The notes beneath the pieces were generated by a model, which saw nothing but the letters and a program-made list of their open reading frames with translations, was not told where the DNA came from and did not search any database. A stretch of DNA of 64,000 nucleotides from positions 1,984,001-2,048,000 of the forward strand of contig JANHCV010000002.1 in NCBI GenBank assembly GCA_025594325.1, read 5' to 3'. Each line of letters opens with the position of its first letter. Within the stretch, counting starts at the first letter, position 1. Made by a program: the position numbers and the translations under genes. Below are positions 1-64,000 of the stretch, one piece after another. Source of the stretch: Blastocladiella emersonii ATCC 22665. Taxonomy: Eukaryota > Fungi > Blastocladiomycota.

Positions 1-177
1 GACTTGATTGTGGGCGCTGATTACTCTCAACATCGCCTCAATGCAGCATACGCGCACGTAGCGCGCATCGCCAGCGCGCTCGAGGCAATTGAGATCGGAT
101 TTCTGACAGACGCGTCAAGGCGAGCCACTCGCTCACAGCAGCATGCTGATATTCTCAATGAGCCGAAAAGGAAGTAG
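1..177 (+). CDS. Possible 3' end of an unknown gene entering the window
   Basis: Frame +1 is open from base 1 to TAG at 175-177 (DLIVGADYSQHRLNAAYAHVARIASALEAIEIG...EPKRK*). No family recognised. Confidence 0.25.
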   Translation, partial: DLIVGADYSQHRLNAAYAHVARIASALEAIEIGFLTDASRRATRSQQHADILNEPKRK

Positions 178-3037
178 TCAGCGATTGAGCAACGGAGCGT
201 ACTATGCACAGCGAATGTGCGCGACGACTCGATCTCGACTAACGCATCGATCTTCCGCCAAGAAAGCACTCAACGATGATGGCGTTCGCGTCGCACGCTA
301 TGATCCAGCTTGAAAGCTCGAGCGAGCTCGCCTCCTTTGGCGCGGAACAACATATAGCGACGCCTGGCGGGCGCAAAGCGGGTGTAGTAGCGGTAGCAGC
401 GGCCAAGAAGAGCGAGTGCGCCCACACAAGGGGAAGAACGAGAACACAAATAGCATCGCCCCGAGCTGGGGTCCTTCACAATGGCAGGTACTGCAAGCCG
501 TGGCGACGTGAAAGCATCCCACAACATGCTACTCCACTCAGCGAGCTCGCCTAAGCAGCACTTGTGCAGTAGCAAGAGCAGAGTGCAAAAGCGGTGCCGG
601 CGGAACACTCAAGTCAACGGCCGAGTCGAGCACAGCACGTCGCGGTGCGAGCGCCACCCAAAGGCGCCGAGGTGGGATAGGACCGGCGTGTCGTCGATTT
701 CATGATTTATGGAACCCATTGCATAGAGTAAGTGAGCTTCATTGAGTGGGGGTGCATACGGGAGGGGTGCAGAGCGGAAGCGAGAGCCGAAGCGAAGTGG
801 CGCAACGCGACACGGGGAGTGATGTCATTGAGAAAAGTTTGACTGTAACGTGACGAGCGTTAGCCAGAAAATCGCGGTCACTATAGCTTGGGCAAAGCCC
901 CGCACTGTCTCAAGCCTCGCCCAAATCCATGGTTGAAGAAAAACGACGTGTCACTTATTGACTGCCCCCGCAAAGGACCGCTACGCTTTAAAGTTGTTCA
1001 GAAGGTTAAGCAAAGTCATCGTTAATTCATCATCAGCCGAGCTACACGCCATCCTTGGATGCAGCCGATGCCGCCACCGTGTCCACCTCATCAACCGCCG
1101 CTGTCGGTTCAGCTCTGTCCTTGGTTGCCGCTGGCTGGTTGGAGGACCCGCCAATGGACGTTGCAAAACCAGAGAGGTTTTCCTGATTCCCGCTCGCCGT
1201 CGCCGATGTGCGAGCCGTCGTGGCAGAAAGGGCAAATGCGGAAAAGTCGAAAGCGGACGGACGAGAAGAGCGATGCGCCATGGGTCTGGGCCTGCGTAGC
1301 GCGGGATTGGTAGCAGATGCCGCAGCGAATGACGCCATGGTCGCGGGCCCAGCACCTCGGGTCGACTTGACGAAGCGACGAGCGGGACGCAGAACCGGCT
1401 TGCGCGGGTCATGCGTGCGCTGGAGCGCCGGAGTGGTGGTGACCTCGGGCTCAGCGGCGACGGCAGTTACCGCAGTGATCGCTGCAACTGACTCGTTCGC
1501 CGCGGAGGAAGTATCGAGAATTGGCTGATTGCTATCGTGGCGCGACCACAGCAGGTCCATAGACTGGCTCGACACGAGGTGGCACGGCAGCGCGTTCCAA
1601 GCAAGCGGCGCGCCGTGCGTGCAAAGGGTAGCGATGATGGTGTCGAGCAAGTCGATGGTCAAGTTCAGATAGCGGTCAAGCTCTTGAGCGAGGCGCAACA
1701 GGATTTACTTGGGCGGCACCACGACAGGTATCGGCTCGGACGGCGTAGAATCGCGAGAAGCAAAGTCAAAGCTGAAAGCAGATGCCGAGGGGGCAGCGGG
1801 CAGGGTCGTCGTCGCGGAACTCTTCTTGGCCATGAACTGAACCGCAGGCGAGCGAGCTGCTTCGTTGCGACTCTGCAGCGCCCAGAGCAAGTATAAGGCA
1901 AGCTGCAAGGGCGTGATCCGGCACTCGTGCATTCCTCCAATACCAGTCGCGGCTTTTTGGACACAAGTTGTTGTGGCTGTAGCCGTAGCCTTGGACTGAT
2001 CCGGTGCGAGCACGCTTGGACACCAGCAATGATCATGCTTGCCAATACACGGGCTCGCACCGTTTTCAAGAAGCAGAGCGACCATGTCCGGATCACCATT
2101 GAGAATTGCCTGTGCGAGCGGCAAGCGCTGGACAAGCAAGCGACAACTCAGAAGGTCACTGATGGCGCGGTTCCCACTAACGTGCAAAAGGTGATTGAGG
2201 CCGATGTTTGGAAGAGCGCTGTGACATAGAAGCAAGTGCGCCATAACGTAATTGTGGCGTGCGACAGCGATGAAGAGTGGATTGGCGAGAGACGTAAAGG
2301 ATGGGTTGGTCAGGTCAATGTCGCCAAAGCACTCGCAGCGCGGGCCTGGTCGCGTTGGCTCACTGGAAGCGGTCGCCATGTTGAGAATTGGATTGGCAAC
2401 GAGCCGGGTCGACATGACCTACATAACCGCTTTGTCAACACCGCCACACGACTCACGGAACAGATATCCAAAGCATACCTGGTGCGTAGCATCCACGGCG
2501 GAGCCGCGCTGGCCAACAGGTCGGTTGACCTTGGACGCTCGCACAACATGCGCGAGGAGGGCCTCAAGCTGGCCAACATCGCCCTTGATCGCGACATGGA
2601 TCAGGAGAGACGTCATGGTCTTAAACGAGACGTACAAGCCGCGGGTAACCAGGTCCACAATGGCTGGGCGCTCGATCCCGGGTGCGTACATAGCGAAATT
2701 GAGCGGGTACTCCCCATTCACGTCGCGCGAATTGGAGCGCGCGCCACCGGTGAGCATCTCGGAAAGCAGTGGTTCCCACTCGCCAGCCTTGCTGGGGCGG
2801 CCGAGCGGAAGGTGGAGTGGCGTGCTTCCAAAGAGCCTCAGGGGCACATAGGGCTGTACGTGAGCCGTCGCGTTCCACGGAATTGGCACGTCAGAACCGT
2901 GGCGCGCCCGCAGTGCCTCCAAAATCACCGCAACGAATGCGTCGCCTCGCACGACAGCGCGGCAAAGCGCGTAGTAAGCGCTGTCACTGGATTGGTCGGC
3001 CGTGGAAGCATCGTTGGAAACAGGGCATCCAAGCATC

Positions 3038-4294
3038 CACAGCAGCAAACCGCGCATTTCTTAGAGCGAGAACACAGGCAAAAGCAGGCACTTTTTGAAC
3101 AGGAAGAAGTTCTTATTTTTCTTAGCCCTTGGCAACGCCGCCATCCGGTGCCGCGAGCGGGCGATTCCGCCGCCAGCTCGCGCGCGCGCGAGATTAGGTC
3201 AGTCATGAGGATCCGAAACATGATGATCGCGGATCGATCGCGCGCACCGGGTCGCGCTTCCGCTGCTGCACCACTTGCGCGGGTAGGGTCCCTCCTCGAG
3301 CAGGGCCACCTGCCCGCACGCGCGCGCACCCCGCCCACCCCGCCGCCCGCGACCCGCACAGCCAGCGGCAGCGACCCGCACACGCAACGGCGGCGGCTGC
3401 CCCAAAGATGGCGCGCCTTGCGCGAGCGGGCCGCTCGCGCGGTTGTTGAGGACGACGGCGGCGATGATCGCGACCTGGACCAGGACGTGTTGGTGCGGAC
3501 GGCGTGCTAGAGGAAGATGGGCGAGGAGAGCGGTGAGTCGGCGATCCAAAGAGCGAGCTTGCGCAAGTAGATGGGGACGTATGTCAAGGATCACAAGCGG
3601 GTCAAGCGAGCTGGGACAGACAAGCGACGTGTCGCGGCGCGGCAGCCATCTACACGCAGAGGAGAACGCGATCCGTTAGCCGGTGGTCGTGGCGAGCGAG
3701 CGGTCAGCGGCGGGGCAGCGTACTGTGAAGAACGCCTGGCGTGAGCGCGCACGGTTGCAAGGGAGTCCTGCGGCGACGTCTACATGGTTGGTGGTCAGCA
3801 CACATGGCCGCCGTTTGGGACTCCATGAGGGCATGTACCACTCGAGCATCGTGGTGGGCGAGGGCGAGGTGAAGAGCGCGAGATGGGTGAGGGCTGCAGT
3901 CGGCTTTTATGTCCGTGGCCAGCGACCGAGGCAGGCAGCGGGGCGCGGTGGGGCGCGGCGACCACCGCGGCCGTGCGCACGGATTTCGCAAAGGACCGGC
4001 GAAGGACCCTGGGCAAGCGGGCCGTGTTGCGTCATCGTGACGTGAAGGAGCAGGGCGCCCGAAGTCGCGCGCGCGTTCGCGCTCAAGCTGCCGCCGCGCC
4101 AGCCCGCGGGCGTTTCAGGCCGCGCCGCCTCGCGCAATTCACGCGCGAGGCCGCCGCTGCGCACGCTAGGCACCTCAAAGGATATGGGCGGCCTTTCTCC
4201 GCCGCACGCGCCGCGGCGGCAGCGCTTCGCCCAGGCAGCTCCCCCTCAGTTTTCTTAAGATTCTTAGCTAAGGAAAGGGCCATCTGCTGCTGTG
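3038..4294. mobile_element. Non-autonomous CACTA/CMC-like DNA transposon (1257 bp)
   Basis: Terminal inverted repeats CACAGCAGCA (3038-3047) and TGCTGCTGTG (4285-4294). 3-bp TSD ATC at 3035-3037 and 4295-4297. Subterminal TTCTTAG motifs at 3058, 3119 and 4261. Excision restores the host reading frame. No transposase recognised inside. Confidence 0.8.
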
Positions 4295-5306
4295 ATCGCC
4301 AAGTGAGAGAAGTCCGGGATCGTCAGTGGAGCGCCAAACTCGATGGCAAGCGTGCGGACGAGGTCGGGCGAGCCGCGATCGATTGCGCATAGCAGATACG
4401 AGCAAAAGTTTTCCGAGAGGTAGTGCTCTGCGGTTCTTTGGAAGTTCCTGCACTTGTGTCCAAAAGCGATGCCGCACGCGTGGAATGCCGGAACGAGCAG
4501 CCATACGAGGTCTGGGCGGTCCAAGTCAACGGCGTAGTCGAGGGCTGCTGTCGAGTACTTGGGATTGTTAGGGTCCATTGGGATTTGAAACAGTTCGAGT
4601 ACTCGGCGGACAAGCTTGTAGTTTCCACGCCGAACAGTGACAACAAGAGAGTCGGGGCACGAATTGAACCATGCCAGGTGCAAGTGAGGGATGAAGGCAC
4701 TTGCAGCGGATGCAACAGCCTGCTTGGTGAAGAGCCAGTCAAGAACGTCGAGCGCGCCATGATGAACAGCGAGAGCGACAAGAACGCTTGCAGCGTCGCC
4801 GTGAAGCGCAGAGTCTTCGGGAAGAAGCTTCACGCCCAGCTTGTTGATAAGGAAGCGGAGGACATCCAAGGACCGCGACTTGATAGCCAAGTGAGCGAGC
4901 GTACGGTGCAGTTGAGTCTGATACTTGAAAATTGTGCTGTTGGCGAGCTTGGCGGCGCCGACGACTTTGCATTCGCCCACAAGTGCTCAAAGAATGCCAA
5001 CGTTAGCGTACATGGCGGCATGGTGCATGGCGTTGGTGAGCCGCAATCCCGGAGCGCCCAAGACCCGAGCAAGGCGCAAAGGTGTGGCACCAACCTTGAG
5101 GAGAACTCGAGCCAACTCGATTTGGCCGGCGCAGACAGCGTGAAATAAGGCGAAATTCAAGTCAACAACATACTGTTGCCGTTGCCATTGCCGTGTTTTG
5201 GGCTTGGGGTTGGGCTTGGGAATAAGCTTGAGCATCTCGCGGAGCTTTGGGATGTTACCCAATGCAGCAAATCCACAGAGAGCTCCGTCGCGATCCATGA
5301 TCAAAA

Positions 5307-7502
5307 CTAGGTGTGTGTGCTGCGCACACACTTGGGTCTCAGCTGTAGCTTTACTTGGCTTCTTGAGACTGTTTCAGTTGGTGAAAGTGAAGTAGTTTAT
5401 CAATTCTCAATCCTGCTCAGCAGGGACAGTCGCTCCATGTCCTTCGCCACGTGCTGTAATGCCTTCTGCACAAGAACCCGACTGTTGAACCGGATGATGA
5501 GGATGTCCTCGGTCCTGCGCGCTTGAGCGCCGGACTTGCCCTTGACGGCCGACGTGCAGGTACGCTTGGTGGGCGAGGCCGGCGGGGTCTTGACTGTCTT
5601 GTTCTTGTCGCAGCCCTTGGCCTTGGTGGCCATCTTGCGCGCGCGGCTTGACAACGACAACGGGCCCGACTTGCACTCGCTCTCCTCCTTGTTGGCGTCA
5701 ACCTCCTCATCGGCCTCTGAGTCGACAACGATCTTGGTGATGTTCTTGTTCTTGGTCACGGCGGACAATGACGCGGGAACCACGGTCATGTTGGACTCGC
5801 TGCAGACGTTGTCCCACTCCTGCAGGTTGATGTTGAGCTCCTGGACAACGGCCAACGCCGCGGGTCCCAACGGCGTCGTGGCGCTGCCGGACGTGGTGCT
5901 GCCCAACGTGGTGCTGCCCAACGGCGCGTTGACGGACGCCAAGGTGGAAGTCGGCGAGCGGGTGGTGCACGCGGCCATGAGCGGGACAAGCGCAGCGGGC
6001 GCGGCCGCAGCGCTGGGAACCATCTTGGTGGGCGACAAGGGACCGGCCGTGAACATGGGCGGACTGTTGGGGCCCTGCAAAGGAGGCGGAGCTGTCGCAG
6101 TGGCGACCGACCGCATCTTGGTGATGAAGAAGGCGACAGACGAGGACATGGTGAAGTGGTCGTTGTTAGCTGCACCCTCAAAGCCGCAGAACAGCGGGCC
6201 AGAGACAAGCATGGTCTTGCCCGTCACCCACAGGCCCTTACTGCCATGCACACTGCACATCGATTTGTGAGTGAGAAGATTTGCAGAAGAGTCGAACAGC
6301 GGATCAGGACGTACCGGTTGGTCAGGATCACACAGCTCATGGACCACGTGGTTGCGTGGGGAGCAGGCTGGCCGCGGTGCGTTGGGTTGAGGAACTGCGA
6401 CGCGCCGTTCATGACAGTCATGGGCTGGGCCAGGTCAACCGAGGGTTGGCACATGGCGAACGTCTTGCCGCCGCCTAGAATCAGGAGACGTGTGTGAGCG
6501 CAGTTGGGGATCAAATGGAAGAGGAGGACCGAACCAAAGGTGAAGAGGCCGCTGATGATTGTGGGGTTGGGGTAGCGGATGGTGGGGTCGAGTTGACCAA
6601 GCAGGCTGGAAGCGATTGGGTAGAACACGAGCGTCTTGGGGGCGTCAAAGGTTGGAGCCATCATGGACGGGCACATGTCAATCTTGATGAAGCCGTTGGC
6701 CTTGTACAAGTTGCCAACGAGCAGGCTGCCGCGGTACGCGACAGCCGTGGCCTGCAGCAAGCCAAGCAGATCGGTCAAGGCGTTGGCGTTGATGAGGGGA
6801 ACACCAGGCGAGTAGCGGACGGGGATCTCGATGTTGAAGAAGAGGAAGGGGCTCGACGGCGGAGACGGAAACTCGGAGAGAACCGTGAAGCGCGACGAGC
6901 AGCGCAGCGAGAACGTGGGAGAGAAGTTCATGGTGTTGCGAGTGGTGGAGGAGAGCAAGGACTGTCAGCGGCGCCCCGCGCGCCTTTATATGCCGCCGCA
7001 TGACGGCCAGGCAGACGCCGAATCGCGAAGTATTATACGCTGCATGGAGTAGGAGTGGCGGGTAAAGAGCTGGTCAGCACAGGAGGTCTCAAAGAGCGTC
7101 GACGAGCAGCGGCAAGCGCGAGCGAGCGGGCGTGGAGTGGGAGAGCTTCCGAGGGCGCGAAAATGCAGCCAGGCAGGATTGATGTCAGGTCACGTGATGC
7201 TGAACAGTCAGTTTCGAGCGAGGTCCGTCTCGTCGCGCCTGCGCACGGGAACCGCTGCACAGGACCTCGCTCCCCTCGAAGTGAACAGCCTCGAACTGTT
7301 GGGGACTAGGCAAAGCACAGTCCAGATTTACGTTGGAGGGGTCGGAATGAAGTGAAAGCGAAAAACAACGGAACTCGTCGCGCGACGAAAATCGAAAACG
7401 GTCACTGAGCCACTCATGTGACCACAAGAGCAAGGTTGATGTGCCTGATAGGTTTCAATTGCTCCCACAGAAACTCAGCTTCGCTAAAGCTACAGCTGAG
7501 AA
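5307..7502 (-). mobile_element. Helitron2/Helentron-like non-autonomous element (~2.2 kb) with cargo gene
   Basis: Asymmetric 16-bp inverted repeat CTCAGCTGTAGCTTTA (5338-5353) / TAAAGCTACAGCTGAG (7485-7500). 3' hairpin GTGTGTGC-tgc-GCACACAC (5313-5331) followed on the - strand by CTAG (5307-5310). 5' mini-hairpin CTCAGCT..AGCTGAG (7474-7500). Inserted in a T-run (G^TTTTG); removal restores the F-V-L-I codons of copy A. Confidence 0.75.
5400..6931 (-). CDS. Unknown ~489-aa protein carried inside the Helitron2-like element (beta-rich N-terminus, low-complexity S/T/P/K tail)
   Basis: Exons 6931-6315 and 6252-5400, joined by a 62-nt GTACGT..CAG intron that links ORFs 6224..6958 and 5400..6347 in frame (TNR-VHGSKG). 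TATAAA on the - strand at 6985-6990. Confidence 0.7.
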
Positions 7503-8061
7503 CGAATAGCTCCTTGAGAGGGAACTCGTCCACAGCGTCGCGACCAGCACGCGAGAGTGCGCGTAGCGGCGCGCAGCCTTTGGCGCCAAGGTACCGCAGA
7601 CAGAGTGTGCGCCACACGGGGGTGACACGGACGAGGTCAATGAAGCAAGAAGTCGAGCGTGGCGCCAATTCGTCTCCAGCCCAACCGGGCTCCAGGTGAA
7701 GTCCATTTGAGTTCATGGCGGCAGTGGAGCTCAATGCGAGCAGTCTTCAAGTGCGAGGGTGGGCTTAGACGGCGATGGACAGAGACGTTCGCGAGGGAAA
7801 CGAACTCGGTGCCCTGCGCCCTGCGCCCTGCGCCCTGCGAGATCGCCATGGGAACCGCTTCAACGCGTCGCCCAAGCTATCACGTGAGTGGCGCAACGCG
7901 TCCCGCGTTGAAACGCTTCCGGGTGATGTGGCGCGCAGCACTGTACGCGGGGTCGCAAGTGACAGATGTGTAAAGGAGACTACGAAGGTACGCTGCCGTC
8001 TGACCTCATTGAGGAGCATGTAAAGCAAAGTCATGAGCGAATTGTCATTACAACAACCGAG

Positions 8062-11000
8062 TTACAAACCACCCAGGAACGCGCCCGACGCCCACGTCGT
8101 GGCGGCCTCACCAATCGCCGATGCCGTTCCCGAATCACCGTGAGCCGCCGTTGGGCCCCGGAACGCCGAATTGAAAAGCTCAGTCAACTCCAACACAGTG
8201 ATCGCGGCCCCGCGCGCAGTAGAGGGAGCTGCGACGGTCGGCGGCGTGGTGAAGGCGGAGTGGTTGGTGGGGGATGGGCGAGGAAGGTGTGCCACAGGCG
8301 CAGCAGCAGCGACCGCGGGGTCAGTAGGTGCTGCCGCCTCGAACGACACCTTGTTCATCAGCGCGGGACCGTGCACTAGCTTGTCAGGGCGACGAGAGGG
8401 GCGCAAAAGCGGCTTGCGGCGAAGGTCGCGTTCGCGTTCGAGCTCCGGGACCTTGATGGTCTGGGGCTCGGACACGACCGCCGTCGGTGCGGCGATCTCG
8501 ACGACGGTCTCGGTCACTGCCAAGCCGAGAATCGGCTGGGTGGGATCGTGGCGCGACCACAGCAGGTCCATGGACTGGCTCGACACGAGGTGGCACGGAA
8601 GCGCGTTCCACACGAGCGGCGCGCCGCGCACGTGTAGGGTAGTGATGATGATGTTGAGCGAGTCAAGGGTCAGGCACGGGTAGCGATCGAGCTCGCGCTG
8701 GAAGCGTGGTTGAAGGCTCTTGGGCGGGACGACGTTGAGAAACTGCGAGACATCACAAGAAGGTAAGTCGAAGCCGGAAGTAAGCATTGAGGGATCAGCA
8801 AGCAGGTTCGACGCTTGAGCATTCTTGACGCGCTGTAGCAGCGCCCAGCGCAGGTACATGGCAAGCTGCAGGGGCGTGATACGGCACTTGGGCAATGCAC
8901 TGTCTCCGCAAGCAGCACCGTGGGTACTGCTGGTCGCGGCCGTGACTGGGCTCGTGGGACGGCGTGAAGCGAGCATGGTAGGACACCAGCGGAGATCGTG
9001 CTCGCCAATGAACGGGCTCGCGCAATTCGCGAGAAGCAGTGCAACCATCTCCGGATCGCCATTGATAATCGCCTGCGCGAGCGGGGACCGCTGGACAAGC
9101 GACCGATGACGCAATGGTCCATTGAGCGTGTAGGTGGGGTTGGCGTCGAGGAGGTACTCGAGTCCAACGTTTGGAAGGGCGCCGTGTCCAAGCAGGAGAC
9201 GCACTGTCGCAATATCGCGGCGTGCGACAGCAATGAACAGCGGGTTGGCCAGCGACGCTAAGTCGGGGTCGGTCAGATCGACGTCGCCATAGCTTGCACG
9301 GCGCGAAAGGTGTCCGTTGGGCGAGCTGGAAGCAATTGTGGCGTCAAAGATCGGATGGTGGAGAGGCCGGTTTGACACAATCTACATGACCGCTTCGTCA
9401 GCACTGCCACCGATTGATCGCGGCGAAACAAACGAGCCCGCGAAACGTACCTGGTAAGAAACATCCATAGCGGTACCGCTGCGCTGGCTGACAGGTCGGT
9501 CGGCGTCCAAAGCACGCGCAACGTGCTGAAGCAGCACTTCGAGGCGGCCAGTATCGCGATCAATCGCTGCATTGATGAGAAGAGACGCCATGGTCTTGAA
9601 TGACACGAACAAGCCACGAGAAAGAAGATTGACGATGGCGGGATGCTTCTCCCCAACCACCCGCATGCCACAGTTGAGCGGGTACCGATCGTGGCTGTCG
9701 CGCAGATCGGAGCGCGCGCCCCTGGCCAGCATCTCGGTGAGCAGCGGGTCCCATCTGCCAGCAGTCTCGGCTCGGGAAAGCAAGATGTGTAGCGGCGACT
9801 GACCATGCAGCTGCAAATGCACGGCCGGACGGAGACTAGCCGTCGCGTTCCATGGAATCGAGACGTCAGAGCCATGGCGCGCCCGCAGCGCCTCGAGAAA
9901 AGTCGCAAAAAACGAGTCTCCTCGAGCGACCGCGCGACACAGTGCGTAGTAGACGCCGCCGCAAGACTCGTCGGCGGGCGAGGTGTTGTTCGAGATTGGG
10001 CAACTGGGGACCGGAGAATGGAGGAATCCGGGAATCGTCAGCGGAGCACCAAACTCGAGGGCAAGCGTGCAAACGAGCTCGATCGACCCATGGTCGATTG
10101 CGCATAGCAGGTACGAGGAAAACTTGGACGCAGAGTAATTTTTGGACCGACCGGAGCGCGTGCACTTGTGCCCGACGGCGAGGCCGCACGCCCGAAAAGC
10201 TGGTACGAGAAGGCGCACCAGGTCGACGCGGTCCGCATCAACAGCGTAGTCGAGTGCAACAGTTGCATAGTCTTGGTCGCCCAAACGCATTCGCGGGCTG
10301 AAGTGGTCGAGGACGCGACGGACCATGTCGTAGTTGCCGCTTCGAACTACAAGGGCAAGTATATTGGGACACCCGTCGAACCAATCTGCGCAGTAATAAC
10401 TCGGAATCACAGCAATTGCTACGGACGCGGCGTCGGAATGCTTCAACAGCGAGTCAAGAATGTTGGGCGCGTCGTGATTGATGGCGAAAGCAAGGAGGAC
10501 AGTTGCAAAGTCGCTGTAAGGAGTCGCATCCGCGGGGAGAAGCCGGGCGCCCGTCTCCTTGGCGAGGAAACGGACCACTGCAGAGGACCGCGAAGCGAGG
10601 GCCGATTGGATGAGCGAAAACCGCACTTGAGGTTTGGGCTCAAAGAAACTGAGGATTGGCACTTGAGGTTCCGCCTCAACAAAAATCGTATTTTCGGCAA
10701 GCTCGGCTACGCGGTCAACTCCGTGCGCACTTACGAGCATTCGGAGCATGTCCACGTTCCCGCGCGCAGCAGCAAGGTGCAGAGCATTGATTAGCCGCGA
10801 CCCATCGTTGCGAGAGAGCGGACCAGTTTGCACTGGTGTGGCACCTGCGTCGAGAAGAACGCGTGCCGCCTCGAGTTGATCGTAGCGAACGGCATAAATG
10901 AGGGCGGTGTCCAAGTCAAGAGAGTGGCCGTCCTGCGCGCTGCGCAGCTACACGAGGTCGAGCATTGAGCGAAGCTTGTGAATGTCGCCCGAGGCCGCGA

Positions 11001-11250
11001 AGCCGCAAAGGACTTCGTGTTGATCTTCCATTGAGACGTATAGCTCGCGGAGGGGAATCGAGTCCACGGCGTCGCGACCAGCACGCGAAAGTGCGCGCAG
11101 TGACGCGCACTCTTTGGCGCCGAGGTACCGCAGGCAGAGTGTGCGCCACACTGGGGACAAGTGGACGAGCTCGACAAGCGAAACGGCAGAAGCACGCGTC
11201 GATGCACCCGCGGTCTTGTCGGGTCTCGGGGATAGTTCATTTGAGTTCAT
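8062..11250 (-). pseudogene. F-box-like/ankyrin family copy B, full length with a single in-frame TAG
   Basis: ATG 11250 (MNSNEL..SLVELVHLSPVWRTLCLRYL). TAG at 10948-10950 is in frame with ORF 9382..10914. Intron 9382-9450 (GTACGT..TAG). Last exon 9381-8062. Ankyrin motifs TALIYAVRYDQLEAARVLLDAGA and NALHLAAARGNVDMLRMLV. Confidence 0.8.
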
Positions 11251-11772
11251 GGTGGCAGTGGAGGTCTAATGCGAGAAGTCTTTGAGTGCGAGGGGTAGTC
11301 TAGGGCGATAGTGAATGGAGGGCAAGACGGTAGCGTGCCGAGTGCAGCAGCGATCATGACCGGCGCTTTCACGGGCGACGTGGGAACTGCTGTGACGCGC
11401 CGCGCGAAACATCACGTGTGTGGCGCAACGCGTTGGATTTTTGGAGGACACGCGGACGAAGTAAATTTATATATACGCTCTCAGATAACATCGTATGGTC
11501 AAAATTTGAAGGGAAGGAGAGGGACAGTATGGCCTCGGGTCCTCGGTCGCAGTCACCACGTGTCAGGTCTGGAACCCGCCTTTCTTGACCGCCGTTTACT
11601 TTGCCCTCAATTCACCTTTCCGACTGTCCCCCCAGGCCGAGGCTTGTGCCCGGGCGGTGTCATCATGTGAGCGGCGCTGGGGGGAAAACCCGCACCGCAT
11701 TGCACAAGGAATCGGCTCACGTGGTGGCATTTCAGCCACACAGTGGGGGCGGTCGGAAAGGTCTATTGCCGT

Positions 11773-13081
11773 TCAGGTGGAAAGACAAATTGGCTTCGCC
11801 AGAAAGGTAGTGCTGGTACTGCTCGTTGCTGATGAGTCGAGCGTCAAAAAAGTCCTTGAGCAGCTGCTCGCCTGGGATCCCGCGCTTGCAGAAGATCGCG
11901 CCAACCACACGCTGTACGTAGGCAATGTTGGCCCAATCTCGAGACTCGTACTAGGACCGATCGTAGAGCTGGAAAACGAAAAGGAAGACTTCTGGGTCTG
12001 GATTGGTGCCAAGCGCATTAAAGACCCCGCTCTCGCCATGCGTCTTGGGGTCGATGGGGCGCCAGCTGTGTGCCACAAGCCAATCGTAGGTCCGCTGCAC
12101 TTGGCTAAGAGTGGGGGCGCGGCCATTTATCGAGCCGAGGGTGGGGAACAGCTTACAATTCTGGTCAGCCGCGTTCTTGATAAAGCGTGCACCGTTGAGG
12201 CAAAACGGCGGCTCGACAAGCAATGAGAGGACGTGGTCGTCCCACATGTGGGCGCCGACGCATGCGATCGTGTCTAAAAGAGTAGGCCATTGGGACTGGA
12301 CACCTGCGCCTGAACGAAGCTCGTGCGGATTGCTGTATGACGGCAGCCTCAGCGAATAAGTGCACCCAACCAACTTCCAAACATTGGGATACACCGGAGC
12401 GTGCAGTAAAATTGGCAGATGCTTGTGAAGCTCCCCGAGAAAGTGTTTGAGCAGGTCCAGCTCGCCAAAGATGGCAAGGAAGTAACACAGGATGGCAGAA
12501 AGCCCGATAGGCGACGGTTGGTGCTGAGGCCAAGTCAGGTGCGGATTGGCTTGCAATAGCCACTGGCGAGTCCCGTTGCCAAAAGTAAGTTGGAAGTGAC
12601 GGTCAATCTGGTCTGAAGGAGCAGAAGGCGCGAGCGTGCAGCCAGCGCGCTCCGCGACACGGGAAAGAAAGGTTGACGAAATGGGGAGAGGAAGGGTCAG
12701 TTGAGACTGGGAGGCCCGCAAAAGGTCAAGCAGTGCACCAAGTGCTTCGAAAACCCGGCCAAAAGTGCTTGGTTTGACCAAAGGAGTCTCCTGGTTCACA
12801 AAACAGATCATAGGAAGCTCCGGCACTGCATCGGGGTGTGTCGTAATCGCGTTTGCGGTCCACAAGATGCAAACTGGGGCACTGGACGCAGCGTCAGCGA
12901 GAGCGCGAGAGGCTGCAGGTATAGCGGCGCGCATTTGAGCGAGCTGGAGGATAGTCCCGCCCAGCGGCACATAAAGCAAGTGGGCCAGATAGTTCAAGTA
13001 CACACGCGCACGCTGGCCCAACCGCGAGAGACGCGTCGGGCAATCACGCGAGCGCGCCGGCGGCGCCACACTTCCAGTCAC
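11773..13081 (-). pseudogene. Family II unknown protein (degenerate, helical repeat-like), copy 1
   Basis: 376-codon ORF 11951..13081 with no clear ATG and a probable 3' frameshift. Shares LQLAQMRAAIPAAS and HMWDDHVLSLLVEPPF with LRLATPRAVAPAAS and LMWDHTCFRLLVGEPRY in the gene at 56424-58011. Confidence 0.5.
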
Positions 13082-14050
13082 CGCCGGCGGACTGCCTCGC
13101 CGCAGGGTCGCACGCTCACCTCAAGCGAGCGTCTCCGCTCCCTCTGGTTTTGTTCTAGATCGCTGCTACTATTAGCCGTCATTATACACCCTTTCCTCCC
13201 TTCTGCGTCTACCTCCTTCGCCGTGTCCATCACCGTCTCTGTCATCTCCTCAGCCTTCCGTGCATCGTGCTCAACCTTCCTCTCGCACCCTGCACCTGTA
13301 CGCTTTAACTCAGATTAGGTTGCATGGAGTCGTCTTCATTCATTGCGTGTTTGTGGGTGAATTGGGTTCATGGGTGGTGGGGGGAAAACGACTGGTGCGG
13401 GTGCGAGATCATGATGGAGCTCGGGGGCTTGCCGCTGTCGAGGAGCATCAGCTGAGGTCGCGTGAATGGCGCATCACGTAAGGCAAGATTGCTCACTTGC
13501 TTGCCAGTGAGGCGAAGAGCGACGAGTATGAAACCTCAAGCGAGCTAACGGACGCTTTAGAAGCGGTGGGCGTGCTTGCCTTCATCCCCGCACCGCTCCC
13601 ATCAGGTCAAGTCAATCGACCCTTGCTCGTCCTTGCTTCAACTACCACAAGCTGCGGCGGCACTCATGAGCCCAACGCATCACTGTTGAGCTCGATCCAG
13701 ATCGCAGCGAGGTGCAAGTTTCGCGACTTGGTCCGCATTTCTCGCGGTACGAGTCTGACGCTCTTTCGATCGTCATGAATCGCTCGTAAAATACGCCAAG
13801 CCGCCGCGACAAGGGTCGCCTCGCCGCCTGCCAGCATGACGCACTCAAGACCGCGCAGTAGAAGGTTGTCCTCGCCGTTCTTGACTAGGTTCATCGCCAT
13901 CGGGTGCCACTAATGTGCCTCTAATGCGAAACTTCCCTGTCAAACTACATCAGATCACCGTCATGTACTGTTTCGGCGTTGGGCTTGCGCTCAGCAACTT
14001 GCCTTGATATATATGTTTCAACCCGTTCCGCAATCCGCTTGTGTTCACCG

Positions 14051-15526
14051 TCATAGCACGTCGGAGCGCGCGTCAGCAGCCATCAACTTGGTGAGCAGCA
14101 CGTCCCACCCATCAGCGGATCCATCGCAGCGGGCGAACACCAAGTGGAGCGGCTTGTGACCGCGAATCTGCTTGCGTACCACTTTTGAGAACTCGGGCGT
14201 CGCGCGCAGCGCTTCGAGGATCACGGCAACGAAAGCGTCCCCGCGCGAGTTGGCGCAGCAGAGGGCGAAGTAGGCGCCATTGCGCGACGCGTCGGCCGCC
14301 GTCGCGTCGTTGGAGATGGGGCAGCCGGGGACCGGCACATGCGGGTATTGAGGGAGAGTAAGCAGGGCGTCAAACTCGGTGACGAGCGCACGGACAAGGT
14401 CCAGCGAACCGTGGTTGAGAACGCAAGTAAGGTACGACTGCGACTCGGACCCGCCTCGAGTCTCCTCGTCAGTTCCAGTCTTGAGCATGTGCGCACACTG
14501 GTGTCCAGTGGCGACGCCACGCGCACGGAAGACCGGAACGAGCATACGCACAAGGTTGACACGGTTTAAGTCGACAGCAACATCAAGCGCGGTTGGGGCG
14601 GACTCAGGCTCTAGCTACCCGGGGAACTTGATACGCACAAGCGGGATCGAGGTCGCGAGAAGGCGCTGGATGACTAGCGGGTTGCCACGCTGAACGGCAA
14701 GTGTAAGCAGGTCGTCCCCGCCAAACCACGCGTCGCAGTACCGTGGGGAAGCTGGGCCGTATCCTTAAGCAACGCACACTCAGTAAGCAGGTACTCGAGG
14801 ACGTCAGGCGCATTGTGTTCCACGGCGAGAGCATACAGGACAGCAGCCGTGCGCCTGTAAGCAAAGACTTCATCGGGAAGGAGCCGCGCGCCGAGCTCGA
14901 CGAGGACGCGAAGCGCGACGCGGAGTGCAATGGCCGAGTGGACGAGAAAGCGCTTCAGCTCCGTCTTGGGATTGACGACCGGGTGGTTGGCAAGCACCAC
15001 AGCACGATCCGCGTGGCGCGTGGTGATGAGGACGCGCGTTGCCGCGCAGAGCAGCAACGTGCAGGGCTACTGTCGAGCGTGGGTCGATGGAAGGATCCCG
15101 CATGCGCGACGCGCGCGCCGGGCTCGCGCTCGCGGCCAAGAGAAGGCGCGCGGCCTCGAAGTGGTCGTTGCGCATGGCGTGGACAAGTGGCGCCACCGCG
15201 TTTGGTAGTCCGACGGGCCGCGTGTTGGTCTTGCAGCCCATGGCGAGCAGCGCGCGGAGCATGTCGAGATTGCCAGACGCTGCAAATCGGCTGAGCTTGT
15301 GGACACGCTCCTCTGTCGTGACGTAGATCTTGTCGCAGGGAAGCGCGTCGACGGCGGCGGGGATCACTTGAGATGCGCTGCGCAGAGCGGTACAGTCTTT
15401 GGCATCAAGGTACCGCAAGCAGAGCGGGCGCCAGACGAGCGTGACACGCGTGAGATCAGCAAGCGTGGCGGTCGTGGCCGGCCGTTACGCCAAGTGTAGA
15501 TCGGCTCGCTGTGCTGCCGCATTCAT
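14051..15526 (-). pseudogene. F-box-like/ankyrin family copy C, degenerate and 3'-truncated
   Basis: ATG 15526, then TAA at 15485. TLADLTRVTLVWRPLCLRYLDAKDC. Pieces lie in ORFs 14870..15418, 14674..15057 and 14051..14551, separated by frameshifts. Ends after ARSDVL, without the family intron or last exon. Confidence 0.8.
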
Positions 15527-15663
15527 TTGATTTATGTTGATCTGAAGTAAAGAGGGTTGAGGAGAGAGAAGGCGGACCGGCTGGGGCCCGTTTTCTCTGC
15601 CGAGCGCCAATCGTTGCCGCCGACCAACGGCCACCGGGTCGTTCAACACGAAATTCGTTTCAG

Positions 15664-15790
15664 GCTTGCAGGCGTTCACCCCGTTTTGCAGGCAGCTCCC
15701 CACAGCTTTGCAGGCACCCCCGCCGCTTTGCAGGCAGCCCCGCCGCTTTGCAGGCCGCCGCGCTCCTTTGAGAGCTTCCCCGCCGCTTCG
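15664..15790 (+). repeat. Imperfect 20-21-bp tandem array (core CGCCGCTTTGCAGGC)
   Basis: (T)TTGCAGGC recurs about five times at ~20-bp spacing. Confidence 0.7.
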
Positions 15791-17832
15791 CAGCCAAGGG
15801 CCGCCGGCTGCAGACCACCTCCCCACCACCCTGCCCCTCGAACCCCCGCTCCCCGATCCCTCCGCATCACACACAGCGCTCTAATGCGAATTTATCGTCA
15901 TGTAACCACTGCAACAACTTGAAGCTTTGACTGAGCGCGCTCCCGGGCGGCGGCGTCGAGCCAGGCGCCAACACTGGCCCTGCCCTGCGTCCTACCCGCG
16001 CGCGAGCAGTCCTTCGCGACCCGCTCAGCCGCGCAGCCCGGCGCGCAGCCCCGCGCGAGACCGCCGCCCTGGCCAACGCGGGCGCCCCGTGCGGCGTGCG
16101 GCACGGCCTTGAGCACGCTGTTCGCGGCGGCACCGCATGCAACGTCGCCATGGCCCTGGCGGGCGCCGCCAACCTCGCCCTGAACGGCGTTTGATCGCTC
16201 ACGATCGACGCTCACTGCCCCGAGCTGCTCGCGCTCAGCATGTGAGCCCGGCGGCTTGCACGATCTACGAGCGGCGCAGCGTTGGCCGAGACGGCGCGCA
16301 GTCGGGGCGCGGCTTTTCGCGACCCGCGCTCGCTCGCCGCGGCGACGGTGAGCAGCTGAGAGGAGCGCCGGGCGCACGGCTGGAACGTGACGGAGCGGAG
16401 GCGGCGCGTAGCGCAGGGCGAGGTCAGCTCGAGCGGACCGACACAGAGAGGAGCGGCCGGGCCGGGCTTGCAGCAGCAGTGCGGGCGCGCACTCGCGCCG
16501 ACGCAAAGTCCCGAAAAGCACAGGGAGCGGGCGTGCTCGAAGTGACAGGCGCGTCACGTTTTGTGGCCTCCGCCCTTCGGCGATCACCGCGGCCTGGCGG
16601 CGGGCAAGCCACCCAGCCGCCAAACAAAGGGCGAGCGCCGCCGCCCGCCCCCGCTCTCTCCCCCGCCCGCCGCCCCCTCCTCACCACAACCACACGCACC
16701 AACGACATGCTTGGCAACACCGACGCCGTCGCGCGGCCCACACTGCACCGGCGCGCGCCGTGAACCTCTGCCTGCCTCTGGTCCGCCGCCGCCGCCGCCT
16801 CGCTCGCCCCTCGCTCGCCCCTCGCTCGCCCCTTGCCCACCTCCCTCCACCATCATGTTTGCAACCTCCCAGCCACCGCAGTACCCTCGCTCCCTACGCC
16901 AAACCGTCGCTCCCCGAATCCTCACGGCCGCCGCCGCTCCCCTTCGCCGCGACACTCTCGCTCCGCGCTACCCGTTCCACTCGTCACGGCTCGATCTCCC
17001 TCGACTACGCTGTCTGCGCACCTACTTGGTGCTCCGCTGACGCTGGTTGATGTCGCCCTCGCCGTCGCCAACTCGCTCGTCGCCCCGTCCCGTCAACCGC
17101 CGTGCCGATCCTGACCCGTCTCGTCTCGTCTCGCTGTGTAGTGCCCGCACGAACCTCGCTCACCAAGCCCGGCCACCGTCATCGCGCCCACCCGCTGGCC
17201 TCCTTCGAATCGACTAGTCGGGCTCGCACGCGGCCGCCGTCCGGTCCTCCTCGCCGCCGCCACCCGCCGCCGAGTCCCGGCCCGACCACCGTGTCCCGGT
17301 CGATCTCTCTCGCGGCAACGGTCTGCACACCTCTCACCAGGTCTCCCACGCGGCTTGTCTCTGACTCGTCGCGCCCCGCCTGCACCGTGTAGTCGGCTTC
17401 CGCGTGAACTCGCTCGCGCGCGCAAGGTCAACCGCGACAAGTACATGCATCTTCAAGCAGGCGACGGCCATGGCCACGGTACGCGCCCCGCGGCTTTTGC
17501 TTACCCGCGACAAGTCACTCACTCGCCTATTCCTCGTAGCGCTGATGATGCTGTACCCAAGCGCGCATCTCCCAAGCGCTGCAACTGTATGCCCAAGCTG
17601 ACCTCCAAGAATTCCCATGGTCACGGCCGCGTGCACGCGCCGGCTCGCTGATCGATGGCGGCCAAGCACGGTGTACTTCGGCCCTCTCGAATCGGCCGCG
17701 ACATGACGCGGTCGTTGCCCTCCTACCATCTCCCGCCCTCGATGTGCCTGATGATCAATACATTTTGTTCCTCCCTATATCTTTCTCGTGGACCCTAAGC
17801 GAAGCTGGAGCGTGAGCTGGCGAACCTATATT

Positions 17833-18034
17833 GAATTTTTCCTGGGCGTTTTGAAGGCGATAACAGCGTTTATAACCTTTAAAAGCGTGCGCAGACTTCA
17901 AAGGCGGGGGAGTGCTTTTGAAGGCGGCGGGGTGCTTTTGAAGGCTGGTGGCTGCCTTCAACGGCTCGACATGGCTTTTGAAAGCACCGCTTGCCTGCGG
18001 TGCCTTAATCGCCTTCAAAACGACCAAAAAAAAT
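17833..18034. repeat. ~200-bp inverted-repeat island with reiterated TTTGAAGGC motifs (MITE-like or a transposon end)
   Basis: CGTTTTGAAGGCGAT (17847-17861) and its reverse complement (18008-18022), with imperfect extension outward. Internal TGCTTTTGAAGGC at 17913 and 17933. AT-rich relative to its flanks. No clear TSD. Confidence 0.55.
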
Positions 18035-18279
18035 CGTGATGTTCTCAACTCTTTGCTCGACTCCTCAAGCTGCCAGCCGGGACTCACGGCCGTTCCCGCT
18101 CAGTGACGCAGATCCGCGCAAGGAACTTGGAGCATATGCCATTGCTCAACGAGCACGACGCGTGACAAAGTCGGAAGGACGCGTGAGCCAGCGCGTGAGC
18201 TGATCGCATCACTGATCCGCTGGCGAGGCCCTGAGCGCGGCCTCGCACGTGCGCGCTTCTCTCTCTCACCTTCCCAGAC

Positions 18280-19880
18280 ACGATCAAGGGTAGATACATG
18301 AAGCTAGGATTACATTATGATGGTATGGTACACGCGAACATCAGAGAAGGAGGCGAGGGAGGGCGAGCTTACTGCGCGGCGCCAGCATCGTTGTTGGCAT
18401 CGCCCGCGTTGTTGTTGTTGCCGTTCGCGTTACCGTTGTTGTTCGCGTTATCGTTGCCGTTGTCGTTGTTCCCGTTGCCGTTGTTGCGCTCCATCATGAC
18501 AGGCACGCACCCGCCAAACGGCCCCGCCGCGGCGGGGTTGCGGCAGCGGACGATGCACGCGTTCCCGTCAGCGCCGCCCGTGCACTGGGCGTTCTGCGGG
18601 ATCATGACGGTGAGCGGCTGCGGCGTCTTGTTGGTGCGGCCGTTGAGCCCGCGGCGACCCGGCAAGTTCTGCGTGACCTGGATGCGCTGGAAGTCGCGGC
18701 CCGAGGCCGACTGCGACAGCTCGCACGTGTATGGCCCCGCGCCGTCGGCGTTGACCTGGTGCACAGTCAGCGTCAGGGGCTGGCCGGGCGCGATCATGGG
18801 GAGGCCGCCCATCTGCTGCTTGATGGCGGCCATGCCGCGCTGGATGTTGTTGTTGCCGCCGGCGATGGTGCGGCCGCACGGACCCGACCGGCCCGACCGG
18901 ATGTCGCGGTCACGGATGATGGACGAGTCGCGCTGGAACGGGTTGGCGCGGGTGCCCGTGCGCGGCGTGTTGTCGAGCACGCCGATCGCCTTGCCCTGGA
19001 TGTTGTTGAGGCCCTTGGCGCCGACGATGGCGCCGTGCGCGTGGACCGAGGTGATGGCGGGCGAGAGCGCGGCCAGCGCGACGATGAGCGAGACGAGGAG
19101 GGCGAGCGAGGACGAGGTCTGCATCTTGATTTGTCGTGGAGAGAGGGCGTGTGTATGTGCAGGGACGGCCGGCGTCTTGGTGATGGTTGATGGAACAAGG
19201 AGCGCTGCTCGCTTGAGGTCTTTGAGTGTAGAAGGAGGATGTTGAGGGTGATGAGCGGAACGAAGGGATGGGCAGGGACACGCTCCCGTCTTATACTCCT
19301 CGTCGGTCCTCCCCCGTCGCGACCATGGTCGTCAGCAACCGCTGCGCACGCCCGCGCCCCACGCAGTCGCCGTGGCGACGACCCAAGCGTAGCCGCATCG
19401 CGTCGCAACGACTAGCTGAAACTGAGGACAAGAGCCACGCGCGCGAAACAGTTTCATGGCGGCGGCGCGACGCAGTGGAACCGTCGTGGAAGGCCGCGCC
19501 GCACCGCGCCACTCATGGGCACAGGCAGTCGGGTGCGGGGGGAGTGCAAAAGCGGGCGGTCGGCGAGGTGGCGCAGCGCGCTGCGCGAGCTGAGCCACGC
19601 CGACCAGCCGGGGCGCAGCGTCGCGGATCCATGGCCGAGCGGGCGCAGCGGCCTTGCCAAGTGCTACGCCCAGCCGTGGCGAGCCGACTCGAGTCGAGAG
19701 AGAGCCACCCGTTGTCTTCGACGCGTGAGCGACGTGAAGCGGTGGGGGAGGCGGGGGCGATGCGCGCCGCGCGATGGTCGCGCTGCGATCATCGGCGATG
19801 CTCGAGCGACGTCATCCTCTGCTGAGTCGCGATGCGCATCACGGCATAGGTGGATGTGAACGTCGCGCGGGGCGACGTGA
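18280..19880 (-). repeat. Left arm of a ~1.6-kb inverted duplication (partner 31251-32844)
   Basis: Position i pairs with 51131-i, with no indels from ~19867 to 18369. The ORF track gives identical peptides in several overlapping frames. Mismatches and indels were seen only at the ragged edges and the 3' end. Confidence 0.95.
18369..19124 (-). CDS. Secreted Egh16-like (DUF3129, GAS1/gEgh16 family) protein, 251 aa, copy 1
   Basis: Signal peptide ending SVHA-HG. Motifs PFQRDSSII, CGRT..GGNN, HQVNADGAGPYTC, CTGG..GNACIVRCRN..AAGPFGGC. Asn-rich tail. Confidence 0.9.
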   Translation of the reverse strand: MQTSSSLALLVSLIVALAALSPAITSVHAHGAIVGAKGLNNIQGKAIGVLDNTPRTGTRANPFQRDSSIIRDRDIRSGRSGPCGRTIAGGNNNIQRGMAAIKQQMGGLPMIAPGQPLTLTVHQVNADGAGPYTCELSQSASGRDFQRIQVTQNLPGRRGLNGRTNKTPQPLTVMIPQNAQCTGGADGNACIVRCRNPAAAGPFGGCVPVMMERNNGNGNNDNGNDNANNNGNANGNNNNAGDANNDAGAAQ

Positions 19881-20145
19881 CGCGTCGGGTCACCGAGATA
19901 GGCGATGCCCGAGCAACGTCGCAAGCTTCTTCAAACCGGGCTGCATGTAGACGTGAAGGTCAGGATACTGGATGGACCATGCGCGCAAGGAGCGCGAGTC
20001 AGGACGGCGACCGAGATTGAGGTAATATCATGTATCAATCAAGAACGCGAGCCGGTTTGCGGGCGAGGGTAAACTCGACGGGCTCATAGTAGTAGACAAA
20101 GGAAGGGAGAAGAACGAGCGAAAGACGAATATGACGCGAGAGCGC

Positions 20146-21448
20146 TTAGCAGCACTTGCCCGCGGGCTTAGCCTCCTCGCCCGAGGTCGGGGTGATGTTG
20201 ATGGTGTCCTTGGTCGGGGCGATCCCGGACGAGTTCTCCTCGAGCTGGCGCTTGGAGACGATCTTGTAGATCTCGGTGAGGATCTTCTGGAAGGCGAGCT
20301 CGACGTTGGTGGAGTCGAGGGCCGACGTCTCGATGAAGGAGAGGCCGTTGTCGGCGGCAAACTGCTTGGCCTCGTCCGTGGGCACGGCGCGCAGGTGGCG
20401 GAGATCCGACTTGTTGCCGACGAGCATGATGACGATGTTGGAGTCGGCGTGGTCGCGCAGCTCCTTGAGCCACCGGTTCACGTTCTCGTACGTCTGGTGC
20501 TTGGCAATGTCGTAGACGAGCAGGGCGCCGACGGCACCGCGGTAGTAGGCCGACGTGATGGCGCGGTACCGCTCCTGGCCGGCGGTATCCCAGATCTGCG
20601 CCTTGATGGTCTTGCCGTCGACCTGGATCGAGCGGGTCGCAAACTCGACGCCGATGGTCGACTTGGACTCGAGGTTGAACTCGTTGCGGGTGAAGCGCGA
20701 AAGCAGGTTCGACTTACCGACGCCCGAGTCACCGATCAGCACAACTAGGGGGCGGGGTCGAGGGTGTGAGTGATGCGTCGCGAGGCGGCGCGGCGGCGGC
20801 GCGGGGCCAGAGGACGACAGTGGACGGTCAGAGGGGAGCACACGAGCACACGCTTGCGTCGCGTATGCGCGAGGGCATGTCGCGAACCCCGGTGGGCCCA
20901 CGCACACGCACACGCTGAGTCGAGGTGCCGATGCGGGGTCGCAGGGTGGCGCGGGCGCAGGGGCGCAGCATGGGAACCGGGCGCGCAAATGAAGGGGTGC
21001 CCGACTTGGCTCCACCTGCGCGCCGGGCCGCGTGGGCGACGGGGGACGCGTGTCGGTCGCGGCGCCGAGCAGCGGGTGTGGCGATCGAGTTCACGGCCCT
21101 CGAGACGGGCGGTGGCGTCACCCCATACGACCGAGGGCGAGGCCGGACGCCATGAGCGACGCGGGCGAGCGTGCGAGTGGTACGGGGTTGCATGGTTGTC
21201 GATACATGGTGTCGTCGTCGCCGGGGCGCGCATACGTGGTGGGTCGGCGTCGGGTGGCGCGGTTGCCGAGACCGTTGCGCCGTCGCGCCGGTGCTGCTGC
21301 GCACAACAACGCGTCTCTGAATCGTGGGTGTGCTCTGCTCCATCCATCTCGTGTCCTCCTGCCCGCCCACGCGCACGCGAGAGCAGGACGAGTGGCGCGG
21401 CGGCAGCGTACCCTTGAAGAGGAAGTCGTACTCGTCGTCCTTGGACAT
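20146..21448 (-). CDS. YPT31: Rab11/Ypt31-family small GTPase, 211 aa
   Basis: Exons 21448-21412 ([12 protein letters not shown]) and 20744-20146, with a 667-nt intron 20745-21411 (GTACGC..TAG). [27 protein letters not shown] motifs and a C-terminal CC. Confidence 0.95.
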
Positions 21449-21806
21449 GTTGGCGGGGGGTTGTGGGATGGGTTTGCGGGGAGTAGCGGCGGCTGTACAA
21501 GCTACGTGGATGCTGGGCAGCCGATGCAGCGGGAGAGATGAAGAGCGCGGCGGGCGGGCGCGGCAGGGGAGGCGAGAGGGATCGTGGCGTCGGGCGGGCA
21601 GCAGCCGGGCGGCGTCGGCGGCGGCGGCGTCACTCCTCCAGAGGCGACCGCGTGGCCCACGCGCGCGAGGGCCCGAAAGGGTGGCTTTCCGCCCTCGCGT
21701 GACCCCCACGTGCGCGTGTACCGCTGGTTTCATCGTGTCTCGCACCCGCGTCTCACGCTCGCTTTTAGACAAACACGGACAGATGATCTATGGAATGGAA
21801 TGCACA

Positions 21807-23561
21807 TCACCAGAACGCGCGGCTCGACATACTCACCCACTGCGCCGCGAGCGCGAGCCGGTCGCGCGGCGACCGCAGCGCGAGGAGCCGGAACTTGGCC
21901 ATGTCGTCGACGTCGAGCGTGCCAGCGATCCAGTACGCGAGCATCGCCGGGTCGTCGGGCGGGCCGTCGCCCGTGGCCCGCCGGACCGCGTCGCGGTGCT
22001 GCGGCGGGAGCGACTCGAGGAACGTGCGGTGCGCCGCCGCCAGCAGCGCTGTGAGATCCGCGACCGAGTCAAACGACGCCGTCGGCGGGAGGACTGCCGC
22101 CTCGGCGAACCGCCGCCGCATGCGCGCCGCGAGCTGCACGGCGGCCCCCGCGGGGACCGGGTCGGCCGCGGCCAAAAACTCTTCGTCGACCACGGTCTCG
22201 ACGTCCGCCGCCGCGTACCCGCCGTCTGCCACGTGTACCGTGTCGGGGACGATGCGGAAGGCAAACTCGCCGCGCGAGTCGATCAGGGCGCGGCCGTCGG
22301 GCAGGAACCGCACGTCGTCGACGCGCAGCATCGTGCCGAGCCCGACCATCCCACCGCGCGGGTGGTGCATGACGAGCCCAAACCGCCGCGACGCGCCGGG
22401 CGCCGTGACCCGACGCAGCATCAGGCGGTACCGCGGCTCGAACAGGTGGAACGGCGCGTGCTCGCCCGGCAGCGCCACGTTGCACACGAACAGCGGCACG
22501 TTGCGGTACACGGTTGGCGCGTCCAGGTCTGCGCCCTCCTCTTCCTCATTAACTGCAGCCGTCGCTGCCGTCGCGCCGCCCGCGTTCGCCGCGAGCTCAG
22601 CCTCAACGGCGGCCTTGCGCACCGCGAACTGCTCGGGGAACCCGCGCTTAAACACGCGCGCGAGCGCCGTGTTCGCCGGGTGCTGGTGGTACGCGAGGTA
22701 CGACCCGGGCAGCGGCGACCGGCACACGAAGCACCGGAACTCGCCGCGCTGCTCGGCCGCGTGGTCCAGCGTGCGCAGCAGGCACGAACGGCACCCCGTG
22801 TGCCCGCACGACGCGATCGTCACCGGGTCGTAGTACGGCTGGTAGCACAGCGGGCAGTCGAAGTGCGACTCGAAGTCGGACCACGCCGCGAGGGGGGTTT
22901 CGGTGGTGTCGGCGGGGGTAGGTGGGGAGGGGGCGTCGCGCGCATCGCTCGGCGCGGTCGTCGAGGCGGAAGATGGTGGACGGTCGCGGCGCGGCGAGCG
23001 GGACCGGGAGCGCGCGGTCGATGGCGAGTGCGACCGGCGCGTCGATGTCGGTGAGCGGGACCGCGAGCGCGTGCGGGATGTGCGCGATGGGGATGATGTG
23101 CGCGAGGACAGCGGCGGGACGTCGTCGGCCGTGGTTGCCGCCGAGTCGCAGCGCTCCTTCTCCTCGCGCGCAGCGGTCGAGACGGGCTCTGCTTCGCGCT
23201 CTTCCTCCTCCTCAACCGCCTGTGTCGCCGGCGAGGGACCAGCGAGCGCGGCGAGCTTGCCAACGATCTCGGTGAGCGTCACGTCGTTGCCGAGTCGGCT
23301 CGCGGGGCCAATGTGGCTGTGCGGCGAGGCGCCCGTGACGGGGCACACGAACGTCGGGCGAGAGCTGTCTGCGGGCGATGTCGGCGAGGTCGGCAGGTCT
23401 GCGAGACACGCGCGGTGCACCGACGCGCCGCACGGCAGCGTCACGAGCGTGCCGGCGAGCGGCTCGCTGCACGCGCCGCAGACGAGCGTAGCGAGGAGGG
23501 CGCGCGGCGACAGCGGGGCGGGGATGGTGTCGTTGTTCTTCTTGGATTCAGCTTTGTTCAT
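21807..23561 (-). CDS. LON peptidase N-terminal domain and RING finger protein (LONRF-like E3 ligase), 584 aa
   Basis: Two RING-like motifs (CGACSEP..PCGASVHRAC; CPLCYQP..SCGHTGCRSC..CFVC), followed by VPLFVCNVALPGEHAPFHLFEPRYRLMLRR, typical of the LON substrate-binding domain. Confidence 0.9.
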   Translation of the reverse strand: MNKAESKKNNDTIPAPLSPRALLATLVCGACSEPLAGTLVTLPCGASVHRACLADLPTSPTSPADSSRPTFVCPVTGASPHSHIGPASRLGNDVTLTEIVGKLAALAGPSPATQAVEEEEEREAEPVSTAAREEKERCDSAATTADDVPPLSSRTSSPSRTSRTRSRSRSPTSTRRSHSPSTARSRSRSPRRDRPPSSASTTAPSDARDAPSPPTPADTTETPLAAWSDFESHFDCPLCYQPYYDPVTIASCGHTGCRSCLLRTLDHAAEQRGEFRCFVCRSPLPGSYLAYHQHPANTALARVFKRGFPEQFAVRKAAVEAELAANAGGATAATAAVNEEEEGADLDAPTVYRNVPLFVCNVALPGEHAPFHLFEPRYRLMLRRVTAPGASRRFGLVMHHPRGGMVGLGTMLRVDDVRFLPDGRALIDSRGEFAFRIVPDTVHVADGGYAAADVETVVDEEFLAAADPVPAGAAVQLAARMRRRFAEAAVLPPTASFDSVADLTALLAAAHRTFLESLPPQHRDAVRRATGDGPPDDPAMLAYWIAGTLDVDDMAKFRLLALRSPRDRLALAAQWVSMSSRAFW

Positions 23562-24037
23562 GGTCGGTCAGATGCAAGTTGAGGAGGGATCGTTCTCCAA
23601 GGCGGGCGCGGCCCGTACTTGTACCCTCGGCGGGCCAGGCTCCCGACGGCCCCATCGTCCATGCGATTCCGCGCGCGTCGCCGCACATCCGCGCGGGGAT
23701 GACCACGAGGGCGGCGGAGCTGATTAAGCGGCGCGCCGATCGCCGCGAACAGCGCAACCGCATCGGCGCTCCTTTTTGCGGAAGAGGCGCCGCCACGCGC
23801 GCTGCGCCATCACGGTCGCGTGCGTGGCGCTCCGCGTGGCGTCCGATATCGCGCGACCCGGGATCCCCCGACGCGCCGAGCCGGGACCCGCCGGTGTCTC
23901 CCGGTCGGTCCCTTGCGCGCCGACTGTCTCCTCTCCCCACGTTGCCGATCCCGCCTCGGGTATAAGAGCAGTCGGTCGCCGCGCTCCAGCCCTCCCTCGT
24001 CCCCGCACATCACCATCGAAGCAACGTATCAACCATC

Positions 24038-24982
24038 ATGGCCTGCAAGACGCTCCTCGCCACCGGCATCGCGGCCAAGTTCAGCGACGAGGTCCGCGCG
24101 TCCGCCACGGGCCTGACGCCGACGCCGGTGCTTGTCGGGTTCCTCGCCAACACGGACCCGGCCGCGGCCACGTACGCCGAGTGGACGGCCAAGGCGTGCG
24201 CGGACGTCGGGATCGCCTTCGAGCTGCGCACGGTGGAGCGGACGGACCTCGAGGACGCGATCATGGCGGCGAACCGCGACCCCGCGGTCCACGGCATCAT
24301 GGTCTACTACCCGGTGTTCGGGCCCGCGCAGGACCAGTACCTGCAGAACATTGTCAGCCCCGCCAAGGACGTCGAGGGCCTCTGCCACACGTACCGGTAC
24401 AACATGTACCACAACGTGCGGTTCCTCGACGCGCCCGCGGACCGCAAGAAGTGCATCATCCCGTGCACGCCGCTCGCCGTCGTCAAGGTCCTCGAGCACC
24501 TGCACATCTACAACCCGATGCTGCCCTACGGCGGCCGCCTCTACGGCAAGACCATCGCCGTCGTCAACCGGTCCGAGGTCGTCGGCCGCCCGCTCGCGGC
24601 CCTGCTCGCCAACGACGGCGCCCGCGTGCTGTCGGTCGATATCGGGGACGTGCTCGAGTTCCACCGCGGCGACGGCCTCGAGCACAAGCAGCACATTGTC
24701 AAGGAGACCAAGCTGACGGCCGACGAGGCCCTCGCGCTCGCCGACGTGGTCATCACGGGCGTCCCGTCGCCCAAGTACAAGGTCAACGTCGACCTGCTCA
24801 AGCCGGGCGTCGTCGCCATCAACTTCTCCTCCGCCAAGAACTTTGACGCCCCCGCCATCAAGGCCCGCGCCTCGCTCTACGTGCCGTCCGTCGGCAAGGT
24901 CACGGTCGCCATGCTGCAGCGCAACCTCCTGCGCCTCTACCAGTACCAGCTCGACGACGCCAAGGCCGCCGCCTCTTCCTAA
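24038..24982 (+). CDS. MTD1: NAD-dependent methylenetetrahydrofolate dehydrogenase, 314 aa
   Basis: KDVEGL, IIPCTPLAVVKVLE, GKTIAVVNRSEVVGRPLAALLANDGARVLSVD. Monofunctional fungal type. TATA-like GTATAAG near 23960. Confidence 0.93.
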   Translation: MACKTLLATGIAAKFSDEVRASATGLTPTPVLVGFLANTDPAAATYAEWTAKACADVGIAFELRTVERTDLEDAIMAANRDPAVHGIMVYYPVFGPAQDQYLQNIVSPAKDVEGLCHTYRYNMYHNVRFLDAPADRKKCIIPCTPLAVVKVLEHLHIYNPMLPYGGRLYGKTIAVVNRSEVVGRPLAALLANDGARVLSVDIGDVLEFHRGDGLEHKQHIVKETKLTADEALALADVVITGVPSPKYKVNVDLLKPGVVAINFSSAKNFDAPAIKARASLYVPSVGKVTVAMLQRNLLRLYQYQLDDAKAAASS

Positions 24983-25045
24983 TCCATCATCATCCCTATA
25001 ACTTAGTTGCATCATCTGATATATATCACCTCGCTTTACCCTACC

Positions 25046-28000
25046 CTACCCATCCCGATCGAACCGCACCCACACCTCGACCTCGCGCGTCACTGGCACA
25101 AACCGCTCGGGGCTCACTGGCCACCCGACCGCGACCCGCACACACGACGCCGCCGTCCAGCACCGCGCGGGCACCCACACCTGGCCCGCCCACTCGGTCT
25201 CGGACACGCCTGCCACGCGCACGGGGAACGACTCGTACGCGCCGTCGGGCCACGTCACGCGGACCGCGAGCTCGCGAACATCCGGCCCCGCCGCGTCGTC
25301 GCTCGCCGAACCCGTCAGCCGTACGGGCAGACGAAGCGGGAACCGCGACAGCACGCGGTGCGGGTTCCCCGGCCCCGCTGCACGTGCGGCGCTGCCGGAA
25401 AGCGGGACCTCGAGCGACCAGAACCGCCGCGTCACGTACACGCGCGCCGGGTCCGGCTGCACGAGCGCGATTGCCGCGCGGACGCGTGCTGCGGGTGACG
25501 ACGCGGCGGGCGTGGCCCAGATCTGTTGCCACGCGGACGGCGGCTCGTCGGCGGCGACAGGCTCGGATTTGACGGCGGCGGCAGCGGCGACGGGGCCCAG
25601 CGCGGGCGATGTCGGCGCGCTCGTGACGCGGCGCCGTGAGCGGGAGCGGGAGCGCGACTGCGACCCGCGCCGCGTCTGGCTGCGCCGCCGGCGCACGTTG
25701 GTGATGTTCCCGTTGTTAGAGTCTGAGTCGGGACCCGTGGCGTCGTCGAGCTCGACCGAGTAACGGTGCGCGAGGATCAGCGCCAGGTCCGCGGTCTGCG
25801 CGGTGTCGCCGTCGGCGTGCGCGAGCAGGTACGCGGCCAGGTCGAGGAGAAGGCGGAGCAGGGCGGGGTGGGATTCGGGTGGACCGCTACACAAAATGAG
25901 GGTGAGTTGGGAGCTGCGAGGGAGGAATGCGGAGAAGAGCACGTACCACGCCTCCTTGAGCGCGCCGATCTCAGCCTCGACGCCCGCCATATCGACGCTG
26001 GCGGCGTCCTCGGCCGTCGCTACCTGGAGCACCTGCGCGAGGTACTGGCTGACGGTCGCCGCGACCGACGTATCCCCACCATCTTCCTCCTCTACAGCGC
26101 GTGGCGAACCACCGCGCATCTCGGTCCGCCCGCGCGCCACCGACACCGTCGGCCCGCCCACGAGCTCGCCGGGTCCCGGGTCGGGCACCGCGCCCGGGTA
26201 CGCGTGGTGGATGTACGCGATCTGGCGGCGCACGAACAGCGGCAGCGTCGCGTGCAGCGCGGGCCGCAGGCGCGCCGCGTTCCACACGAGCGCGACCTTC
26301 GCAATGTGCTGGATGTCCTGCACGCGGTTCTCGGAGCACACGAAGCGCGGGTCGAGCTTCATGATGTGATTGGTCTCGGTCGCTATATGGTCGCGGCGGA
26401 GAGTCAGTGTTGTCGTCGAGGAGCGAGCGGAGGGGAGAGTGAGGGCGTACCGACGAGGTCCGTGTTCTGCTCAGCGACGCGGCGGAGACACGTCAGGACA
26501 GCAACGTGGTCCTGCGGGAACTGGTCGAGGTTACGGCGCAGCGCACGCACCAGCGCGCTCAGCGCGAGCGGCGCGGCGCACACGATGTTCGCGAGGAACG
26601 CGTACAGGTCGTGCCGGATCGCGGGCGACGCGTCGTGGAAGATTTCGGACGCGTCCTCGAGGTCGTGGTGCGTGAGCGTGACGGGGCCCGCGCCCGCGAT
26701 CGTGTTGAGCACCTGCAGCGCGTGCGCGCGGATCGACGGCACCTCGTCGTTCGTCATGTCGATGAGAAAGTACACGGCCGACTCGGCGAACGCGCGGTGC
26801 GTCGCGCTCAGCGCCGCGATCGCGTCGAGCGCCGCACGGCGCACCTCGGCGTACTCATCCTCCATGGCGTGCACGAACGCGCCCGCGTACGGCTCCCACT
26901 CGGGCGATAGGTGCGCGTCGCGGCCGTCGCGGTGACGCGAGGATTTCGATGGGCGGTCCGAGGTCGAGGAGGAGGTACTGGCGAGCGCTTTCTTGGACAG
27001 CGTCTGCAGCAGGAGCGCCGGCGTGATGCGCTCGAACTGGCCGAGCTCGGTCGTTGCCTACGCGGAGAAGCGGTGTGAGAGCGGTTCGCGGAAGAGAGGG
27101 AAGCCGACGTTGCGTACCGCGCATCGAGTCGCGATGATCGGGTCGTAGACGAGCTCCGCGACACGCATGAACGCGTCGTCGGCCATGGTCGCGGCCGCCG
27201 CGCCCTGGGACGCGCTCGCTTGCGACGGCGCGAGATGGGCGGGATGAGAGGGGTACATGTTGGCCATGATTCTACCCGTGTGACCGATGTAAGCGTCGCC
27301 GAGTCGAAGCGGAAAGAAACAAGGCCGTACCGAGCGAGGTGCGCGGCGATCTGGCGGACACTCGGCGCGGGATCAGCGAGACGCGTCACGATCCATGGGT
27401 ATAGCGAAGGGTCGAGGCTGCGGATCCCGCGAATGTGGTGCAGGTTAAGCAGGGCCTGGAGCGCCGTCTACCAAGTGCCGTCGCAACGTGCGGAACGTAA
27501 GCCGCCGTCCGCCCAAAAGTCGGCACCGAAAAAGTGTGAAAGCCGTACCTCGCGAACAAGGTCGACGGGATGGTACACGTAGCACTTGGCGACGTGCTGG
27601 AGCGCCAGCGGCGCCGCGTACTCGGGCGCGAGTCCGCCGCCCACGCTCTTCACGAGAACAATGTCGTCGCTGGCGGCGGCAGCGGCGGCGGCAGCGGCGG
27701 CGGCGGCGTAGAGCGAGTTGGAATAGCTCACGTCGTCGGAATCGGACGCCGAGTTCACTGACAGCGCGACTAGCCGCTCACAAAGCTCGCGCGCCGAGGC
27801 CGCGCTCGCGAGCGAGACCTGAAGCCGGCGCACCTCGGCGCTCGCCTCGTCGCTCACCGCGTCGGCACCCACGACGGGCGAAAACGGCCACGTCGCGGTT
27901 ACCTGGGCCACGGGCGACCCGCTTCGCGAGGGGGCGGGCGGGGTGCCGGAAACACTGCGAGTCGACGCGCGCATCTCGGCGACGGCGCTGCCCGGCCGCG

Positions 28001-28703
28001 CGCGCTTCGAGTCGGGCAACGAGCCGGCGCTGTCGTTGCTCGAGGGCCGCTTGCGCGGCGCGGGTTTTTGCTGGTTTGAGCTATTTTGTCTCTGGTTTTG
28101 CTGTTGCTGAGGGGGCAGTTGTTGTTGCTGCGACTTGGACTGCGACTGCGATTGAGAGGGCCGCCGTTGAAGCTGTTGCTGCTGCTTGGGCTGCTGTCGC
28201 GGCTGCGCTTGTGCAGAAAGATCCGAAGGCCGCTGCCTTGGACTCTCACCGTCGCGCGCCGAGTGCGGCGGAGTGGCGATCGACGCCGAGCCGGGGCGAG
28301 AAGGAAGCGCGGCGGCCGATCGAGAAGCCGCATCAACGCCGGAAGCCGACCTTTGGCTCCGCTGCTGACCGCGTAGAGGCGGCTCAACGGTCGCGGTCGC
28401 GGCAACGGCGACAAGGCCGCCGCCGGCCGCGGGATCAGAAAGCAAGTCGACGCTGGCCCTCCGCACGCGGATGCCGGGGTGCTTCGCGGCAGCGGCGGCA
28501 GCGGAGGGAGCGGAAGCGGAAGGGTGGCCGGTGCTGAGCGAGCGGGCGGGCGGCGCCGGGGGCGACGGGCCCTTGCTGCCGGGCGCGGGCGCGGGCGGGC
28601 GCAACCTCGGATCCATGGGAGTGCGTGCGTCGGGAGCGGGTGGGTCGATACGTTGCAGCGAGTCGGGGGACGTGGTCATCATCGTGTGGAGGCCCTCGCC
28701 CAT
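25046..28703 (-). CDS. INTS4: Integrator complex subunit 4 homolog (HEAT repeats), ~1100 aa
   Basis: Six exons: 28703-27549, 27467-27331, 27271-27118, 27057-26451, 26382-25947, 25886-25046. All introns are GTACG..TAG and phases are consistent. Motifs LLQTLSKK and GAFVHAMEDEYAEVRRAALDAI..FLIDMTNDE. The start codon (28703, 28682 or 28679) is uncertain. Confidence 0.8.
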
Positions 28704-28983
28704 GGGATCGCCAAGGTTCGCGACCCGCGCCCGCCGCCACGCGCGCGACCGACCGGCGGCGCGGGAAGACGAGAGCGCGGCGCGCGGTCACCGTGAGACA
28801 CGTGTGCGCCGTCTTCGCGATATCGCGACTCGACGATGCGCGAGCGAACGATGCATCCGCCCTCTCCTTCGCTCGCCTGCAACGACGACGACGGCATCGA
28901 CCACGACCACGAAGCGGCGCACTCGCCCTCCCACTCTCCCCCGCACTCGCTGCATTCGCCTGAGACACGCCCTCCCGCCCGCC

Positions 28984-31060
28984 ATGGCCGACATGTATCC
29001 CGAGGACGACCTGTCCAACGCCATCCTCGCCATGGTCGACGGCGGCGGGTCGCCCGCGCGCGGCGCCGACGACGGGTACCGCGGCTCGGGGTCCTCGGGC
29101 CACCGCAAGGCCAGCCGCCGCGCGCACAGCGACGAGGACGACGACAACGACGACGACGACGCGGACGGCGCCGGCCACCGCAGCAGCCGGCGCGGCCGCG
29201 CATCGCGCCGCCACTACGACGACGATGACGACGACAGCGAGTCGGACCGCGGCGCGCCCCGCGGCGGCGGCGGCAACGAGGACGACGAGGTCGATACGTG
29301 GGGCCCGGACCTCATCGGCAACTCGCGCGACCGCGAGTGGCTCGAGTCGCTGCCGATGCTCGAGCGCGAGCGCATCCTGTCGGACCGCGCCGACAAGCGC
29401 CAGGCCGTCGAGGAGCGCCGCCAGCTGCAGAACAAGCTGCGCGAGCTGAACCGGCACTCTGGCGGCGACGCGGCGTCCGCCGGCAGTGGCAGCGACACGC
29501 GCCCCGACAAGAAGCGCCGCCTCGAGGCCCTCGTCGACAAGCGCGACGAGAAGCGGCGACGCAAGGGCGACGGCTCGGGCTCGTCCGACTCGCGCCGCCG
29601 CAAGCGCCAGTACGACGACGACTCGGACAGCGAGTACGACGACGGCCCGCGCGCCCGCAAGCCCGCCGCCAACGACGACTCGGACGACGACAACGGCGGC
29701 CGGTACGCGTGCGGCCGCGCGAGCTATGACTCGGACGACGAGCCCGACCGCCGCGACCGCCGCGCCGGGTCCGGTCGCCGCAGCCGCTCCCGCAGCCCCG
29801 AGTGGAGCCGCCGCCGCTCGCCGCCGCCCCGCAACCTCGACTCGAGCCCCGACACCCGCCGCCGTTCCCCCGCGCGCGCACCCGCGGTCCCCTTCACGCT
29901 CGCCGAGGCGCGCGGCATGCAGCTCACGCGGAATCACGTTGAGACGTGGTGCTACGCGACCTTCTTCGAGGAGCTCGCGCAAGGTACTCGTTCTCGCGCA
30001 TCCGCGTGGTGTTCGGATCCGCTGACACCTCGACTCCTGCGTGTAGACACGCTCGTCCGCGTCCGTGTCGGCGACCAGGGCGGCGTGCCCGTGTACCGCA
30101 TCGGACAAGTCGTGGGTACGGTGTACTCTTGATGACCCGCCGCACGAACGAATTCGGCTGACGCTCAACCGCGTGATCGCAGACGTGTCCAAGTACAAGC
30201 GCATCTACACGATCCAGAGCGTCAAGACCAACAAGGCCTTCAGCCTCAAGCACGGCCAGGCCGAGCGCACCTTCCTCGCCGACGTCTTCTCCAACCAGCC
30301 CTTCACCGAGGTATGCTCGCTCACTGTTTCGCCAGTCGACTGAGCTCTCCGCTCACGACCCATCACTCGACCGTAGAACGAGTTTGAGCGGTGGCGCCTG
30401 ACCTGCGAGAACGAGTCGACGCCCCTCCCAACACACGAGACCGCCGCGGCCAAGAAGAAGGCGATCGCGACCGCCACCGCGTACATCTTCAGCGACGCCG
30501 AGGTGCGCGCCATGCTCAAGGCCCGCTCCGAGGTTGGCGCCGCCCCGCGCAACGTCGTGAACGAGAAGGCCGAGTTGCTGCGCAAGCGCGACGCGGCCAT
30601 GAGCTCGGGCGACACCGAGGCGCTCGCCGAGATTGAGGCCAAGCTCGCGGCGCTCCAGGAGATGCTCGAGGCCCGTACCGCTGCTGCTGGCGCGGTCGGC
30701 GGAGCCGCCATGGCCAACAAGCGCAACGTCAAGGGCGCTGCGCGAGCGTACACGGGCGCGCCCATTATCAAGTTCGCGCCCGCCGCGGTCACGGCTGCGG
30801 CCATGCAGCGCAACACGGCGGCGAGTCTCGTCGCGCTTGGTCGCGTCGACACGTACGCTTTCTCAACGCGGTACTCGACTGCTGCATGAAACTGACCACA
30901 CCTCGCTGCACCGTGTAGCCTTCAGGACTCGCTCGCGCCCAACGCGTACCTCCCGTCGCAGTCCATCGACGCGGACGAACCGGCCGACACGGGCATGTCC
31001 GTGCACGACCTCTTCGCGTCTGGACCGAAGCTCGACATTGACATTGACATTGACATCTGA
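28984..31060 (+). CDS. RTF1: RNA polymerase-associated protein Rtf1 (Paf1 complex, Plus3 domain), 604 aa
   Basis: Exons 28984-29983, 30047-30115, 30183-30310, 30377-30852, 30919-31060 with consistent phases. DREWLESLPMLERERILSDR, VRVRVG..PVYRIGQV, KHGQAERTF..FSNQPFTENEF, C-terminal LDIDIDIDI. Confidence 0.9.
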
Positions 31061-31250
31061 GCCGTCGCGGCGGCTTACCGAACCCGTGCGAGTCTCCGCT
31101 GCGTGCTCGGAAGTAAACTTTTTCGTATCCCTTAAATGTATCTGGCACGCTTCCGATAGACCTTGCTCGAGTTGACCATCGGGGGAGGGGCGGGTTGAGC
31201 AACTGTGAGACGTCCTTCGCGTGAAGGATCGTGCGACTGGTCGACGGCGA

Positions 31251-32844
31251 TCATGTCGCACCTCGCGACGTTCACATCCACCTATGCCGTGATGCGCATC
31301 GCGACTCAGCAGAGGATGACGTCGCTCGAGCATCGCCGATGATCGCAGCGCGACCATCGCGCGGCGCGCATCGCCCCCGCCTCCCCCACCGCTTCACGTC
31401 GCTCACGCGTCGAAGACAACGGGTGGCTCTCTCTCGACTCGAGTCGGCTCGCCACGGCTGGGCGTAGCACTTGGCAAGGCCGCTGCGCCCGCTCGGCCAT
31501 GGATCCGCGACGCTGCGCCCCGGCTGGTCGGCGTGGCTCAGCTCGCGCAGCGCGCTGCGCCACCTCGCCGACCGCCCGCTTTTGCACTCCCCCCGCACCC
31601 GACTGCCTGTGCCCATGAGTGGCGCGGTGCGGCGCGGCCTTCCACGACGGTTCCACTGCGTCGCGCCGCCGCCATGAAACTGTTTCGCGCGCGTGGCTCT
31701 TGTCCTCAGTTTCAGCTAGTCGTTGCGACGCGATGCGGCTACGCTTGGGTCGTCGCCACGGCGACTGCGTGGGGCGCGGGCGTGCGCAGCGGTTGCTGAC
31801 GACCATGGTCGCGACGGGGGAGGACCGACGAGGAGTATAAGACGGGAGCGTGTCCCTGCCCATCCCTTCGTTCCGCTCATCACCCTCAACATCCTCCTTC
31901 TACACTCAAAGACCTCAAGCGAGCAGCGCTCCTTGTTCCATCAACCATCACCAAGACGCCGGCCGTCCCTGCACATACACACGCCCTCTCTCCACGACAA
32001 ATCAAGATGCAGACCTCGTCCTCGCTCGCCCTCCTCGTCTCGCTCATCGTCGCGCTGGCCGCGCTCTCGCCCGCCATCACCTCGGTCCACGCGCACGGCG
32101 CCATCGTCGGCGCCAAGGGCCTCAACAACATCCAGGGCAAGGCGATCGGCGTGCTCGACAACACGCCGCGCACGGGCACCCGCGCCAACCCGTTCCAGCG
32201 CGACTCGTCCATCATCCGTGACCGCGACATCCGGTCGGGCCGGTCGGGTCCGTGCGGCCGCACCATCGCCGGCGGCAACAACAACATCCAGCGCGGCATG
32301 GCCGCCATCAAGCAGCAGATGGGCGGCCTCCCCATGATCGCGCCCGGCCAGCCCCTGACGCTGACTGTGCACCAGGTCAACGCCGACGGCGCGGGGCCAT
32401 ACACGTGCGAGCTGTCGCAGTCGGCCTCGGGCCGCGACTTCCAGCGCATCCAGGTCACGCAGAACTTGCCGGGTCGCCGCGGGCTCAACGGCCGCACCAA
32501 CAAGACGCCGCAGCCGCTCACCGTCATGATCCCGCAGAACGCCCAGTGCACGGGCGGCGCTGACGGGAACGCGTGCATCGTCCGCTGCCGCAACCCCGCC
32601 GCGGCGGGGCCGTTTGGCGGGTGCGTGCCTGTCATGATGGAGCGCAACAACGGCAACGGGAACAACGACAACGGCAACGATAACGCGAACAACAACGGTA
32701 ACGCGAACGGCAACAACAACAACGCGGGCGATGCCAACAACGATGCGGGCGCTGCGCAGTAAGCGATCCTCTACCTGTCTTTGATGTTAGCGTGTGCCAT
32801 ACCATCATAATGTAATCCTAGCTTCATGTATCTACCCTTATCGT
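31251..32844 (+). repeat. Right arm of the ~1.6-kb inverted duplication (partner 18280-19880)
   Basis: Reverse complement of the left arm. Includes the promoter (TATAAG at 31836), 5' UTR, CDS and part of the 3' UTR. Confidence 0.95.
32007..32762 (+). CDS. Secreted Egh16-like (DUF3129) protein, 251 aa, copy 2 (protein identical to copy 1)
   Basis: Same translation as 18369..19124. Two synonymous differences seen in the last codons. Confidence 0.9.
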   Translation: MQTSSSLALLVSLIVALAALSPAITSVHAHGAIVGAKGLNNIQGKAIGVLDNTPRTGTRANPFQRDSSIIRDRDIRSGRSGPCGRTIAGGNNNIQRGMAAIKQQMGGLPMIAPGQPLTLTVHQVNADGAGPYTCELSQSASGRDFQRIQVTQNLPGRRGLNGRTNKTPQPLTVMIPQNAQCTGGADGNACIVRCRNPAAAGPFGGCVPVMMERNNGNGNNDNGNDNANNNGNANGNNNNAGDANNDAGAAQ

Positions 32845-33130
32845 TGTTGAGAAGACGGGAGGAAAGCGAGAGGGAGGTGATGGGCGGGGTCGCAGGTGAG
32901 CAACAAGCACCCCACACATCCGGTCCTCGCGACCAGTCACACTATCGAGATGTTGACATGACAAGGAAACAATTGCATGGAGTTTCATGTGGACTAGATC
33001 AAGACGTCGTGACGAGCGGGGGAAAAAGAGTCGGGGCAAGCTCGGCTGGCTGCACTTCCGAGCACTGTGAAATCGTGGCCGCCTCGCGGGCAGCTCTCTC
33101 TCCCCACACGCATGTATTCTCCACATCACC

Positions 33131-35597
33131 ACGAAATCGAATGAATTGCACACTGGGGCCGGTCCGGTACCGGAACGACCGCTGGCGGCAGCTGCTTCTA
33201 AGACCTTGGTTTTGGTGGACCTCACCAACGTCTCGCTCGTCTGGAACCCGCTCTGCTTGCGTTACCTTGCACCCAAGGATTGCGCTGCGCTGCGACCCGC
33301 TTCTCGAGCAATGCGTACCGCCATCGATTCCCTGCCGCTCAACAAGCTCTTCGCGTCCGGTGATGATCGCGCGCGCGCACTTTGCGGCTTCGCCTCGTCG
33401 GGTAACGTTCCCATGCTTCGCGCCGTTCTCACTCTCGTGTCATCGCCCGATATTCGCCCCGCTGGCGTCCCCGACTCTGTCCCGGCCTTGATCCACGCCG
33501 TGCGCGCCAATCAGCTCGAAGCGGCGCACGTTCTTGTCACAGCTGGCGCAAGTCCCGCTGCAGGCGGGGCGAAGAGCGCCAGGTCTGTTATCGACCCACG
33601 GGAGACTATCCCGCTGCAGCTCGCTGCGAGACGTGGTAAAGTTGCCATGCTGCGCGCCCTCATTAACGCCAGCCATGCCGACCAGGCCGCGGAACTCGCC
33701 AATCACGTGGCCGTCGAGCCCAAGACGGGATTGCGCCGCTCGCTTGCGCATTCGGCCATCGAGTCTCGTTCCGCTGAGCTTCTGCGCGTCCTAGTCAACG
33801 AGTTGGGCGCGTGCTTACTTCCAGCCGATCCGGCGAAACATGCGTCGGCGGCCGCTGTCCTCATCGCCCTCGCAGTCAAACACGACGCACCCGCCATGCT
33901 CGACCTACTTCTCACGGATTACAAGCTGCCAACGACGGCTATTCAGCTCCCTCAATTGTACCGCAATGCTTGGTTCGACGAACTTGACCTCCTTCCTCTC
34001 GCCGTTCAACATGGCAACCTCTACGTCGTTCGTCGCCTGCTGGCTGCAGGTATCCCGCTGACACGCTCGTCCGACGGTTTACCTATCCGAGGCGTAACCA
34101 CTGCGCTCGATATCGCCGTTCACATGGACCGTGTCGACCTCGCGCGCGCGCTCATCGAAGCTTTTCGCTCGTGCAATCTTGCTCTCGGTCACGAGTGCTC
34201 GCACTTTCGCAAATTGAAAGCCAAGGACGGCAGCTGCATGTCCCAGCCCTACCTCCATTGTGCCATCGAACACGGCTCGCTCGAATTAGCCCGTACGCTT
34301 ATCAGCTTTGGCGCACCGCTCTCAATGTCTGGATTCACGCACGTGGCTGTGCCGGGCTGCCCAGTCTCCAACGACATGATGTCGTCCGCTGACGCGACCA
34401 ACGACGGCGCCTACTACTTGCTTTGCCGCGCTGCCTCGCGCAGTGACGAGTTTGTTTCTCTCGTTATTGGTGCGCTTTGGGCTCGGTGCGGACCCTCCGT
34501 ACCAATCCCATGGAACGCGTCGCCCTACTTTTCGAGTATCCTGCGCGACCATCTCCGCAACCATACGCCGCTTCACTCTTTGCTTGGCCGCCGCGCTGAC
34601 TTGGTTGACGGCTGGGATCCGCTGCTTGACGAGATGCTGGCCGGCGGCGCTCGCTCCGACTCTCGCGATCTGGACGGGTTGTACCCGCATGATGTTGCCG
34701 TGAAAACCGTCGGCATCGATCATCCTTGGATTGTCGATCTTGTCACTCGTGGCATGCGTGCTTCTTTTTCGACTATAACCGCTCTCATCGCGCTGGCCGG
34801 GATCAAAGGCGATACGGCGCGGCTCGCTGCCCTGCTCCCGCACGTCACTGCTGCGATCAAGGTTGATCAGTTGGCGGGGCACGGCGGCACGCCCATGGAC
34901 GTTCCGCTCAATGTACGTTTGCTTAGGGTTAATGTTGGCATGGGTCCAGGTCACTGACGTGCGAGAGTAGTTTGCATCTGGCGTGCGGCGCGGCAGACCC
35001 GAACTCAAGTACCCGATTCTTGGCACTCGACTTGGCGCTCCTTCCGAGTCGCAGGCGCCCACAGACCTTGCCGACCATGACGGCGATGTGGATCTCACTA
35101 ACCCCGCATTCGCGCTGCTTGCCACTCCGCTGTTCCGCGCCGTCGCGCGCCGCAAGTACACGGTCGTACGTCTTCTACTTCGCCATGGCGCGCGACCGAA
35201 CGTCGGGCTTGACCATGCTTCGTACGACACGCTTCATCGTACGTTCACTCAGCGGTCGCCGATTGCTCAGGCGATCCTGACCGGCGACCTGGCCATGTTC
35301 GCGCTGCTCCTTGAAAACGGCGCAAGACTGTGGCTCGGCGAACACGACATGCGTTGGTGTGACAATCCAGCGGAGGGTCGCTATTGCTCTCAATTCCGCC
35401 CAGCTGCCGCTAAATCGGAGCCGCGCAAGTGCCGAATCACACCCCTCCACCTCGCCGTGTACCTGCGCTGGATATTGCAGGAGCGCGCTGCAGCGTCAAG
35501 TGGTGACGTCGGCATCCCGCCCAACCTCAAGCCTGACACGCTTGGTTTGCCGCAGTTGGCGGCACTCAGCCTGGACTCTCCTCTGAAAGCAGCATAG
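33131..35597 (+). CDS. F-box-like/ankyrin family copy D: open frame, no ATG at the homologous start, shortened C-terminus
   Basis: ACG AAA TCG AAT GAA at 33131 aligns with ATG CAA TCG AAT GAA of paralogs. Exon to 34912, intron 34913-34970 (GTACGT..TAG), exon 34971-35597. Could be a pseudogene. Confidence 0.65.
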
Positions 35598-35948
35598 TAC
35601 TATGCCGACCATGTCGTTCTCCGCTCCGTTCAAGTGGTCATCATCAGGAGGCGCCACCGCAGGGCCGTTTGGTGGTCTGACCAACCCGTTCACCTTGGCG
35701 CAGAAGCAAAGCGAGTGACGACTTGAGCAGGAAAGCATCAATAACGACGAAACACATGTTTCCTTTCTATCGCAAGCTCTTCAGTGGAGCGGAAGCGGAG
35801 CGATCATTCGCGGTCGCAGTCGATGAACGACGCGTCCTGAAGCGCCGCCACGTGAAACGCCACCGAGTCACTCGCTCGTCCCCACGCCACCGCTCACCGC
35901 CGCCGCTACGGTTCCCTTCGCCCCTCCCCTCCTTCAACAGTCGACCCC

Positions 35949-38900
35949 ATGGACACTTCCAACTCAATGAACTTGATGCAATCTGATGAATCTGGCCTGG
36001 CGTCGGAAGCGCCAACGGCGGCTCCAAGCGTGCTTACTCTGCTCGACCTCGCCCACGTCGATCCCGTGTGGCACCTGCTGTGCCTGCGCTTCATCGGCCC
36101 CAAGGGCTGCACGTTGCTGCGCGCCACTTCGAAAGCTGCGCGTGCCGTGATTGATACCCTACCGCCCAAGCGGCTGTACGCGACGAACAGCGACCGCGCA
36201 CGCGCGCTGAGCGGCTACGCCGCGACGGGCAACTTGCCTATGCTTCGCACCTTGCTCGCCATGGTACCTTCGCCCAACGTGCAGCCCAATGGTATCGAAA
36301 GTGTTGATGGCCCGGTCCCGGCCTTGATTCACGCGGTGCGCGCCGATCAGCTGGAGGCGGCACGTATCCTTGTCGCTGTCGGTGCACGGCCTGCACGAGC
36401 AATGCGAGTCCCCGAGCGCGTCGACCCGCGCTCAACCGTGGCCCTGCATATTGCCGCCATGCGCGGGAACCTCGACATGCTGCGCGTCCTTATCAACACC
36501 CGCCACGCTAGCCAGTCCGCGTCGCTCGTCAACTGCTTGGTCTACGAGCCCATGACGGGGTTGCATCGCTCGCTTGTACAGTCAGCCATCGAGTCACGCT
36601 CGATAGCGGTCTTGCGTTTCCTCGTTGACGAGACGGGCGCGCGCCTGCTTCCCACCAACCCTGATGAGCAAAGAGATGCGGCAGCCGTCCTCATCGCGCT
36701 TGCTGTCCAACACGACGCACTCGAGATTTTGGATTGGCTTCTCGCTGACCGCGCTTTGACAACCACTTACGTCAAGCTCCCGATCACAATTCGCTCAAAG
36801 TGGTTTGGACGCGACGAAATTCTTACCTTGGCGGTGCGCCGCGGCAATTGCGACATTGTCCGTCGCCTGCTCGCAACCGATCTCCCGCTCGTGCATCCGA
36901 ATGACCCCAAGTTCTTGGGGTACACTTACTCGCCGCTTGACGTTGCCATCGATACGGACCGCGCTGATCTCGTGCGACTTATTGTTCCCGTGTTTCGCTC
37001 GCACGGTTTCGCTGTCAAGCACAGGTGCTCACAGCTCATTGATTATTCCCGCACGCATCGTCCTTTTCTCGAATGTGCTATTGAAAAGGGCTCGCCTGAC
37101 CTTGTCCGCGCGCTTGTCGAGTTTGATGCACCGCTCACAATCTTGGGAAGCTTTCACGCGCCGGTGCCCGGATGCCCCATCTCCAACGATGTGACGGTCG
37201 CCAACCCGTTCAACAGTGCCTATGACGCGCTTTGCCGAGCCGTGTCCCGCGGAAACGAGTTCGTTGAGCCGATCCTTGACGCGCTCCGAGCGCGCCATGG
37301 TACTGACCTATCAATCCCCTGGAGTGTTTTCCCCGATTCCGCCAACAGCTTGTCCCGTCAGATACGCAGTGGTTCGCCGCTACACCTTCTACTTACCCGC
37401 GACAGCGACCCTGCAAAATGGGAGCCCCTGCTTACTGACATGCTGGCCAGCGGCGCGCGCTCGGACTCTCGCGATCTGGACGGGTTGTACCCGCTTGATT
37501 GCGCGATAAATGCGGTCGGAATCAGGCACCCGGCCATCGTGAACTTGGTCACGCGCGGCGTGTGCGCGTCGTTCGAGACCATGGCTGCTCTCCTTTTCAC
37601 GGCTCAGGTCACGCAGAGCACCTCGCACCTCAAGGCTCTGCTTCCCCACGTTGCGGCCGCTTCCAAGGTTGATCGGCCCGTCCACCAGCTTGGCACGGCT
37701 CTCGACGCCTCGCTTCGTGTACGCTTCTTTGATACGCCCACGTTTTCGCACATGAACGCTAACTCGTGTCAATTGGTAGGCGGTCACGGTCTTGCTTCCC
37801 ACTCTTTCCGTCGACGAATACCCGATCTTGGACACAGTCTCGACCGCTTTCAGAAAGCCCGAGCTCTTATCCATCAAGGAGCTGGAGCGTGAGGGCGAGG
37901 TGGATCTGACCGATCCCTTCTTCGCGCGGCTTGCAAACCCGCTGTTTCGCGCCGGGGCCCGCCGCGACCACGATACGGCTCGTCTTTTGCTTTGCCATGG
38001 TGCGCTTCCAAACGTTGGACTGGACGGCACGAGTACACCCAACATCGACTTGCCGGCGGGTCGCCAGTCGTTTGTGCAGCGGTCGCCGCTAGCGCAGGCC
38101 ATCTTTAACGGTGACCCGGACATGGTCGCGCTGCTTTTGCGCGAAGGCGGCGCGAATCCGCGGTTTGGCGAGCACGATTCTCGACTTTGCCACGGGACGC
38201 GCGACTGTCAGATAACTCCTCTACAGCTTGCATTCTACCTCCGCTGGGCTCTCCAGGGGCGGGATAAGGCTGCTCGTAACATCGACGCGTCCATGACCGC
38301 GCTCACGGTCGAGAAGCCCAGCGCTCCCGCGGATCAGCCCGCGTTGCCACGTCCTGAATTCAGCTTCGATTTCTCGTCTCTGCCTGCCACACCCTCACAT
38401 TTGACTCCTCCGCCGCGTCGGCGCCTCTTGCGCAAACTGCCCGCCTCGCCGCCCATGCAGTCGCCGCCCAAGCCAATGCTCTCTTTGGCCCCGCCCATTT
38501 ATCTTTACCCGCGCCTCGTCCGCGAGCTTGAGCGTTATCCGCATCTGACTCTCAATGCTCTCGACACCATCATCGCCACGCTCCGGTCTTGCGATGTGCC
38601 GCTTTCTTGCTCCGCGCTTCCGTGTCACATCAAGTGCGACCAGGCCAAGGAACAGCTGTGGTCGCGCCACGAATCGGGCCGGCCGGACGCACTTCGTGTC
38701 GATCACGGTACTGCGGTGGAGCCTGAGCCCATGGCCGAGGTCGCCGCATCGCCTACTGCAGCGACAGCTGTTGCCGCGGAGCCCGAGTCCAGCGAGCTCA
38801 GACGTTCCAAGCCGCCCTCGATCGTCTTTGACTTCTCCGCCACGGTCTTGCCCTTGCAGAAGCGCAGCGTCAATACGAGTCGCAGCGCGATCCCGGTTTC

Positions 38901-39030
38901 CACTTTCGCCGCACCATCCGTCACTGCGTCGTTCGAGTGGCCGTTGGTGGGAGCGGGCGCATCTGGTTTTGGAATCTTCCGCGGGGCCGCCAACGCGTGG
39001 GCATCCGCCACGACCAAGGAGAGCGAATAG
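35949..39030 (+). CDS. F-box-like/ankyrin family copy E, apparently intact, ~1006 aa
   Basis: Exons 35949-37718 and 37780-39030. 61-nt intron GTACGC..GCTAAC..TAG joins ORFs 35949..37892 and 37792..39030 in frame. Confidence 0.85.
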
Positions 39031-39717
39031 GCCAGTTGGATCCCTTGATGAATATAATTTGTAAGATTTCCTGATAAAGATACTTCTAACAAAGTTAATC
39101 GTGGTCCGCCCGCGCGTCGATGCATGGAGAGCAGCAGCCAAGAAGCGTGGCGCGGCGCGCAACGACCCCAGTCGTTGATGCGAAGGTTGACTTGCTGGTA
39201 TTTTTTTGCCGCAGTGTCATTCTAGATGAATCCATCGATGGCAATTGCAAAGCCATGTAGTCGGACTCGACTCGACGGAGGGAACGGTGGTGGTGGCGTC
39301 GAAACGCGCTGCGCCACACCACGCCACCGCGTGACGCGGCAAAACCAAGTTCCCCTGGCGAAGACGAAACGGCTGCGCTGTGGCATTCCGTCGTGTCAGC
39401 GCAGAGTAAGTAGCTTGCCGCGCACTACTTTGTATACGGACACTTCAGTGAGTTTAGCGAGGTGGGTCGCTGCGAGTGGCCAAGAGGCTTCCTCACCTCG
39501 CATGTCAATTCTCTCCTCTAATTCTCCCATCGTGCGGGAAGAATTAGTAACTTTGTCATTGTATTTAATTCAGTGGGGCTCATCACGCGTCGTGCCCTGC
39601 GAGGAAGCGGCGGGAGACAGAGTGGGAGACCACCAGCGCGCCGCATTCATTTTTCGCGCCCGCGGTCCTCGCTTTTCCGATCGTTCTCTGCTGTATTTGA
39701 TCAACAATACCCTAGAT

Positions 39718-42358
39718 ATGGACTCGATGCAATCGAATGAAGCCGATCAGGCACTGGAACCCTGGCCTTCGCCCTCGCCGGCTGCTCCAAGGTCCCTGAC
39801 ATTGCTGGATCTTGCCCATATTGATCCCGTCTGGCACCTGCTGTGCTTGCGACTTCTCTCACCCGTGGACTGCGTCGCGCTGCGCGCTACTTCGCAAGCC
39901 GCGCGTGCTGCGGTCGATGCGCTGCCGGCCGCGCTGGTCTACTTGACCCGGTCCGACCGCGCTCGCGCGCTGTGCAGCTTCGCAGCAACGGGAAACTTAC
40001 CCATGATTCACAACTTAATTGCACTAGTGCTTTCGCCTGAAGTGCGGGTGAATACTAATGGCTTCAAGGTCTCTGTCCCAGCGTTGATTCACGCGGTGCG
40101 CGCCGATCAACTTGACGCGGCGCGCCTTCTTGTTGCAGCTGGCGCACGGCCCGCGCATCCGGCGCGGGTTCCCGAATACTTTGACCGGCGCTCGACTGTG
40201 GCAATGCACGTTGCCGCGATGCGCGGGAACGTGGAAATGCTGCGCGTCCTTGACGACGCGAGTCGCGCCGACCCGTCCGCGTCGCCTGTCACCTGCGTCG
40301 TCAAGGAGCAGAGATCGGGACTGTCCCGATCGCTCGTTCATTCTGCAATCGAGTCGCGTTCTGTCGAAATGCTTCGCGTCCTCGTCAATGAAATGAGGGT
40401 ACCGCTTCTTCCGCCCGCCAGCACTAATCACTGGACCAATATTGCAGTTCTCATTGCTCTCGCTGTCAAGCACGACGCATCCGACGTCCTGGAATGGCTA
40501 CTCACCGAGCGCGCTCTACTGACGGCAAGAGTCCAGTTGACCGAAGAATATCGCCGCGCTTGGTTTGATGGGGACGACCTTTTCATCCTTGCTGTTCGGC
40601 GCGGCAACGTGGAGATCGTTCTCCGCCTGCTCAAGACCGACATCCCTCTCATTCAATTTGTTGATCCTCGATACGTCACGTACCACGTTTCGCCGCTCGA
40701 CGTTGCCGTCTACATGAACCGCACCGACCTCGTGAAGCTCCTCGTTCCCGCGTTCCGGTCGCATAACTACGCGTTTGGGCACAGGTGCTCGCTTGTCAGT
40801 AGGTCTGGGATTAAAGCTTTTTTCAGCAACACCGGGGTTAAAGCTCGTTCCTACCTCGAGTGTGCAATCGACCATGGTTCGCCTGACCTCATCCGCGCGC
40901 TTGCTGCTGAATTTGATGCCCGACTCACGGCCCCTGGGATCACTTTCACGCCGGTTCCTGGATGCCCCATCTCGAACAGTAGGTCACTTGCTGACGAGTT
41001 GGACGACGGCGTGTACTACGCGCTGTGCCGCGCAATTCCGCGCGGGGACGATTTCGTCGCGCCAATTCTTGACGTGTTCCGGGCGCGACACGGCTCCGAG
41101 GTGCGCATTCCTTGGAACGCAACCCCTAAGCTCGCAAAGTCATTGAACAAACAGCTTTGCGGGCAAACGCCCCTACACTTGCTCCTTGACCGCTATGACG
41201 AAGCCGCAGGGCAGTGGGACCCGCTGCTTGACGAGATGCTGGCCGGCGGCGCACGCTCTGACCTGCGCGATTTTGACGGGCTCTCCTCACTTCAGGTAGC
41301 TGCTCAGACGCTCGGAATCGACCATCCTGCCGTCGTGGATCTCATCACGCGTGGTGTGTACACACCGTTTGCCACTATGGCTGCTCTCATCAACATCGCC
41401 GGGCTCACGGGCAACACGGCGCTTCTTGAGACCCTCTTTCCATACGTTGAGCCTGGGTCCAAGGTTGGTAGTCCTGACGGGCGGCGCGGCTCCGCCATGG
41501 ATTTATCGCTTAACGTACGTTTTACGAGACACGATCGCTGTACTCTAAGAACTGACAGTCGTGGTGCGCGAGTAGTCGGTACCTACCATGCTTGAAATCG
41601 TTCCTTGGGTCGAGTTTCCGATCCTCGACACGCCAGTTGCTTCCGATGAGTCTGATTACCCTGACGACGAGATGGACCTGACCAACCCTTACTTCGCACA
41701 GTTTGCCAACTCGCTGTTCCGGGCTGTTGCTCGCCGCGAGTACGACATGGTGCGTCTTCTGCTTCGTCGCGGTGCGCTGCCCAACGCCGGCCTCAACCAC
41801 TTTCTGAACGACAAGTCACGTTTAAACTTGGACGTGCAACGTTCGCCGCTTGCGCAAGCAGTTTTGAACGGCGACCCGAGCATGGTCGCGCTCCTGCTCG
41901 ATGAGGGCGGCGCGGATCCGCAGTTTGGTGAGCACAATCTTATTTTGTGCCGTGACCCGACTTCGTTGACGCGTTCGATGGACGCGCTTCGCCTTACAGC
42001 TGGTCATTCTGGCTGCGCCGAGCAGCCACGCGAGTGTCGCATCACCCCGCTGCAGCTCGCTGTGTCCTTGCGCTGGGCATTGCAGGAACGCACCAAGGAT
42101 ACAGACGGCAACGCGCAGATGGACTTGCCCGCGGCCAATGAGCCCGAGGAAGCTGCTTTAGTGCATCAGCCATCGTCCGATCCAGCTTCATTTGTCGCGC
42201 CGCCCTTGTACCTGCAATCGCGACTCCACCGCGAGCTTGATCGCTACCCGCACCTTTCCGTCGCGGCGCTCGACACTATCATCGAGCTGCTCAAGTCGCA
42301 TGATGCACCGTTCCTACCGACCAGCCCATGCGACGAGGCGGTTGGCGGCGCATCCTAG
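39718..42358 (+). CDS. F-box-like/ankyrin family copy F, apparently intact, ~859 aa
   Basis: ATG 39718 (MDSMQSNE). Exons 39718-41514 and 41576-42358. 61-nt intron GTACGT..ACTGAC..TAG. Confidence 0.85.
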
Positions 42359-42725
42359 CCATGAATGAGAGCGTGGCGGGTGCTGGTTGTTGTGGGAGTA
42401 TGAATATGCATTTGCTTTCAATGACGAAAGTTCTTTCGGTAAGGGTGAACATGGGCCGTCTCTTTCAATGCCGATGAACGACGCGTGCCCCGCTTCGACC
42501 CCTGCTCGAAGAGTCCGAAGTCGAAGACCTCCTCCCTCGGACGAACGAAAATGATTCATTTAATACCTAAAACTATATTGCATCAAGTTTCATTCTGGCC
42601 AGGACGCGAGGCGAGGCAGCTGTGTTGTCCCGTGCTGACAGGAGTGTCACGGCGTGAAGGCGCGTGCCGCTCTCGCAAACCGTTCCCCCTCCCCCAACGC
42701 GTTGGCCCCGCCCTCTTCCGCAACC

Positions 42726-44716
42726 ATGGAATCGATGAAGCCGATGCAATCCAATGAATTCGATCCGCTCTTGAGACTGTCGCCGACACGCGCGGCCGTT
42801 CCGCGTGCTGCGACCCTCGCCGATCTCGCCCGCGTCGCGCTGGTTTAGTGCCTTCTATCTCTGCGGTTCCTCGCGCTCAAAAACTGTATGATCCTTCGCG
42901 CACTCTCACGCGTCTTCCGTGATGCCGTCGACTACCTCCCGCCCGAGCGGATTTGCGTGACAGCCGACGACCGCGCGCGTGCGCTGCGCCGGTTTGCAGT
43001 GTCGGGTAACACAACCATGCTTCGCGCTCTCCTTGCTACTGTTCGCTCGCCTGACGTGCTGCCGACTCCTTACGGTCTCACCGAGCCGGCGCTGATCCAC
43101 GCCGTGCGCGCCGACCAGGTCGAGACGGCGCGCATCCTTATTGCGGCCGGCGCCAGCCCTGACGTGCCTCCTCGCAGGTACTGGATCGACGACGCGCGCA
43201 AGGTCATCCCCCTGCATATCGCCGTGATGCGGGGCAACCTCGGCATGCTTCGCGCGCTCGTCCATACCGCGGACACCAACCGCATGGCGTTCCTCGTCAA
43301 CCATGCAGTTCGCGACACTACTACCCGGTGGCCCGCTCGCTCGTTCATTCGGCAATCGAGTCGCGCTCGCTTACCCTGCTGCGCGTGCTCATCGAAGAGA
43401 TGGGTGCGCGGTTTCTTCCGACCGACCCGGCTCAACACGCGGACGCGGCGGCTGTACTCGTTGCGCTTGGGATCCACCACGACGCCCCCGACATTTCCGA
43501 CTGGCTCATGAGCTACATTGACCCCCCAACAACCATGTCGATCCCTCAGCGCATTACTTCCTGGTTCGACGGGAGCAATGCCTTTCTCGCTCTCGCCGTG
43601 CGCCGTGGTGACGCTGACTTTGTTCGCCGGGTGCTCACAAGGTTTGAACTTGATCATTCCAAGACTGCCACCTGCTCCCGCACGTCGCGCGTGCGTCACA
43701 GGTCGGCCGGCCCGCTGGGCAGCGAGGCACGTCCATGGATGTTTCGCTAGACGTACGTTTGTACTTGGGCTGAGCCTCGTCCCAGCCGGGTTACTCACGC
43801 GAGCGAGACGTGCGAATAGTTTGTATCGACTGTGCTTCACGCCTCCCCGGACAGCAACTACACCGCATTCACCAGCAGGATCCAAGAACTTCGCGACCTT
43901 GGCGAAGTGGATTTGACCGACCCGCTCTTTGGTCTGCTCTCGAACCCGCTGTTCTTTGCCGTGGTGCGCCGCGAGTACTCGACCGTTCGTCGCCTGCTTC
44001 GCCACGGTGCTTCGCCTCACGTCGGACTCGCTCATACCGTTTGCGACCCGGTGCTTCGCCAGCCGTATGTGCATCGCTCTCCGCTCGCACAAGCCGTCCT
44101 TCAGGGCGATCCGGACATGGTCGCGCTACTTTTTGACGAAGGTGGCGCGGATCCGCAGTTTGGCGAGCATGAAAGGCGCCGGTGTGACGAGCCGTGATTC
44201 ACTCCACGCTCAACGTCAACAACGGTGACCGTCCGCCAACCGGTACGAAATTTCGCGGCTGTCGGATTACTCCCTTGCAGCTCGCTCTGTACCTCCACTG
44301 GACGCTTCAGATGGTTACAGACAAGGCCCGCTTCGGGGCGGTTAACGAGTGTATGCCTCTCACATTGCACACGCAGTCGCCGACCGCCCTTGATTGCTCA
44401 CCTCTCCTAATCGCGCTGCCGTCAACCAGCGCGCCGTCGAACAGCTCGCAGCAGCACTCGACCGCTTTGCCCACGCTGTTAGCGCCCGAGTCTGTGTCGT
44501 TCGTGATCCCGATGCCGCGTCTCATTCGAGAACTTGAACGGTACCCGGACTTGACTATCGACTCGCTCAACACCATCATCAACGCGCTCAAATCGCATGA
44601 CGCGCCGCTTGTACCCCCCCACGTCATCGTGCCACCTCGCGAGCAGCGAGACCATGGACATCATGTGGTCGCGCCGTACTCCCACTCAGTCCATGTCGTC
44701 TGCTGGGACTCAGTAG
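42726..44716 (+). pseudogene. F-box-like/ankyrin family copy G: nonsense codon, frameshifts and internal deletion
   Basis: ATG 42726. TAG at 42846-42848 where paralogs have Trp. Frameshift near 43330. Several hundred bp of the ankyrin region are missing before the intron donor near 43753. Further frameshifts near 44195 and 44620. Confidence 0.85.
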
Positions 44717-45027
44717 CTTTAACGGCAGCAGCCGCCGTTAGGAGCACGGTTGGAGCCCCAGCCAGCGCCCGGGGCGCAGAAGCGGCCCGGGCAGCAATTG
44801 CAGACGAAAATATATCTACGAGTATCGTCTGCAAGTGTGTGGTCTTGGTCAGTGTTCGAGCGACATCGAGAACGCGTCCATGTCGCGTTGCGCCACACAC
44901 TGTTTCAGCCCGCCGCTCCCACGCGAGCGTGGGCGAGTGGCGTTGGCCGAGTGGAGCCGAGCCGGCCCCGGCGCCTTTCGCGACCTCGCTCTCCCCGCAC
45001 CCCCCGCTCCTGATCAGCACCGTCGTC

Positions 45028-48000
45028 ATGGACTCGATGCAACGAATGAAATCTGAGACCGATCAGCTGCCGGAACCTTCGCCGCGGCACGAAACGCCCC
45101 CGGCCCTCTCGCTCGTCGATTTCGCCCAAGTAGCTCTCGTTTGGCGCCCTCTGTGCTTGCGGTACGTCAATCCCAAGGACTGCGCTGCGCTCCGCGCCGT
45201 CTCTCGCGCTACGCACGATGCCATCGACGCTCTTCCCGTTGGTAAACTTATTACGTCGGGCTCGGACCGCGCGCACGCGCTGAGTGGCGCTGCGGCGACG
45301 GGCAACGTCGTGCTCCTCCGCAAGCTGCTTGCCATCGTGCCGTCTCCTAATGTTCGGTCCGGTGGATGCGAATCGCATCTTCCGGCTCTGATCCACGCCG
45401 TGCGTAACGACCAGGTGGAGGCGGCGCGGATCCTGGTCGAGGCGGGTGCCAAGCCTGCGCGGTCCATTCGTGTGTCTTGGGGGACCAGCCCGCGCTCGAC
45501 CATTGCCATTCACGTCGCCGCTATGCGCGGGAACGTCGCCATGCTGCGCGTGCTTGTCGAAACGAGCGGCGTCAAGTGTACCGCGTCCTTAGCCAATCAC
45601 TCAATCCTTGAACCTTCCTCCAAGCTGCACCGCACGCTTGTCCACTCGGCCATCGAATCGGGGTCCGTGGAGCTGCTTCGCGTTCTCGTTGAGGAGATGG
45701 GCGCCAAATTGCTTCCTGTCCATCCAGCCGAGCACAACGACGCCTCAGCTGTTCTCATTGCGCTCGCAGTCAAACACGACACGCCGGGTGTCCTGGATTG
45801 GCTCTTGGCCGACTGCGCGCTGCCGACAGCGGCGATCCAGCTCCCTTTGTACCATCGCTACGCTTGGTTCGGCGGTAACGACATCTTTACGCTGGCCGTG
45901 CGCCGCGGCAACCTTGAGGTTGTCGGCCGCTTGCTTGAAACGGACTTGCCGCTCTCGCACGAGACTGATCCCGATGCAACCAAGCACATCACCACGGTAC
46001 TCGACATTGCTGTCGACGCGAACCGTCCCGATCTCGTGGGGGTGCTCGTGCCGGCCTTCCGCGCCCGCGGCCTTGCTGCGGGCCACACGTGCGCGCGCGT
46101 CACCAAGGCTGGACTCAATCGTCGGTCGTACTTGGACTGCGCCATCGCCAATGGCTCGTCCGACCTCATCCGTGCACTTGCCATCGATTTCAACGCGCCA
46201 CTGACTTTCCCCGACCTCACGTTTGCACCGGAGCCTGGGTGCCCAGTCGCCAACGACTTTTCGCTCGCTGACGAGTCTCGCGATGGTGCCTATTTTGCGC
46301 TGCGCAGCGCGCTTACGCGAGGCGCTGCGTTTGTCGAGCCGATCCTTGACGCGCTGCGTGCACGACACGGCGCCGACCTCTCGATCCTGTGGAAGGCGAC
46401 GTCCGAGCTTACCAGCTTCCAGCGCGACCAGTTCCGCGGCCGCACGCCGCTGCACTTCTTGTTCGGACTCGATTGAACTGCAGACGATTGGGAGCCGCTG
46501 CTTAGCGAGATGCTGTCGAGCGGTGCTCCAACCGACGTGCGCGACTTGGACGGTTTGTATCCGCTTGACGTAGCTATAAAATCAGTTGGGATCGACCACC
46601 CGGCTATTTTGGACTTGCTCAAGCGTAGCATGTGCGCGCCGTTTGGGACCATGGCGGCCCTCATCATTGTGGCCGCGATGAAAGGCGACATTGCTCGCCT
46701 CAAGGCCTTGCTTCCTTACGAATATACTGCGTCCAACATCGATCGGTCCGACCGTCAGTACGGCACGGCCATTGATTCCCACCTTCATGTACGCGATTTT
46801 GGAGATCCTGTGGCTGCATCATACTCACAATTACGGATGTGTAGGCTATTCCTACCTGGATCCACGCTCTCATTCCCAGTCAGCTCTCAATACTCGATGC
46901 CTCCGCTGATCCCGGTTCCAGCGAGCCCAGGTTGCCTGGCTTGAACCTTGACAGCCGCGGCGAGGTGGATCTGACGGACCCCTACTTCACGCTACTCGCC
47001 AACCCGCTGTTTATCGCAGTCGCGCGACGCGACCACGACACCGTGCGCTTTCTCCTTTGCCGCAAGGCGCTTCCCAATATTGGTCTTGATCACACGGCCA
47101 CGTATGCAAAGAATTTGGCGCACCGCTGGTCGTTCATTCAGCGCTCACCGCTTGCGCAAGCTATTCTCAACGGCGATGCGGTTATGGTCGCACTGCTGCT
47201 CGATGAGGGCCGCGCGAGCCCGTTCTTCGGCGAGCACGACATGGGGTGGTGTTGCGACCCCGCTATCCCGCACCAGTCCTCGTCCTCAACCCTGCGCGGT
47301 CGAGTTCGCCAGGCTTCCGAGTCGCGCGAGTGCCGGATCACGCCCTTGCAGCTTGCCGTGTATCTCCGCTGGGCGATTCTGGAGCGCGGCAAGGCCAGTG
47401 TGCTCGACTCGCCCTTGACTGCTTCCACGGTCAAGAGCTCTGACGCTTCGCCGGCTTCGCCATCCCTGGCATCACCGCCCGCGTTCAGTTTCGACTTTTC
47501 TTCCTCCGCCACGGCGTCGATGGGCGATCCCTTCCCAAGTTCCTGCTCGGCTAGATCAAGATCACCACGTTCTTGCTCTTCGTTCGCGACGGACTTGACC
47601 GCCGTCCCACCCTCGTATCTCCAGGCGCGCTTCTGGCGTGAGCTCGACCGCTACCCGAGCCTAACTCTCGACTCGCTGGACGTAATCATCGCGAAACTTC
47701 ACGCGCACAACGCGCCGTTGGTGTGGTCTGCGCTCCCGGGCCAAAACGTGTGCTATCACTCCGCCAACCTCATGTGGGCGCCGCACGAACCGGAAAAGCC
47801 TCTCCCGATCTGCGACCGCAAATTGCTCACGGCTTCCTGCAGCCTCGCACTGACGGTCGAAACTTCAATATCACCTGTTGCAGTTATTCAGCTCAAGGCC
47901 GCGCTGCGCTCTGCAACGCCTTCTACCACCGATCCTTCCCCCGTGTTTACGCCGGCCAGAGTAGCTCGGTTGATGACGTCAGCGACGAGTGGGAGTCCGA

Positions 48001-48083
48001 AGTTTCCGTTCACCGTTCCGACCCGCTGGCCTCGTCCAGCTACGTTCGCCAGGGCACCCAACATGTGGGGATCGATGGCGTAG
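45028..48083 (+). pseudogene. F-box-like/ankyrin family copy H, full length with a single in-frame TGA
   Basis: ATG 45028. TGA at 46474-46476 is in frame with ORF 46510... Intron 46789-46844 (GTACGC..TAG). Last exon 46845-48083. Confidence 0.8.
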
Positions 48084-48477
48084 AAGCGGACCGAGGGATT
48101 ATATCGTTTACTTATGCATGGCAGTGATTTTCAACTCGTGCTGAGCGGGTTGACAGGCCTGCGAGAGGGAGACGCGTGCGCGACGCGCAACACGTGCTTC
48201 AAAGTAAGGGCCCGTTTGGTTCCGGGGTGAATCAGGTGGATCAATCGATTTTACACGGTCCGGTGTTCACCCAGCTGAAACGTGGCATTTTCACCCCGTC
48301 GTGTTCATCGCGGCGTTTGGTTCAACCCACGGGTGAGCTGAATGGAACCCTCGTCGCTGAATCGCCCGTCTGCTCGCCCCCGAAACCTTCAGGCTGTGCT
48401 CCCCGGCCTATATAAACGCCGTTTTCCTCCAAAGTAACTCGCTCTCTCTCCCCCGTCCTCCCTCAAAGCCGAAAAGA

Positions 48478-49607
48478 ATGGCTCCCCCGTCAAGCAAAAA
48501 GCGCGCTGGCCGTACGGCCATGTCCATCGAGGAGATCGTCAGGAACGTGCCCGAAATCCCGCCGCCGCCCGCCGATAGCGACGAGGATGCAGATGACGAC
48601 GCTGCTGGGAGCGACGGCAACGCTGCTGTCACGCCGACCAACCCGCTGCCGCCCGTGACCATCGCCAAGCCAAGCAAGCGCAAGGCCAGTGGCAGCAAGG
48701 CCAGCAGCGGCAAGGCCAGCGGCGGCAAGGCCACCTTCTGCTCCGCGTCGACCAACTTCCTCCTCGACCACTTCTGCAACCTCGCTGACGACGGCGTGCT
48801 CGGCGACAGCAACACGCTCAAGGCCCAGCACCGTGTGTCGATTGCCCAGGCCCTGTCGGACGAGTTCAACATGCAGTTTACGGCGGAGCAGGTCAAGAAC
48901 CGCGTGACATACGTACGCTTTGTCTTGCGGACACGCGTCAACCGTAGCGCTAACAACGTCAGCGTTCGGCTCCAGCTTCGCACTTGTTTTCGCGCCGTAA
49001 AACGGCTTCTGTCGTACTCGGGCAACGGCTGCACCTGGAATGAGGGTGAGTGCACGGTCGACGTGCCAGAGGAGTTCTGGAACGATCTCTCGGTACGTTT
49101 GTTCAATATCGTTACGCGTCAACTCGCGGCGAGCTAACAGCGCCTGGCCTGCTTCAATTGTAGGCAGAGCTCAAGGAGGAGCTGACTGCGGGCTGCAAGC
49201 CCTTCCCGTACTACAAGAAGGCCAACATGCTGTGGGGCAGCTCGACCGCCACCGGCGAGTACTCGCACCTCGAGCAGGACGGCAAGGAGTCTGGTGCCGT
49301 GGAAGGTGTTGATGGTCAAGACGACGCGGCCCCCGCCAGCAAGCGCAGCCGCACTTCGGACAGCAGCTCGCGTCGCCTCTCGGACTCGGAATTCCTCATG
49401 GGCATCAAGGAGGTGTTCCAGAGCGTCGCGACCGCCGACTCCAAGCCCGTTCTGACCGCCGCACTTGAATGGGTCCAGGACGCGTACAATGACAATGAAG
49501 AGTACCAGATCGACGTCGCCACCCGCCTGACCGAGGATCAAACGCTTCGCGTCATGGCCGTGTCCGAATCGAAGCGCAAGCGCGTCCTCGAGTTTTTCAT
49601 TCAGTAG
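48478..49607 (+). CDS. Harbinger Myb/SANT-like DNA-binding protein, ~331 aa
   Basis: Exons 48478-48912, 48976-49092, 49164-49607 (GTACG..AG introns). FNMQFTAEQVKNR, SGNGCTWNE, KPFPYY motifs. TATAAA near 48409. Confidence 0.85.
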
Positions 49608-49920
49608 CTCTCTCGCACATGTCCCCCTCCCCTCGCGTTGCTTCCTGGCCTTGTTCTCGCCCATTTGTGTCCAATACATCTGGCTTTGTGTCCATCGTAT
49701 CTTCAATCGTTACCCTTCGCTCGAAAATGACGCGACTCGTTGAGAAACGCGTGGTTCTCAAAGTGTCTCGCACGTCACGTGATTGATCGACGCGTCCCCA
49801 CCGATGCGTTCTGACCTCAGCGACGCGTCAAATCATCTAGAATCGCTTATATAACATTATAGTACTTGACAAATCAGTATATTACAGCATGCATGCGGGT
49901 ACAACAATTATTTCGCGCCT

Positions 49921-51238
49921 TCAAAGACGGGTCCCACGAGCGGCCATGACGCGCCTGTACTCGGTCCAAAGAACATTTGCGATGCGGTTCCGAAGCGAGA
50001 TACCGCGCTGACGAGCTCCGTCCAGCGAGGCCTCGAGGACAGCGGCCTCGTCGTCCTCCTCGTTCTCGTCGTTCAGGGGCTCGCGCCCACGCACACGCGC
50101 CTCACGCGCCGCGTCCCGCGCACGCCGGAGCTCCGTCTCGGCGTCGCGAAAGAAGGCGTCGCCGCCTTGGTTCCACTTGTTGATCATGTTGTGCAGCGTG
50201 CAGAGCGCGTACACAAGCTTGACTTGAGTCTTGATTGGGTAGGCCGCGCCAATCGAGAGGACGCGGAACCGCTTCTTGAGCACGCCAAAGATATGCTCAA
50301 TGGAATTGCGGAGCGACGCGTGACGCAGATTGAAAAGCTCTTCGCTGTTCTCAACTCTACGTACGTTGGTGAAGCAGATGAGATGGCGCCAACGTGATGG
50401 TCATGGCAGTGAGAACGTACCCATCCTTGCCGCGGGCAAACTCGCGAAGATGATAGCGGGTACCGCTGAAGGGCACGATGATGGACGTGCGGTTTGCGTA
50501 GCCGCCGTCGGCGAGGTAGAAGCGGCCGGCGGGGATCTTGAACCCACGGGCGAAGGCGTCCAAGAGCACGCGCGAGTCGTGCGCCTTGCCCTCCCACCCT
50601 GCGAGAACGTAGGTGAAGTTCAAGTCAAAGTCGCAGGCAGCGAGGACATTTGAGGAGATGGTCCCCTTGCGGTTTCGGAACGAGTCGTGAAGCTTGGCGG
50701 GCACAACAAACGGGATGTGCGTTCCGTCAAGCGCGCCGACCGCGTTCTGGAACGGAGCGTATTTCGGGTCGTGGGCGATGCGCTCATGCACGGGCGTAGA
50801 ATCGGACGGCTGGACAATGAACTCGGGCATCAGGCGGTACAGAGCGTCGAGCACCTGCTTCAGAACCCTGGACGCGGTCTCGCCAGAGATTTGGAACCGC
50901 TCCCTGAGGTTGCGGTTGGTGCTGCCCTCGCCGGCCATGACAAGAAAAACCATGAAGCGCGCCTCGACGGACAGCTCGCGGCCGTCGGTGAGAAGGCCAC
51001 GGTCGCGGAACAGGCGGCAGATGGCCTTGAAGGTCTCGCGGGGCATACGGGCGATTTCCGAAAAACGCGTTTTGCTGTTGCACGTCAGCAGCTCTTGAAC
51101 CCACGACTCGCCAGAAAGCGTGGACGTGCGGATAGGCTCCCACGAGCGGCGCTCGTTGCGCGCAGCGAGACGTCGCAGGAGAGCGAGGGCGGCCGTGAGC
51201 ATGAGGCCGCGCAGCTTGCGGTTGTATCCCTTGCCCAT
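49921..51238 (-). CDS. Harbinger DDE transposase (DDE_Tnp_4-like), ~417 aa
   Basis: Exons 51238-50421 and 50356-49921. GALDGTHI, WEGKAHDSRV, YLADGGY, ELFNLRHASLRNSIEHIFGVLKKRF. No disabling mutation seen. Confidence 0.92.
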
Positions 51239-51724
51239 GTTGTTTGAGGGCTCGAGAACACGATGCGTGAGGTTAGGTGTTGATTCGTTGCAATAAGTGC
51301 GGCTGCAAAGAGGTGGGAAAGATTTTATTGCGGGGGGGGGGAGGGGCGTTCATCCAGCGGGGCGTTTGGTTCGCACGGCCGCTGAGATGAACGGGGGTGA
51401 GGTGAAACGTGGCAACTTTTTCAGCTGATCCACCTGATCTGAACCAAACGGACCCTAAGATGAACGACGCGTCTTGATCGCGACCCCGGGCTGGTACTGC
51501 ACTTCGTCGGCAACAATGTAACCCTTGCCATTGAAATGTACTTCGCGCAAATGCATCGGCTCGCACCTGGTCGGCAAGGCGTCGGGTCAGGCCGGACCGC
51601 GTGAACAACGCGTTGGAACAAGGCAGCTCCAGGATAGCTCCAGTTCCTGGGCCACTTCAAACACAGCGGCACCGGCCGCGCTCAAGCTCTCTCTCCCACC
51701 ACCATTTTGGCCGAACCTGGCACC

Positions 51725-53163
51725 ATGAATCTTCCGTCCGCTTCGAGCGACGCCATGCACCCCGAGACGGAACCATCCATGCTAGCGTTGTCGCAGGAGC
51801 AGCTTGCCGCTCATCCGGCCGTTGCGCTTCTCGATTTCGCCCACATCCGTCCCGTGTGGCTCCGGCTATGTCTCCGCTACCTCGCACCGAAGGACCGCGC
51901 CGCCCTGGGCGCCATCTCGCGCGATGCGCTTGCCGCCATTGACGCCATTCCGGCCAAGCTGATATACGTTTCCGTCAACGAACGTCTACGTGCGCTGAGC
52001 CGTTTCGCAGCATCGGGCAACATCCCCATGCTCCGCACCCTGCTCGCCATGCTGCCATCGCCCAATGCCCGTCCGAACGCCATGTTCGAGCAGGTTCCAG
52101 CTCTGATCTACGCTGTGCGCAACGACCAGGTCGAGGCGGCGCGCATCTTGGTTGCAGCCGGTGCAAAACCTGAGCGCGGAACGCGGAACGGCGACCCGCG
52201 CTCAACGAACGCGTTGTTCATTGCCGTGGTGCGCGACAACGCGGCCATGCGCTGTGCGTGCTTTGCAGCGAGATGGGCGCGGAGCTCGACGGAAATCATG
52301 ATCTACTTACTTTCGCGGTGCTTATCGGCGAGGCTGACCTTGTCCGCGGTCTGCTCGCGACCGACCCGCAGGTCGTGCGGAACGGGACCCCGGCGCTTGA
52401 TCACGCCATGCACGCAGGTCGGCTCGATCTTGTGCGGCTACTTGTGCCCGCCTTCCGTGCACGCGGCCTTGACGCTGGTCACAAGGGCGCTTACCGCTCA
52501 CGCGATATCGAGGTCGAGCTCAAACGGGGGTCCTACTTGCTCCGCGCCATCCGACGCGGCTCGCCCGACCTCGTACGCGCGCTCGCTGTCGAGTTTGACG
52601 CACCTCTCACTCTTCCCGAAATTTCTCACACGCCCGTACCCGGGTGCCCTATCTCGAACAACACAACGATCGCCGATGCGTCGCACGATGGCGCGTACTA
52701 TGCGCTGTGCTGTGCCGCGTCGCGTGGAAGCGCATTCGTCGAGCCGATCCTTGATGCGCTGCGGGCAAGGCACGGCGCGGACGTGCAGATCCCGCGCGAG
52801 GCGACGCCCGAGCTCTCAGACGTGGTGCGCGGCCGGCTTCGCGGTCAGGCAGAGCTTGCCCTCCTGCTCGAACGCAGCGAGAGTACGCCAGCAGCGCCAG
52901 AGCCGGACTCGCATCTCTCGGAAAGTGCGACGGCGGAGTCTGAACCGGACCGGCTTCTCTTAGCAAGTTCGACGGCGGAACAAGAGCCGGACCGGCTTCT
53001 CTCAGCAAGTGCGACGGCGGAACCAGAGCCGGACCCTCTGCTCTCAGCAATTACGACAACGGTAGAAGCAGGGCCGCCTGTTTCCACCGCGAGCCGGCTT
53101 CGGTTTTGTTCATGGCGTTCGCTCTTCCCTTTCTGCGGCCCGTGGAAACGGGACGGGGAGTAG
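51725..53163 (+). pseudogene. F-box-like/ankyrin family copy I: internally deleted, frameshifted and 3'-truncated
   Basis: MNLPSAS..ALLDFAHIRPVWLRLCLRYL. Frame switch near 52255 into ORF 52258..53163. Homology ends in a tandem-repeat segment. Confidence 0.75.
52885..53055 (+). repeat. 39-bp coding tandem repeat (~4 units; AE.EPD.LL.AS.T)
   Basis: GCGACGGCGGA..GAGCCGGACC..CTTCTCTCAGCAAGT repeated. Confidence 0.8.
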
Positions 53164-53988
53164 AGTATCGCCGAGTAACGAAGAGGTGGACTTCATGAAG
53201 CCCAAGTCGGTGAGAAATGGCCACCTCAAGAGCCCGTCATGAATACATAACTCGGCCGATGCTGCAGCGTTGGAGTGAGGTCGCGCGTGCGATTGGAACA
53301 CAGCGGACGCGAGTGAGCAGGGCAAGCTTCTGAATCCTGCAGAAACACGGTCCGATAGCCAGTTGCGAAGGCCGATGGAAGTTGTGGAGTAGCGGCTTGA
53401 CGTTCGTCGAGTCGACGACGCGCGTCCGATGACGTCGAGTTGTGGCTGAGGCTGAGGTTGTGGTGGCGCAGCATCGGGTCGCCGCAGCCACTCGGTCCCC
53501 CGTGACTCGTGGCTGCGCACCTGGGCTCAGCCCACGCACGAGCCGACGCCGCGGGCTGGGTCCCCGCAACAGCCACAGTTGCAACTTGCACTTCGCTGTG
53601 CTCGGCTATACTTTCGGAAGCACCATGGCCGCTTCCCCCGCGCGCGAGCCTCGCGTTCATCTTTCCCAGAGCGGCGCACGCTCCGCGCCAGTATTTCGGC
53701 GGGGGCGCGATCAGTACACAAGCACTGAAGTCTGCGCCGCGTCGCTCACATTTCTCGGCCTTGTTGAGCGAGTGCGCGAGCCGTCGGCCGAGTCGGCGGC
53801 CATGGCGAGGGACCGAGTATAAAGGTCCCGCGCGTCCCTCGCTCCTCCTCTTCTCAGTTCAACATCCCCCTCCACCCCCGATCAACGCTGGCCGTTCGAT
53901 CACCAACCCTCCATCAACCACTCATCTCCCTACCCTCACAACTTCGCTGGTCGTCGTTCATACCCTCAACCTCACCCAAAACGCCAAC

Positions 53989-55194
53989 ATGCAGTACTCG
54001 GTCATTGCCCTCCTCGCCATCGCGGCCGCGGCCGCCACGTCCGTCGACGCGCACGGCGCCATCATCGGCGCCAAGGGCATCAACAACATCGAAGGTCGTG
54101 CCATCGGCATCAAGATGACGACGCCGCGCGACGGCACCGGCCGCAACCCGTTCCAGCAGGACGCGTCCATCATCCGCGACGGCGAGATCGCCGAGGGCGG
54201 GTCCCCCTGCGGCCGCACGCTCGGCGGCGGCAACAACGACATCAAGACGGGCATGTCGGCGATGAAGGCCGAGCTCGGCGGGCTGCCCATGGTCGCGCCC
54301 GGCCAGCCCCTGACGCTGACGGTGCACCAGATCAACGCCGACGGCGCGGGGCCCTACACGTGCGACATCTCGACGACCGCCTCGGGCACCGACTTCCAGC
54401 CGCTGCAGGTCATGCAGAACCTGCCGGGCACGCGCGGCCGCAACCGCGCCACCAACACGACGCCGCAGCCGCTCATGGTCATGATCCCGCAGAACGCGCA
54501 GTGCACGGGCGGCGCCGACGGCAACGCGTGCATCGTCCGCTGCCGCAACCCCGCCAACGCGGGCCCGTTCGGCGGTTGCATCCCGGTCATGATGGCCTCG
54601 GTCGCGGCCGACAACGGGGCTGGGGCGGATGCGGGAACTGGCGCGGGTGCGGGTGGCGCTGGAAACGGCCTCGACGCGGCGACGGGCGGCAACGATGCGG
54701 CGACAGGCGGAAACGACGCGACTGGCGGCGATATCAACACGGGCGCGGGCGCCAATGTTGGTGCGGGCGGCAACGCGTCGAACGGGAACGTCGGGGCTGG
54801 GGCGGGTGCGGGCGGCAACGTTCGTGGAAACGTGGGCGCTGGCGCGGGTAACAACAACGCGAACGCGCGCGGCAACGTCGGGAACGCTCGCGGAAACGCT
54901 CGCAACAACAACAACAACAACGCGGGCGCGGGCGCGGGCGCGGCGAACGGGAGCGTGCGCGGGAACGTTGGCGCTGGCGCCGGTGCGAACAACGGTAACC
55001 TGCGCGGGAACGGGAACGCGAACGCGGGCGGTCGCACGAACGGCAACGTCGCGACGGGTAACAACGGCAACACCGCGAACCTGCGCGGCAACGTCGGTGC
55101 GGGTGCGGGTGCGGGTGCGAACGCTGGCGCTGGCGCCGGTGCGAACCTCAACAACGCGAACGGTATCCGCAGCACGCGCAACCAGCGCAACTGA
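53989..55194 (+). CDS. Secreted Egh16-like (DUF3129) protein, paralog 3, 401 aa with a long G/N/A-rich repetitive tail
   Basis: ATG 53989 (MQYSVIALLAIAAAAATSVDA-HG). TATAAA at 53818. Same DUF3129 motifs as copies 1 and 2. Tail of RGNVGAGAGA/NNN repeats. Confidence 0.9.
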   Translation: MQYSVIALLAIAAAAATSVDAHGAIIGAKGINNIEGRAIGIKMTTPRDGTGRNPFQQDASIIRDGEIAEGGSPCGRTLGGGNNDIKTGMSAMKAELGGLPMVAPGQPLTLTVHQINADGAGPYTCDISTTASGTDFQPLQVMQNLPGTRGRNRATNTTPQPLMVMIPQNAQCTGGADGNACIVRCRNPANAGPFGGCIPVMMASVAADNGAGADAGTGAGAGGAGNGLDAATGGNDAATGGNDATGGDINTGAGANVGAGGNASNGNVGAGAGAGGNVRGNVGAGAGNNNANARGNVGNARGNARNNNNNNAGAGAGAANGSVRGNVGAGAGANNGNLRGNGNANAGGRTNGNVATGNNGNTANLRGNVGAGAGAGANAGAGAGANLNNANGIRSTRNQRN

Positions 55195-55534
55195 GCGGTC
55201 GCGATGCGGCGGTTTGCTTCCTTGTCCCAGTATCACAGACGCACATGTAAATACACGAATGTTGTCTCCATCTTCTCTCCCTGTTCCTGCCTGACCTCGA
55301 TAGCGATTGGGCATGAGCGTGATCGAAGTTTTGATCGTCCCGTGTTTCAGTCTCGCGATGTGGCGCAACGCGTCCCCGCCCACTACACCGGCAAGCGCTA
55401 GCTCAAAGGATACTGGGCACTGAATCGATTTCAATACAAAAGAGACTGATGTCGATGATGAACGCACCACTTGAGCGAGCTGGACGAGCTTGATTTGAGC
55501 AATGCCGCATCGGTTGGGTCAAGCAAGTGCGAAA

Positions 55535-56332
55535 TCAGAAAGGCCCAAGCGCTCGCAGGATCCGCGGTTCGTCAATATCGTCCATGACCATGTCCGGGAG
55601 CTTCCAAATCATCTCCCAAGTGTCGGCACCCGCGTCCAACATTTCGCGCGACCTTTTCGAAGCGGCTGCCCAATTGACAACGTACGAGATGCTCACAACG
55701 TATTGGACCGACGTTTCCCAGCTGCACTCGCACTTGCATTTGGCGGTCATCGGCGGCGCCGCCGTGCGCATAGATTTTTCCCAAGCAGCAATCGTGCACA
55801 AGCGGCTCCAAGACTGGTCGATGAGAGACGCAAGTGGTCGTAGCTGCTCACGGTCTTGCACGCACTCATTCTGCAGCAAAGCAATGAGATCACACCAAGC
55901 CTTCTGTCGCATAAGCGGACAGTCAGAGCAAAGCTCAGGCGCTTAATGCTCGGCAAAGTACTCGGTCCTCGACGGCACGGCGTTGAAGTCGTCGCTTGGG
56001 GTGAAGAGAGTCCGAACCACGGCATGCAGGAACACATGAGTTGTGTTGGACGCTTTGATTCGCTCTCTGATATCCCAACTCGGCCGACCGCCTTCGCTTG
56101 AGATGAAAACCCACACGAGGTCGACGGCCGCGGCCCAAATCACGCGTTCCTCGTCCAGGTTCGAGGGCGCAAATGTGAAGAGCTCACTCGGGAGCGCAAG
56201 AACGCCATCCGCGTCGAAAAGAAATTCGTGTTGCCAGTTGACACGCGGCTCTCCATCGAGTTTGGCATAATCGCGGATAAAGTCGTGAAGGGTCAGGCGG
56301 CCGTCGCAACTGAAGCGCGGCCCTGGGATCAA
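55535..56332 (-). pseudogene. Family III unknown protein fragment with an in-frame TAA at 55943-55945
   Basis: ORFs 55943..56332 and 55535..55912 are in the same frame. LLQNECVQDREQL..QSWSRLCTIAAWE matches LLDKCVKDQKQL..RSWGRLCAIASWD at 63775-63993. Confidence 0.5.
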
Positions 56333-56423
56333 CGCAAACCGTAGGACAGCAACCGCGACCTTGGTCGACGCACGGGACTCCAGTCGACCATTGCAATACG
56401 CTATATAACCAACGAGACACGTC

Positions 56424-58011
56424 TCAGTTTCGCGTTGCTGCGCAGTTTAGTGAGATAGTAGCGTGACGCGTACCATTGAGGAGGTGCTGCTTCCATTCGT
56501 GGACCGGGTCGCGCTCGCGGACCTGAACAACAAAGTCAAGCTCACCGCGAGCCAGGAGAGCACCGACGATGAAGCTCCAGCAGTTTCGAGCAATCAGCCC
56601 ATGGCTGTCGAGGAACTTGATTCGGTCAAGTGAAAGACCGCGGTCAACCCATTCAGCGATGCACGTCCCGAGTTGTCTGTTTTCCAACTCACAAGTCATG
56701 ACGCAGGCGGGGACCCAGCATTTGAGCACAGTATCATCGAAATCGGGGCTGATGGCGAGCGCAGGGATGACTAGATCGGGAAACTTGGCGATGAGCGAGA
56801 AGAGAAGCTCGGGACCCAACACCGCGGCGGTGTGCACGTACAAGTTGCGCACAGCCTTCGACATTTGCTCGCCGCGGTCGAGGATCCAAGTAAAAAAGTC
56901 CTCCGATGGCGTCGCTGCCCGCAGTACAAAATCCGCCGGTTCCATTGTAAAGAGTAAGGCGACAAGCGCTGGTTCGTCAACTCCGTACCGCGGCTCGCCT
57001 ACGAGCAGCCGGAAGCACGTGTGATCCCACATCAGTAGCGCCAAGTATGGCAAGGCGGCACTGAAACGTATTGGACACGTTGCGCAATTCGGGTCTTTCC
57101 CCGAAACTTGAAAGGCTGGCGCGTCCACGCGACCTGCGCCGCCGCCAGCTTGCGGGCGCCGCCGCGACCTGCCATGCCTCTCGCCGCTTGCGGAACGCGG
57201 CCGACGCGCGGAAGCGAGGCCTGAAAGTTCGGCCCTCGCTTTGCAGGGAGTCGCGAGTGCAGCGCTCGTCGAGAGGCGTGGCAGGTCGCTTGCGTTGCGG
57301 TTCGGCGCGTCGCGTGACGCGCCCAGCCTTTCAGGATTTGGGGGGAGGCCCGAATTGCGCAACGTGTCCATTGAAAGTTGGGGCAAGTCGAACTCCCCGG
57401 AGTAGAAGGGCAAGTCGACAAAGTACTCGAGGAGAGAAATCCAACGTTCGAGCTCCGTTTCCATGTCGAGCAACTTTGGCCGTTCAGCGACGGTTCCATC
57501 GAGAATTTGCCACAGGGCGTCTGATTGACCACGCGCTACGGTCGCGAGGACAAGCTCAATGAACATAACCTGGGGATCGTTGAAAATGGTGTCAGGTCGC
57601 CCTGTCAGCGTACGGTCTTGGTACTCGTGCATGTGGTCCGAGTTAAAGTCGCTAGCGCGGATGCGGCGACGCACGAGTGCAACCAAGTTGACAAGCAGAG
57701 ACGTCATCGAGGGATTGAGATCTTCGGGAGCTTGTCCCGACGCCGGGTCGGTATTGGTGCCAACGTGGTCGTTGTGCGCAGGGGCGAAAAACCCCCAGCA
57801 CGGCTTTAGGTTCAAGGCGGCCGCTGCGAGGGTAACCCAGGAGCCCAAGTAGAACGGAGAAAGTCCAGGAAAAAGTCACAGAATCGTCGGCGATCGCAGA
57901 AACAAGCAGGGCCGATGCAGCTGGGGCGACAGCACGCGGGGTTGCAAGCCGGAGCACGGCGCTCACCAGCTTGGTGGGGAGCCGTGCGAAGGTGAGTTCA
58001 TCAGATTGCAT
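56424..58011 (-). pseudogene. Family II copy 2: F-box-like start, one-base frameshift, in-frame MITE insertion
   Basis: ATG 58011 (MQSDELTFARLPTKLVSAVLRL). Frameshift in the A5 run near 57870 into ORF 56424..57848. The frameshift could instead be a sequencing indel. Confidence 0.6.
57073..57369. mobile_element. 297-bp MITE with ~60-bp imperfect TIRs and 3-bp TSD
   Basis: GGACACGTTGCGCAATTCGGG is perfect for 21 bp at both ends. ATT at 57070-57072 and 57370-57372. Removal gives QLS-IRFS in frame. Confidence 0.85.
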
Positions 58012-58118
58012 CGGGTTACTGTTGCACGGGAGGTTTGTGGTGCCCTTTGCGAGAGGAGAGGAGCGTGGGAACCGGTGTGAAGGCGGTGGCGAAGGCGAGG
58101 ACTTGCTGTTCGAGCACC

Positions 58119-58292
58119 TGTAAGGTGCCGAGGGGGAGGGTCTTGTGCCACGAGGAATGACTAGCCGGATAATGAAGGATTGTATCACGAATGACAAGAG
58201 AGAGGGAGAGCGAGGGCAACGCTCGGCTTATGAGGGACTGCGCCACCAGCCTGCGCCACCAGCCCGAGCCGTTGGATCACTGAACCGTGACA
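58119..58292 (-). repeat. 3' LTR
   Basis: TGTAAGG..CCGTGACA, preceded on the - strand by the polypurine tract GGAGGGGGAAGGGGAGATAG (58293-58312). Confidence 0.95.
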
Positions 58293-61200
58293 CTATCTCC
58301 CCTTCCCCCTCCGCGGGTCGGGTTTTGACGGGTTCTGCGCGTGGAACTCGGCGAGCAGCTCGAGGTGCTTGAGGTTCGCGTACGGCTCCCAGGTGTTGTC
58401 GTCCTCGGGGCAGCCGTGCCACTTGAGCAGGTACTCGACGCTGCGGCCGACCTTGCGCGCGTTGCGGATCGCCTCGACCGTCCACTCCTCGTGCCCGTTG
58501 ACGGCGTACGGCGTTGGCGGCGGCAGCGCGCGGCCCGGGAACGCCTCCTCGTCGTGCTCGTCGATCGGCTTGATGAGCGAGACGTGGAACACGGGATGGA
58601 CGCGCGCCATGGTTGGCGGCAGCTCGAGCTCGACGGCCGATTTCCGGATGAGGCGCACGATCTTGAGCGGCTCCGTGTACTTGGGCCCGAGCTTGGCCTT
58701 GGGCACGTTGACGCGCAGGTTCTTGGTGCTCAGCAGCACCATGTCGCCGACCTTGTAGTCGGGGCCCTCGCGGCGGCGGCGGTCAGCGTGCTTCTTGTAC
58801 AGCTCCTTGGCGCGCTCGACCTTCTCGCGCAGCTTGCCCTGGACGTCGGCAATGCGCTCGGCCAGCGCGGCGGCTGACGGGACCCGATCCGACCGAACTG
58901 GCGCGGCCGAGAGCCGCGGGTCAAACGCGTAGTTGGCCTTGAACGGCGACATGCCCGTTGACTCGTTGACCGTGTTGTTGATGGCCATCTCGGCGTACCG
59001 CAGCAGCTCGGCCCAGTTCGACTGGTCCTCGTTGGCGAACATGCGCAGGTACACCTCGAGGGTCTGGTTCATGCGCTCGGTCTGCCCGTCGGTCTGCGGG
59101 TGGTACGCCGTCGAGAGCTTGGCCTTGATCTCAAGCGACTCGCACATGGCCGACCAGAACCGCGACGTGAACTGCGACCCGCGGTCCGAGACGATGTCGT
59201 CGGGCAGCCCGTGCGGCCGCACCACGTGCTCGATGAAGGCGTCGGCGGTTGTGGCGGCCGTTGGGAGCGCGGCGAGCGGGATGAAGTGCGTCATCTTGGA
59301 GAACCGATCGACGACGACCATGATGCAGGTGTGACCCTTGCTGCGCGGCAGGTCCGTGATGAAGTCCATGGAGATCGACGACCATGGCCGCGGCGGCGTG
59401 GGCAGCGGCTGCAGCTCGCCGTCAGGCCGGTGGCGCGGCACCTTGGCCCGCGCGCAGGTGAGGCACGACTTGACGAACCGCTCGATCACCTTGCGCATCC
59501 CGGGCCACCAGTACGAGCGCGACACCTTCTCGATGGTGCGCTGGACGCCGAAATGACCGGCTACACGCGTCGCGTGCGCCTCCTCGATCACCCAGGTGCG
59601 CGCGACGCCCGACGGTACGTACAGCCGGTCGTCTCGCCAAACGAAGCCGTCGAGGTCCATGGTGAGCGACGGGTGCTTGCCCGGGTTCCGCTGCATCGAC
59701 TGCGCGAGCTCGTCCTCCGCCAGGCCGTCCCGAATCGCGGCGAGCACGTCGTCGCCCTGCGTGCCCGCGACGAGCGGCGCGCTGGCCGCGGCCGTGGCGG
59801 CCACCGTGAGCGCCGACGCGGGAACGACAGCGCGGCCGAGCATCGGGTTGTCAAACAGCTCGTAGTCGGCGCGGCGCGACAGCGCGTCGGCGCGCCCGTT
59901 GATTGCGCCGGGCCGGTACGTGAACCGGAACGAAAACCGCTCGAGGAACAGTGCCCACCGCGCGTGCCGCTGCGACTCGACCGTCATGGTGCGAAATTGC
60001 TCGAGGTTCTTGTGGTCCGTGTACACCTCGACCGGGTGCTGCGCGCCCTCGAGGTGGTGGCGCCAGATCTCGAACGCGACCTTGATGGCGAGCAGCTCCT
60101 TATCCAAGATGGGATAATTCAGCTCCGCCGCCTTGAGCGCGCGCGAGTGGAACGCGACCGGCCGCAGCGTGCCCTCGTTGTCGACCTGCGACAGGACGCA
60201 CCCAATGGCGAAGTTGGACGCGTCGGCCTCGACAATGAACTGTTTTGAGGGGTCGGGGTGCGCGAGGAACTGGTCGGACGCGAACCGCGTCTTGATGGCC
60301 GCAAAGGCCGCCGCCTCGGTGTCGCCCCACCGCCACGGCGTGTCCTTCTGCGTAAGACGGGTGAGCGGGATGGTCAGTTCCGAGAACTCGGGGATGAAGC
60401 GGCGGTAATAGTTGGCGAGGCCCAGGAACGCCTGCACCTCCTTGACCGTCCGTGGCGCGGGCCACTCGGTCACGGCGCGGACCTTGGCCGGGTCCATCTC
60501 GACGCCCTCGGTGGTCAGGATGTGGCCGAGGTACTCGACGCGCGTCACGTCGAATTCGCACTTCTCGAGCTTGACGTACAGCTTGTTGTCGGCGAGCCGC
60601 TGCAGCACCTCCTTGACGAGCGCCGTGTGCTCTTCGGGGTCCTCGCTGAAGATGAGGATGTCGTCCAGGTACACGAGAACGCCGCGGCGGTCGAGCAGGT
60701 CGCGGAACACGTCGTTGACAAACGCCTGGAACGCGGCCGGCGCGTTGGTCAGCCCGAACGGCATCACCATCCATTCATAATGTCCGTAGCGCGTGCGGAA
60801 CGCCGTCTTCCACTCGTCGCCCTCGCGGATGCGGACCAGGTTGTACGCGCCGCGCAGGTCGAACTTGGTGAAGATGCGCGCGCCCTGCACTTGGTTCATG
60901 AGCTCCGCGATGAGCGGCAGCGCGTAGCGGTTCTTGACCGTCAGCGCGTTGAGGCGGCGGTAGTCCACACACATGCGGCGCGACCCGTCCTTCTTGGGCA
61001 CGAACATGATCGGCGCGCCGGCTGGCGACCGCGATGGGCGGATGAAGCCGCGCGCGAGGTTCTCGTCGATGGTCTTGCGCAGCTCCTCGAGTTCGGGCTG
61101 CGACAGGGCGTAGACGGGCAGGAACGGCACCTTGGCGCCCTCGACGAGCTCGATCTCGCAGTCGTACGGTCGGTGCGGCGGGAGCGCGGACGCCGCGGCG

Positions 61201-62153
61201 GCATCGAAGACGTGCGCCCACTTGAGGTACTTGGCGGGCAGCACGCGCTTCGGCGCCGCGTCATCTGGAGCCTCGGGCGGGCCGTGTGCCTCGTCCCACG
61301 CGAGCGGGTCGAGGTCGACGCGCGGTGCGACCGTGGCCACCGTGACGCGCTGGGCGGGCGGGCACCCGCAGCGACCAGTGCACGCGCCGTCAATCGCGAC
61401 CGTGGCCGAGCGCGGATCTGGCTTCGCGCCGTTCGCGACCATCCATTCGAGTCCCATGATCACCGGAAACGCGGGAGAGTCGACGACGAGGAAGCGCGCG
61501 ACCGAGCAATGAAGGCACGGAATGTCGATGGCGCGACCCGCGTCTCCCACCACGCGCTTCTGCTTGGACGCGTCGCCGGGAGGCACGACGCCGTCCGCGA
61601 ACACGGTTTGGGATCCCGCGACCGCCGCGTGCAGGAACTCGGGCGACGTGACGGACACGGCCGCGTGCACGTAATGCGAGATGTACTGGCGCTGGCCCGG
61701 CGCGGAACCGACGACACCGCGGAGGTCGATGCGACGCGCTAGGCGCTTCGGCACGAGCCCGGCCTGCTCGGCCACCCTGCGGCTGATCAGGTTAACCGGC
61801 GCGCCCGTGTCCAGCATCGTGAACGTCGGGATCGGCGCCGTGCGGAGCCCTGGATGCGCGAGGAGCCCGCCGAGGTGCAGGTGGTCCTGCGCCATCTCTA
61901 GACGCACAAGTGCACCAAAGTACGCAGCAACAGATTTTCCATTAGTCTTCTTATCATTCATGTTTTGTTTCTTCTTTTTGTTCATTTTTTTCTTCTTGTC
62001 GGCGGGCACCGACATCTTATCCGCGGCGGCGGCCGCCGTGGCCATCGCCGTTGTACCACCCAAATCCGCAGGTTTTGGCTTCGAGGACGTCGCGGCCTGC
62101 TCCGCTACGCCCGACTGGCGTTTCCCGACGACGAGCGCGGGGGCGACGGGCAA
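58293..62153 (-). CDS. pol: Pol polyprotein: protease, RT, RNase H, integrase, chromodomain
   Basis: LDTGA; YLDDILIF; EADASNFAIG; HHCC zinc motif and D,D35E (MDFI, SDRG, TERMN); C-terminal EWTVEAI..YLLKWHGCPEDDNTWEP. Expressed via a -1 frameshift from gag. Confidence 0.95.
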   Translation of the reverse strand: MPVAPALVVGKRQSGVAEQAATSSKPKPADLGGTTAMATAAAAADKMSVPADKKKKMNKKKKQNMNDKKTNGKSVAAYFGALVRLEMAQDHLHLGGLLAHPGLRTAPIPTFTMLDTGAPVNLISRRVAEQAGLVPKRLARRIDLRGVVGSAPGQRQYISHYVHAAVSVTSPEFLHAAVAGSQTVFADGVVPPGDASKQKRVVGDAGRAIDIPCLHCSVARFLVVDSPAFPVIMGLEWMVANGAKPDPRSATVAIDGACTGRCGCPPAQRVTVATVAPRVDLDPLAWDEAHGPPEAPDDAAPKRVLPAKYLKWAHVFDAAAASALPPHRPYDCEIELVEGAKVPFLPVYALSQPELEELRKTIDENLARGFIRPSRSPAGAPIMFVPKKDGSRRMCVDYRRLNALTVKNRYALPLIAELMNQVQGARIFTKFDLRGAYNLVRIREGDEWKTAFRTRYGHYEWMVMPFGLTNAPAAFQAFVNDVFRDLLDRRGVLVYLDDILIFSEDPEEHTALVKEVLQRLADNKLYVKLEKCEFDVTRVEYLGHILTTEGVEMDPAKVRAVTEWPAPRTVKEVQAFLGLANYYRRFIPEFSELTIPLTRLTQKDTPWRWGDTEAAAFAAIKTRFASDQFLAHPDPSKQFIVEADASNFAIGCVLSQVDNEGTLRPVAFHSRALKAAELNYPILDKELLAIKVAFEIWRHHLEGAQHPVEVYTDHKNLEQFRTMTVESQRHARWALFLERFSFRFTYRPGAINGRADALSRRADYELFDNPMLGRAVVPASALTVAATAAASAPLVAGTQGDDVLAAIRDGLAEDELAQSMQRNPGKHPSLTMDLDGFVWRDDRLYVPSGVARTWVIEEAHATRVAGHFGVQRTIEKVSRSYWWPGMRKVIERFVKSCLTCARAKVPRHRPDGELQPLPTPPRPWSSISMDFITDLPRSKGHTCIMVVVDRFSKMTHFIPLAALPTAATTADAFIEHVVRPHGLPDDIVSDRGSQFTSRFWSAMCESLEIKAKLSTAYHPQTDGQTERMNQTLEVYLRMFANEDQSNWAELLRYAEMAINNTVNESTGMSPFKANYAFDPRLSAAPVRSDRVPSAAALAERIADVQGKLREKVERAKELYKKHADRRRREGPDYKVGDMVLLSTKNLRVNVPKAKLGPKYTEPLKIVRLIRKSAVELELPPTMARVHPVFHVSLIKPIDEHDEEAFPGRALPPPTPYAVNGHEEWTVEAIRNARKVGRSVEYLLKWHGCPEDDNTWEPYANLKHLELLAEFHAQNPSKPDPRRGKGR

Positions 62154-63181
62154 TCAGCCGCCTTGTGGCCGTAGCCCTTGCAGTTGTAGCACTTGATGTC
62201 GGTGAGGGCGCGGCCCTGGTGCGCCGCCGCCCGCTGCCGAATCGCGCCAACGTCCATGGCGTCCGGGTCCGGGACGAGCTCGGCCGCGACGCCCGTCGCC
62301 CCGCCCTCGTGCACCAGGAAGTGCTCGACCATCTTGTCGAAACGGTAGCCCTTGCGCAGCGAGGCGAAGGCCACGTCCGCGGCCAGCGGCGAGTTGCCGG
62401 CCGTGACCACCAGGTAGAACTGCATCGCCAGCTCGCTGAGCGCGCGGTAGCCTGCACCGGACGCGGTCTGGCGGAACTTGGAGACGAAATCGCGCGCCGG
62501 CATGGCGCCGCGCACGTACTTGAGGTTCTTGAGCTCGTGCGCGTACTCGGTCTCCGACTTCTCGGCCGGCTGCGTTGACTTGACGAGGGAGATGTAGGCG
62601 TTGAACGAGCCGTAGTCCTCAAACTTGGACCCGGCCATCGCCAGCTCCACGGCCTCGAGCACCTTGCCCGTCAGCTTGCCGTGGAAGTGCGCAATCTTGA
62701 ACTTCTCCGGGACGTTGAACGTGAGCTGGAGGATGCTCTCGTACTGCGTGATGGCGCTCTTGACCTTGAAGTTGACGCCGTCAACCGAATTCATGCGCAT
62801 CAGCGCGTGCATCGCGGCCGGCGTGAAGCCATCAACGCCCACGCCCGGCCCGCGCGCGCTGCTGACCTGGATGCTGTCGAGCTCGCCCTGCAGGATACCG
62901 TTGAGCGGCTGGCTCTGCTGCGTCTGCCGCAGCTCGACCTCGAGCGCATACGCGCGGCGCTCCGCCGTCTCGGCGCGCCGCTCGGCCGCGACCGCGCGGG
63001 CCTCGGTCGACACGCCCAGTTGCCAGTAGTCGCTGGCGACGTTGAGCGCGAGGAAGACGAGCTTGGCTTTGTCCTCGTACGGCATGACCAGGTCGCGCCA
63101 CGGCGCGAGCTGGTACTCGGGGACAATGGCCGCAACGTCAAACGTCGCCAGCTTTTTGAGGAACTGTGCCGGCGTTATCAT
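62105..63181 (-). CDS. gag: Gag with CCHC zinc knuckle
   Basis: First ATG downstream of the LTR is at 63181 (the ORF is open from inside the LTR). CYNCKGYGHKAADC. Confidence 0.88.
   Translation of the reverse strand: MITPAQFLKKLATFDVAAIVPEYQLAPWRDLVMPYEDKAKLVFLALNVASDYWQLGVSTEARAVAAERRAETAERRAYALEVELRQTQQSQPLNGILQGELDSIQVSSARGPGVGVDGFTPAAMHALMRMNSVDGVNFKVKSAITQYESILQLTFNVPEKFKIAHFHGKLTGKVLEAVELAMAGSKFEDYGSFNAYISLVKSTQPAEKSETEYAHELKNLKYVRGAMPARDFVSKFRQTASGAGYRALSELAMQFYLVVTAGNSPLAADVAFASLRKGYRFDKMVEHFLVHEGGATGVAAELVPDPDAMDVGAIRQRAAAHQGRALTDIKCYNCKGYGHKAADCPSPPRSSSGNASRA
62120..62126 (-). promoter_or_regulatory. -1 ribosomal frameshift slippery heptamer G GGA AAC
   Basis: In gag frame, within the gag/pol overlap. 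Followed after a 7-nt spacer by a possible stem GGGCGU/ACGUCC with inner GCGG/CCGC. Confidence 0.8.
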
Positions 63182-63235
63182 TTTGCCGTCGTGGAAGAAA
63201 TCACCGCTCGGAGGGGGTTTTACGGTGATACAAAG

Positions 63236-63409
63236 TGTAAGGTGCCGAGGGGGAGGGTCTTGTGCCACGAGGAATGACTAGCCGGATAATGAAGGATTGT
63301 ATCACGAATGACAAGAGAGAGGGAGAGCGAGGGCAACGCTCGGCTTATGAGGGACTGCGCCACCAGCCTGCGCCACCAGCCCGAGCCGTTGGATCACTGA
63401 ACCGTGACA
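63236..63409 (-). repeat. 5' LTR
   Basis: Identical by eye to 58119-58292. Confidence 0.95.
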
Positions 63410-63659
63410 GCACCGCGTGATTTCCCGACGCGCCTCGCGTCTCGCGGGTTTCACCTCCCACTCTCACTGCAACGCCAATTCCTGACTCGCTTGCGGGAGA
63501 CTTGCAGCGAAATGAATCGATCCACGTCGTCAAAACCCCGTGTTTCTGCCATGCAATGTGGCGCAGCGCGTCGCTGCCGTCCAAGCGGGCTAGCTCACGT
63601 TCATCCACTACGAAGCGCGAAGGGAGCTCAACGAAAGACAACTGTGTTTATAGAAGGAG

Positions 63660-64000
63660 CAACTACTGAGTTTGTATGCGGTGCAAACTAGGCGAACATG
63701 CCTTCATGCTGAGTCGTTTCCACGTTACCCACAAACGTCCAGCCCAACAGTCGTTGTTTCGTCCCAAGACTCGATTACTGCGCTCGCTGGGCCCATGAAG
63801 TCTCAGCTAAAACCATGACGCTTCGAACTGATTGCTCCCAACTGCATCCATAGTTGCACATCCTCCACGACGCGTCCGCTCCTGGAATGTCGTCCCAAGA
63901 AGCAATCGCGCACAATCGGCCCCATGACCGCCTGATCATGGGCAAACGCGGGAGTAGCTGCTTTTGGTCTTTCACGCACTTGTCCAGCAGCAACGGGATG
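63660..64000 (-). pseudogene. Family III paralog, 3' part (gene enters from beyond the window)
   Basis: Similarity to 55535-55912 as described for that feature. The frame is broken near 63775. Confidence 0.45.

Follow-up and report, generated by a model that had tools for sequence, protein, structure and literature searches.

An old, mostly decayed tandem array of genes for ankyrin-repeat proteins with an F-box-like head in Blastocladiella emersonii

Relation to described substrate receptors

F-box proteins, of which Skp2, Cdc4/Fbxw7 and Grr1 are examples, act as the substrate receptors of the SCF (Skp1-Cul1-F-box) ubiquitin ligases. The proteins encoded at the locus described here have a similar layout, with an N-terminal head of approximately 45 residues, predicted to form three helices, leading directly into a long protein-binding repeat domain. 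The head can be fitted to positions 12-41 of the F-box profile, with an invariant Ser at the V-[SC]-[KR] position, and the hydrophobic spacing of helix 1 agrees at five of six positions. In contrast to F-box proteins, the heads carry no LPxE motif, have Ala in place of the conserved Trp of helix 3 and score at or under the gathering cut-off, and the repeat domain is built of ankyrin repeats, whereas LRR, WD40 or Kelch repeats are usual.

F-box/ankyrin proteins are represented by AnkB of Legionella and by the ANK-PRANC proteins of poxviruses and Orientia; they are short, with 2-10 repeats, and those of poxviruses and Orientia carry the F-box-like module at the C-terminus. The present family shares with them the pairing of an F-box-like module with target-binding ankyrin repeats. 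It differs from them in that the gene belongs to the host nucleus and has an intron of fungal type, and in that the protein contains some 15 repeats followed by an additional C-terminal module and a tail that is disordered; beyond generic ANK similarity, no kinship to them is known at the sequence level. Ankyrin-based substrate receptors of cullin-RING ligases include FEM1A/B/C (CRL2) and the SOCS-box ASB proteins (CRL5), in which a long ankyrin solenoid likewise forms the substrate-binding part. Foldseek matched the exon-1 model described below to FEM1B and FEM1C structures, among others, a similarity that is generic to ankyrin repeats, whereas the C-terminal VHL or SOCS box by which FEM1 and ASB proteins dock was not found in the family proteins.

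Organization of the cluster

The window, i.e. the whole stretch of 64,000 nucleotides that was analysed, covers positions 1,984,001-2,048,000 of contig JANHCV010000002.1 of B. emersonii ATCC 22665. A tblastn search with the two exons of copy E as query returned nine paralogs within it, the number given in the preliminary description, with E-values down to 1e-155, far outside what chance would give. The copies, and a transposon located among them, are as follows.

1042-7719, minus strand: C1, pseudogene (tblastn chain, stops and junction sequence)
8062-11265, minus strand: C2, full-length copy interrupted by one in-frame stop (10950); intron 9382-9450, exon 2 of 439 aa
14060-15484, minus strand: C3, truncated pseudogene (tblastn)
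33122-35597, plus strand: D, exon 1 open; intron 34913-34970, exon 2 shortened to 208 aa
35949-39030, plus strand: E, intact (Pfam ANK; AF2 solenoid)
39718-42358, plus strand: F, open, without the disordered tail
42723-44610, plus strand: G, pseudogene (tblastn), with the intron kept at 43753-43819
45019-48083, plus strand: H, full-length copy interrupted by one stop (46474); intron 46789-46844, exon 2 of 412 aa
48408-51238, no strand assigned: Harbinger/PIF-like DNA transposon between H and I, belonging to the transposon-rich surroundings and not a family member (Pfam)
51734-53163, plus strand: I, pseudogene truncated upstream of the intron site (tblastn)

Copy E is the sole fully intact copy in the window, with exon 1 at 35949-37718 (590 aa), an intron at 37719-37779 and exon 2 at 37780-39030 (416 aa); its head comprises residues 28-75 (36030-36173). 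In F, exon 1 (39718-41514, 599 aa) and the intron (41515-41575) are followed by an exon 2 of only 260 aa (41576-42358). The earlier statement that only E and F look intact is right, with the proviso that F, although open, has lost its C-terminal tail. The remaining copies are damaged in different ways. Exon 1 of C1 is interrupted by two transposon insertions (approximately 5296-7476 and 3031-4317), and the copy has in-frame stops at 4989 and 1707 and a retained intron at 2419-2478. C3 spans only E residues 30-506, with two frameshifts, a stop at 14617 and no exon 2, and D has Thr in place of the start Met of the family, its first ATG lying downstream of the head. G carries a stop within the head (42846), a deletion of E residues ~309-563 and a frameshifted exon 2, and I retains the head and the first repeats, with an internal deletion and a frameshift near 52280-52360. 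The ORFs of the transposon encode a Myb/SANT-like protein and a DDE_Tnp_4 transposase according to Pfam.

The cluster extends beyond the window, continuing 10 kb leftward with four further copies, one of them intact, which brings it to 13 copies in two divergent arrays. Together with a dispersed copy (L2) and two distant paralogs, L3 (KAI9187965.1) and L4, these make up 16 loci in the genome. Three of the 13 cluster copies are open (E, F and L6c), three have a single stop and seven are fragmented, truncated or without a start codon. The compartment that they occupy is GC-poorer and transposon-rich, the rest of the genome being GC3-saturated: GC3 is 0.65-0.72 in the cluster copies, 0.90 in L2 and 0.78-0.98 in four adjoining genes. 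E, F and L6c were missing from the results of word searches among annotated proteins of 325-1,032 aa and 930-2,957 aa, and seem to be without public protein annotation.

Architecture of the family proteins

An intact copy encodes a soluble protein of approximately 1,000 aa, in which a short disordered N-terminus and the conserved head precede the ankyrin repeats. Some 12-13 helix pairs of the solenoid come from exon 1, and exon 2 adds another 2-3, followed by a conserved C-terminal helical module (RELDRYP...APL) and a disordered tail with FxF and Trp motifs, in which cluster copies retain FxFDFS motifs. Membership in the ankyrin-repeat solenoids is strongly confirmed, in agreement with the many ankyrin-type repeats noted earlier. 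Ank_2 scored 57-70 bits (cut-off 27.3) in six ORFs, those of E, D, F, H and C2 and the exon 2 of G read into H, while copy I reached 34.8 bits in its first ORF and only 25.6 in its second; Pfam ANK E-values were 1e-15 to 1e-19. Consistent with that, the AF2 model of exon 1 (pLDDT 74.8) is a solenoid, for which the top Foldseek matches were ankyrin-R/B, DARPins and FEM1, with an E-value of 2e-11 to DARPin and ankyrin-R/B.

The single phase-0 intron at a shared site, which had also been described beforehand, occupies one and the same codon position in each of the seven copies in the window that still cover the site; it runs GTACG...TAG, is 56-69 nt long and retains its splice sites and branch-point-like motifs. 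The same site is used in three copies outside the window and in L3 and L4, the two distant relatives in which it was checked.

Homologs of L3 and L4 occur in Catenaria anguillulae (ORZ34185.1) and Allomyces arbusculus (KAJ3374242.1), and the four together form the sister clade of L2 plus the cluster. Like the cluster proteins, they carry the head motif, ankyrin repeats in the same layout, an ANK module encoded by the second exon and, at the C-terminus, the "...L..II..L...APL" module; they differ from the cluster in being only 25-31% identical, single or low-copy, and in their long FxFG-like tails (seen in L3 and in the Catenaria and Allomyces homologs) and Cys-rich segment. The expanded gene is specific to the B. 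emersonii lineage, with relatives of the same architecture in the other two genera.

The N-terminal head

The N-terminal motif pointed out in the preliminary description is recovered in the alignment as the consensus LLDLAHVxPVWRxLCLRYLxPKDCAxLRAxSRAARAAIDALP, and from its sequence the head is probably a very divergent F-box. When 15 isolated heads were compared with all 24,736 Pfam models, PF00646 was matched by six (best E 2.5e-4) and PF12937 by three, and no other Pfam family was matched by more than one head. In a six-frame scan of the genome with PF00646 (cut-off 20.5), L6d, which lies outside the window, scored 20.6 bits, L6a 19.5 and H, the best-scoring head within the window, 18.8, all three aligning to profile positions 12-41. 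A Catenaria homolog head matches PF12937 in the same register (E 0.011). A profile of the heads aligned by hhalign to 12 bona fide F-boxes of the same genome gave a score of 24.1 (P 8e-5), which none of 300 column-shuffled controls reached (mean 9.4, maximum 22.3), and inclusion of the Catenaria and Allomyces heads raised it to 25.8 (P 3.4e-5); the match, at a probability of 61-72%, comprises 25 columns over helices 2-3. The closest named ESM-Atlas clusters are all F-box (top score 0.85), and in the exon-1 model the head is predicted, at a pLDDT of 35-58, as three short helices (39-46, 51-58 and 62-68) in the register of F-box H1-H3. The genome contains three Skp1 loci.

Other results do not agree with a canonical F-box. 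LPxE is absent at helix 1 from all 17 aligned heads, including those of Catenaria and Allomyces, which have V/I-D/x-P/L-V-W instead, and hhalign left helix 1 unaligned, matching only 25 of about 45 columns. No in-window copy attained the Pfam gathering score for an F-box, the genome scan with PF12937 found none of the copies, and among whole exon-1 ORFs only that of H gave an F-box match (14.6 bits, E 0.032). The head profile retrieved no canonical F-box from its own genome or from the PDB, where its best match was RelA/SpoT (E 6e-4); this was judged a chance match and implies that such a helix-turn-helix pattern can occur by chance. In a head-only AF2 model (pLDDT 74.8) helices 2 and 3 merged into one, and its Foldseek and VIA-align matches (best Z 4.3) included no F-box. 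Of the earlier proposal of an F-box-like family of SCF adaptors, what holds is a real and undescribed paralog family whose heads resemble F-boxes, weakly but consistently, in repeated PF00646 matches, hhalign and ESM clusters; the LPxE motif, gathering-level scores and fold-level matches that a typical F-box would bring are essentially missing.

History, selection and decay

All copies are old. Every pair is separated by a dS of 1.0-1.67, the copies share 44-56% protein identity (56% in the closest pair), and no recent duplicates are present among them, so that the rapid turnover proposed earlier is not supported. The tree is star-like, with terminal branches of 0.36-0.82 and cluster branches longer than that of L2, the dispersed, founder-like and GC3-rich copy, which is placed as sister to all 13 cluster copies; since L2 is sister to the whole cluster, the tree does not give the direction of transfer. 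Pairwise dN/dS among eight sequences is 0.24-0.42, with dS saturated, and conservation compared block-wise is even along the protein (head 0.55, rest 0.51), which gives no support to the diversifying recognition surfaces that had been suggested. In a neutral simulation, exon 1 gained about four stops by 0.1 substitutions per site, implying that selection acted on the open and single-stop copies throughout almost the whole of their divergence. The family has evolved mostly under purifying selection. Broad, low-copy conservation under such selection had been named beforehand as speaking against the adaptor-array reading, and it was found only in part, as a broader family present in three Blastocladiomycota genera.

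An old tandem expansion from a founder related to L2 was thus followed by long divergence under ORF-preserving selection within the GC-poorer, transposon-rich compartment, and the copies are now being lost one at a time. In the mechanism that we propose as most likely, the head would dock the protein onto Skp1 in an SCF ubiquitin ligase, with the substrate bound in the ankyrin groove, which would make the protein a substrate receptor. Taken jointly, an old, mostly decayed lineage-specific tandem array encoding F-box-like/ankyrin proteins that act as SCF receptors is given an even chance of being correct.

Alternative explanations

A different account of the head, which we regard as somewhat unlikely, is that it serves as a helical cap or as a dimerisation element peculiar to this family, and that the proteins are cytoplasmic or nuclear-pore-associated adaptors working through the ankyrin groove and the FxF/FG-like tail, with no link to ubiquitination. 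It would explain the missing LPxE, the want of gathering-level Pfam matches in the window and the PDB sequence and fold matches devoid of F-boxes, and it is favored by the low AF2 confidence over the head, by a chance RelA/SpoT match that scores similarly to the F-box matches, and by the FxFG-like tails of the relatives and FxFDFS motifs of cluster copies. It does not readily account for the F-box being the only Pfam family that the heads match repeatedly, for an hhalign score to the genome's own F-boxes far exceeding the shuffled controls, for nearest ESM clusters that are all F-box, or for a head placed directly ahead of a repeat domain, which is the canonical layout of F-box proteins. A bolder version of the SCF-receptor reading, which we consider improbable, envisages a receptor class private to Blastocladiomycota, with an LP-less F-box, about 15 ankyrin repeats and an FG/FxF tail, once a 13-gene array in B. 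emersonii that perhaps arose while the fungus was in conflict with a parasite or virus, or through a developmental innovation of the zoospore cycle, and is now being dismantled; its FG-like tail would link ubiquitin ligase targeting to nuclear-transport receptors.

Two further alternatives concern the fate of the array. That the whole cluster is a dead relic, in which only L2 (and L3/L4) function and E, F and L6c are pseudogenes yet to gain a stop, agrees with the GC3 of these three copies (0.65-0.70, equal to that of the broken copies and far under the 0.90 of L2), with their seeming absence from public protein annotation and with the shortened exon 2 of F and D. It is nonetheless quite unlikely. 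The terminal branches of E, F and L6c amount to ~0.4-0.55 substitutions per site, yet their reading frames remain open for 859-1,006 codons, where neutral drift would place about four stops in exon 1 by 0.1 substitutions per site, and splicing signals persist; moreover L4, whose exon 1 is open, has an equally low GC3 in a similar low-GC region, which indicates that GC3 tracks the compartment and not gene death. The least probable reading, and a very doubtful one, is that of an array of receptors for recognition or defence that diversifies and turns over fast, in the manner of the pathogen-tracking F-box expansions of nematodes or plants. Tandem clustering, the many pseudogenes, the GC-poorer, transposon-rich setting and branches longer than that of the founder-like copy are in its favor; the age of every pair, the low dN/dS (dS saturated), the lack of a conserved dock paired with a hypervariable surface, a genome-wide total of merely 16 loci and the absence of known defence domains all speak against it. 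As to the earlier suggestion of pathogen recognition, nothing was found that ties the family to defence.

Implications

Repeat-protein adaptors often expand within single lineages, and the present family is an ordinary, previously undescribed lineage-specific adaptor family in decay, with no pointer to immunity in the data. The cluster provides a clean case of a long-lived tandem array in staged decay, with open, single-stop, transposon-hit and fragment copies side by side. If the head docks on Skp1, the family would be a fungal F-box/ankyrin receptor family without the LP motif, confined to an early-diverging fungal phylum, and would then be a useful case for judging the extent to which F-boxes can diverge and the way in which zoosporic fungi arrive at lineage-specific ubiquitin-ligase specificity.

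Copy number and architecture

A tblastn search with the two exons of the reference copy E bore out the presence of nine paralogs inside the window, which spans G000:C11:1,984,001-2,048,000 of the Blastocladiella emersonii ATCC 22665 genome; they are arranged as two arrays:

1-15.5 kb, minus strand: copies C1, C2 and C3 (tblastn)
33-53 kb, plus strand: copies D, E, F, G, H and I (tblastn)

The nine-copy size given in the preliminary description holds for the window but not for the cluster, which totals 13, with four additional copies (L6a to L6d) within 10 kb to the left, among which L6c is intact and L6a has a single stop. Exon 2 of L6a carries an insertion of ~320 nt (L006:6999-7354; G000:C11:1980999-1981354) that leaves the frame open, giving an exon 2 of 525 aa, and that may be an in-frame MITE. 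A search of the genome (32.65 Mb, 21 contigs) with a profile of the head alone, i.e. the conserved ~45 aa preceding the ankyrin repeats, retrieved exactly 16 loci, namely the 13 clustered copies, the intact, dispersed copy L2, located on the same contig at a distance of ~790 kb, and the distant paralogs L3 and L4. A kinship with other F-box-like, ankyrin or LRR families of the genome was rejected, as the head profile matches only these 16 loci at E <= 0.01. Only E and F had been regarded as intact, which is correct for E and, for F, extends to its open frame, as the condition of the nine copies illustrates:

E: intact, 590 + 416 aa
F: open, but exon 2 ends after 260 aa, so that the tail is missing
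D: Thr in place of the family start Met; exon 2 truncated
H: one stop
C2: one stop
C1: two transposon insertions and two stops
C3, G and I: fragments

The N-terminal motif is real, with the consensus LLDLAHVxPVWRxLCLRYLxPKDCAxLRAxSRAARAAIDALP in the alignment, and the ankyrin repeats reported with it are recognized by Pfam (Ank_2, up to 70 bits) and by the AlphaFold2 model of exon 1 (mean pLDDT 74.8), a long solenoid of ~12-13 helix pairs that in the PDB comes closest to ankyrin-R/B, DARPin fusions and FEM1. Exon 2 contributes a further 2-3 repeats, the exons having been searched and folded one at a time. The phase-0 intron is likewise shared: each of the seven in-window copies in which the site survives has it after the same codon, and it is also present in copies beyond the window and in L3 and L4; it is 56-69 nt long, with a GTACG donor, a CTAAC/CTGAC-like branch site and a TAG acceptor. 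Cluster copies retain a conserved RELDRYP...APL module together with FxFDFS and Trp motifs, and FxFG-like tails are present on distant family members. The encoded protein is soluble and consists of a long ankyrin solenoid, preceded by the conserved, helical N-terminal head and followed by a conserved C-terminal module and a disordered tail.

Relation of the head to F-boxes

The description of the head as F-box-like finds some support in profile comparisons. When fifteen isolated heads were compared with all of Pfam, six matched PF00646 (F-box; best E 2.5e-4) and three PF12937 (F-box-like), the other matches being two singletons, and a six-frame PF00646 scan of the whole genome placed three cluster copies, all matching at profile positions 12-41, at 18.8-20.6 bits among bona fide F-boxes. 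Alignment with hhalign of the head profile to a reference profile built from 12 clear F-boxes encoded in this genome covered 25 columns (helices 2-3) with a score of 24.1 (P 8e-5), rising to 25.8 (P 3.4e-5) once the Catenaria and Allomyces heads were added, while 300 column-shuffled F-box profiles scored 9.4 on average and 22.3 at most. The Catenaria homolog independently matches PF12937 in the same register (E 0.011), in which the invariant Ser occupies the V-[S/C]-[K/R] position and helix 1 retains five of its six hydrophobic positions. Among named ESM-Atlas clusters, those closest to the head are all F-box, which is a lead only, since the top score is 0.85.

It has to be noted that this similarity spans only half the domain, that the LPxE motif is absent from the heads, and that no in-window copy reaches the Pfam gathering score. 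The PF12937 scan of the genome matches no family copy, and the head profile does not retrieve canonical F-boxes from the genome. Against PDB sequences, head profiles gave ankyrin matches and no F-box, their best match being a chance one to RelA/SpoT of a strength similar to that of the F-box matches. The head is poorly predicted in the exon 1 AlphaFold2 model, and a head-only model, which merges helices 2 and 3, found no F-box and nothing over background in the PDB (Foldseek, VIA-align). Taken together, homology of the head to F-boxes is somewhat favored, and its actual docking on Skp1 is the less probable of the two. The SCF machinery is well represented in the genome, since two F-box models match at least 47 and at least 51 loci, and three loci encode a Skp1 domain:

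G000:C15:2012492-2012704
C1:792512-792658
C1:3199651-3199794

Relatives and public annotation

An exon 1 profile searched against 1.84 billion representative proteins gave only four matches that are full-length and cover the head: the annotated models of L2 and L3 (the latter KAI9187965.1, on the same contig), and one protein each from Catenaria anguillulae (ORZ34185.1) and Allomyces arbusculus (KAJ3374242.1). The remainder are generic ankyrin proteins whose matches begin at profile position 53 or later, most at ~80. Because of this, the family in its broad sense is, judging by sequence, specific to Blastocladiomycota and conserved across three genera; for the clade of L2 and the cluster, the same search detected no foreign member.

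Word-index searches gave no match with exon 1 of E and returned only the query itself with the family part of the L2 model; as E, F and L6c were absent from the results in every length class, these open copies seem to be missing from public annotation. The L2 model (KAI9187946.1; L002, G000:C11:1192001-1200000; 1,690 aa) places the family unit behind an upstream part that begins like a signal peptide, resembles Kelch weakly and includes a transmembrane segment; either a mis-fusion in the GC-rich DNA or a genuine receptor-like architecture could account for this. The paper on the published assembly (21 contigs, 34.27 Mb; PMC9730499) names neither ankyrin nor F-box families, and no relevant work tying Blastocladiomycota, ankyrin and F-box together was found in the literature searched.

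History and selection

The array had been proposed to turn over rapidly, with diversifying recognition surfaces; rapid turnover does not agree with the comparison of the copies, and diversifying surfaces gain no support from it. All clustered copies share 44-56% identity with each other, with pairwise dS of 1.0-1.67, dN of 0.35-0.51 and dN/dS of 0.24-0.42 (eight sequences), the dS being saturated, too highly for per-site tests. The maximum-likelihood tree comprises two deep clades, one of Catenaria, Allomyces, L3 and L4 and the other of L2 and the 13 cluster copies, in which L2 is the sister of the cluster and the cluster copies radiate in star-like fashion (end branches 0.36-0.82). Sister pairs with support are E-F, C1-C2 and H-L6d. 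A palindromic (mirror-image) origin of the two arrays was rejected: the innermost pair D-C3 alone groups, weakly (80/54), and the partner of H is the left copy lying farthest out, which does not make a clean palindrome.

In a neutral simulation exon 1 alone gains ~4 stops by 0.1 substitutions per site, so that, over almost the whole of their divergence, selection must have held open E, F, L6c and exon 1 of D, as well as H, C2 and L6a, the copies with a single stop. Some copy deaths are recent, and the array is an old one in staged decay, with deaths but no recent birth. Conservation along exon 1 is even (head 0.55, remainder 0.51), and a conserved dock with a hypervariable surface is not seen there at the resolution of the conservation scan.

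Genomic setting

The arrays (GC near 0.60, several transposons within) diverge from a central block of GC 0.67-0.69 that holds five housekeeping genes, and a perfect (100%) inverted repeat of 1,514 nt brackets this 11.4-kb GC-rich block; its arms are listed here with further elements of the window:

18367-19880: inverted-repeat arm
31251-32764: inverted-repeat arm
48408-51238: Harbinger/PIF-like DNA transposon between H and I
48478-49137, plus strand: its Myb/SANT-like ORF
50357-51238, minus strand: its DDE_Tnp_4 transposase ORF
53509-55194: Egh16-like 'virulence factor' family gene, secreted product (Pfam E 2e-53), with a long Gly/Ala/Asn-rich low-complexity tail
58293-63268: Ty3/gypsy-type retrotransposon, gag and pol open, pol ORF of 1,286 aa

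In each repeat arm, one segment (18491-18881) shares 84% similarity with the Egh16-like gene over 54205-54595. The GC3 of the Ty3/gypsy-type element (0.90) resembles that of host core genes and not that of the ankyrin array.

The genome has two compartments, as seen in the window and at loci L001, L004 and L005: arrays and flanks (1-15500 and 33100-53200) have a GC of 0.57-0.61 and a gene GC3 of ~0.65-0.72, whereas core genes (block 19881-31250) have a GC of 0.69-0.70 and a GC3 of 0.78-0.98. GC3 is 0.65-0.72 in every cluster copy, open or broken alike, 0.90 in L2 and 0.78-0.98 in four neighboring genes. Since L4, an open distant paralog from a comparably GC-poor region, shows equally low GC3, this is read as a compartment effect. 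RIP was rejected as the source of the low GC and the stops, given a TpA/ApT of ~0.5, no CpA/TpG depletion and a CpG observed/expected above 1; RIP-type indices were negative, and neither CpG depletion nor a RIP signature is seen.

Possible function

A role of the family in defence or pathogen recognition, as suggested in the preliminary description, is not supported. In the model proposed here, the head would dock on Skp1, substrates would be presented to an SCF ligase by the ankyrin groove, and additional partners may be recruited by the tail motifs.

Follow-up and report, generated by a model that had tools for sequence, protein, structure and literature searches.

What kind of DNA interrupts an ankyrin-repeat gene of Blastocladiella emersonii ATCC 22665, and is the gene that it carries still of use to the element or to the fungus? 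The stretch analyzed here, referred to as the window, comprises 64,000 nucleotides, and a previous reading of the letters alone had proposed that positions 5307-7502 represent a Helitron2/Helentron-like element with an intact gene inside. Our results make it very probable that this segment is a dead, non-autonomous and internally deleted copy of a Helitron2-type (HLE2) element, in which an orphan passenger gene, here called X, is left as a truncated chimera.

The element is contained whole in positions 5307-7502, is read on the minus strand and measures 2196 bp. Its boundaries were set by the homology to other copies in the genome, which stops exactly at both ends, and by the empty site deduced from a paralogue of the interrupted gene. 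The features of the element ends and of the host gene on either side are the following:

7503..7734, minus strand: N-terminal segment of the host gene, upstream of the insertion
5307..7502, minus strand: whole element, internally deleted and non-autonomous
7485..7501, minus strand: 5' terminal inverted-repeat arm (element positions 2-18), beginning with TC
7474..7500, minus strand: 5' hairpin with a 7-bp stem (element positions 3-29)
5337..5353, minus strand: 3' subterminal inverted-repeat arm, exact complement of element positions 2-18
5313..5331, minus strand: 3' hairpin with an 8-bp stem and a 3-nt loop (z = -2.1), lying 3' of the right repeat and followed by ACCTAG
5307-5310, minus strand: CTAG 3' terminus
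4987..5306, minus strand: ankyrin part of the host gene, downstream of the insertion, with an in-frame stop at 4987-4989

On the minus strand, the start of the element reads T-TCTCAGCTGTAGCTTTA, and its 5' arm is the same in nearly all copies. The asymmetric inverted repeat had been given as 16 bp, while in fact the two arms (7485-7501 and 5337-5353) match perfectly over 17 nt and to 91% over 22 nt. The repeat is asymmetric because the 5' arm is terminal, whereas the 3' arm ends 30 nt short of the 3' end; past the right arm the order is CCCAA, the hairpin with the 8-bp stem, ACCTAG and the end of the element at 5307. The other structural features described for the window copy are also real, all of them at the coordinates first given. 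These are the hairpins at both ends (7474-7500 and 5313-5331), the CTAG terminus and the insertion in a T-run, the flanks reading ...ctattcgT in front of the element and TTTTgatc... behind it.

Excision of exactly 2196 bp restored a host frame that is colinear and gap-free with the paralogue, which is located at window ~10000-11300 and shows 76% DNA identity. Across the site the restored host protein reads ...DEFPLKELFV LIMDRDGA LCGFAA..., compared with ...DSIPLRELYV SMEDQHEV LCGFAA... in the paralogue. It follows from this colinearity that the element was inserted without target duplication and that its boundaries are those first stated. The empty site deduced from the paralogue further means that, of the Ts on the two sides, one belonged to the incoming DNA. 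What was inserted is TT...CTAG or else TC...CTAGT placed between T and T, with a 1-nt ambiguity over which T is meant; a strict T/T model, in which both Ts belong to the host, leaves the host frame off by one. The host gene belongs to an ankyrin-repeat family according to Pfam. Its segment at 7503-7734 had been called an F-box segment, a label that Pfam does not support, as no F-box match was obtained there. The claim that the host gene is dead proved correct, since in addition to the transposon it carries an in-frame TGA at 4987-4989, at a position where the paralogue encodes Arg.

We searched the organism's own genome (32.65 Mb, 21 contigs) at the DNA level and obtained 90 matching pieces. 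The dispersed copies with the same ends for which the sequence-only reading had proposed a search were found: at least 24 two-ended copies with differing flanks, ranging from 357 to 5799 bp, besides several one-ended fragments. At every end examined, a T precedes TCTCAG and a T follows CTAG, and no target duplication was seen at these ends, a T being present on both sides. At position -2, A occurs 17 times, T 8 times and G three times.

The same ends also delimit a second family, represented by at least four copies of about 1.8 kb with an unrelated interior that lacks a long ORF. What the two families have in common is limited to 71 bp of the 5' end and 47 bp of the 3' end. Sharing of the ends only is typical of non-autonomous Helitron families that rely on one transposase (PMC11417382). 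One copy of the second family carries a nested Gypsy-type retroelement, and a 7.6-kb element with the same ends, considered as a complete master, was rejected because it consists of the second family and this nested retrotransposon. With the second family included, the same ends are present at no fewer than 28 differently flanked genome sites (a lower bound), which rules out that they recur by chance.

The transposase was located by searching the genome with the Helitron_like_N and PIF1 profiles, and only one place had both in one frame. This is a 5799-bp copy at C2:727233-733031 (L032 1734-7532), which has the same two ends and in which a single 1481-codon open frame contains both Helitron_like_N (E 3e-23) and PIF1 (E 3e-19). 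It is the Rep-helicase (RepHel) element with the shared repeat that the sequence-only reading had suggested looking for. The frame shows the HIH and YxxxY motifs (HUH Rep, two Tyr), and its helicase matches Pif1 helicases in the PDB and, weakly, Helraiser. No Pfam match to an apurinic/apyrimidinic endonuclease domain was obtained in this frame. The genome contains the Rep DNA once, and a word-based search with the Rep region returned no homologues. The copy is broken: the 5' TC has become TT, a CGA>TGA change has created a stop within the helicase, and the N-terminus of RepHel has been lost, the first 181 codons of the frame being exons 1 and 2 of gene X, fused to the Rep domain by a deletion.

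The 17-bp inverted repeat taken by itself would also suit a TIR transposon of the cut-and-paste type, or an ordinary gene that happens to lie between inverted repeats. However, the repeat is asymmetric, with its right arm 30 nt inside the element, target-site duplications are missing and the flanking Ts are invariant at at least 28 sites. Moreover, the copy with identical ends encodes Rep and a PIF1 helicase and no DDE transposase was found, so that on present evidence this reading can be regarded as effectively refuted.

Because the assembly contains no complete master copy and Rep is found in the C2 copy only, the gene order was pieced together from partial copies. Two copies of 4077 bp, on C17 and C19, comprise X together with its 3' flank, plus the helicase starting at the Walker A motif, with one intron in the helicase and a stop codon 94 nt away from the element's 3' end. 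The copies at C4:463k and C6:1052k run beyond the 3' flank of X into a frame that starts with MPPKQ..., of which 277 aa are kept in L043:1660-2490, downstream of X. We interpret this frame as the genuine beginning of RepHel, some 330 bp past the X stop. The HLE2 marker domain DUF6570, whose region is truncated in all copies, had no match in either the C2 frame or the 277-aa RepHel start.

The inferred master would thus have a length of at least 7.9 kb and the order left end, promoter, X, spacer, RepHel, right end. Its left part would consist of the terminal repeat and hairpin, followed by about 500 bp with a TATA promoter. X, with two introns, and a spacer of about 330 bp would then precede RepHel, all in one orientation. 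RepHel itself would encode the HUH Rep and the PIF1-like helicase, contain at least one intron and stop 94 nt before the right end, which would be made up of the right repeat, the hairpin and CTAG. As no intact RepHel of the family is left in the assembly, the RepHel family looks extinct here, and the window copy is now inert.

The structure of the family supports its assignment to the Helitron2 type and not to the Helentrons. HLE2 elements are defined by short (12-16 nt) terminal inverted repeats of which the right arm is subterminal, and by insertion between T and T without target-site duplication; the present family has inverted repeats with a subterminal right one, a stem-loop after the right repeat and a Rep-PIF1 copy. 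That it is not a Helentron follows from the lack of an endonuclease domain and from the position of the RepHel stop, 94 nt from the 3' end. The Helitron2 part of the initial classification was therefore borne out by the shared ends, the T flanks and the Rep and PIF1 copy, whereas the Helentron part had to be given up for want of an endonuclease. Assignment to Helitron1, whose canonical members have a 5' TC and a 3' CTRR with a hairpin, lack inverted repeats and insert between A and T, is likewise not indicated; TC and CTAG are present, but the family also has a 17-nt inverted repeat, and every copy has a T before TC.

The gene carried by the window copy is described by the following features:

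6985..6990, minus strand: TATAAA box, 54 nt upstream of the X ATG; putative promoter, read from the sequence and present in the C17 copy too
6535..6931, minus strand: exon 1 of gene X, with the ATG at 6931-6929, an exact match to GenBank model P0005
6475-6534, minus strand: intron 1, 60 nt, GT-AG, in frame and stop-free
6315..6474, minus strand: exon 2 of gene X
6253-6314, minus strand: intron 2, 62 nt, GTACGT...CAG
5526..6252, minus strand: X-derived part of exon 3, ending at the junction 5526/5525 after ...KGKSGA
5400..5525, minus strand: last 41 codons of the RepHel helicase and stop, joined in frame to X; the helicase frames of the C17, C19 and C2 copies terminate in the identical peptide

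The ORF in the window corresponds to the GenBank model H9P43_002588 (P0005), which has exons 6931-6535, 6474-6315 and 6252-5400 and encodes 469 aa. An open frame is thus present as had been claimed, but the spliced length of ~489 aa was too high, because that figure is reached by keeping the 60-nt intron 1. X itself has 485 aa when intron 1 is read through. In the following, X was searched by single exons or by the public models P0002 and P0005, and exons were joined only for translation and substitution counts.

The majority sequence of X has GC1/GC2/GC3 values of 0.57/0.56/0.88, and this strongly frame-specific base composition is good evidence that X is a real protein-coding gene. For comparison, GC3 is 0.62-0.65 in RepHel, 0.86-0.90 in the core genes of the window and 0.62-0.72 in the local ankyrin and repeat families. 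The predicted protein has a beta-rich N-terminal region of ~240 residues, followed by a disordered stretch rich in Ser/Thr/Pro/Ala and a C-terminal part with an acidic run and two 'PASPTKR' basic NLS-like repeats. The acidic run and the basic repeats suggest a nuclear protein. The halves of the N-terminal region are not similar to one another and no internal repeat was found. AlphaFold2 models of X reached a pLDDT of 34 (GenBank model P0002 alone) and 28 (with five paralogues), which is too low for fold comparison. They speak neither for nor against the OB folds that the sequence-only reading had suggested, and the sequence of X gives that idea no support.

All matches to either exon of X in the organism's own genome lie inside element copies, and neither a parent gene nor a fragment of X was found in the host genome outside the element. 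HMMER, run exhaustively on 1.84 billion representatives of protein clusters, returned seven proteins, all of them B. emersonii copies with at least 87% identity, and word-based protein searches with X returned only 'hypothetical protein H9P43_...' entries of B. emersonii ATCC 22665. X had no match at E<=10 in Pfam or among PDB sequences, and in the ESM Atlas it matched only unnamed clusters at chance-level scores and none of the named clusters.

A 2623-bp form, composed of the ends and X only, is present at four independent loci with one identical deletion junction, and this form is the parent of most shorter derivatives. The recurrence of an X-only derivative with the same junction at four independent loci leaves no doubt that gene X was mobilised as cargo, as the sequence-only reading had considered. 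In our opinion, the reading that suits X best is that of a passenger gene, picked up or kept by the family. Its capture from the host is inferred, the one indication of a host origin being the core-gene-like GC3 of 0.88; X could instead be an old gene of the element.

The position of X upstream of RepHel and in the same orientation, which is the place of RPA and OTU genes in HLE2 elements (PMC11417382), raises the question of whether X is instead an accessory protein that is encoded by the element and needed for transposition, for example a nuclear ssDNA-binding or chaperone protein. Such a beta-rich nuclear protein would have its effect in trans, either on the single-stranded intermediate or on target chromatin. 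The layout of the protein, with its beta-rich N-terminal ~240 aa, disordered linker, acidic stretch and basic NLS-like repeats, would be compatible with such a role, as would the promoter-like TATA box of its own and the lack of a host parent gene in the genome. However, X has no RPA or OB match at E<=10 in Pfam or among PDB sequences, no internal repeat and no zinc-ribbon cysteines, and its GC3 of 0.88 is unlike that of RepHel (0.62-0.65), its would-be co-evolved partner. In addition, changes inherited in propagating lineages are nonsynonymous as often as by chance. The fact that the second family and many short derivatives spread without X is uninformative with regard to a factor acting in trans. 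Taken together, we regard an accessory function of this kind as unlikely. If it were true, X would stand for a class of Helitron accessory protein not seen before, at the RPA/OTU position.

Returning to X as a passenger, the window copy aligns with the 4077-bp form as 1-1975 plus 3857-4077. The deletion junction at window 5526/5525 shows 2-nt microhomology and is found in no other copy. The fusion point follows X codon 444 (intron-1-retained numbering), and the deletion takes away the last 41 codons of X, which include the acidic stretch and the second basic NLS-like repeat. The fused helicase tail reads ...RRTEDILIIRFNS...RIEN-stop, and the GenBank model H9P43_002588 is exactly this X-helicase chimera. 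The statement that the element contains no Rep or helicase was accordingly mistaken for the window copy, in which the codons from 5525 to the stop at 5400-5402 represent the C-terminal tail of RepHel.

Decay was measured on an alignment of nine X-bearing copies, each compared with the majority sequence. The window copy, the most divergent of the nine, departs from the majority in 86 of 1976 bp, and 64 of these 86 changes are C>T or G>A, with a CpG context in 57 of the 64. In the gene body, decay per copy-site amounted to 18.8% at TCG, 7.8% at CCG, 4.6% at ACG and 2.3% at GCG. Among the distinct CpG transitions in coding sequence, 85 of 155 change an amino acid (0.548, compared with 0.549 expected under neutrality), and X therefore evolves neutrally among the copies. 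Purifying selection on X is thus absent from the copies, also for changes inherited within propagating lineages. The 485-codon frame is kept in five of the nine copies, among them those at C1:845k, C3:459k, C11:1464k and C11:1472k, frameshifts are present in three, and the fusion is present in the window copy. Upstream of the X ATG, CpG decay falls sharply; this was considered as a sign of an unmethylated active promoter, but the reading was demoted, as the contrast lies mainly in decays common to at least two copies, while singleton TCG decays are equally frequent upstream of the ATG and in the gene body.

It might still be argued that H9P43_002588 is a functional, expressed and domesticated cargo gene, given that it is open over 469 codons, has canonical splice sites, has kept its TATA box and is annotated in GenBank. 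An open frame, however, is weak evidence of function here, because CpG transitions rarely create stops. Besides, this copy is the most diverged one, with 85% amino-acid identity in exons 1-2, and differs from the majority by 50 nonsynonymous and 24 synonymous changes. It also lacks the acidic/basic C-terminal 41 residues of X and ends in helicase-derived residues instead. A functional gene at this locus is thus very improbable, and the description of the cargo as intact does not hold for a copy that has lost the last 41 codons of X, is fused to a helicase stump and shows 50 nonsynonymous differences in a set of neutral copies.

What we found with regard to the mechanism are the ends, the target context, the lack of target duplication, the copy with Rep and helicase, and the amplified deletion derivatives. 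Based on what is known of Helitrons (PMC5148889, PMC11417382), RepHel would nick the left end and unwind 5' to 3', the right repeat and hairpin would act as terminator, and the single strand would integrate at a T-rich site. The family as a whole suggests that RepHel was supplied in trans to copies of the window type. In the window copy, a deletion joined X in frame to the last 41 helicase codons, and the element entered the T-run of the ankyrin-repeat gene without target duplication, as would be expected of single-strand rolling-circle integration. Later decay proceeded mostly by CpG-to-TpG/CpA transitions, with a preference for TCG.

The literature searched contains no report of Helitrons in Blastocladiella or elsewhere in the Blastocladiomycota, and the present data describe a well-defined family of probable Helitron2 type in this group of early-diverging fungi. 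Besides base-exact ends and a target preference, the record of the family comprises a relic that still bears Rep, a graded series of deletion derivatives and a second family on the same ends. It should be useful for annotating the genome of B. emersonii, a model organism, in which at least 12 'hypothetical protein' models (H9P43_002588, _008188, _000290, _000066, _007709 and others) go back to a single orphan gene carried by the transposon, as copies or as chimeras of it. The family leaves the established picture of the Helitron mechanism unchanged and is a clear but fairly ordinary case of it. It also adds a second case in fungi, following that of Pleurotus, in which a Helitron has multiplied a whole orphan gene.

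In Pleurotus, fungal Helitrons have amplified orphan intron-containing genes (PMC4289320). The 'cap' orphan genes of HELPO1 from Pleurotus ostreatus are situated downstream of RepHel, and their transcription has been demonstrated (PMC4289320), whereas X is a predicted gene located upstream of RepHel. With the RPA-like or OB-fold genes of other Helitrons X has its location in common, as it lies upstream of RepHel like RPA in HLE2 subgroup a (PMC11417382), but not a detectable sequence similarity. Helentrons and DINE-1 share the HLE2-type ends and the T-rich targets with the B. emersonii family and differ from it in the apurinic-endonuclease domain, which is missing here. Compared with HLE2 elements in general, the family ends in CTAG, as do Helitron1 and proto-Helentron elements. 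As in HLE2, RepHel has no endonuclease, and there are many non-autonomous derivatives with only the ends in common. The HLE2 elements FoHeli1 and FoHeli2 of Fusarium oxysporum (PMC5148889; classification rules in PMC11417382) have a different host, the present one being a blastocladiomycete, and do not have the extra gene upstream of RepHel. They likewise show short inverted repeats with a subterminal right arm and a stem-loop. Their 5' 'TCAG' is matched by the hairpin-bearing 5' end of the B. emersonii element, which begins TC(TC)AG, and their target TNAT/T by insertion of the B. emersonii family next to a T, in an A/T-T context and without target duplication.

CpG decay was compared along the element in the window copy and in the same parts of L024-L031, fetched loci of the element family. 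In the 570 bp 5' of the ATG of X, the orphan gene carried by the family (element positions 1-570, window 6933-7502), decay was 0-5% per copy-site, whereas it reached 13-34% per copy-site in the gene body (element positions 600-2100, window ~5400-6900), with 12 decay events observed in the 5' region versus 67 expected (P about 1e-16). TCG was strongly preferred among the CpG decays of the element copies. Since singleton TCG decays were equal in both regions (6/29 in the 5' region versus 22/98 in the gene body), the regional contrast lies mainly in decays common to at least two copies. Regional methylation is one candidate cause that could account for this contrast. Alternatively, the contrast could arise if the 5' region is constrained in lineages that propagate. 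A C5 cytosine-methyltransferase domain is found at at least four loci of the genome.

In the sole Rep-bearing copy (L032 2272-6714, C2:727771-732213), exons 1-2 of X are joined in frame to the Rep domain by a deletion, giving an open frame of 1481 codons. The GenBank model at this locus, H9P43_007709, is 263 aa long and combines pieces of both X and Rep in a patchwork.

The host gene split by the element has an uninterrupted paralogue in the window:

9385-11300, minus strand, ankyrin repeats (Ank_2, E 1e-15)

This paralogue also contains an in-frame stop, shortly past the position equivalent to the insertion site. Like the host gene, it may be a pseudogene; alternatively, an intron may lie at the stop.

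Two element copies lie in opposite orientation on contig C3:

C3:458998-461620 (L028)
C3:510836-513458 (L029)

Both flanks are identical between these copies, which are parts of a large inverted segmental duplication rather than two separate insertions. The element's left end is present twice at L049 201-400 (C20:128408-128604), with 82 bp between the two occurrences and the same ...cctactcaat flank before both; this is a short local duplication that takes in the insertion junction.

The left 71 bp and right 47 bp of the element family are also those of a second, roughly 1.8-kb non-autonomous family, whose interior is unrelated and without a long ORF:

C18:1205528 (L055), copy
C4:1010675 (L056), copy
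C6:906282 (L059), copy
C11:1829666-1837298 (L058), copy with a nested insertion

The insertion nested in the C11 copy is a Gypsy-type LTR retrotransposon with RT, RNase H and integrase.

Follow-up and report, generated by a model that had tools for sequence, protein, structure and literature searches.

How can two copies of the same DNA be identical throughout their interior and yet diverged at both ends? This question is raised by a window of 64,000 nucleotides (JANHCV010000002.1:1984001-2048000) from the PacBio HiFi assembly of Blastocladiella emersonii ATCC 22665, in which two inverted arms of ~1.6 kb lie on either side of a block of housekeeping genes. The boundaries were refined by running a repeat finder first and then a base-by-base alignment of the arms and an exact string comparison. 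The repeat search returned inverted arms at 18367-19880 and 31251-32764 (1514 nt, identity rounded to 100%) and a second inverted pair at 18286-18347 and 32778-32839 (62 nt, 95%). A repeat of such length is far above chance expectation. The base-by-base alignment agreed with the arm coordinates of the original prediction and gave the following features:

18270..19890 (about), minus strand (gene orientation): left arm, whole detectable homology, from the arm alignment
18286..18347, minus strand: left outer (3' UTR) island, 62 nt with 3 mismatches, from the alignment; a patch at 18348-18366 lies between island and core
18385..19867, minus strand: left perfect core of 1,483 bp; exact string comparison shows it to be the reverse complement of 31264-32746
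31243..32855 (about), plus strand: right arm, whole detectable homology, from the arm alignment
31264..32746, plus strand: right perfect core, by exact string comparison
32778..32839, plus strand: outer island of the right arm, from the alignment

The core of 1,483 bp showed 0 differences between the arms, as anticipated by the original prediction of ~1.5 kb without indels. It consists of 743 bp upstream of the ATG, matching the ~740 bp of non-coding DNA that had been proposed, and the coding sequence of an Egh16-like gene except its last 14 bp. At the inner edge, mismatches at 19868, 19871 and 19877 were followed by a 2-bp indel, and homology was gone by ~19890 / 31243. The outer edge began with mismatches at 18378 and 18384, which fall in the last codons and are both synonymous, so that the two translations are identical. 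Beyond these codons came a strongly diverged patch of ~19 bp with a 6-bp indel and then the 62-bp island, with homology gone by ~18270 / 32855. The claims that the arms diverge on both sides and that the final codons carry synonymous changes were likewise correct. The point differences, eight in total, and the two indels were all confined to ~137 bp at the two edges, and the contrast between core (0/1,483) and edges (8/137 point differences, plus the two indels) was significant (Fisher p = 2.2e-9). The edges differ between the arms by roughly 5-20%, with indels, over short stretches of ~20 bp (inner) and ~115 bp (outer), which set only loose limits on how old the duplication is.

Each arm carries one gene with its upstream region:

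18369..19124 (with stop), minus strand: Egh16-like gene, left copy, 251 aa, by translation and a PF11327 match (E = 6.6e-55)
19125..19880, minus strand: upstream/promoter region of the left arm, without a protein-family match and absent from other paralogues
32007..32762, plus strand: Egh16-like gene, right copy, its protein identical to that of the left copy, by translation and a protein search of the assembly

The PF11327 match was full-length, covering model positions 1-183 of 183 with 186.9 bits against a cutoff of 25. NCBI gene calls showed no gene in the stretch upstream of the right copy. The protein begins with a hydrophobic stretch resembling a signal peptide and ends in an Asn/Gly-rich tail, and His30 would be at the mature N-terminus if cleavage occurs before H30, a position judged from the sequence rather than with a prediction tool. 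H30, H122 and F203 were invariant across 20 diverse family members. Roles of the His, the second His and the Phe as copper-site residues are proposed in PMC12377627. The cargo is predicted to be a secreted, LPMO-like protein. Like Egh16-like, GAS1, CAS1 and TrsA proteins (PF11327), it has the full domain, the N-terminal His, the second His and the Phe of GPFGG. It differs from these relatives in its short tail and in its host, a saprotrophic zoosporic fungus, whereas theirs are appressorium- or trap-forming pathogens. The B. emersonii assembly contained exactly two coding sequences for the 251-aa protein, and the promoter and 3' UTR of this pair were common to no other paralogue. Copy number of the predicted LPMO-like protein is doubled together with identical regulatory DNA. 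Since both genes are intact and have identical promoters, it is plausible that the two promoter-gene units also double the output of secreted protein.

The identity of the core extends over 743 bp of non-coding DNA and every synonymous site within it and, thus, cannot be explained by selection on the protein. The most probable explanation, in which we place high confidence, is an older inverted duplication whose interior was recently overwritten by gene conversion. A duplication of ~1.6 kb would have placed one complete Egh16-like gene and its entire upstream intergenic region on either side of the housekeeping block. The duplication itself would be older, given the substitutions and indels at its edges. 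Non-reciprocal homologous recombination between the arms on the same chromosome would then have left the tract free of differences, and the perfect core at 18385-19867 is the putative latest conversion tract. This tract would run nearly to the inner end of the homology and stop at the outer side 14 bp short of the stop codon, ahead of the diverged patch with its indel.

The same signature was seen at another locus. The Egh16-like paralogue P0005 is present as two copies on contig 1, which are inverted, heads-in, and ~19.5 kb apart. Their perfect core of 891 bp spans the entire coding sequence, and it is bordered by 13 mismatches in 63 bp upstream and 5 in 64 bp downstream (8-20% diverged). The P0005 pair is an independent replicate of the identical core with diverged edges. 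The original proposal of an older duplication homogenised by conversion is borne out by the difference-free core between diverged edges, by the non-coding and synonymous identity and by this replicate.

The arms enclose a unique spacer of 11,370 bp (~11.4 kb). The spacer and its genes, as supported by Pfam scans and NCBI gene calls, are as follows:

19891..31242, no strand: unique spacer with five genes
about 20146-20745 (body), minus strand: Ras-family (Rab-like) GTPase; the Pfam scan covered 20146-20580
21807-23561, minus strand: LON-RING protein
24038-24982, plus strand: MTD1
25046-28616, minus strand: INTS4-like protein, 989 aa, with HEAT repeats
28984-31060, plus strand: Plus-3/RTF1 protein

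These results agreed with the names first given to four of the genes, as a Ras-family GTPase, a LON-RING protein, MTD1 and a Plus-3/RTF1 protein. The fifth name, INTS4, stood weakly, with HEAT repeats present and the INTS4_C match (E = 0.18) below threshold. The genes at the two ends of the spacer, Ras-family and RTF1, have their 3' ends toward the arms.

Another possible explanation for the identical core is that the inverted duplication is very recent and involved no conversion. The edge differences would then be marks left by the way in which the copy was made, for example by error-prone synthesis (break-induced or template-switching) at the junctions. All differences do sit close to where the homology ends, within ~20-115 bp, and a young origin is allowed by Blastocladiella britannica, which does not have an orthologous pair. 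However, junction repair leaves microhomology, filler DNA or templated insertions rather than dense, dispersed substitutions, and the edges show scattered substitutions at 5-20% with separate indels. The island at 95% beyond the diverged patch, the two synonymous changes inside the coding sequence and the repetition of the pattern at the P0005 pair, with its 13 mismatches in 63 bp, also speak against a fresh duplication, which we consider very unlikely. An artefact of assembly or polishing, with one copy placed twice or two diverged copies homogenised by consensus or by Pilon, is the least probable of the explanations considered, and we give it hardly any weight. According to the genome paper (PMC9730499), the HiFi reads had a mean length of 10.5 kb at ~186x, and Pilon polishing was conducted with 65-bp reads, which are not uniquely placeable inside the arms. 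Polishing could, in principle, have removed a very few true differences between the arms. Multi-mapping short reads at a true difference would, however, give mixed calls with no majority to alter the base. A false duplicate would also not be expected to show, as each arm does, unique flanks and diverged edges of its own. HiFi reads of 10.5 kb on average would cover a 1.6-kb arm together with unique sequence on either side. The signature was also found again at the P0005 pair.

The arms could also serve a segment that is actively invertible, with the 11.4-kb block switching orientation at appreciable frequency by crossover and the switch being used by the cell. Perfect inverted homology of 1.48 kb at a distance of 11.4 kb suffices for crossover, which often accompanies conversion, as is established for yeast inverted repeats and for sex-chromosome palindromes (PMC3723533). 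We regard such a switch as highly improbable. Pfam scans of arm and spacer open reading frames gave no domain of a site-specific recombinase or invertase, and assembly at ~186x yielded one orientation (PMC9730499). Since each arm holds a complete promoter-gene unit and the outermost spacer genes have their 3' ends toward the arms, inversion would alter no promoter-gene junction and, therefore, offers no basis for a switch. Under the preferred reading of duplication and conversion, occasional crossovers between the arms may invert the spacer without functional consequence. Transposable-element copies were ruled out as the origin of the arms, as these have neither terminal inverted repeats nor a transposase nor sharp common ends. 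The homology fades at its ends, the Pfam scan of the arm open reading frames gave no transposase domain, and the sole candidate for a terminal inverted repeat of the arm unit, of 17 nt, is confined to one arm, where it falls beyond the homologous sequence. The repeat check and domain scan of the arms thus support the earlier statement that transposase and terminal inverted repeats are missing. No support was found for the idea that 20-bp arrays next to the left arm are terminal repeats of an insertion.

The structure is a small, ordinary case of a known kind, gene conversion between inverted paralogues. Mammalian X/Y gene-bearing palindromes (such as human P1-P8; PMC3723533, PMC8981503) also have inverted, gene-carrying arms around a unique spacer, arm identity held by intrachromosomal gene conversion, as we infer here, and rare spacer inversions by crossover. 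Their arms range from 9 kb to 1.45 Mb, whereas those of B. emersonii are 1.6 kb with one gene each. The B. emersonii repeat, unlike the sex-chromosome palindromes, belongs to an ordinary chromosome, in a zoosporic fungus, and conversion is deduced from the pattern of identity in one genome rather than from population or cross-species data. Inverted repeats also flank an invertible segment in flip-flop systems such as plastid large inverted repeats, the yeast 2-micron FLP/FRT system and bacterial invertase switches. In those systems, the two isomers are both frequent or a site-specific recombinase is part of the system, and in some, expression depends on orientation. The B. emersonii locus, in contrast, is without a recombinase, and its inversion would be without consequence for promoter-gene links.

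The window pair and the P0005 pair together provide a well-resolved case with a replicate in one gene family. For annotation, they call for caution, as identical paralogues of B. emersonii at these loci would reflect homogenisation and not recent duplication. To our knowledge, no sexual cycle is known for B. emersonii. It is conceivable, though we think it unlikely, that this fungus keeps gene-bearing inverted repeats genome-wide by frequent intrachromosomal conversion, as a fungal equivalent, on autosomes, of the palindromes on sex chromosomes. Such repeats would preserve or double selected genes, the Egh16-like predicted oxidases having been captured twice independently, and their spacers would flip measurably and cause heterogeneity in clonal culture. 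If the pattern were genome-wide, the existing HiFi reads (SRR19593111) would make B. emersonii a tractable system for rates of mitotic conversion and inversion in an early-diverging fungus. A literature search found no description of such repeats in B. emersonii, and the available passages of the genome paper do not mention them (PMC9730499).

Comparison with relatives places the origin of the pair. In B. britannica, the order MTD1-INTS4-like-RTF1 is kept, with synteny limited to these three genes, and no Egh16 gene was found within 10 kb on either side of the block. Because the B. britannica block is not flanked by Egh16 genes, the origin of the inverted pair falls within the lineage of B. 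emersonii. No synteny with the block was found in Catenaria when searched via MTD1. In both B. britannica and Catenaria, the Egh16 loci are tandem same-strand pairs in other neighbourhoods and were rejected as orthologues. The Egh16-like gene of the window was present in one assembly only.

Ankyrin genes flank the locus on both sides. All left-right matches between the flanks were inverted, and the innermost left copy clustered with the right-hand copies. On this pattern, the region including these genes might be an older, much larger palindrome, but the ankyrin copies are only 40-56% identical and form a star tree.

Inverted arms were located by repeat search at 18367-19880 and 31251-32764 in the window, with a 62-nt pair at 95% identity lying further outward. 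Base-level alignment and an exact string test showed that 18385-19867 is the reverse complement of 31264-32746, giving 1,483 bp without any difference. At the inner edge, positions 19868, 19871 and 19877 are mismatched, a 2-bp indel follows, and the similarity is gone by about 19890 and 31243. At the outer edge, the mismatches at 18378 and 18384 fall within the last codons of the arm gene and are both synonymous, leaving identical translations. On the 3' side of the stop codon, a patch of 19 bp is strongly diverged and contains a 6-bp indel. A 62-bp island with three mismatches follows, and the alignment ends outward at about 18270 and 32855. The differences are therefore clustered: about 137 bp of edge sequence carry two indels and eight point differences, and the 1,483-bp core carries none (Fisher p = 2.2e-9). 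The original prediction had described indel-free repeats diverging at both edges, and the alignment, string test and translations bore out that description in every detail. The inverted arms are a genuine and clearly resolved structure.

A single intact gene lies in each arm, its 5' end towards the spacer. Pfam scans and NCBI gene calls placed five genes between the arms.

Genes of the arms and spacer
18369-19124, minus strand: Egh16-like gene, left copy (intact, 251 aa, from translation)
20146-20580 (scanned piece), minus strand: Ras-family GTPase (Pfam E = 7e-37)
21807-23561, minus strand: RING and LON-substrate-binding protein (Pfam/NCBI gene calls)
24038-24982, plus strand: MTD1, NAD-dependent methylenetetrahydrofolate dehydrogenase (Pfam/NCBI gene calls)
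25046-28616, minus strand: HEAT-repeat protein, 989 aa (INTS4_C match sub-threshold, E = 0.18)
28984-31060, plus strand: Plus-3/RTF1 protein (Pfam/NCBI gene calls)
32007-32762, plus strand: Egh16-like gene, right copy (intact, 251 aa, from translation)

The arm protein covers the entire Pfam Egh16-like domain (PF11327, E = 6.6e-55), and His30, His122 and Phe203 are invariant across 20 aligned, diverse members of the family. VHA|HG is a likely signal-peptide cleavage site, which would make His30 the first residue after the cut. The protein is encoded on a single public contig, JANHCV010000002.1 of assembly GCA_025594325.1 (Blastocladiella emersonii ATCC 22665), where the window occupies 1984001-2048000, and its closest protein relatives also come from B. 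emersonii. The arm pair and the other paralogues share homology (71-81% nucleotide identity) only in the conserved domain; the promoter, Asn-rich tail and 3' UTR are private to the window pair among the paralogues. A Pfam scan of the 756 bp that precede the gene in each arm gave no protein-family match, and no gene was called by NCBI between RTF1 and the right copy. Pfam supported four of the five spacer genes named by the original prediction (Ras-family GTPase, LON-RING, MTD1 and Plus-3/RTF1), but the fifth, INTS4, was sub-threshold. Since the terminal spacer genes have their 3' ends towards the arms on both sides, each arm begins about 180-260 bp past its neighbour's stop codon and holds a complete intergenic promoter.

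A second inverted pair shows the same pattern. P0005 (H9P43_001730, 252 aa), another Egh16-like paralogue, is encoded by two copies on JANHCV010000001.1, found by paralogue search.

Copies of P0005
About 4.5396 Mb, minus strand: left copy (L003:7823-8840)
About 4.5599 Mb, plus strand: right copy (L004:7823-8840)

These copies are inverted heads-in, as in the window pair, with about 19.5 kb between them. Their alignable arms of 1,019 bp contain a perfect core of 891 bp, made up of 115 bp upstream, the entire CDS and 17 bp downstream, while the edges carry 13 mismatches in 63 bp upstream and 5 in 64 bp downstream (8-20% diverged). The P0005 pair is an independent replicate. A Peptidase_M24 gene adjoins the left copy, and the tandem Egh16 genes of Catenaria likewise lie beside Peptidase_M24, suggesting that the left copy is at the ancestral site.

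The most economical reading of the window pair is an older inverted duplication of the Egh16-like gene in which a conversion tract has recently overwritten the interior. The inner limit of this tract would be where homology ends, and its outer limit the patch with the indel. Gene conversion, already put forward in the original prediction, is supported by the contrast between a zero-difference core and diverged edges, by identity across non-coding and synonymous sites, and by the similar second pair. Conversion of this kind is a known mechanism. Selection on the protein was ruled out as the cause of identity because the tract includes 743 bp of identical non-coding DNA, and all its synonymous sites are identical as well. 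The arm unit also lacks a transposase domain in Pfam scans and a terminal inverted repeat at its ends, as had been predicted.

A fresh duplication, with the edge differences as junction scars, is improbable. Scars of this kind would be expected as microhomology or templated insertions, but the edges show scattered substitutions at 5-20%, and scarring would not leave a 95% island outside the diverged patch. The 34.3-Mb assembly was reported to be built from 6.37 Gb of PacBio HiFi reads with a mean length of 10.5 kb; purge_dups was used for clean-up, and 65-bp Illumina reads served for Pilon polishing (PMC9730499). An assembly artefact is even less probable. It would not account for the separate flanks of the two copies or for the edge divergence particular to each, and many HiFi reads cross the whole of each arm.

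Gene conversion often comes with crossover, and a crossover inside 1.48 kb of perfect inverted homology would flip the spacer. Rare molecules with an inverted spacer would therefore be expected on general grounds. There is no ground for calling the locus a switch, because Pfam scans of the arm and spacer ORFs found no recombinase gene and, from the gene layout, inversion would change no promoter-gene link.

In a maximum-likelihood tree with a Catenaria gene as outgroup, the window pair is sister to H9P43_001508 and the third window copy at 53.9-55.2 kb, both of B. emersonii. This third copy, P0003 (401 aa, 53509-55194, plus strand), has a long low-complexity tail. Its DNA identity with the arm genes, about 81-84%, is confined to the domain, and it bears no trace of conversion with them. 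The order and orientation of MTD1(+), HEAT/INTS4-like(-) and Plus-3/RTF1(+) are kept between B. emersonii and B. britannica (MU624593.1:3397-24505); the genes flanking this block differ on both sides. Because no Egh16-like sequence lies within 10 kb on either side of the B. britannica block and Catenaria has no synteny, the window pair arose in the B. emersonii lineage.

An ankyrin-repeat family is mirrored around the palindrome.

Ankyrin-repeat family copies
2470-15628, minus strand: left copies (four of four)
33128-52905, plus strand: right copies (six of six)

All 19 nucleotide matches between the left and right flanks are inverted. The innermost left copy clusters with the right-hand copies (split support 100/100) in a tree otherwise without resolution, and the copies share just 40-56% identity. 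Given this clustering and the inverted matches, the original duplication may have taken in an ankyrin gene, with the Egh16 part alone still homogenised; the mirrored family may be what is left of a larger, old inverted duplication. No gene calls are on record for the 10 kb at 32763-42762, just beyond the right Egh16 copy, although three long ORFs of the ankyrin family, of 603, 647 and 789 aa, occur there. Repeat masking during annotation may have removed the family. The stretch 15540-18050, which separates the left arm from the innermost left ankyrin copy, is GC-rich (up to 73.5% GC) and includes tandem arrays of 20-bp units at 15681-15793 and 17901-17945. Neither terminal inverted repeats nor protein-family matches were found in this stretch. 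It may be an insertion, since the matching gap on the right side is only about 290 bp.
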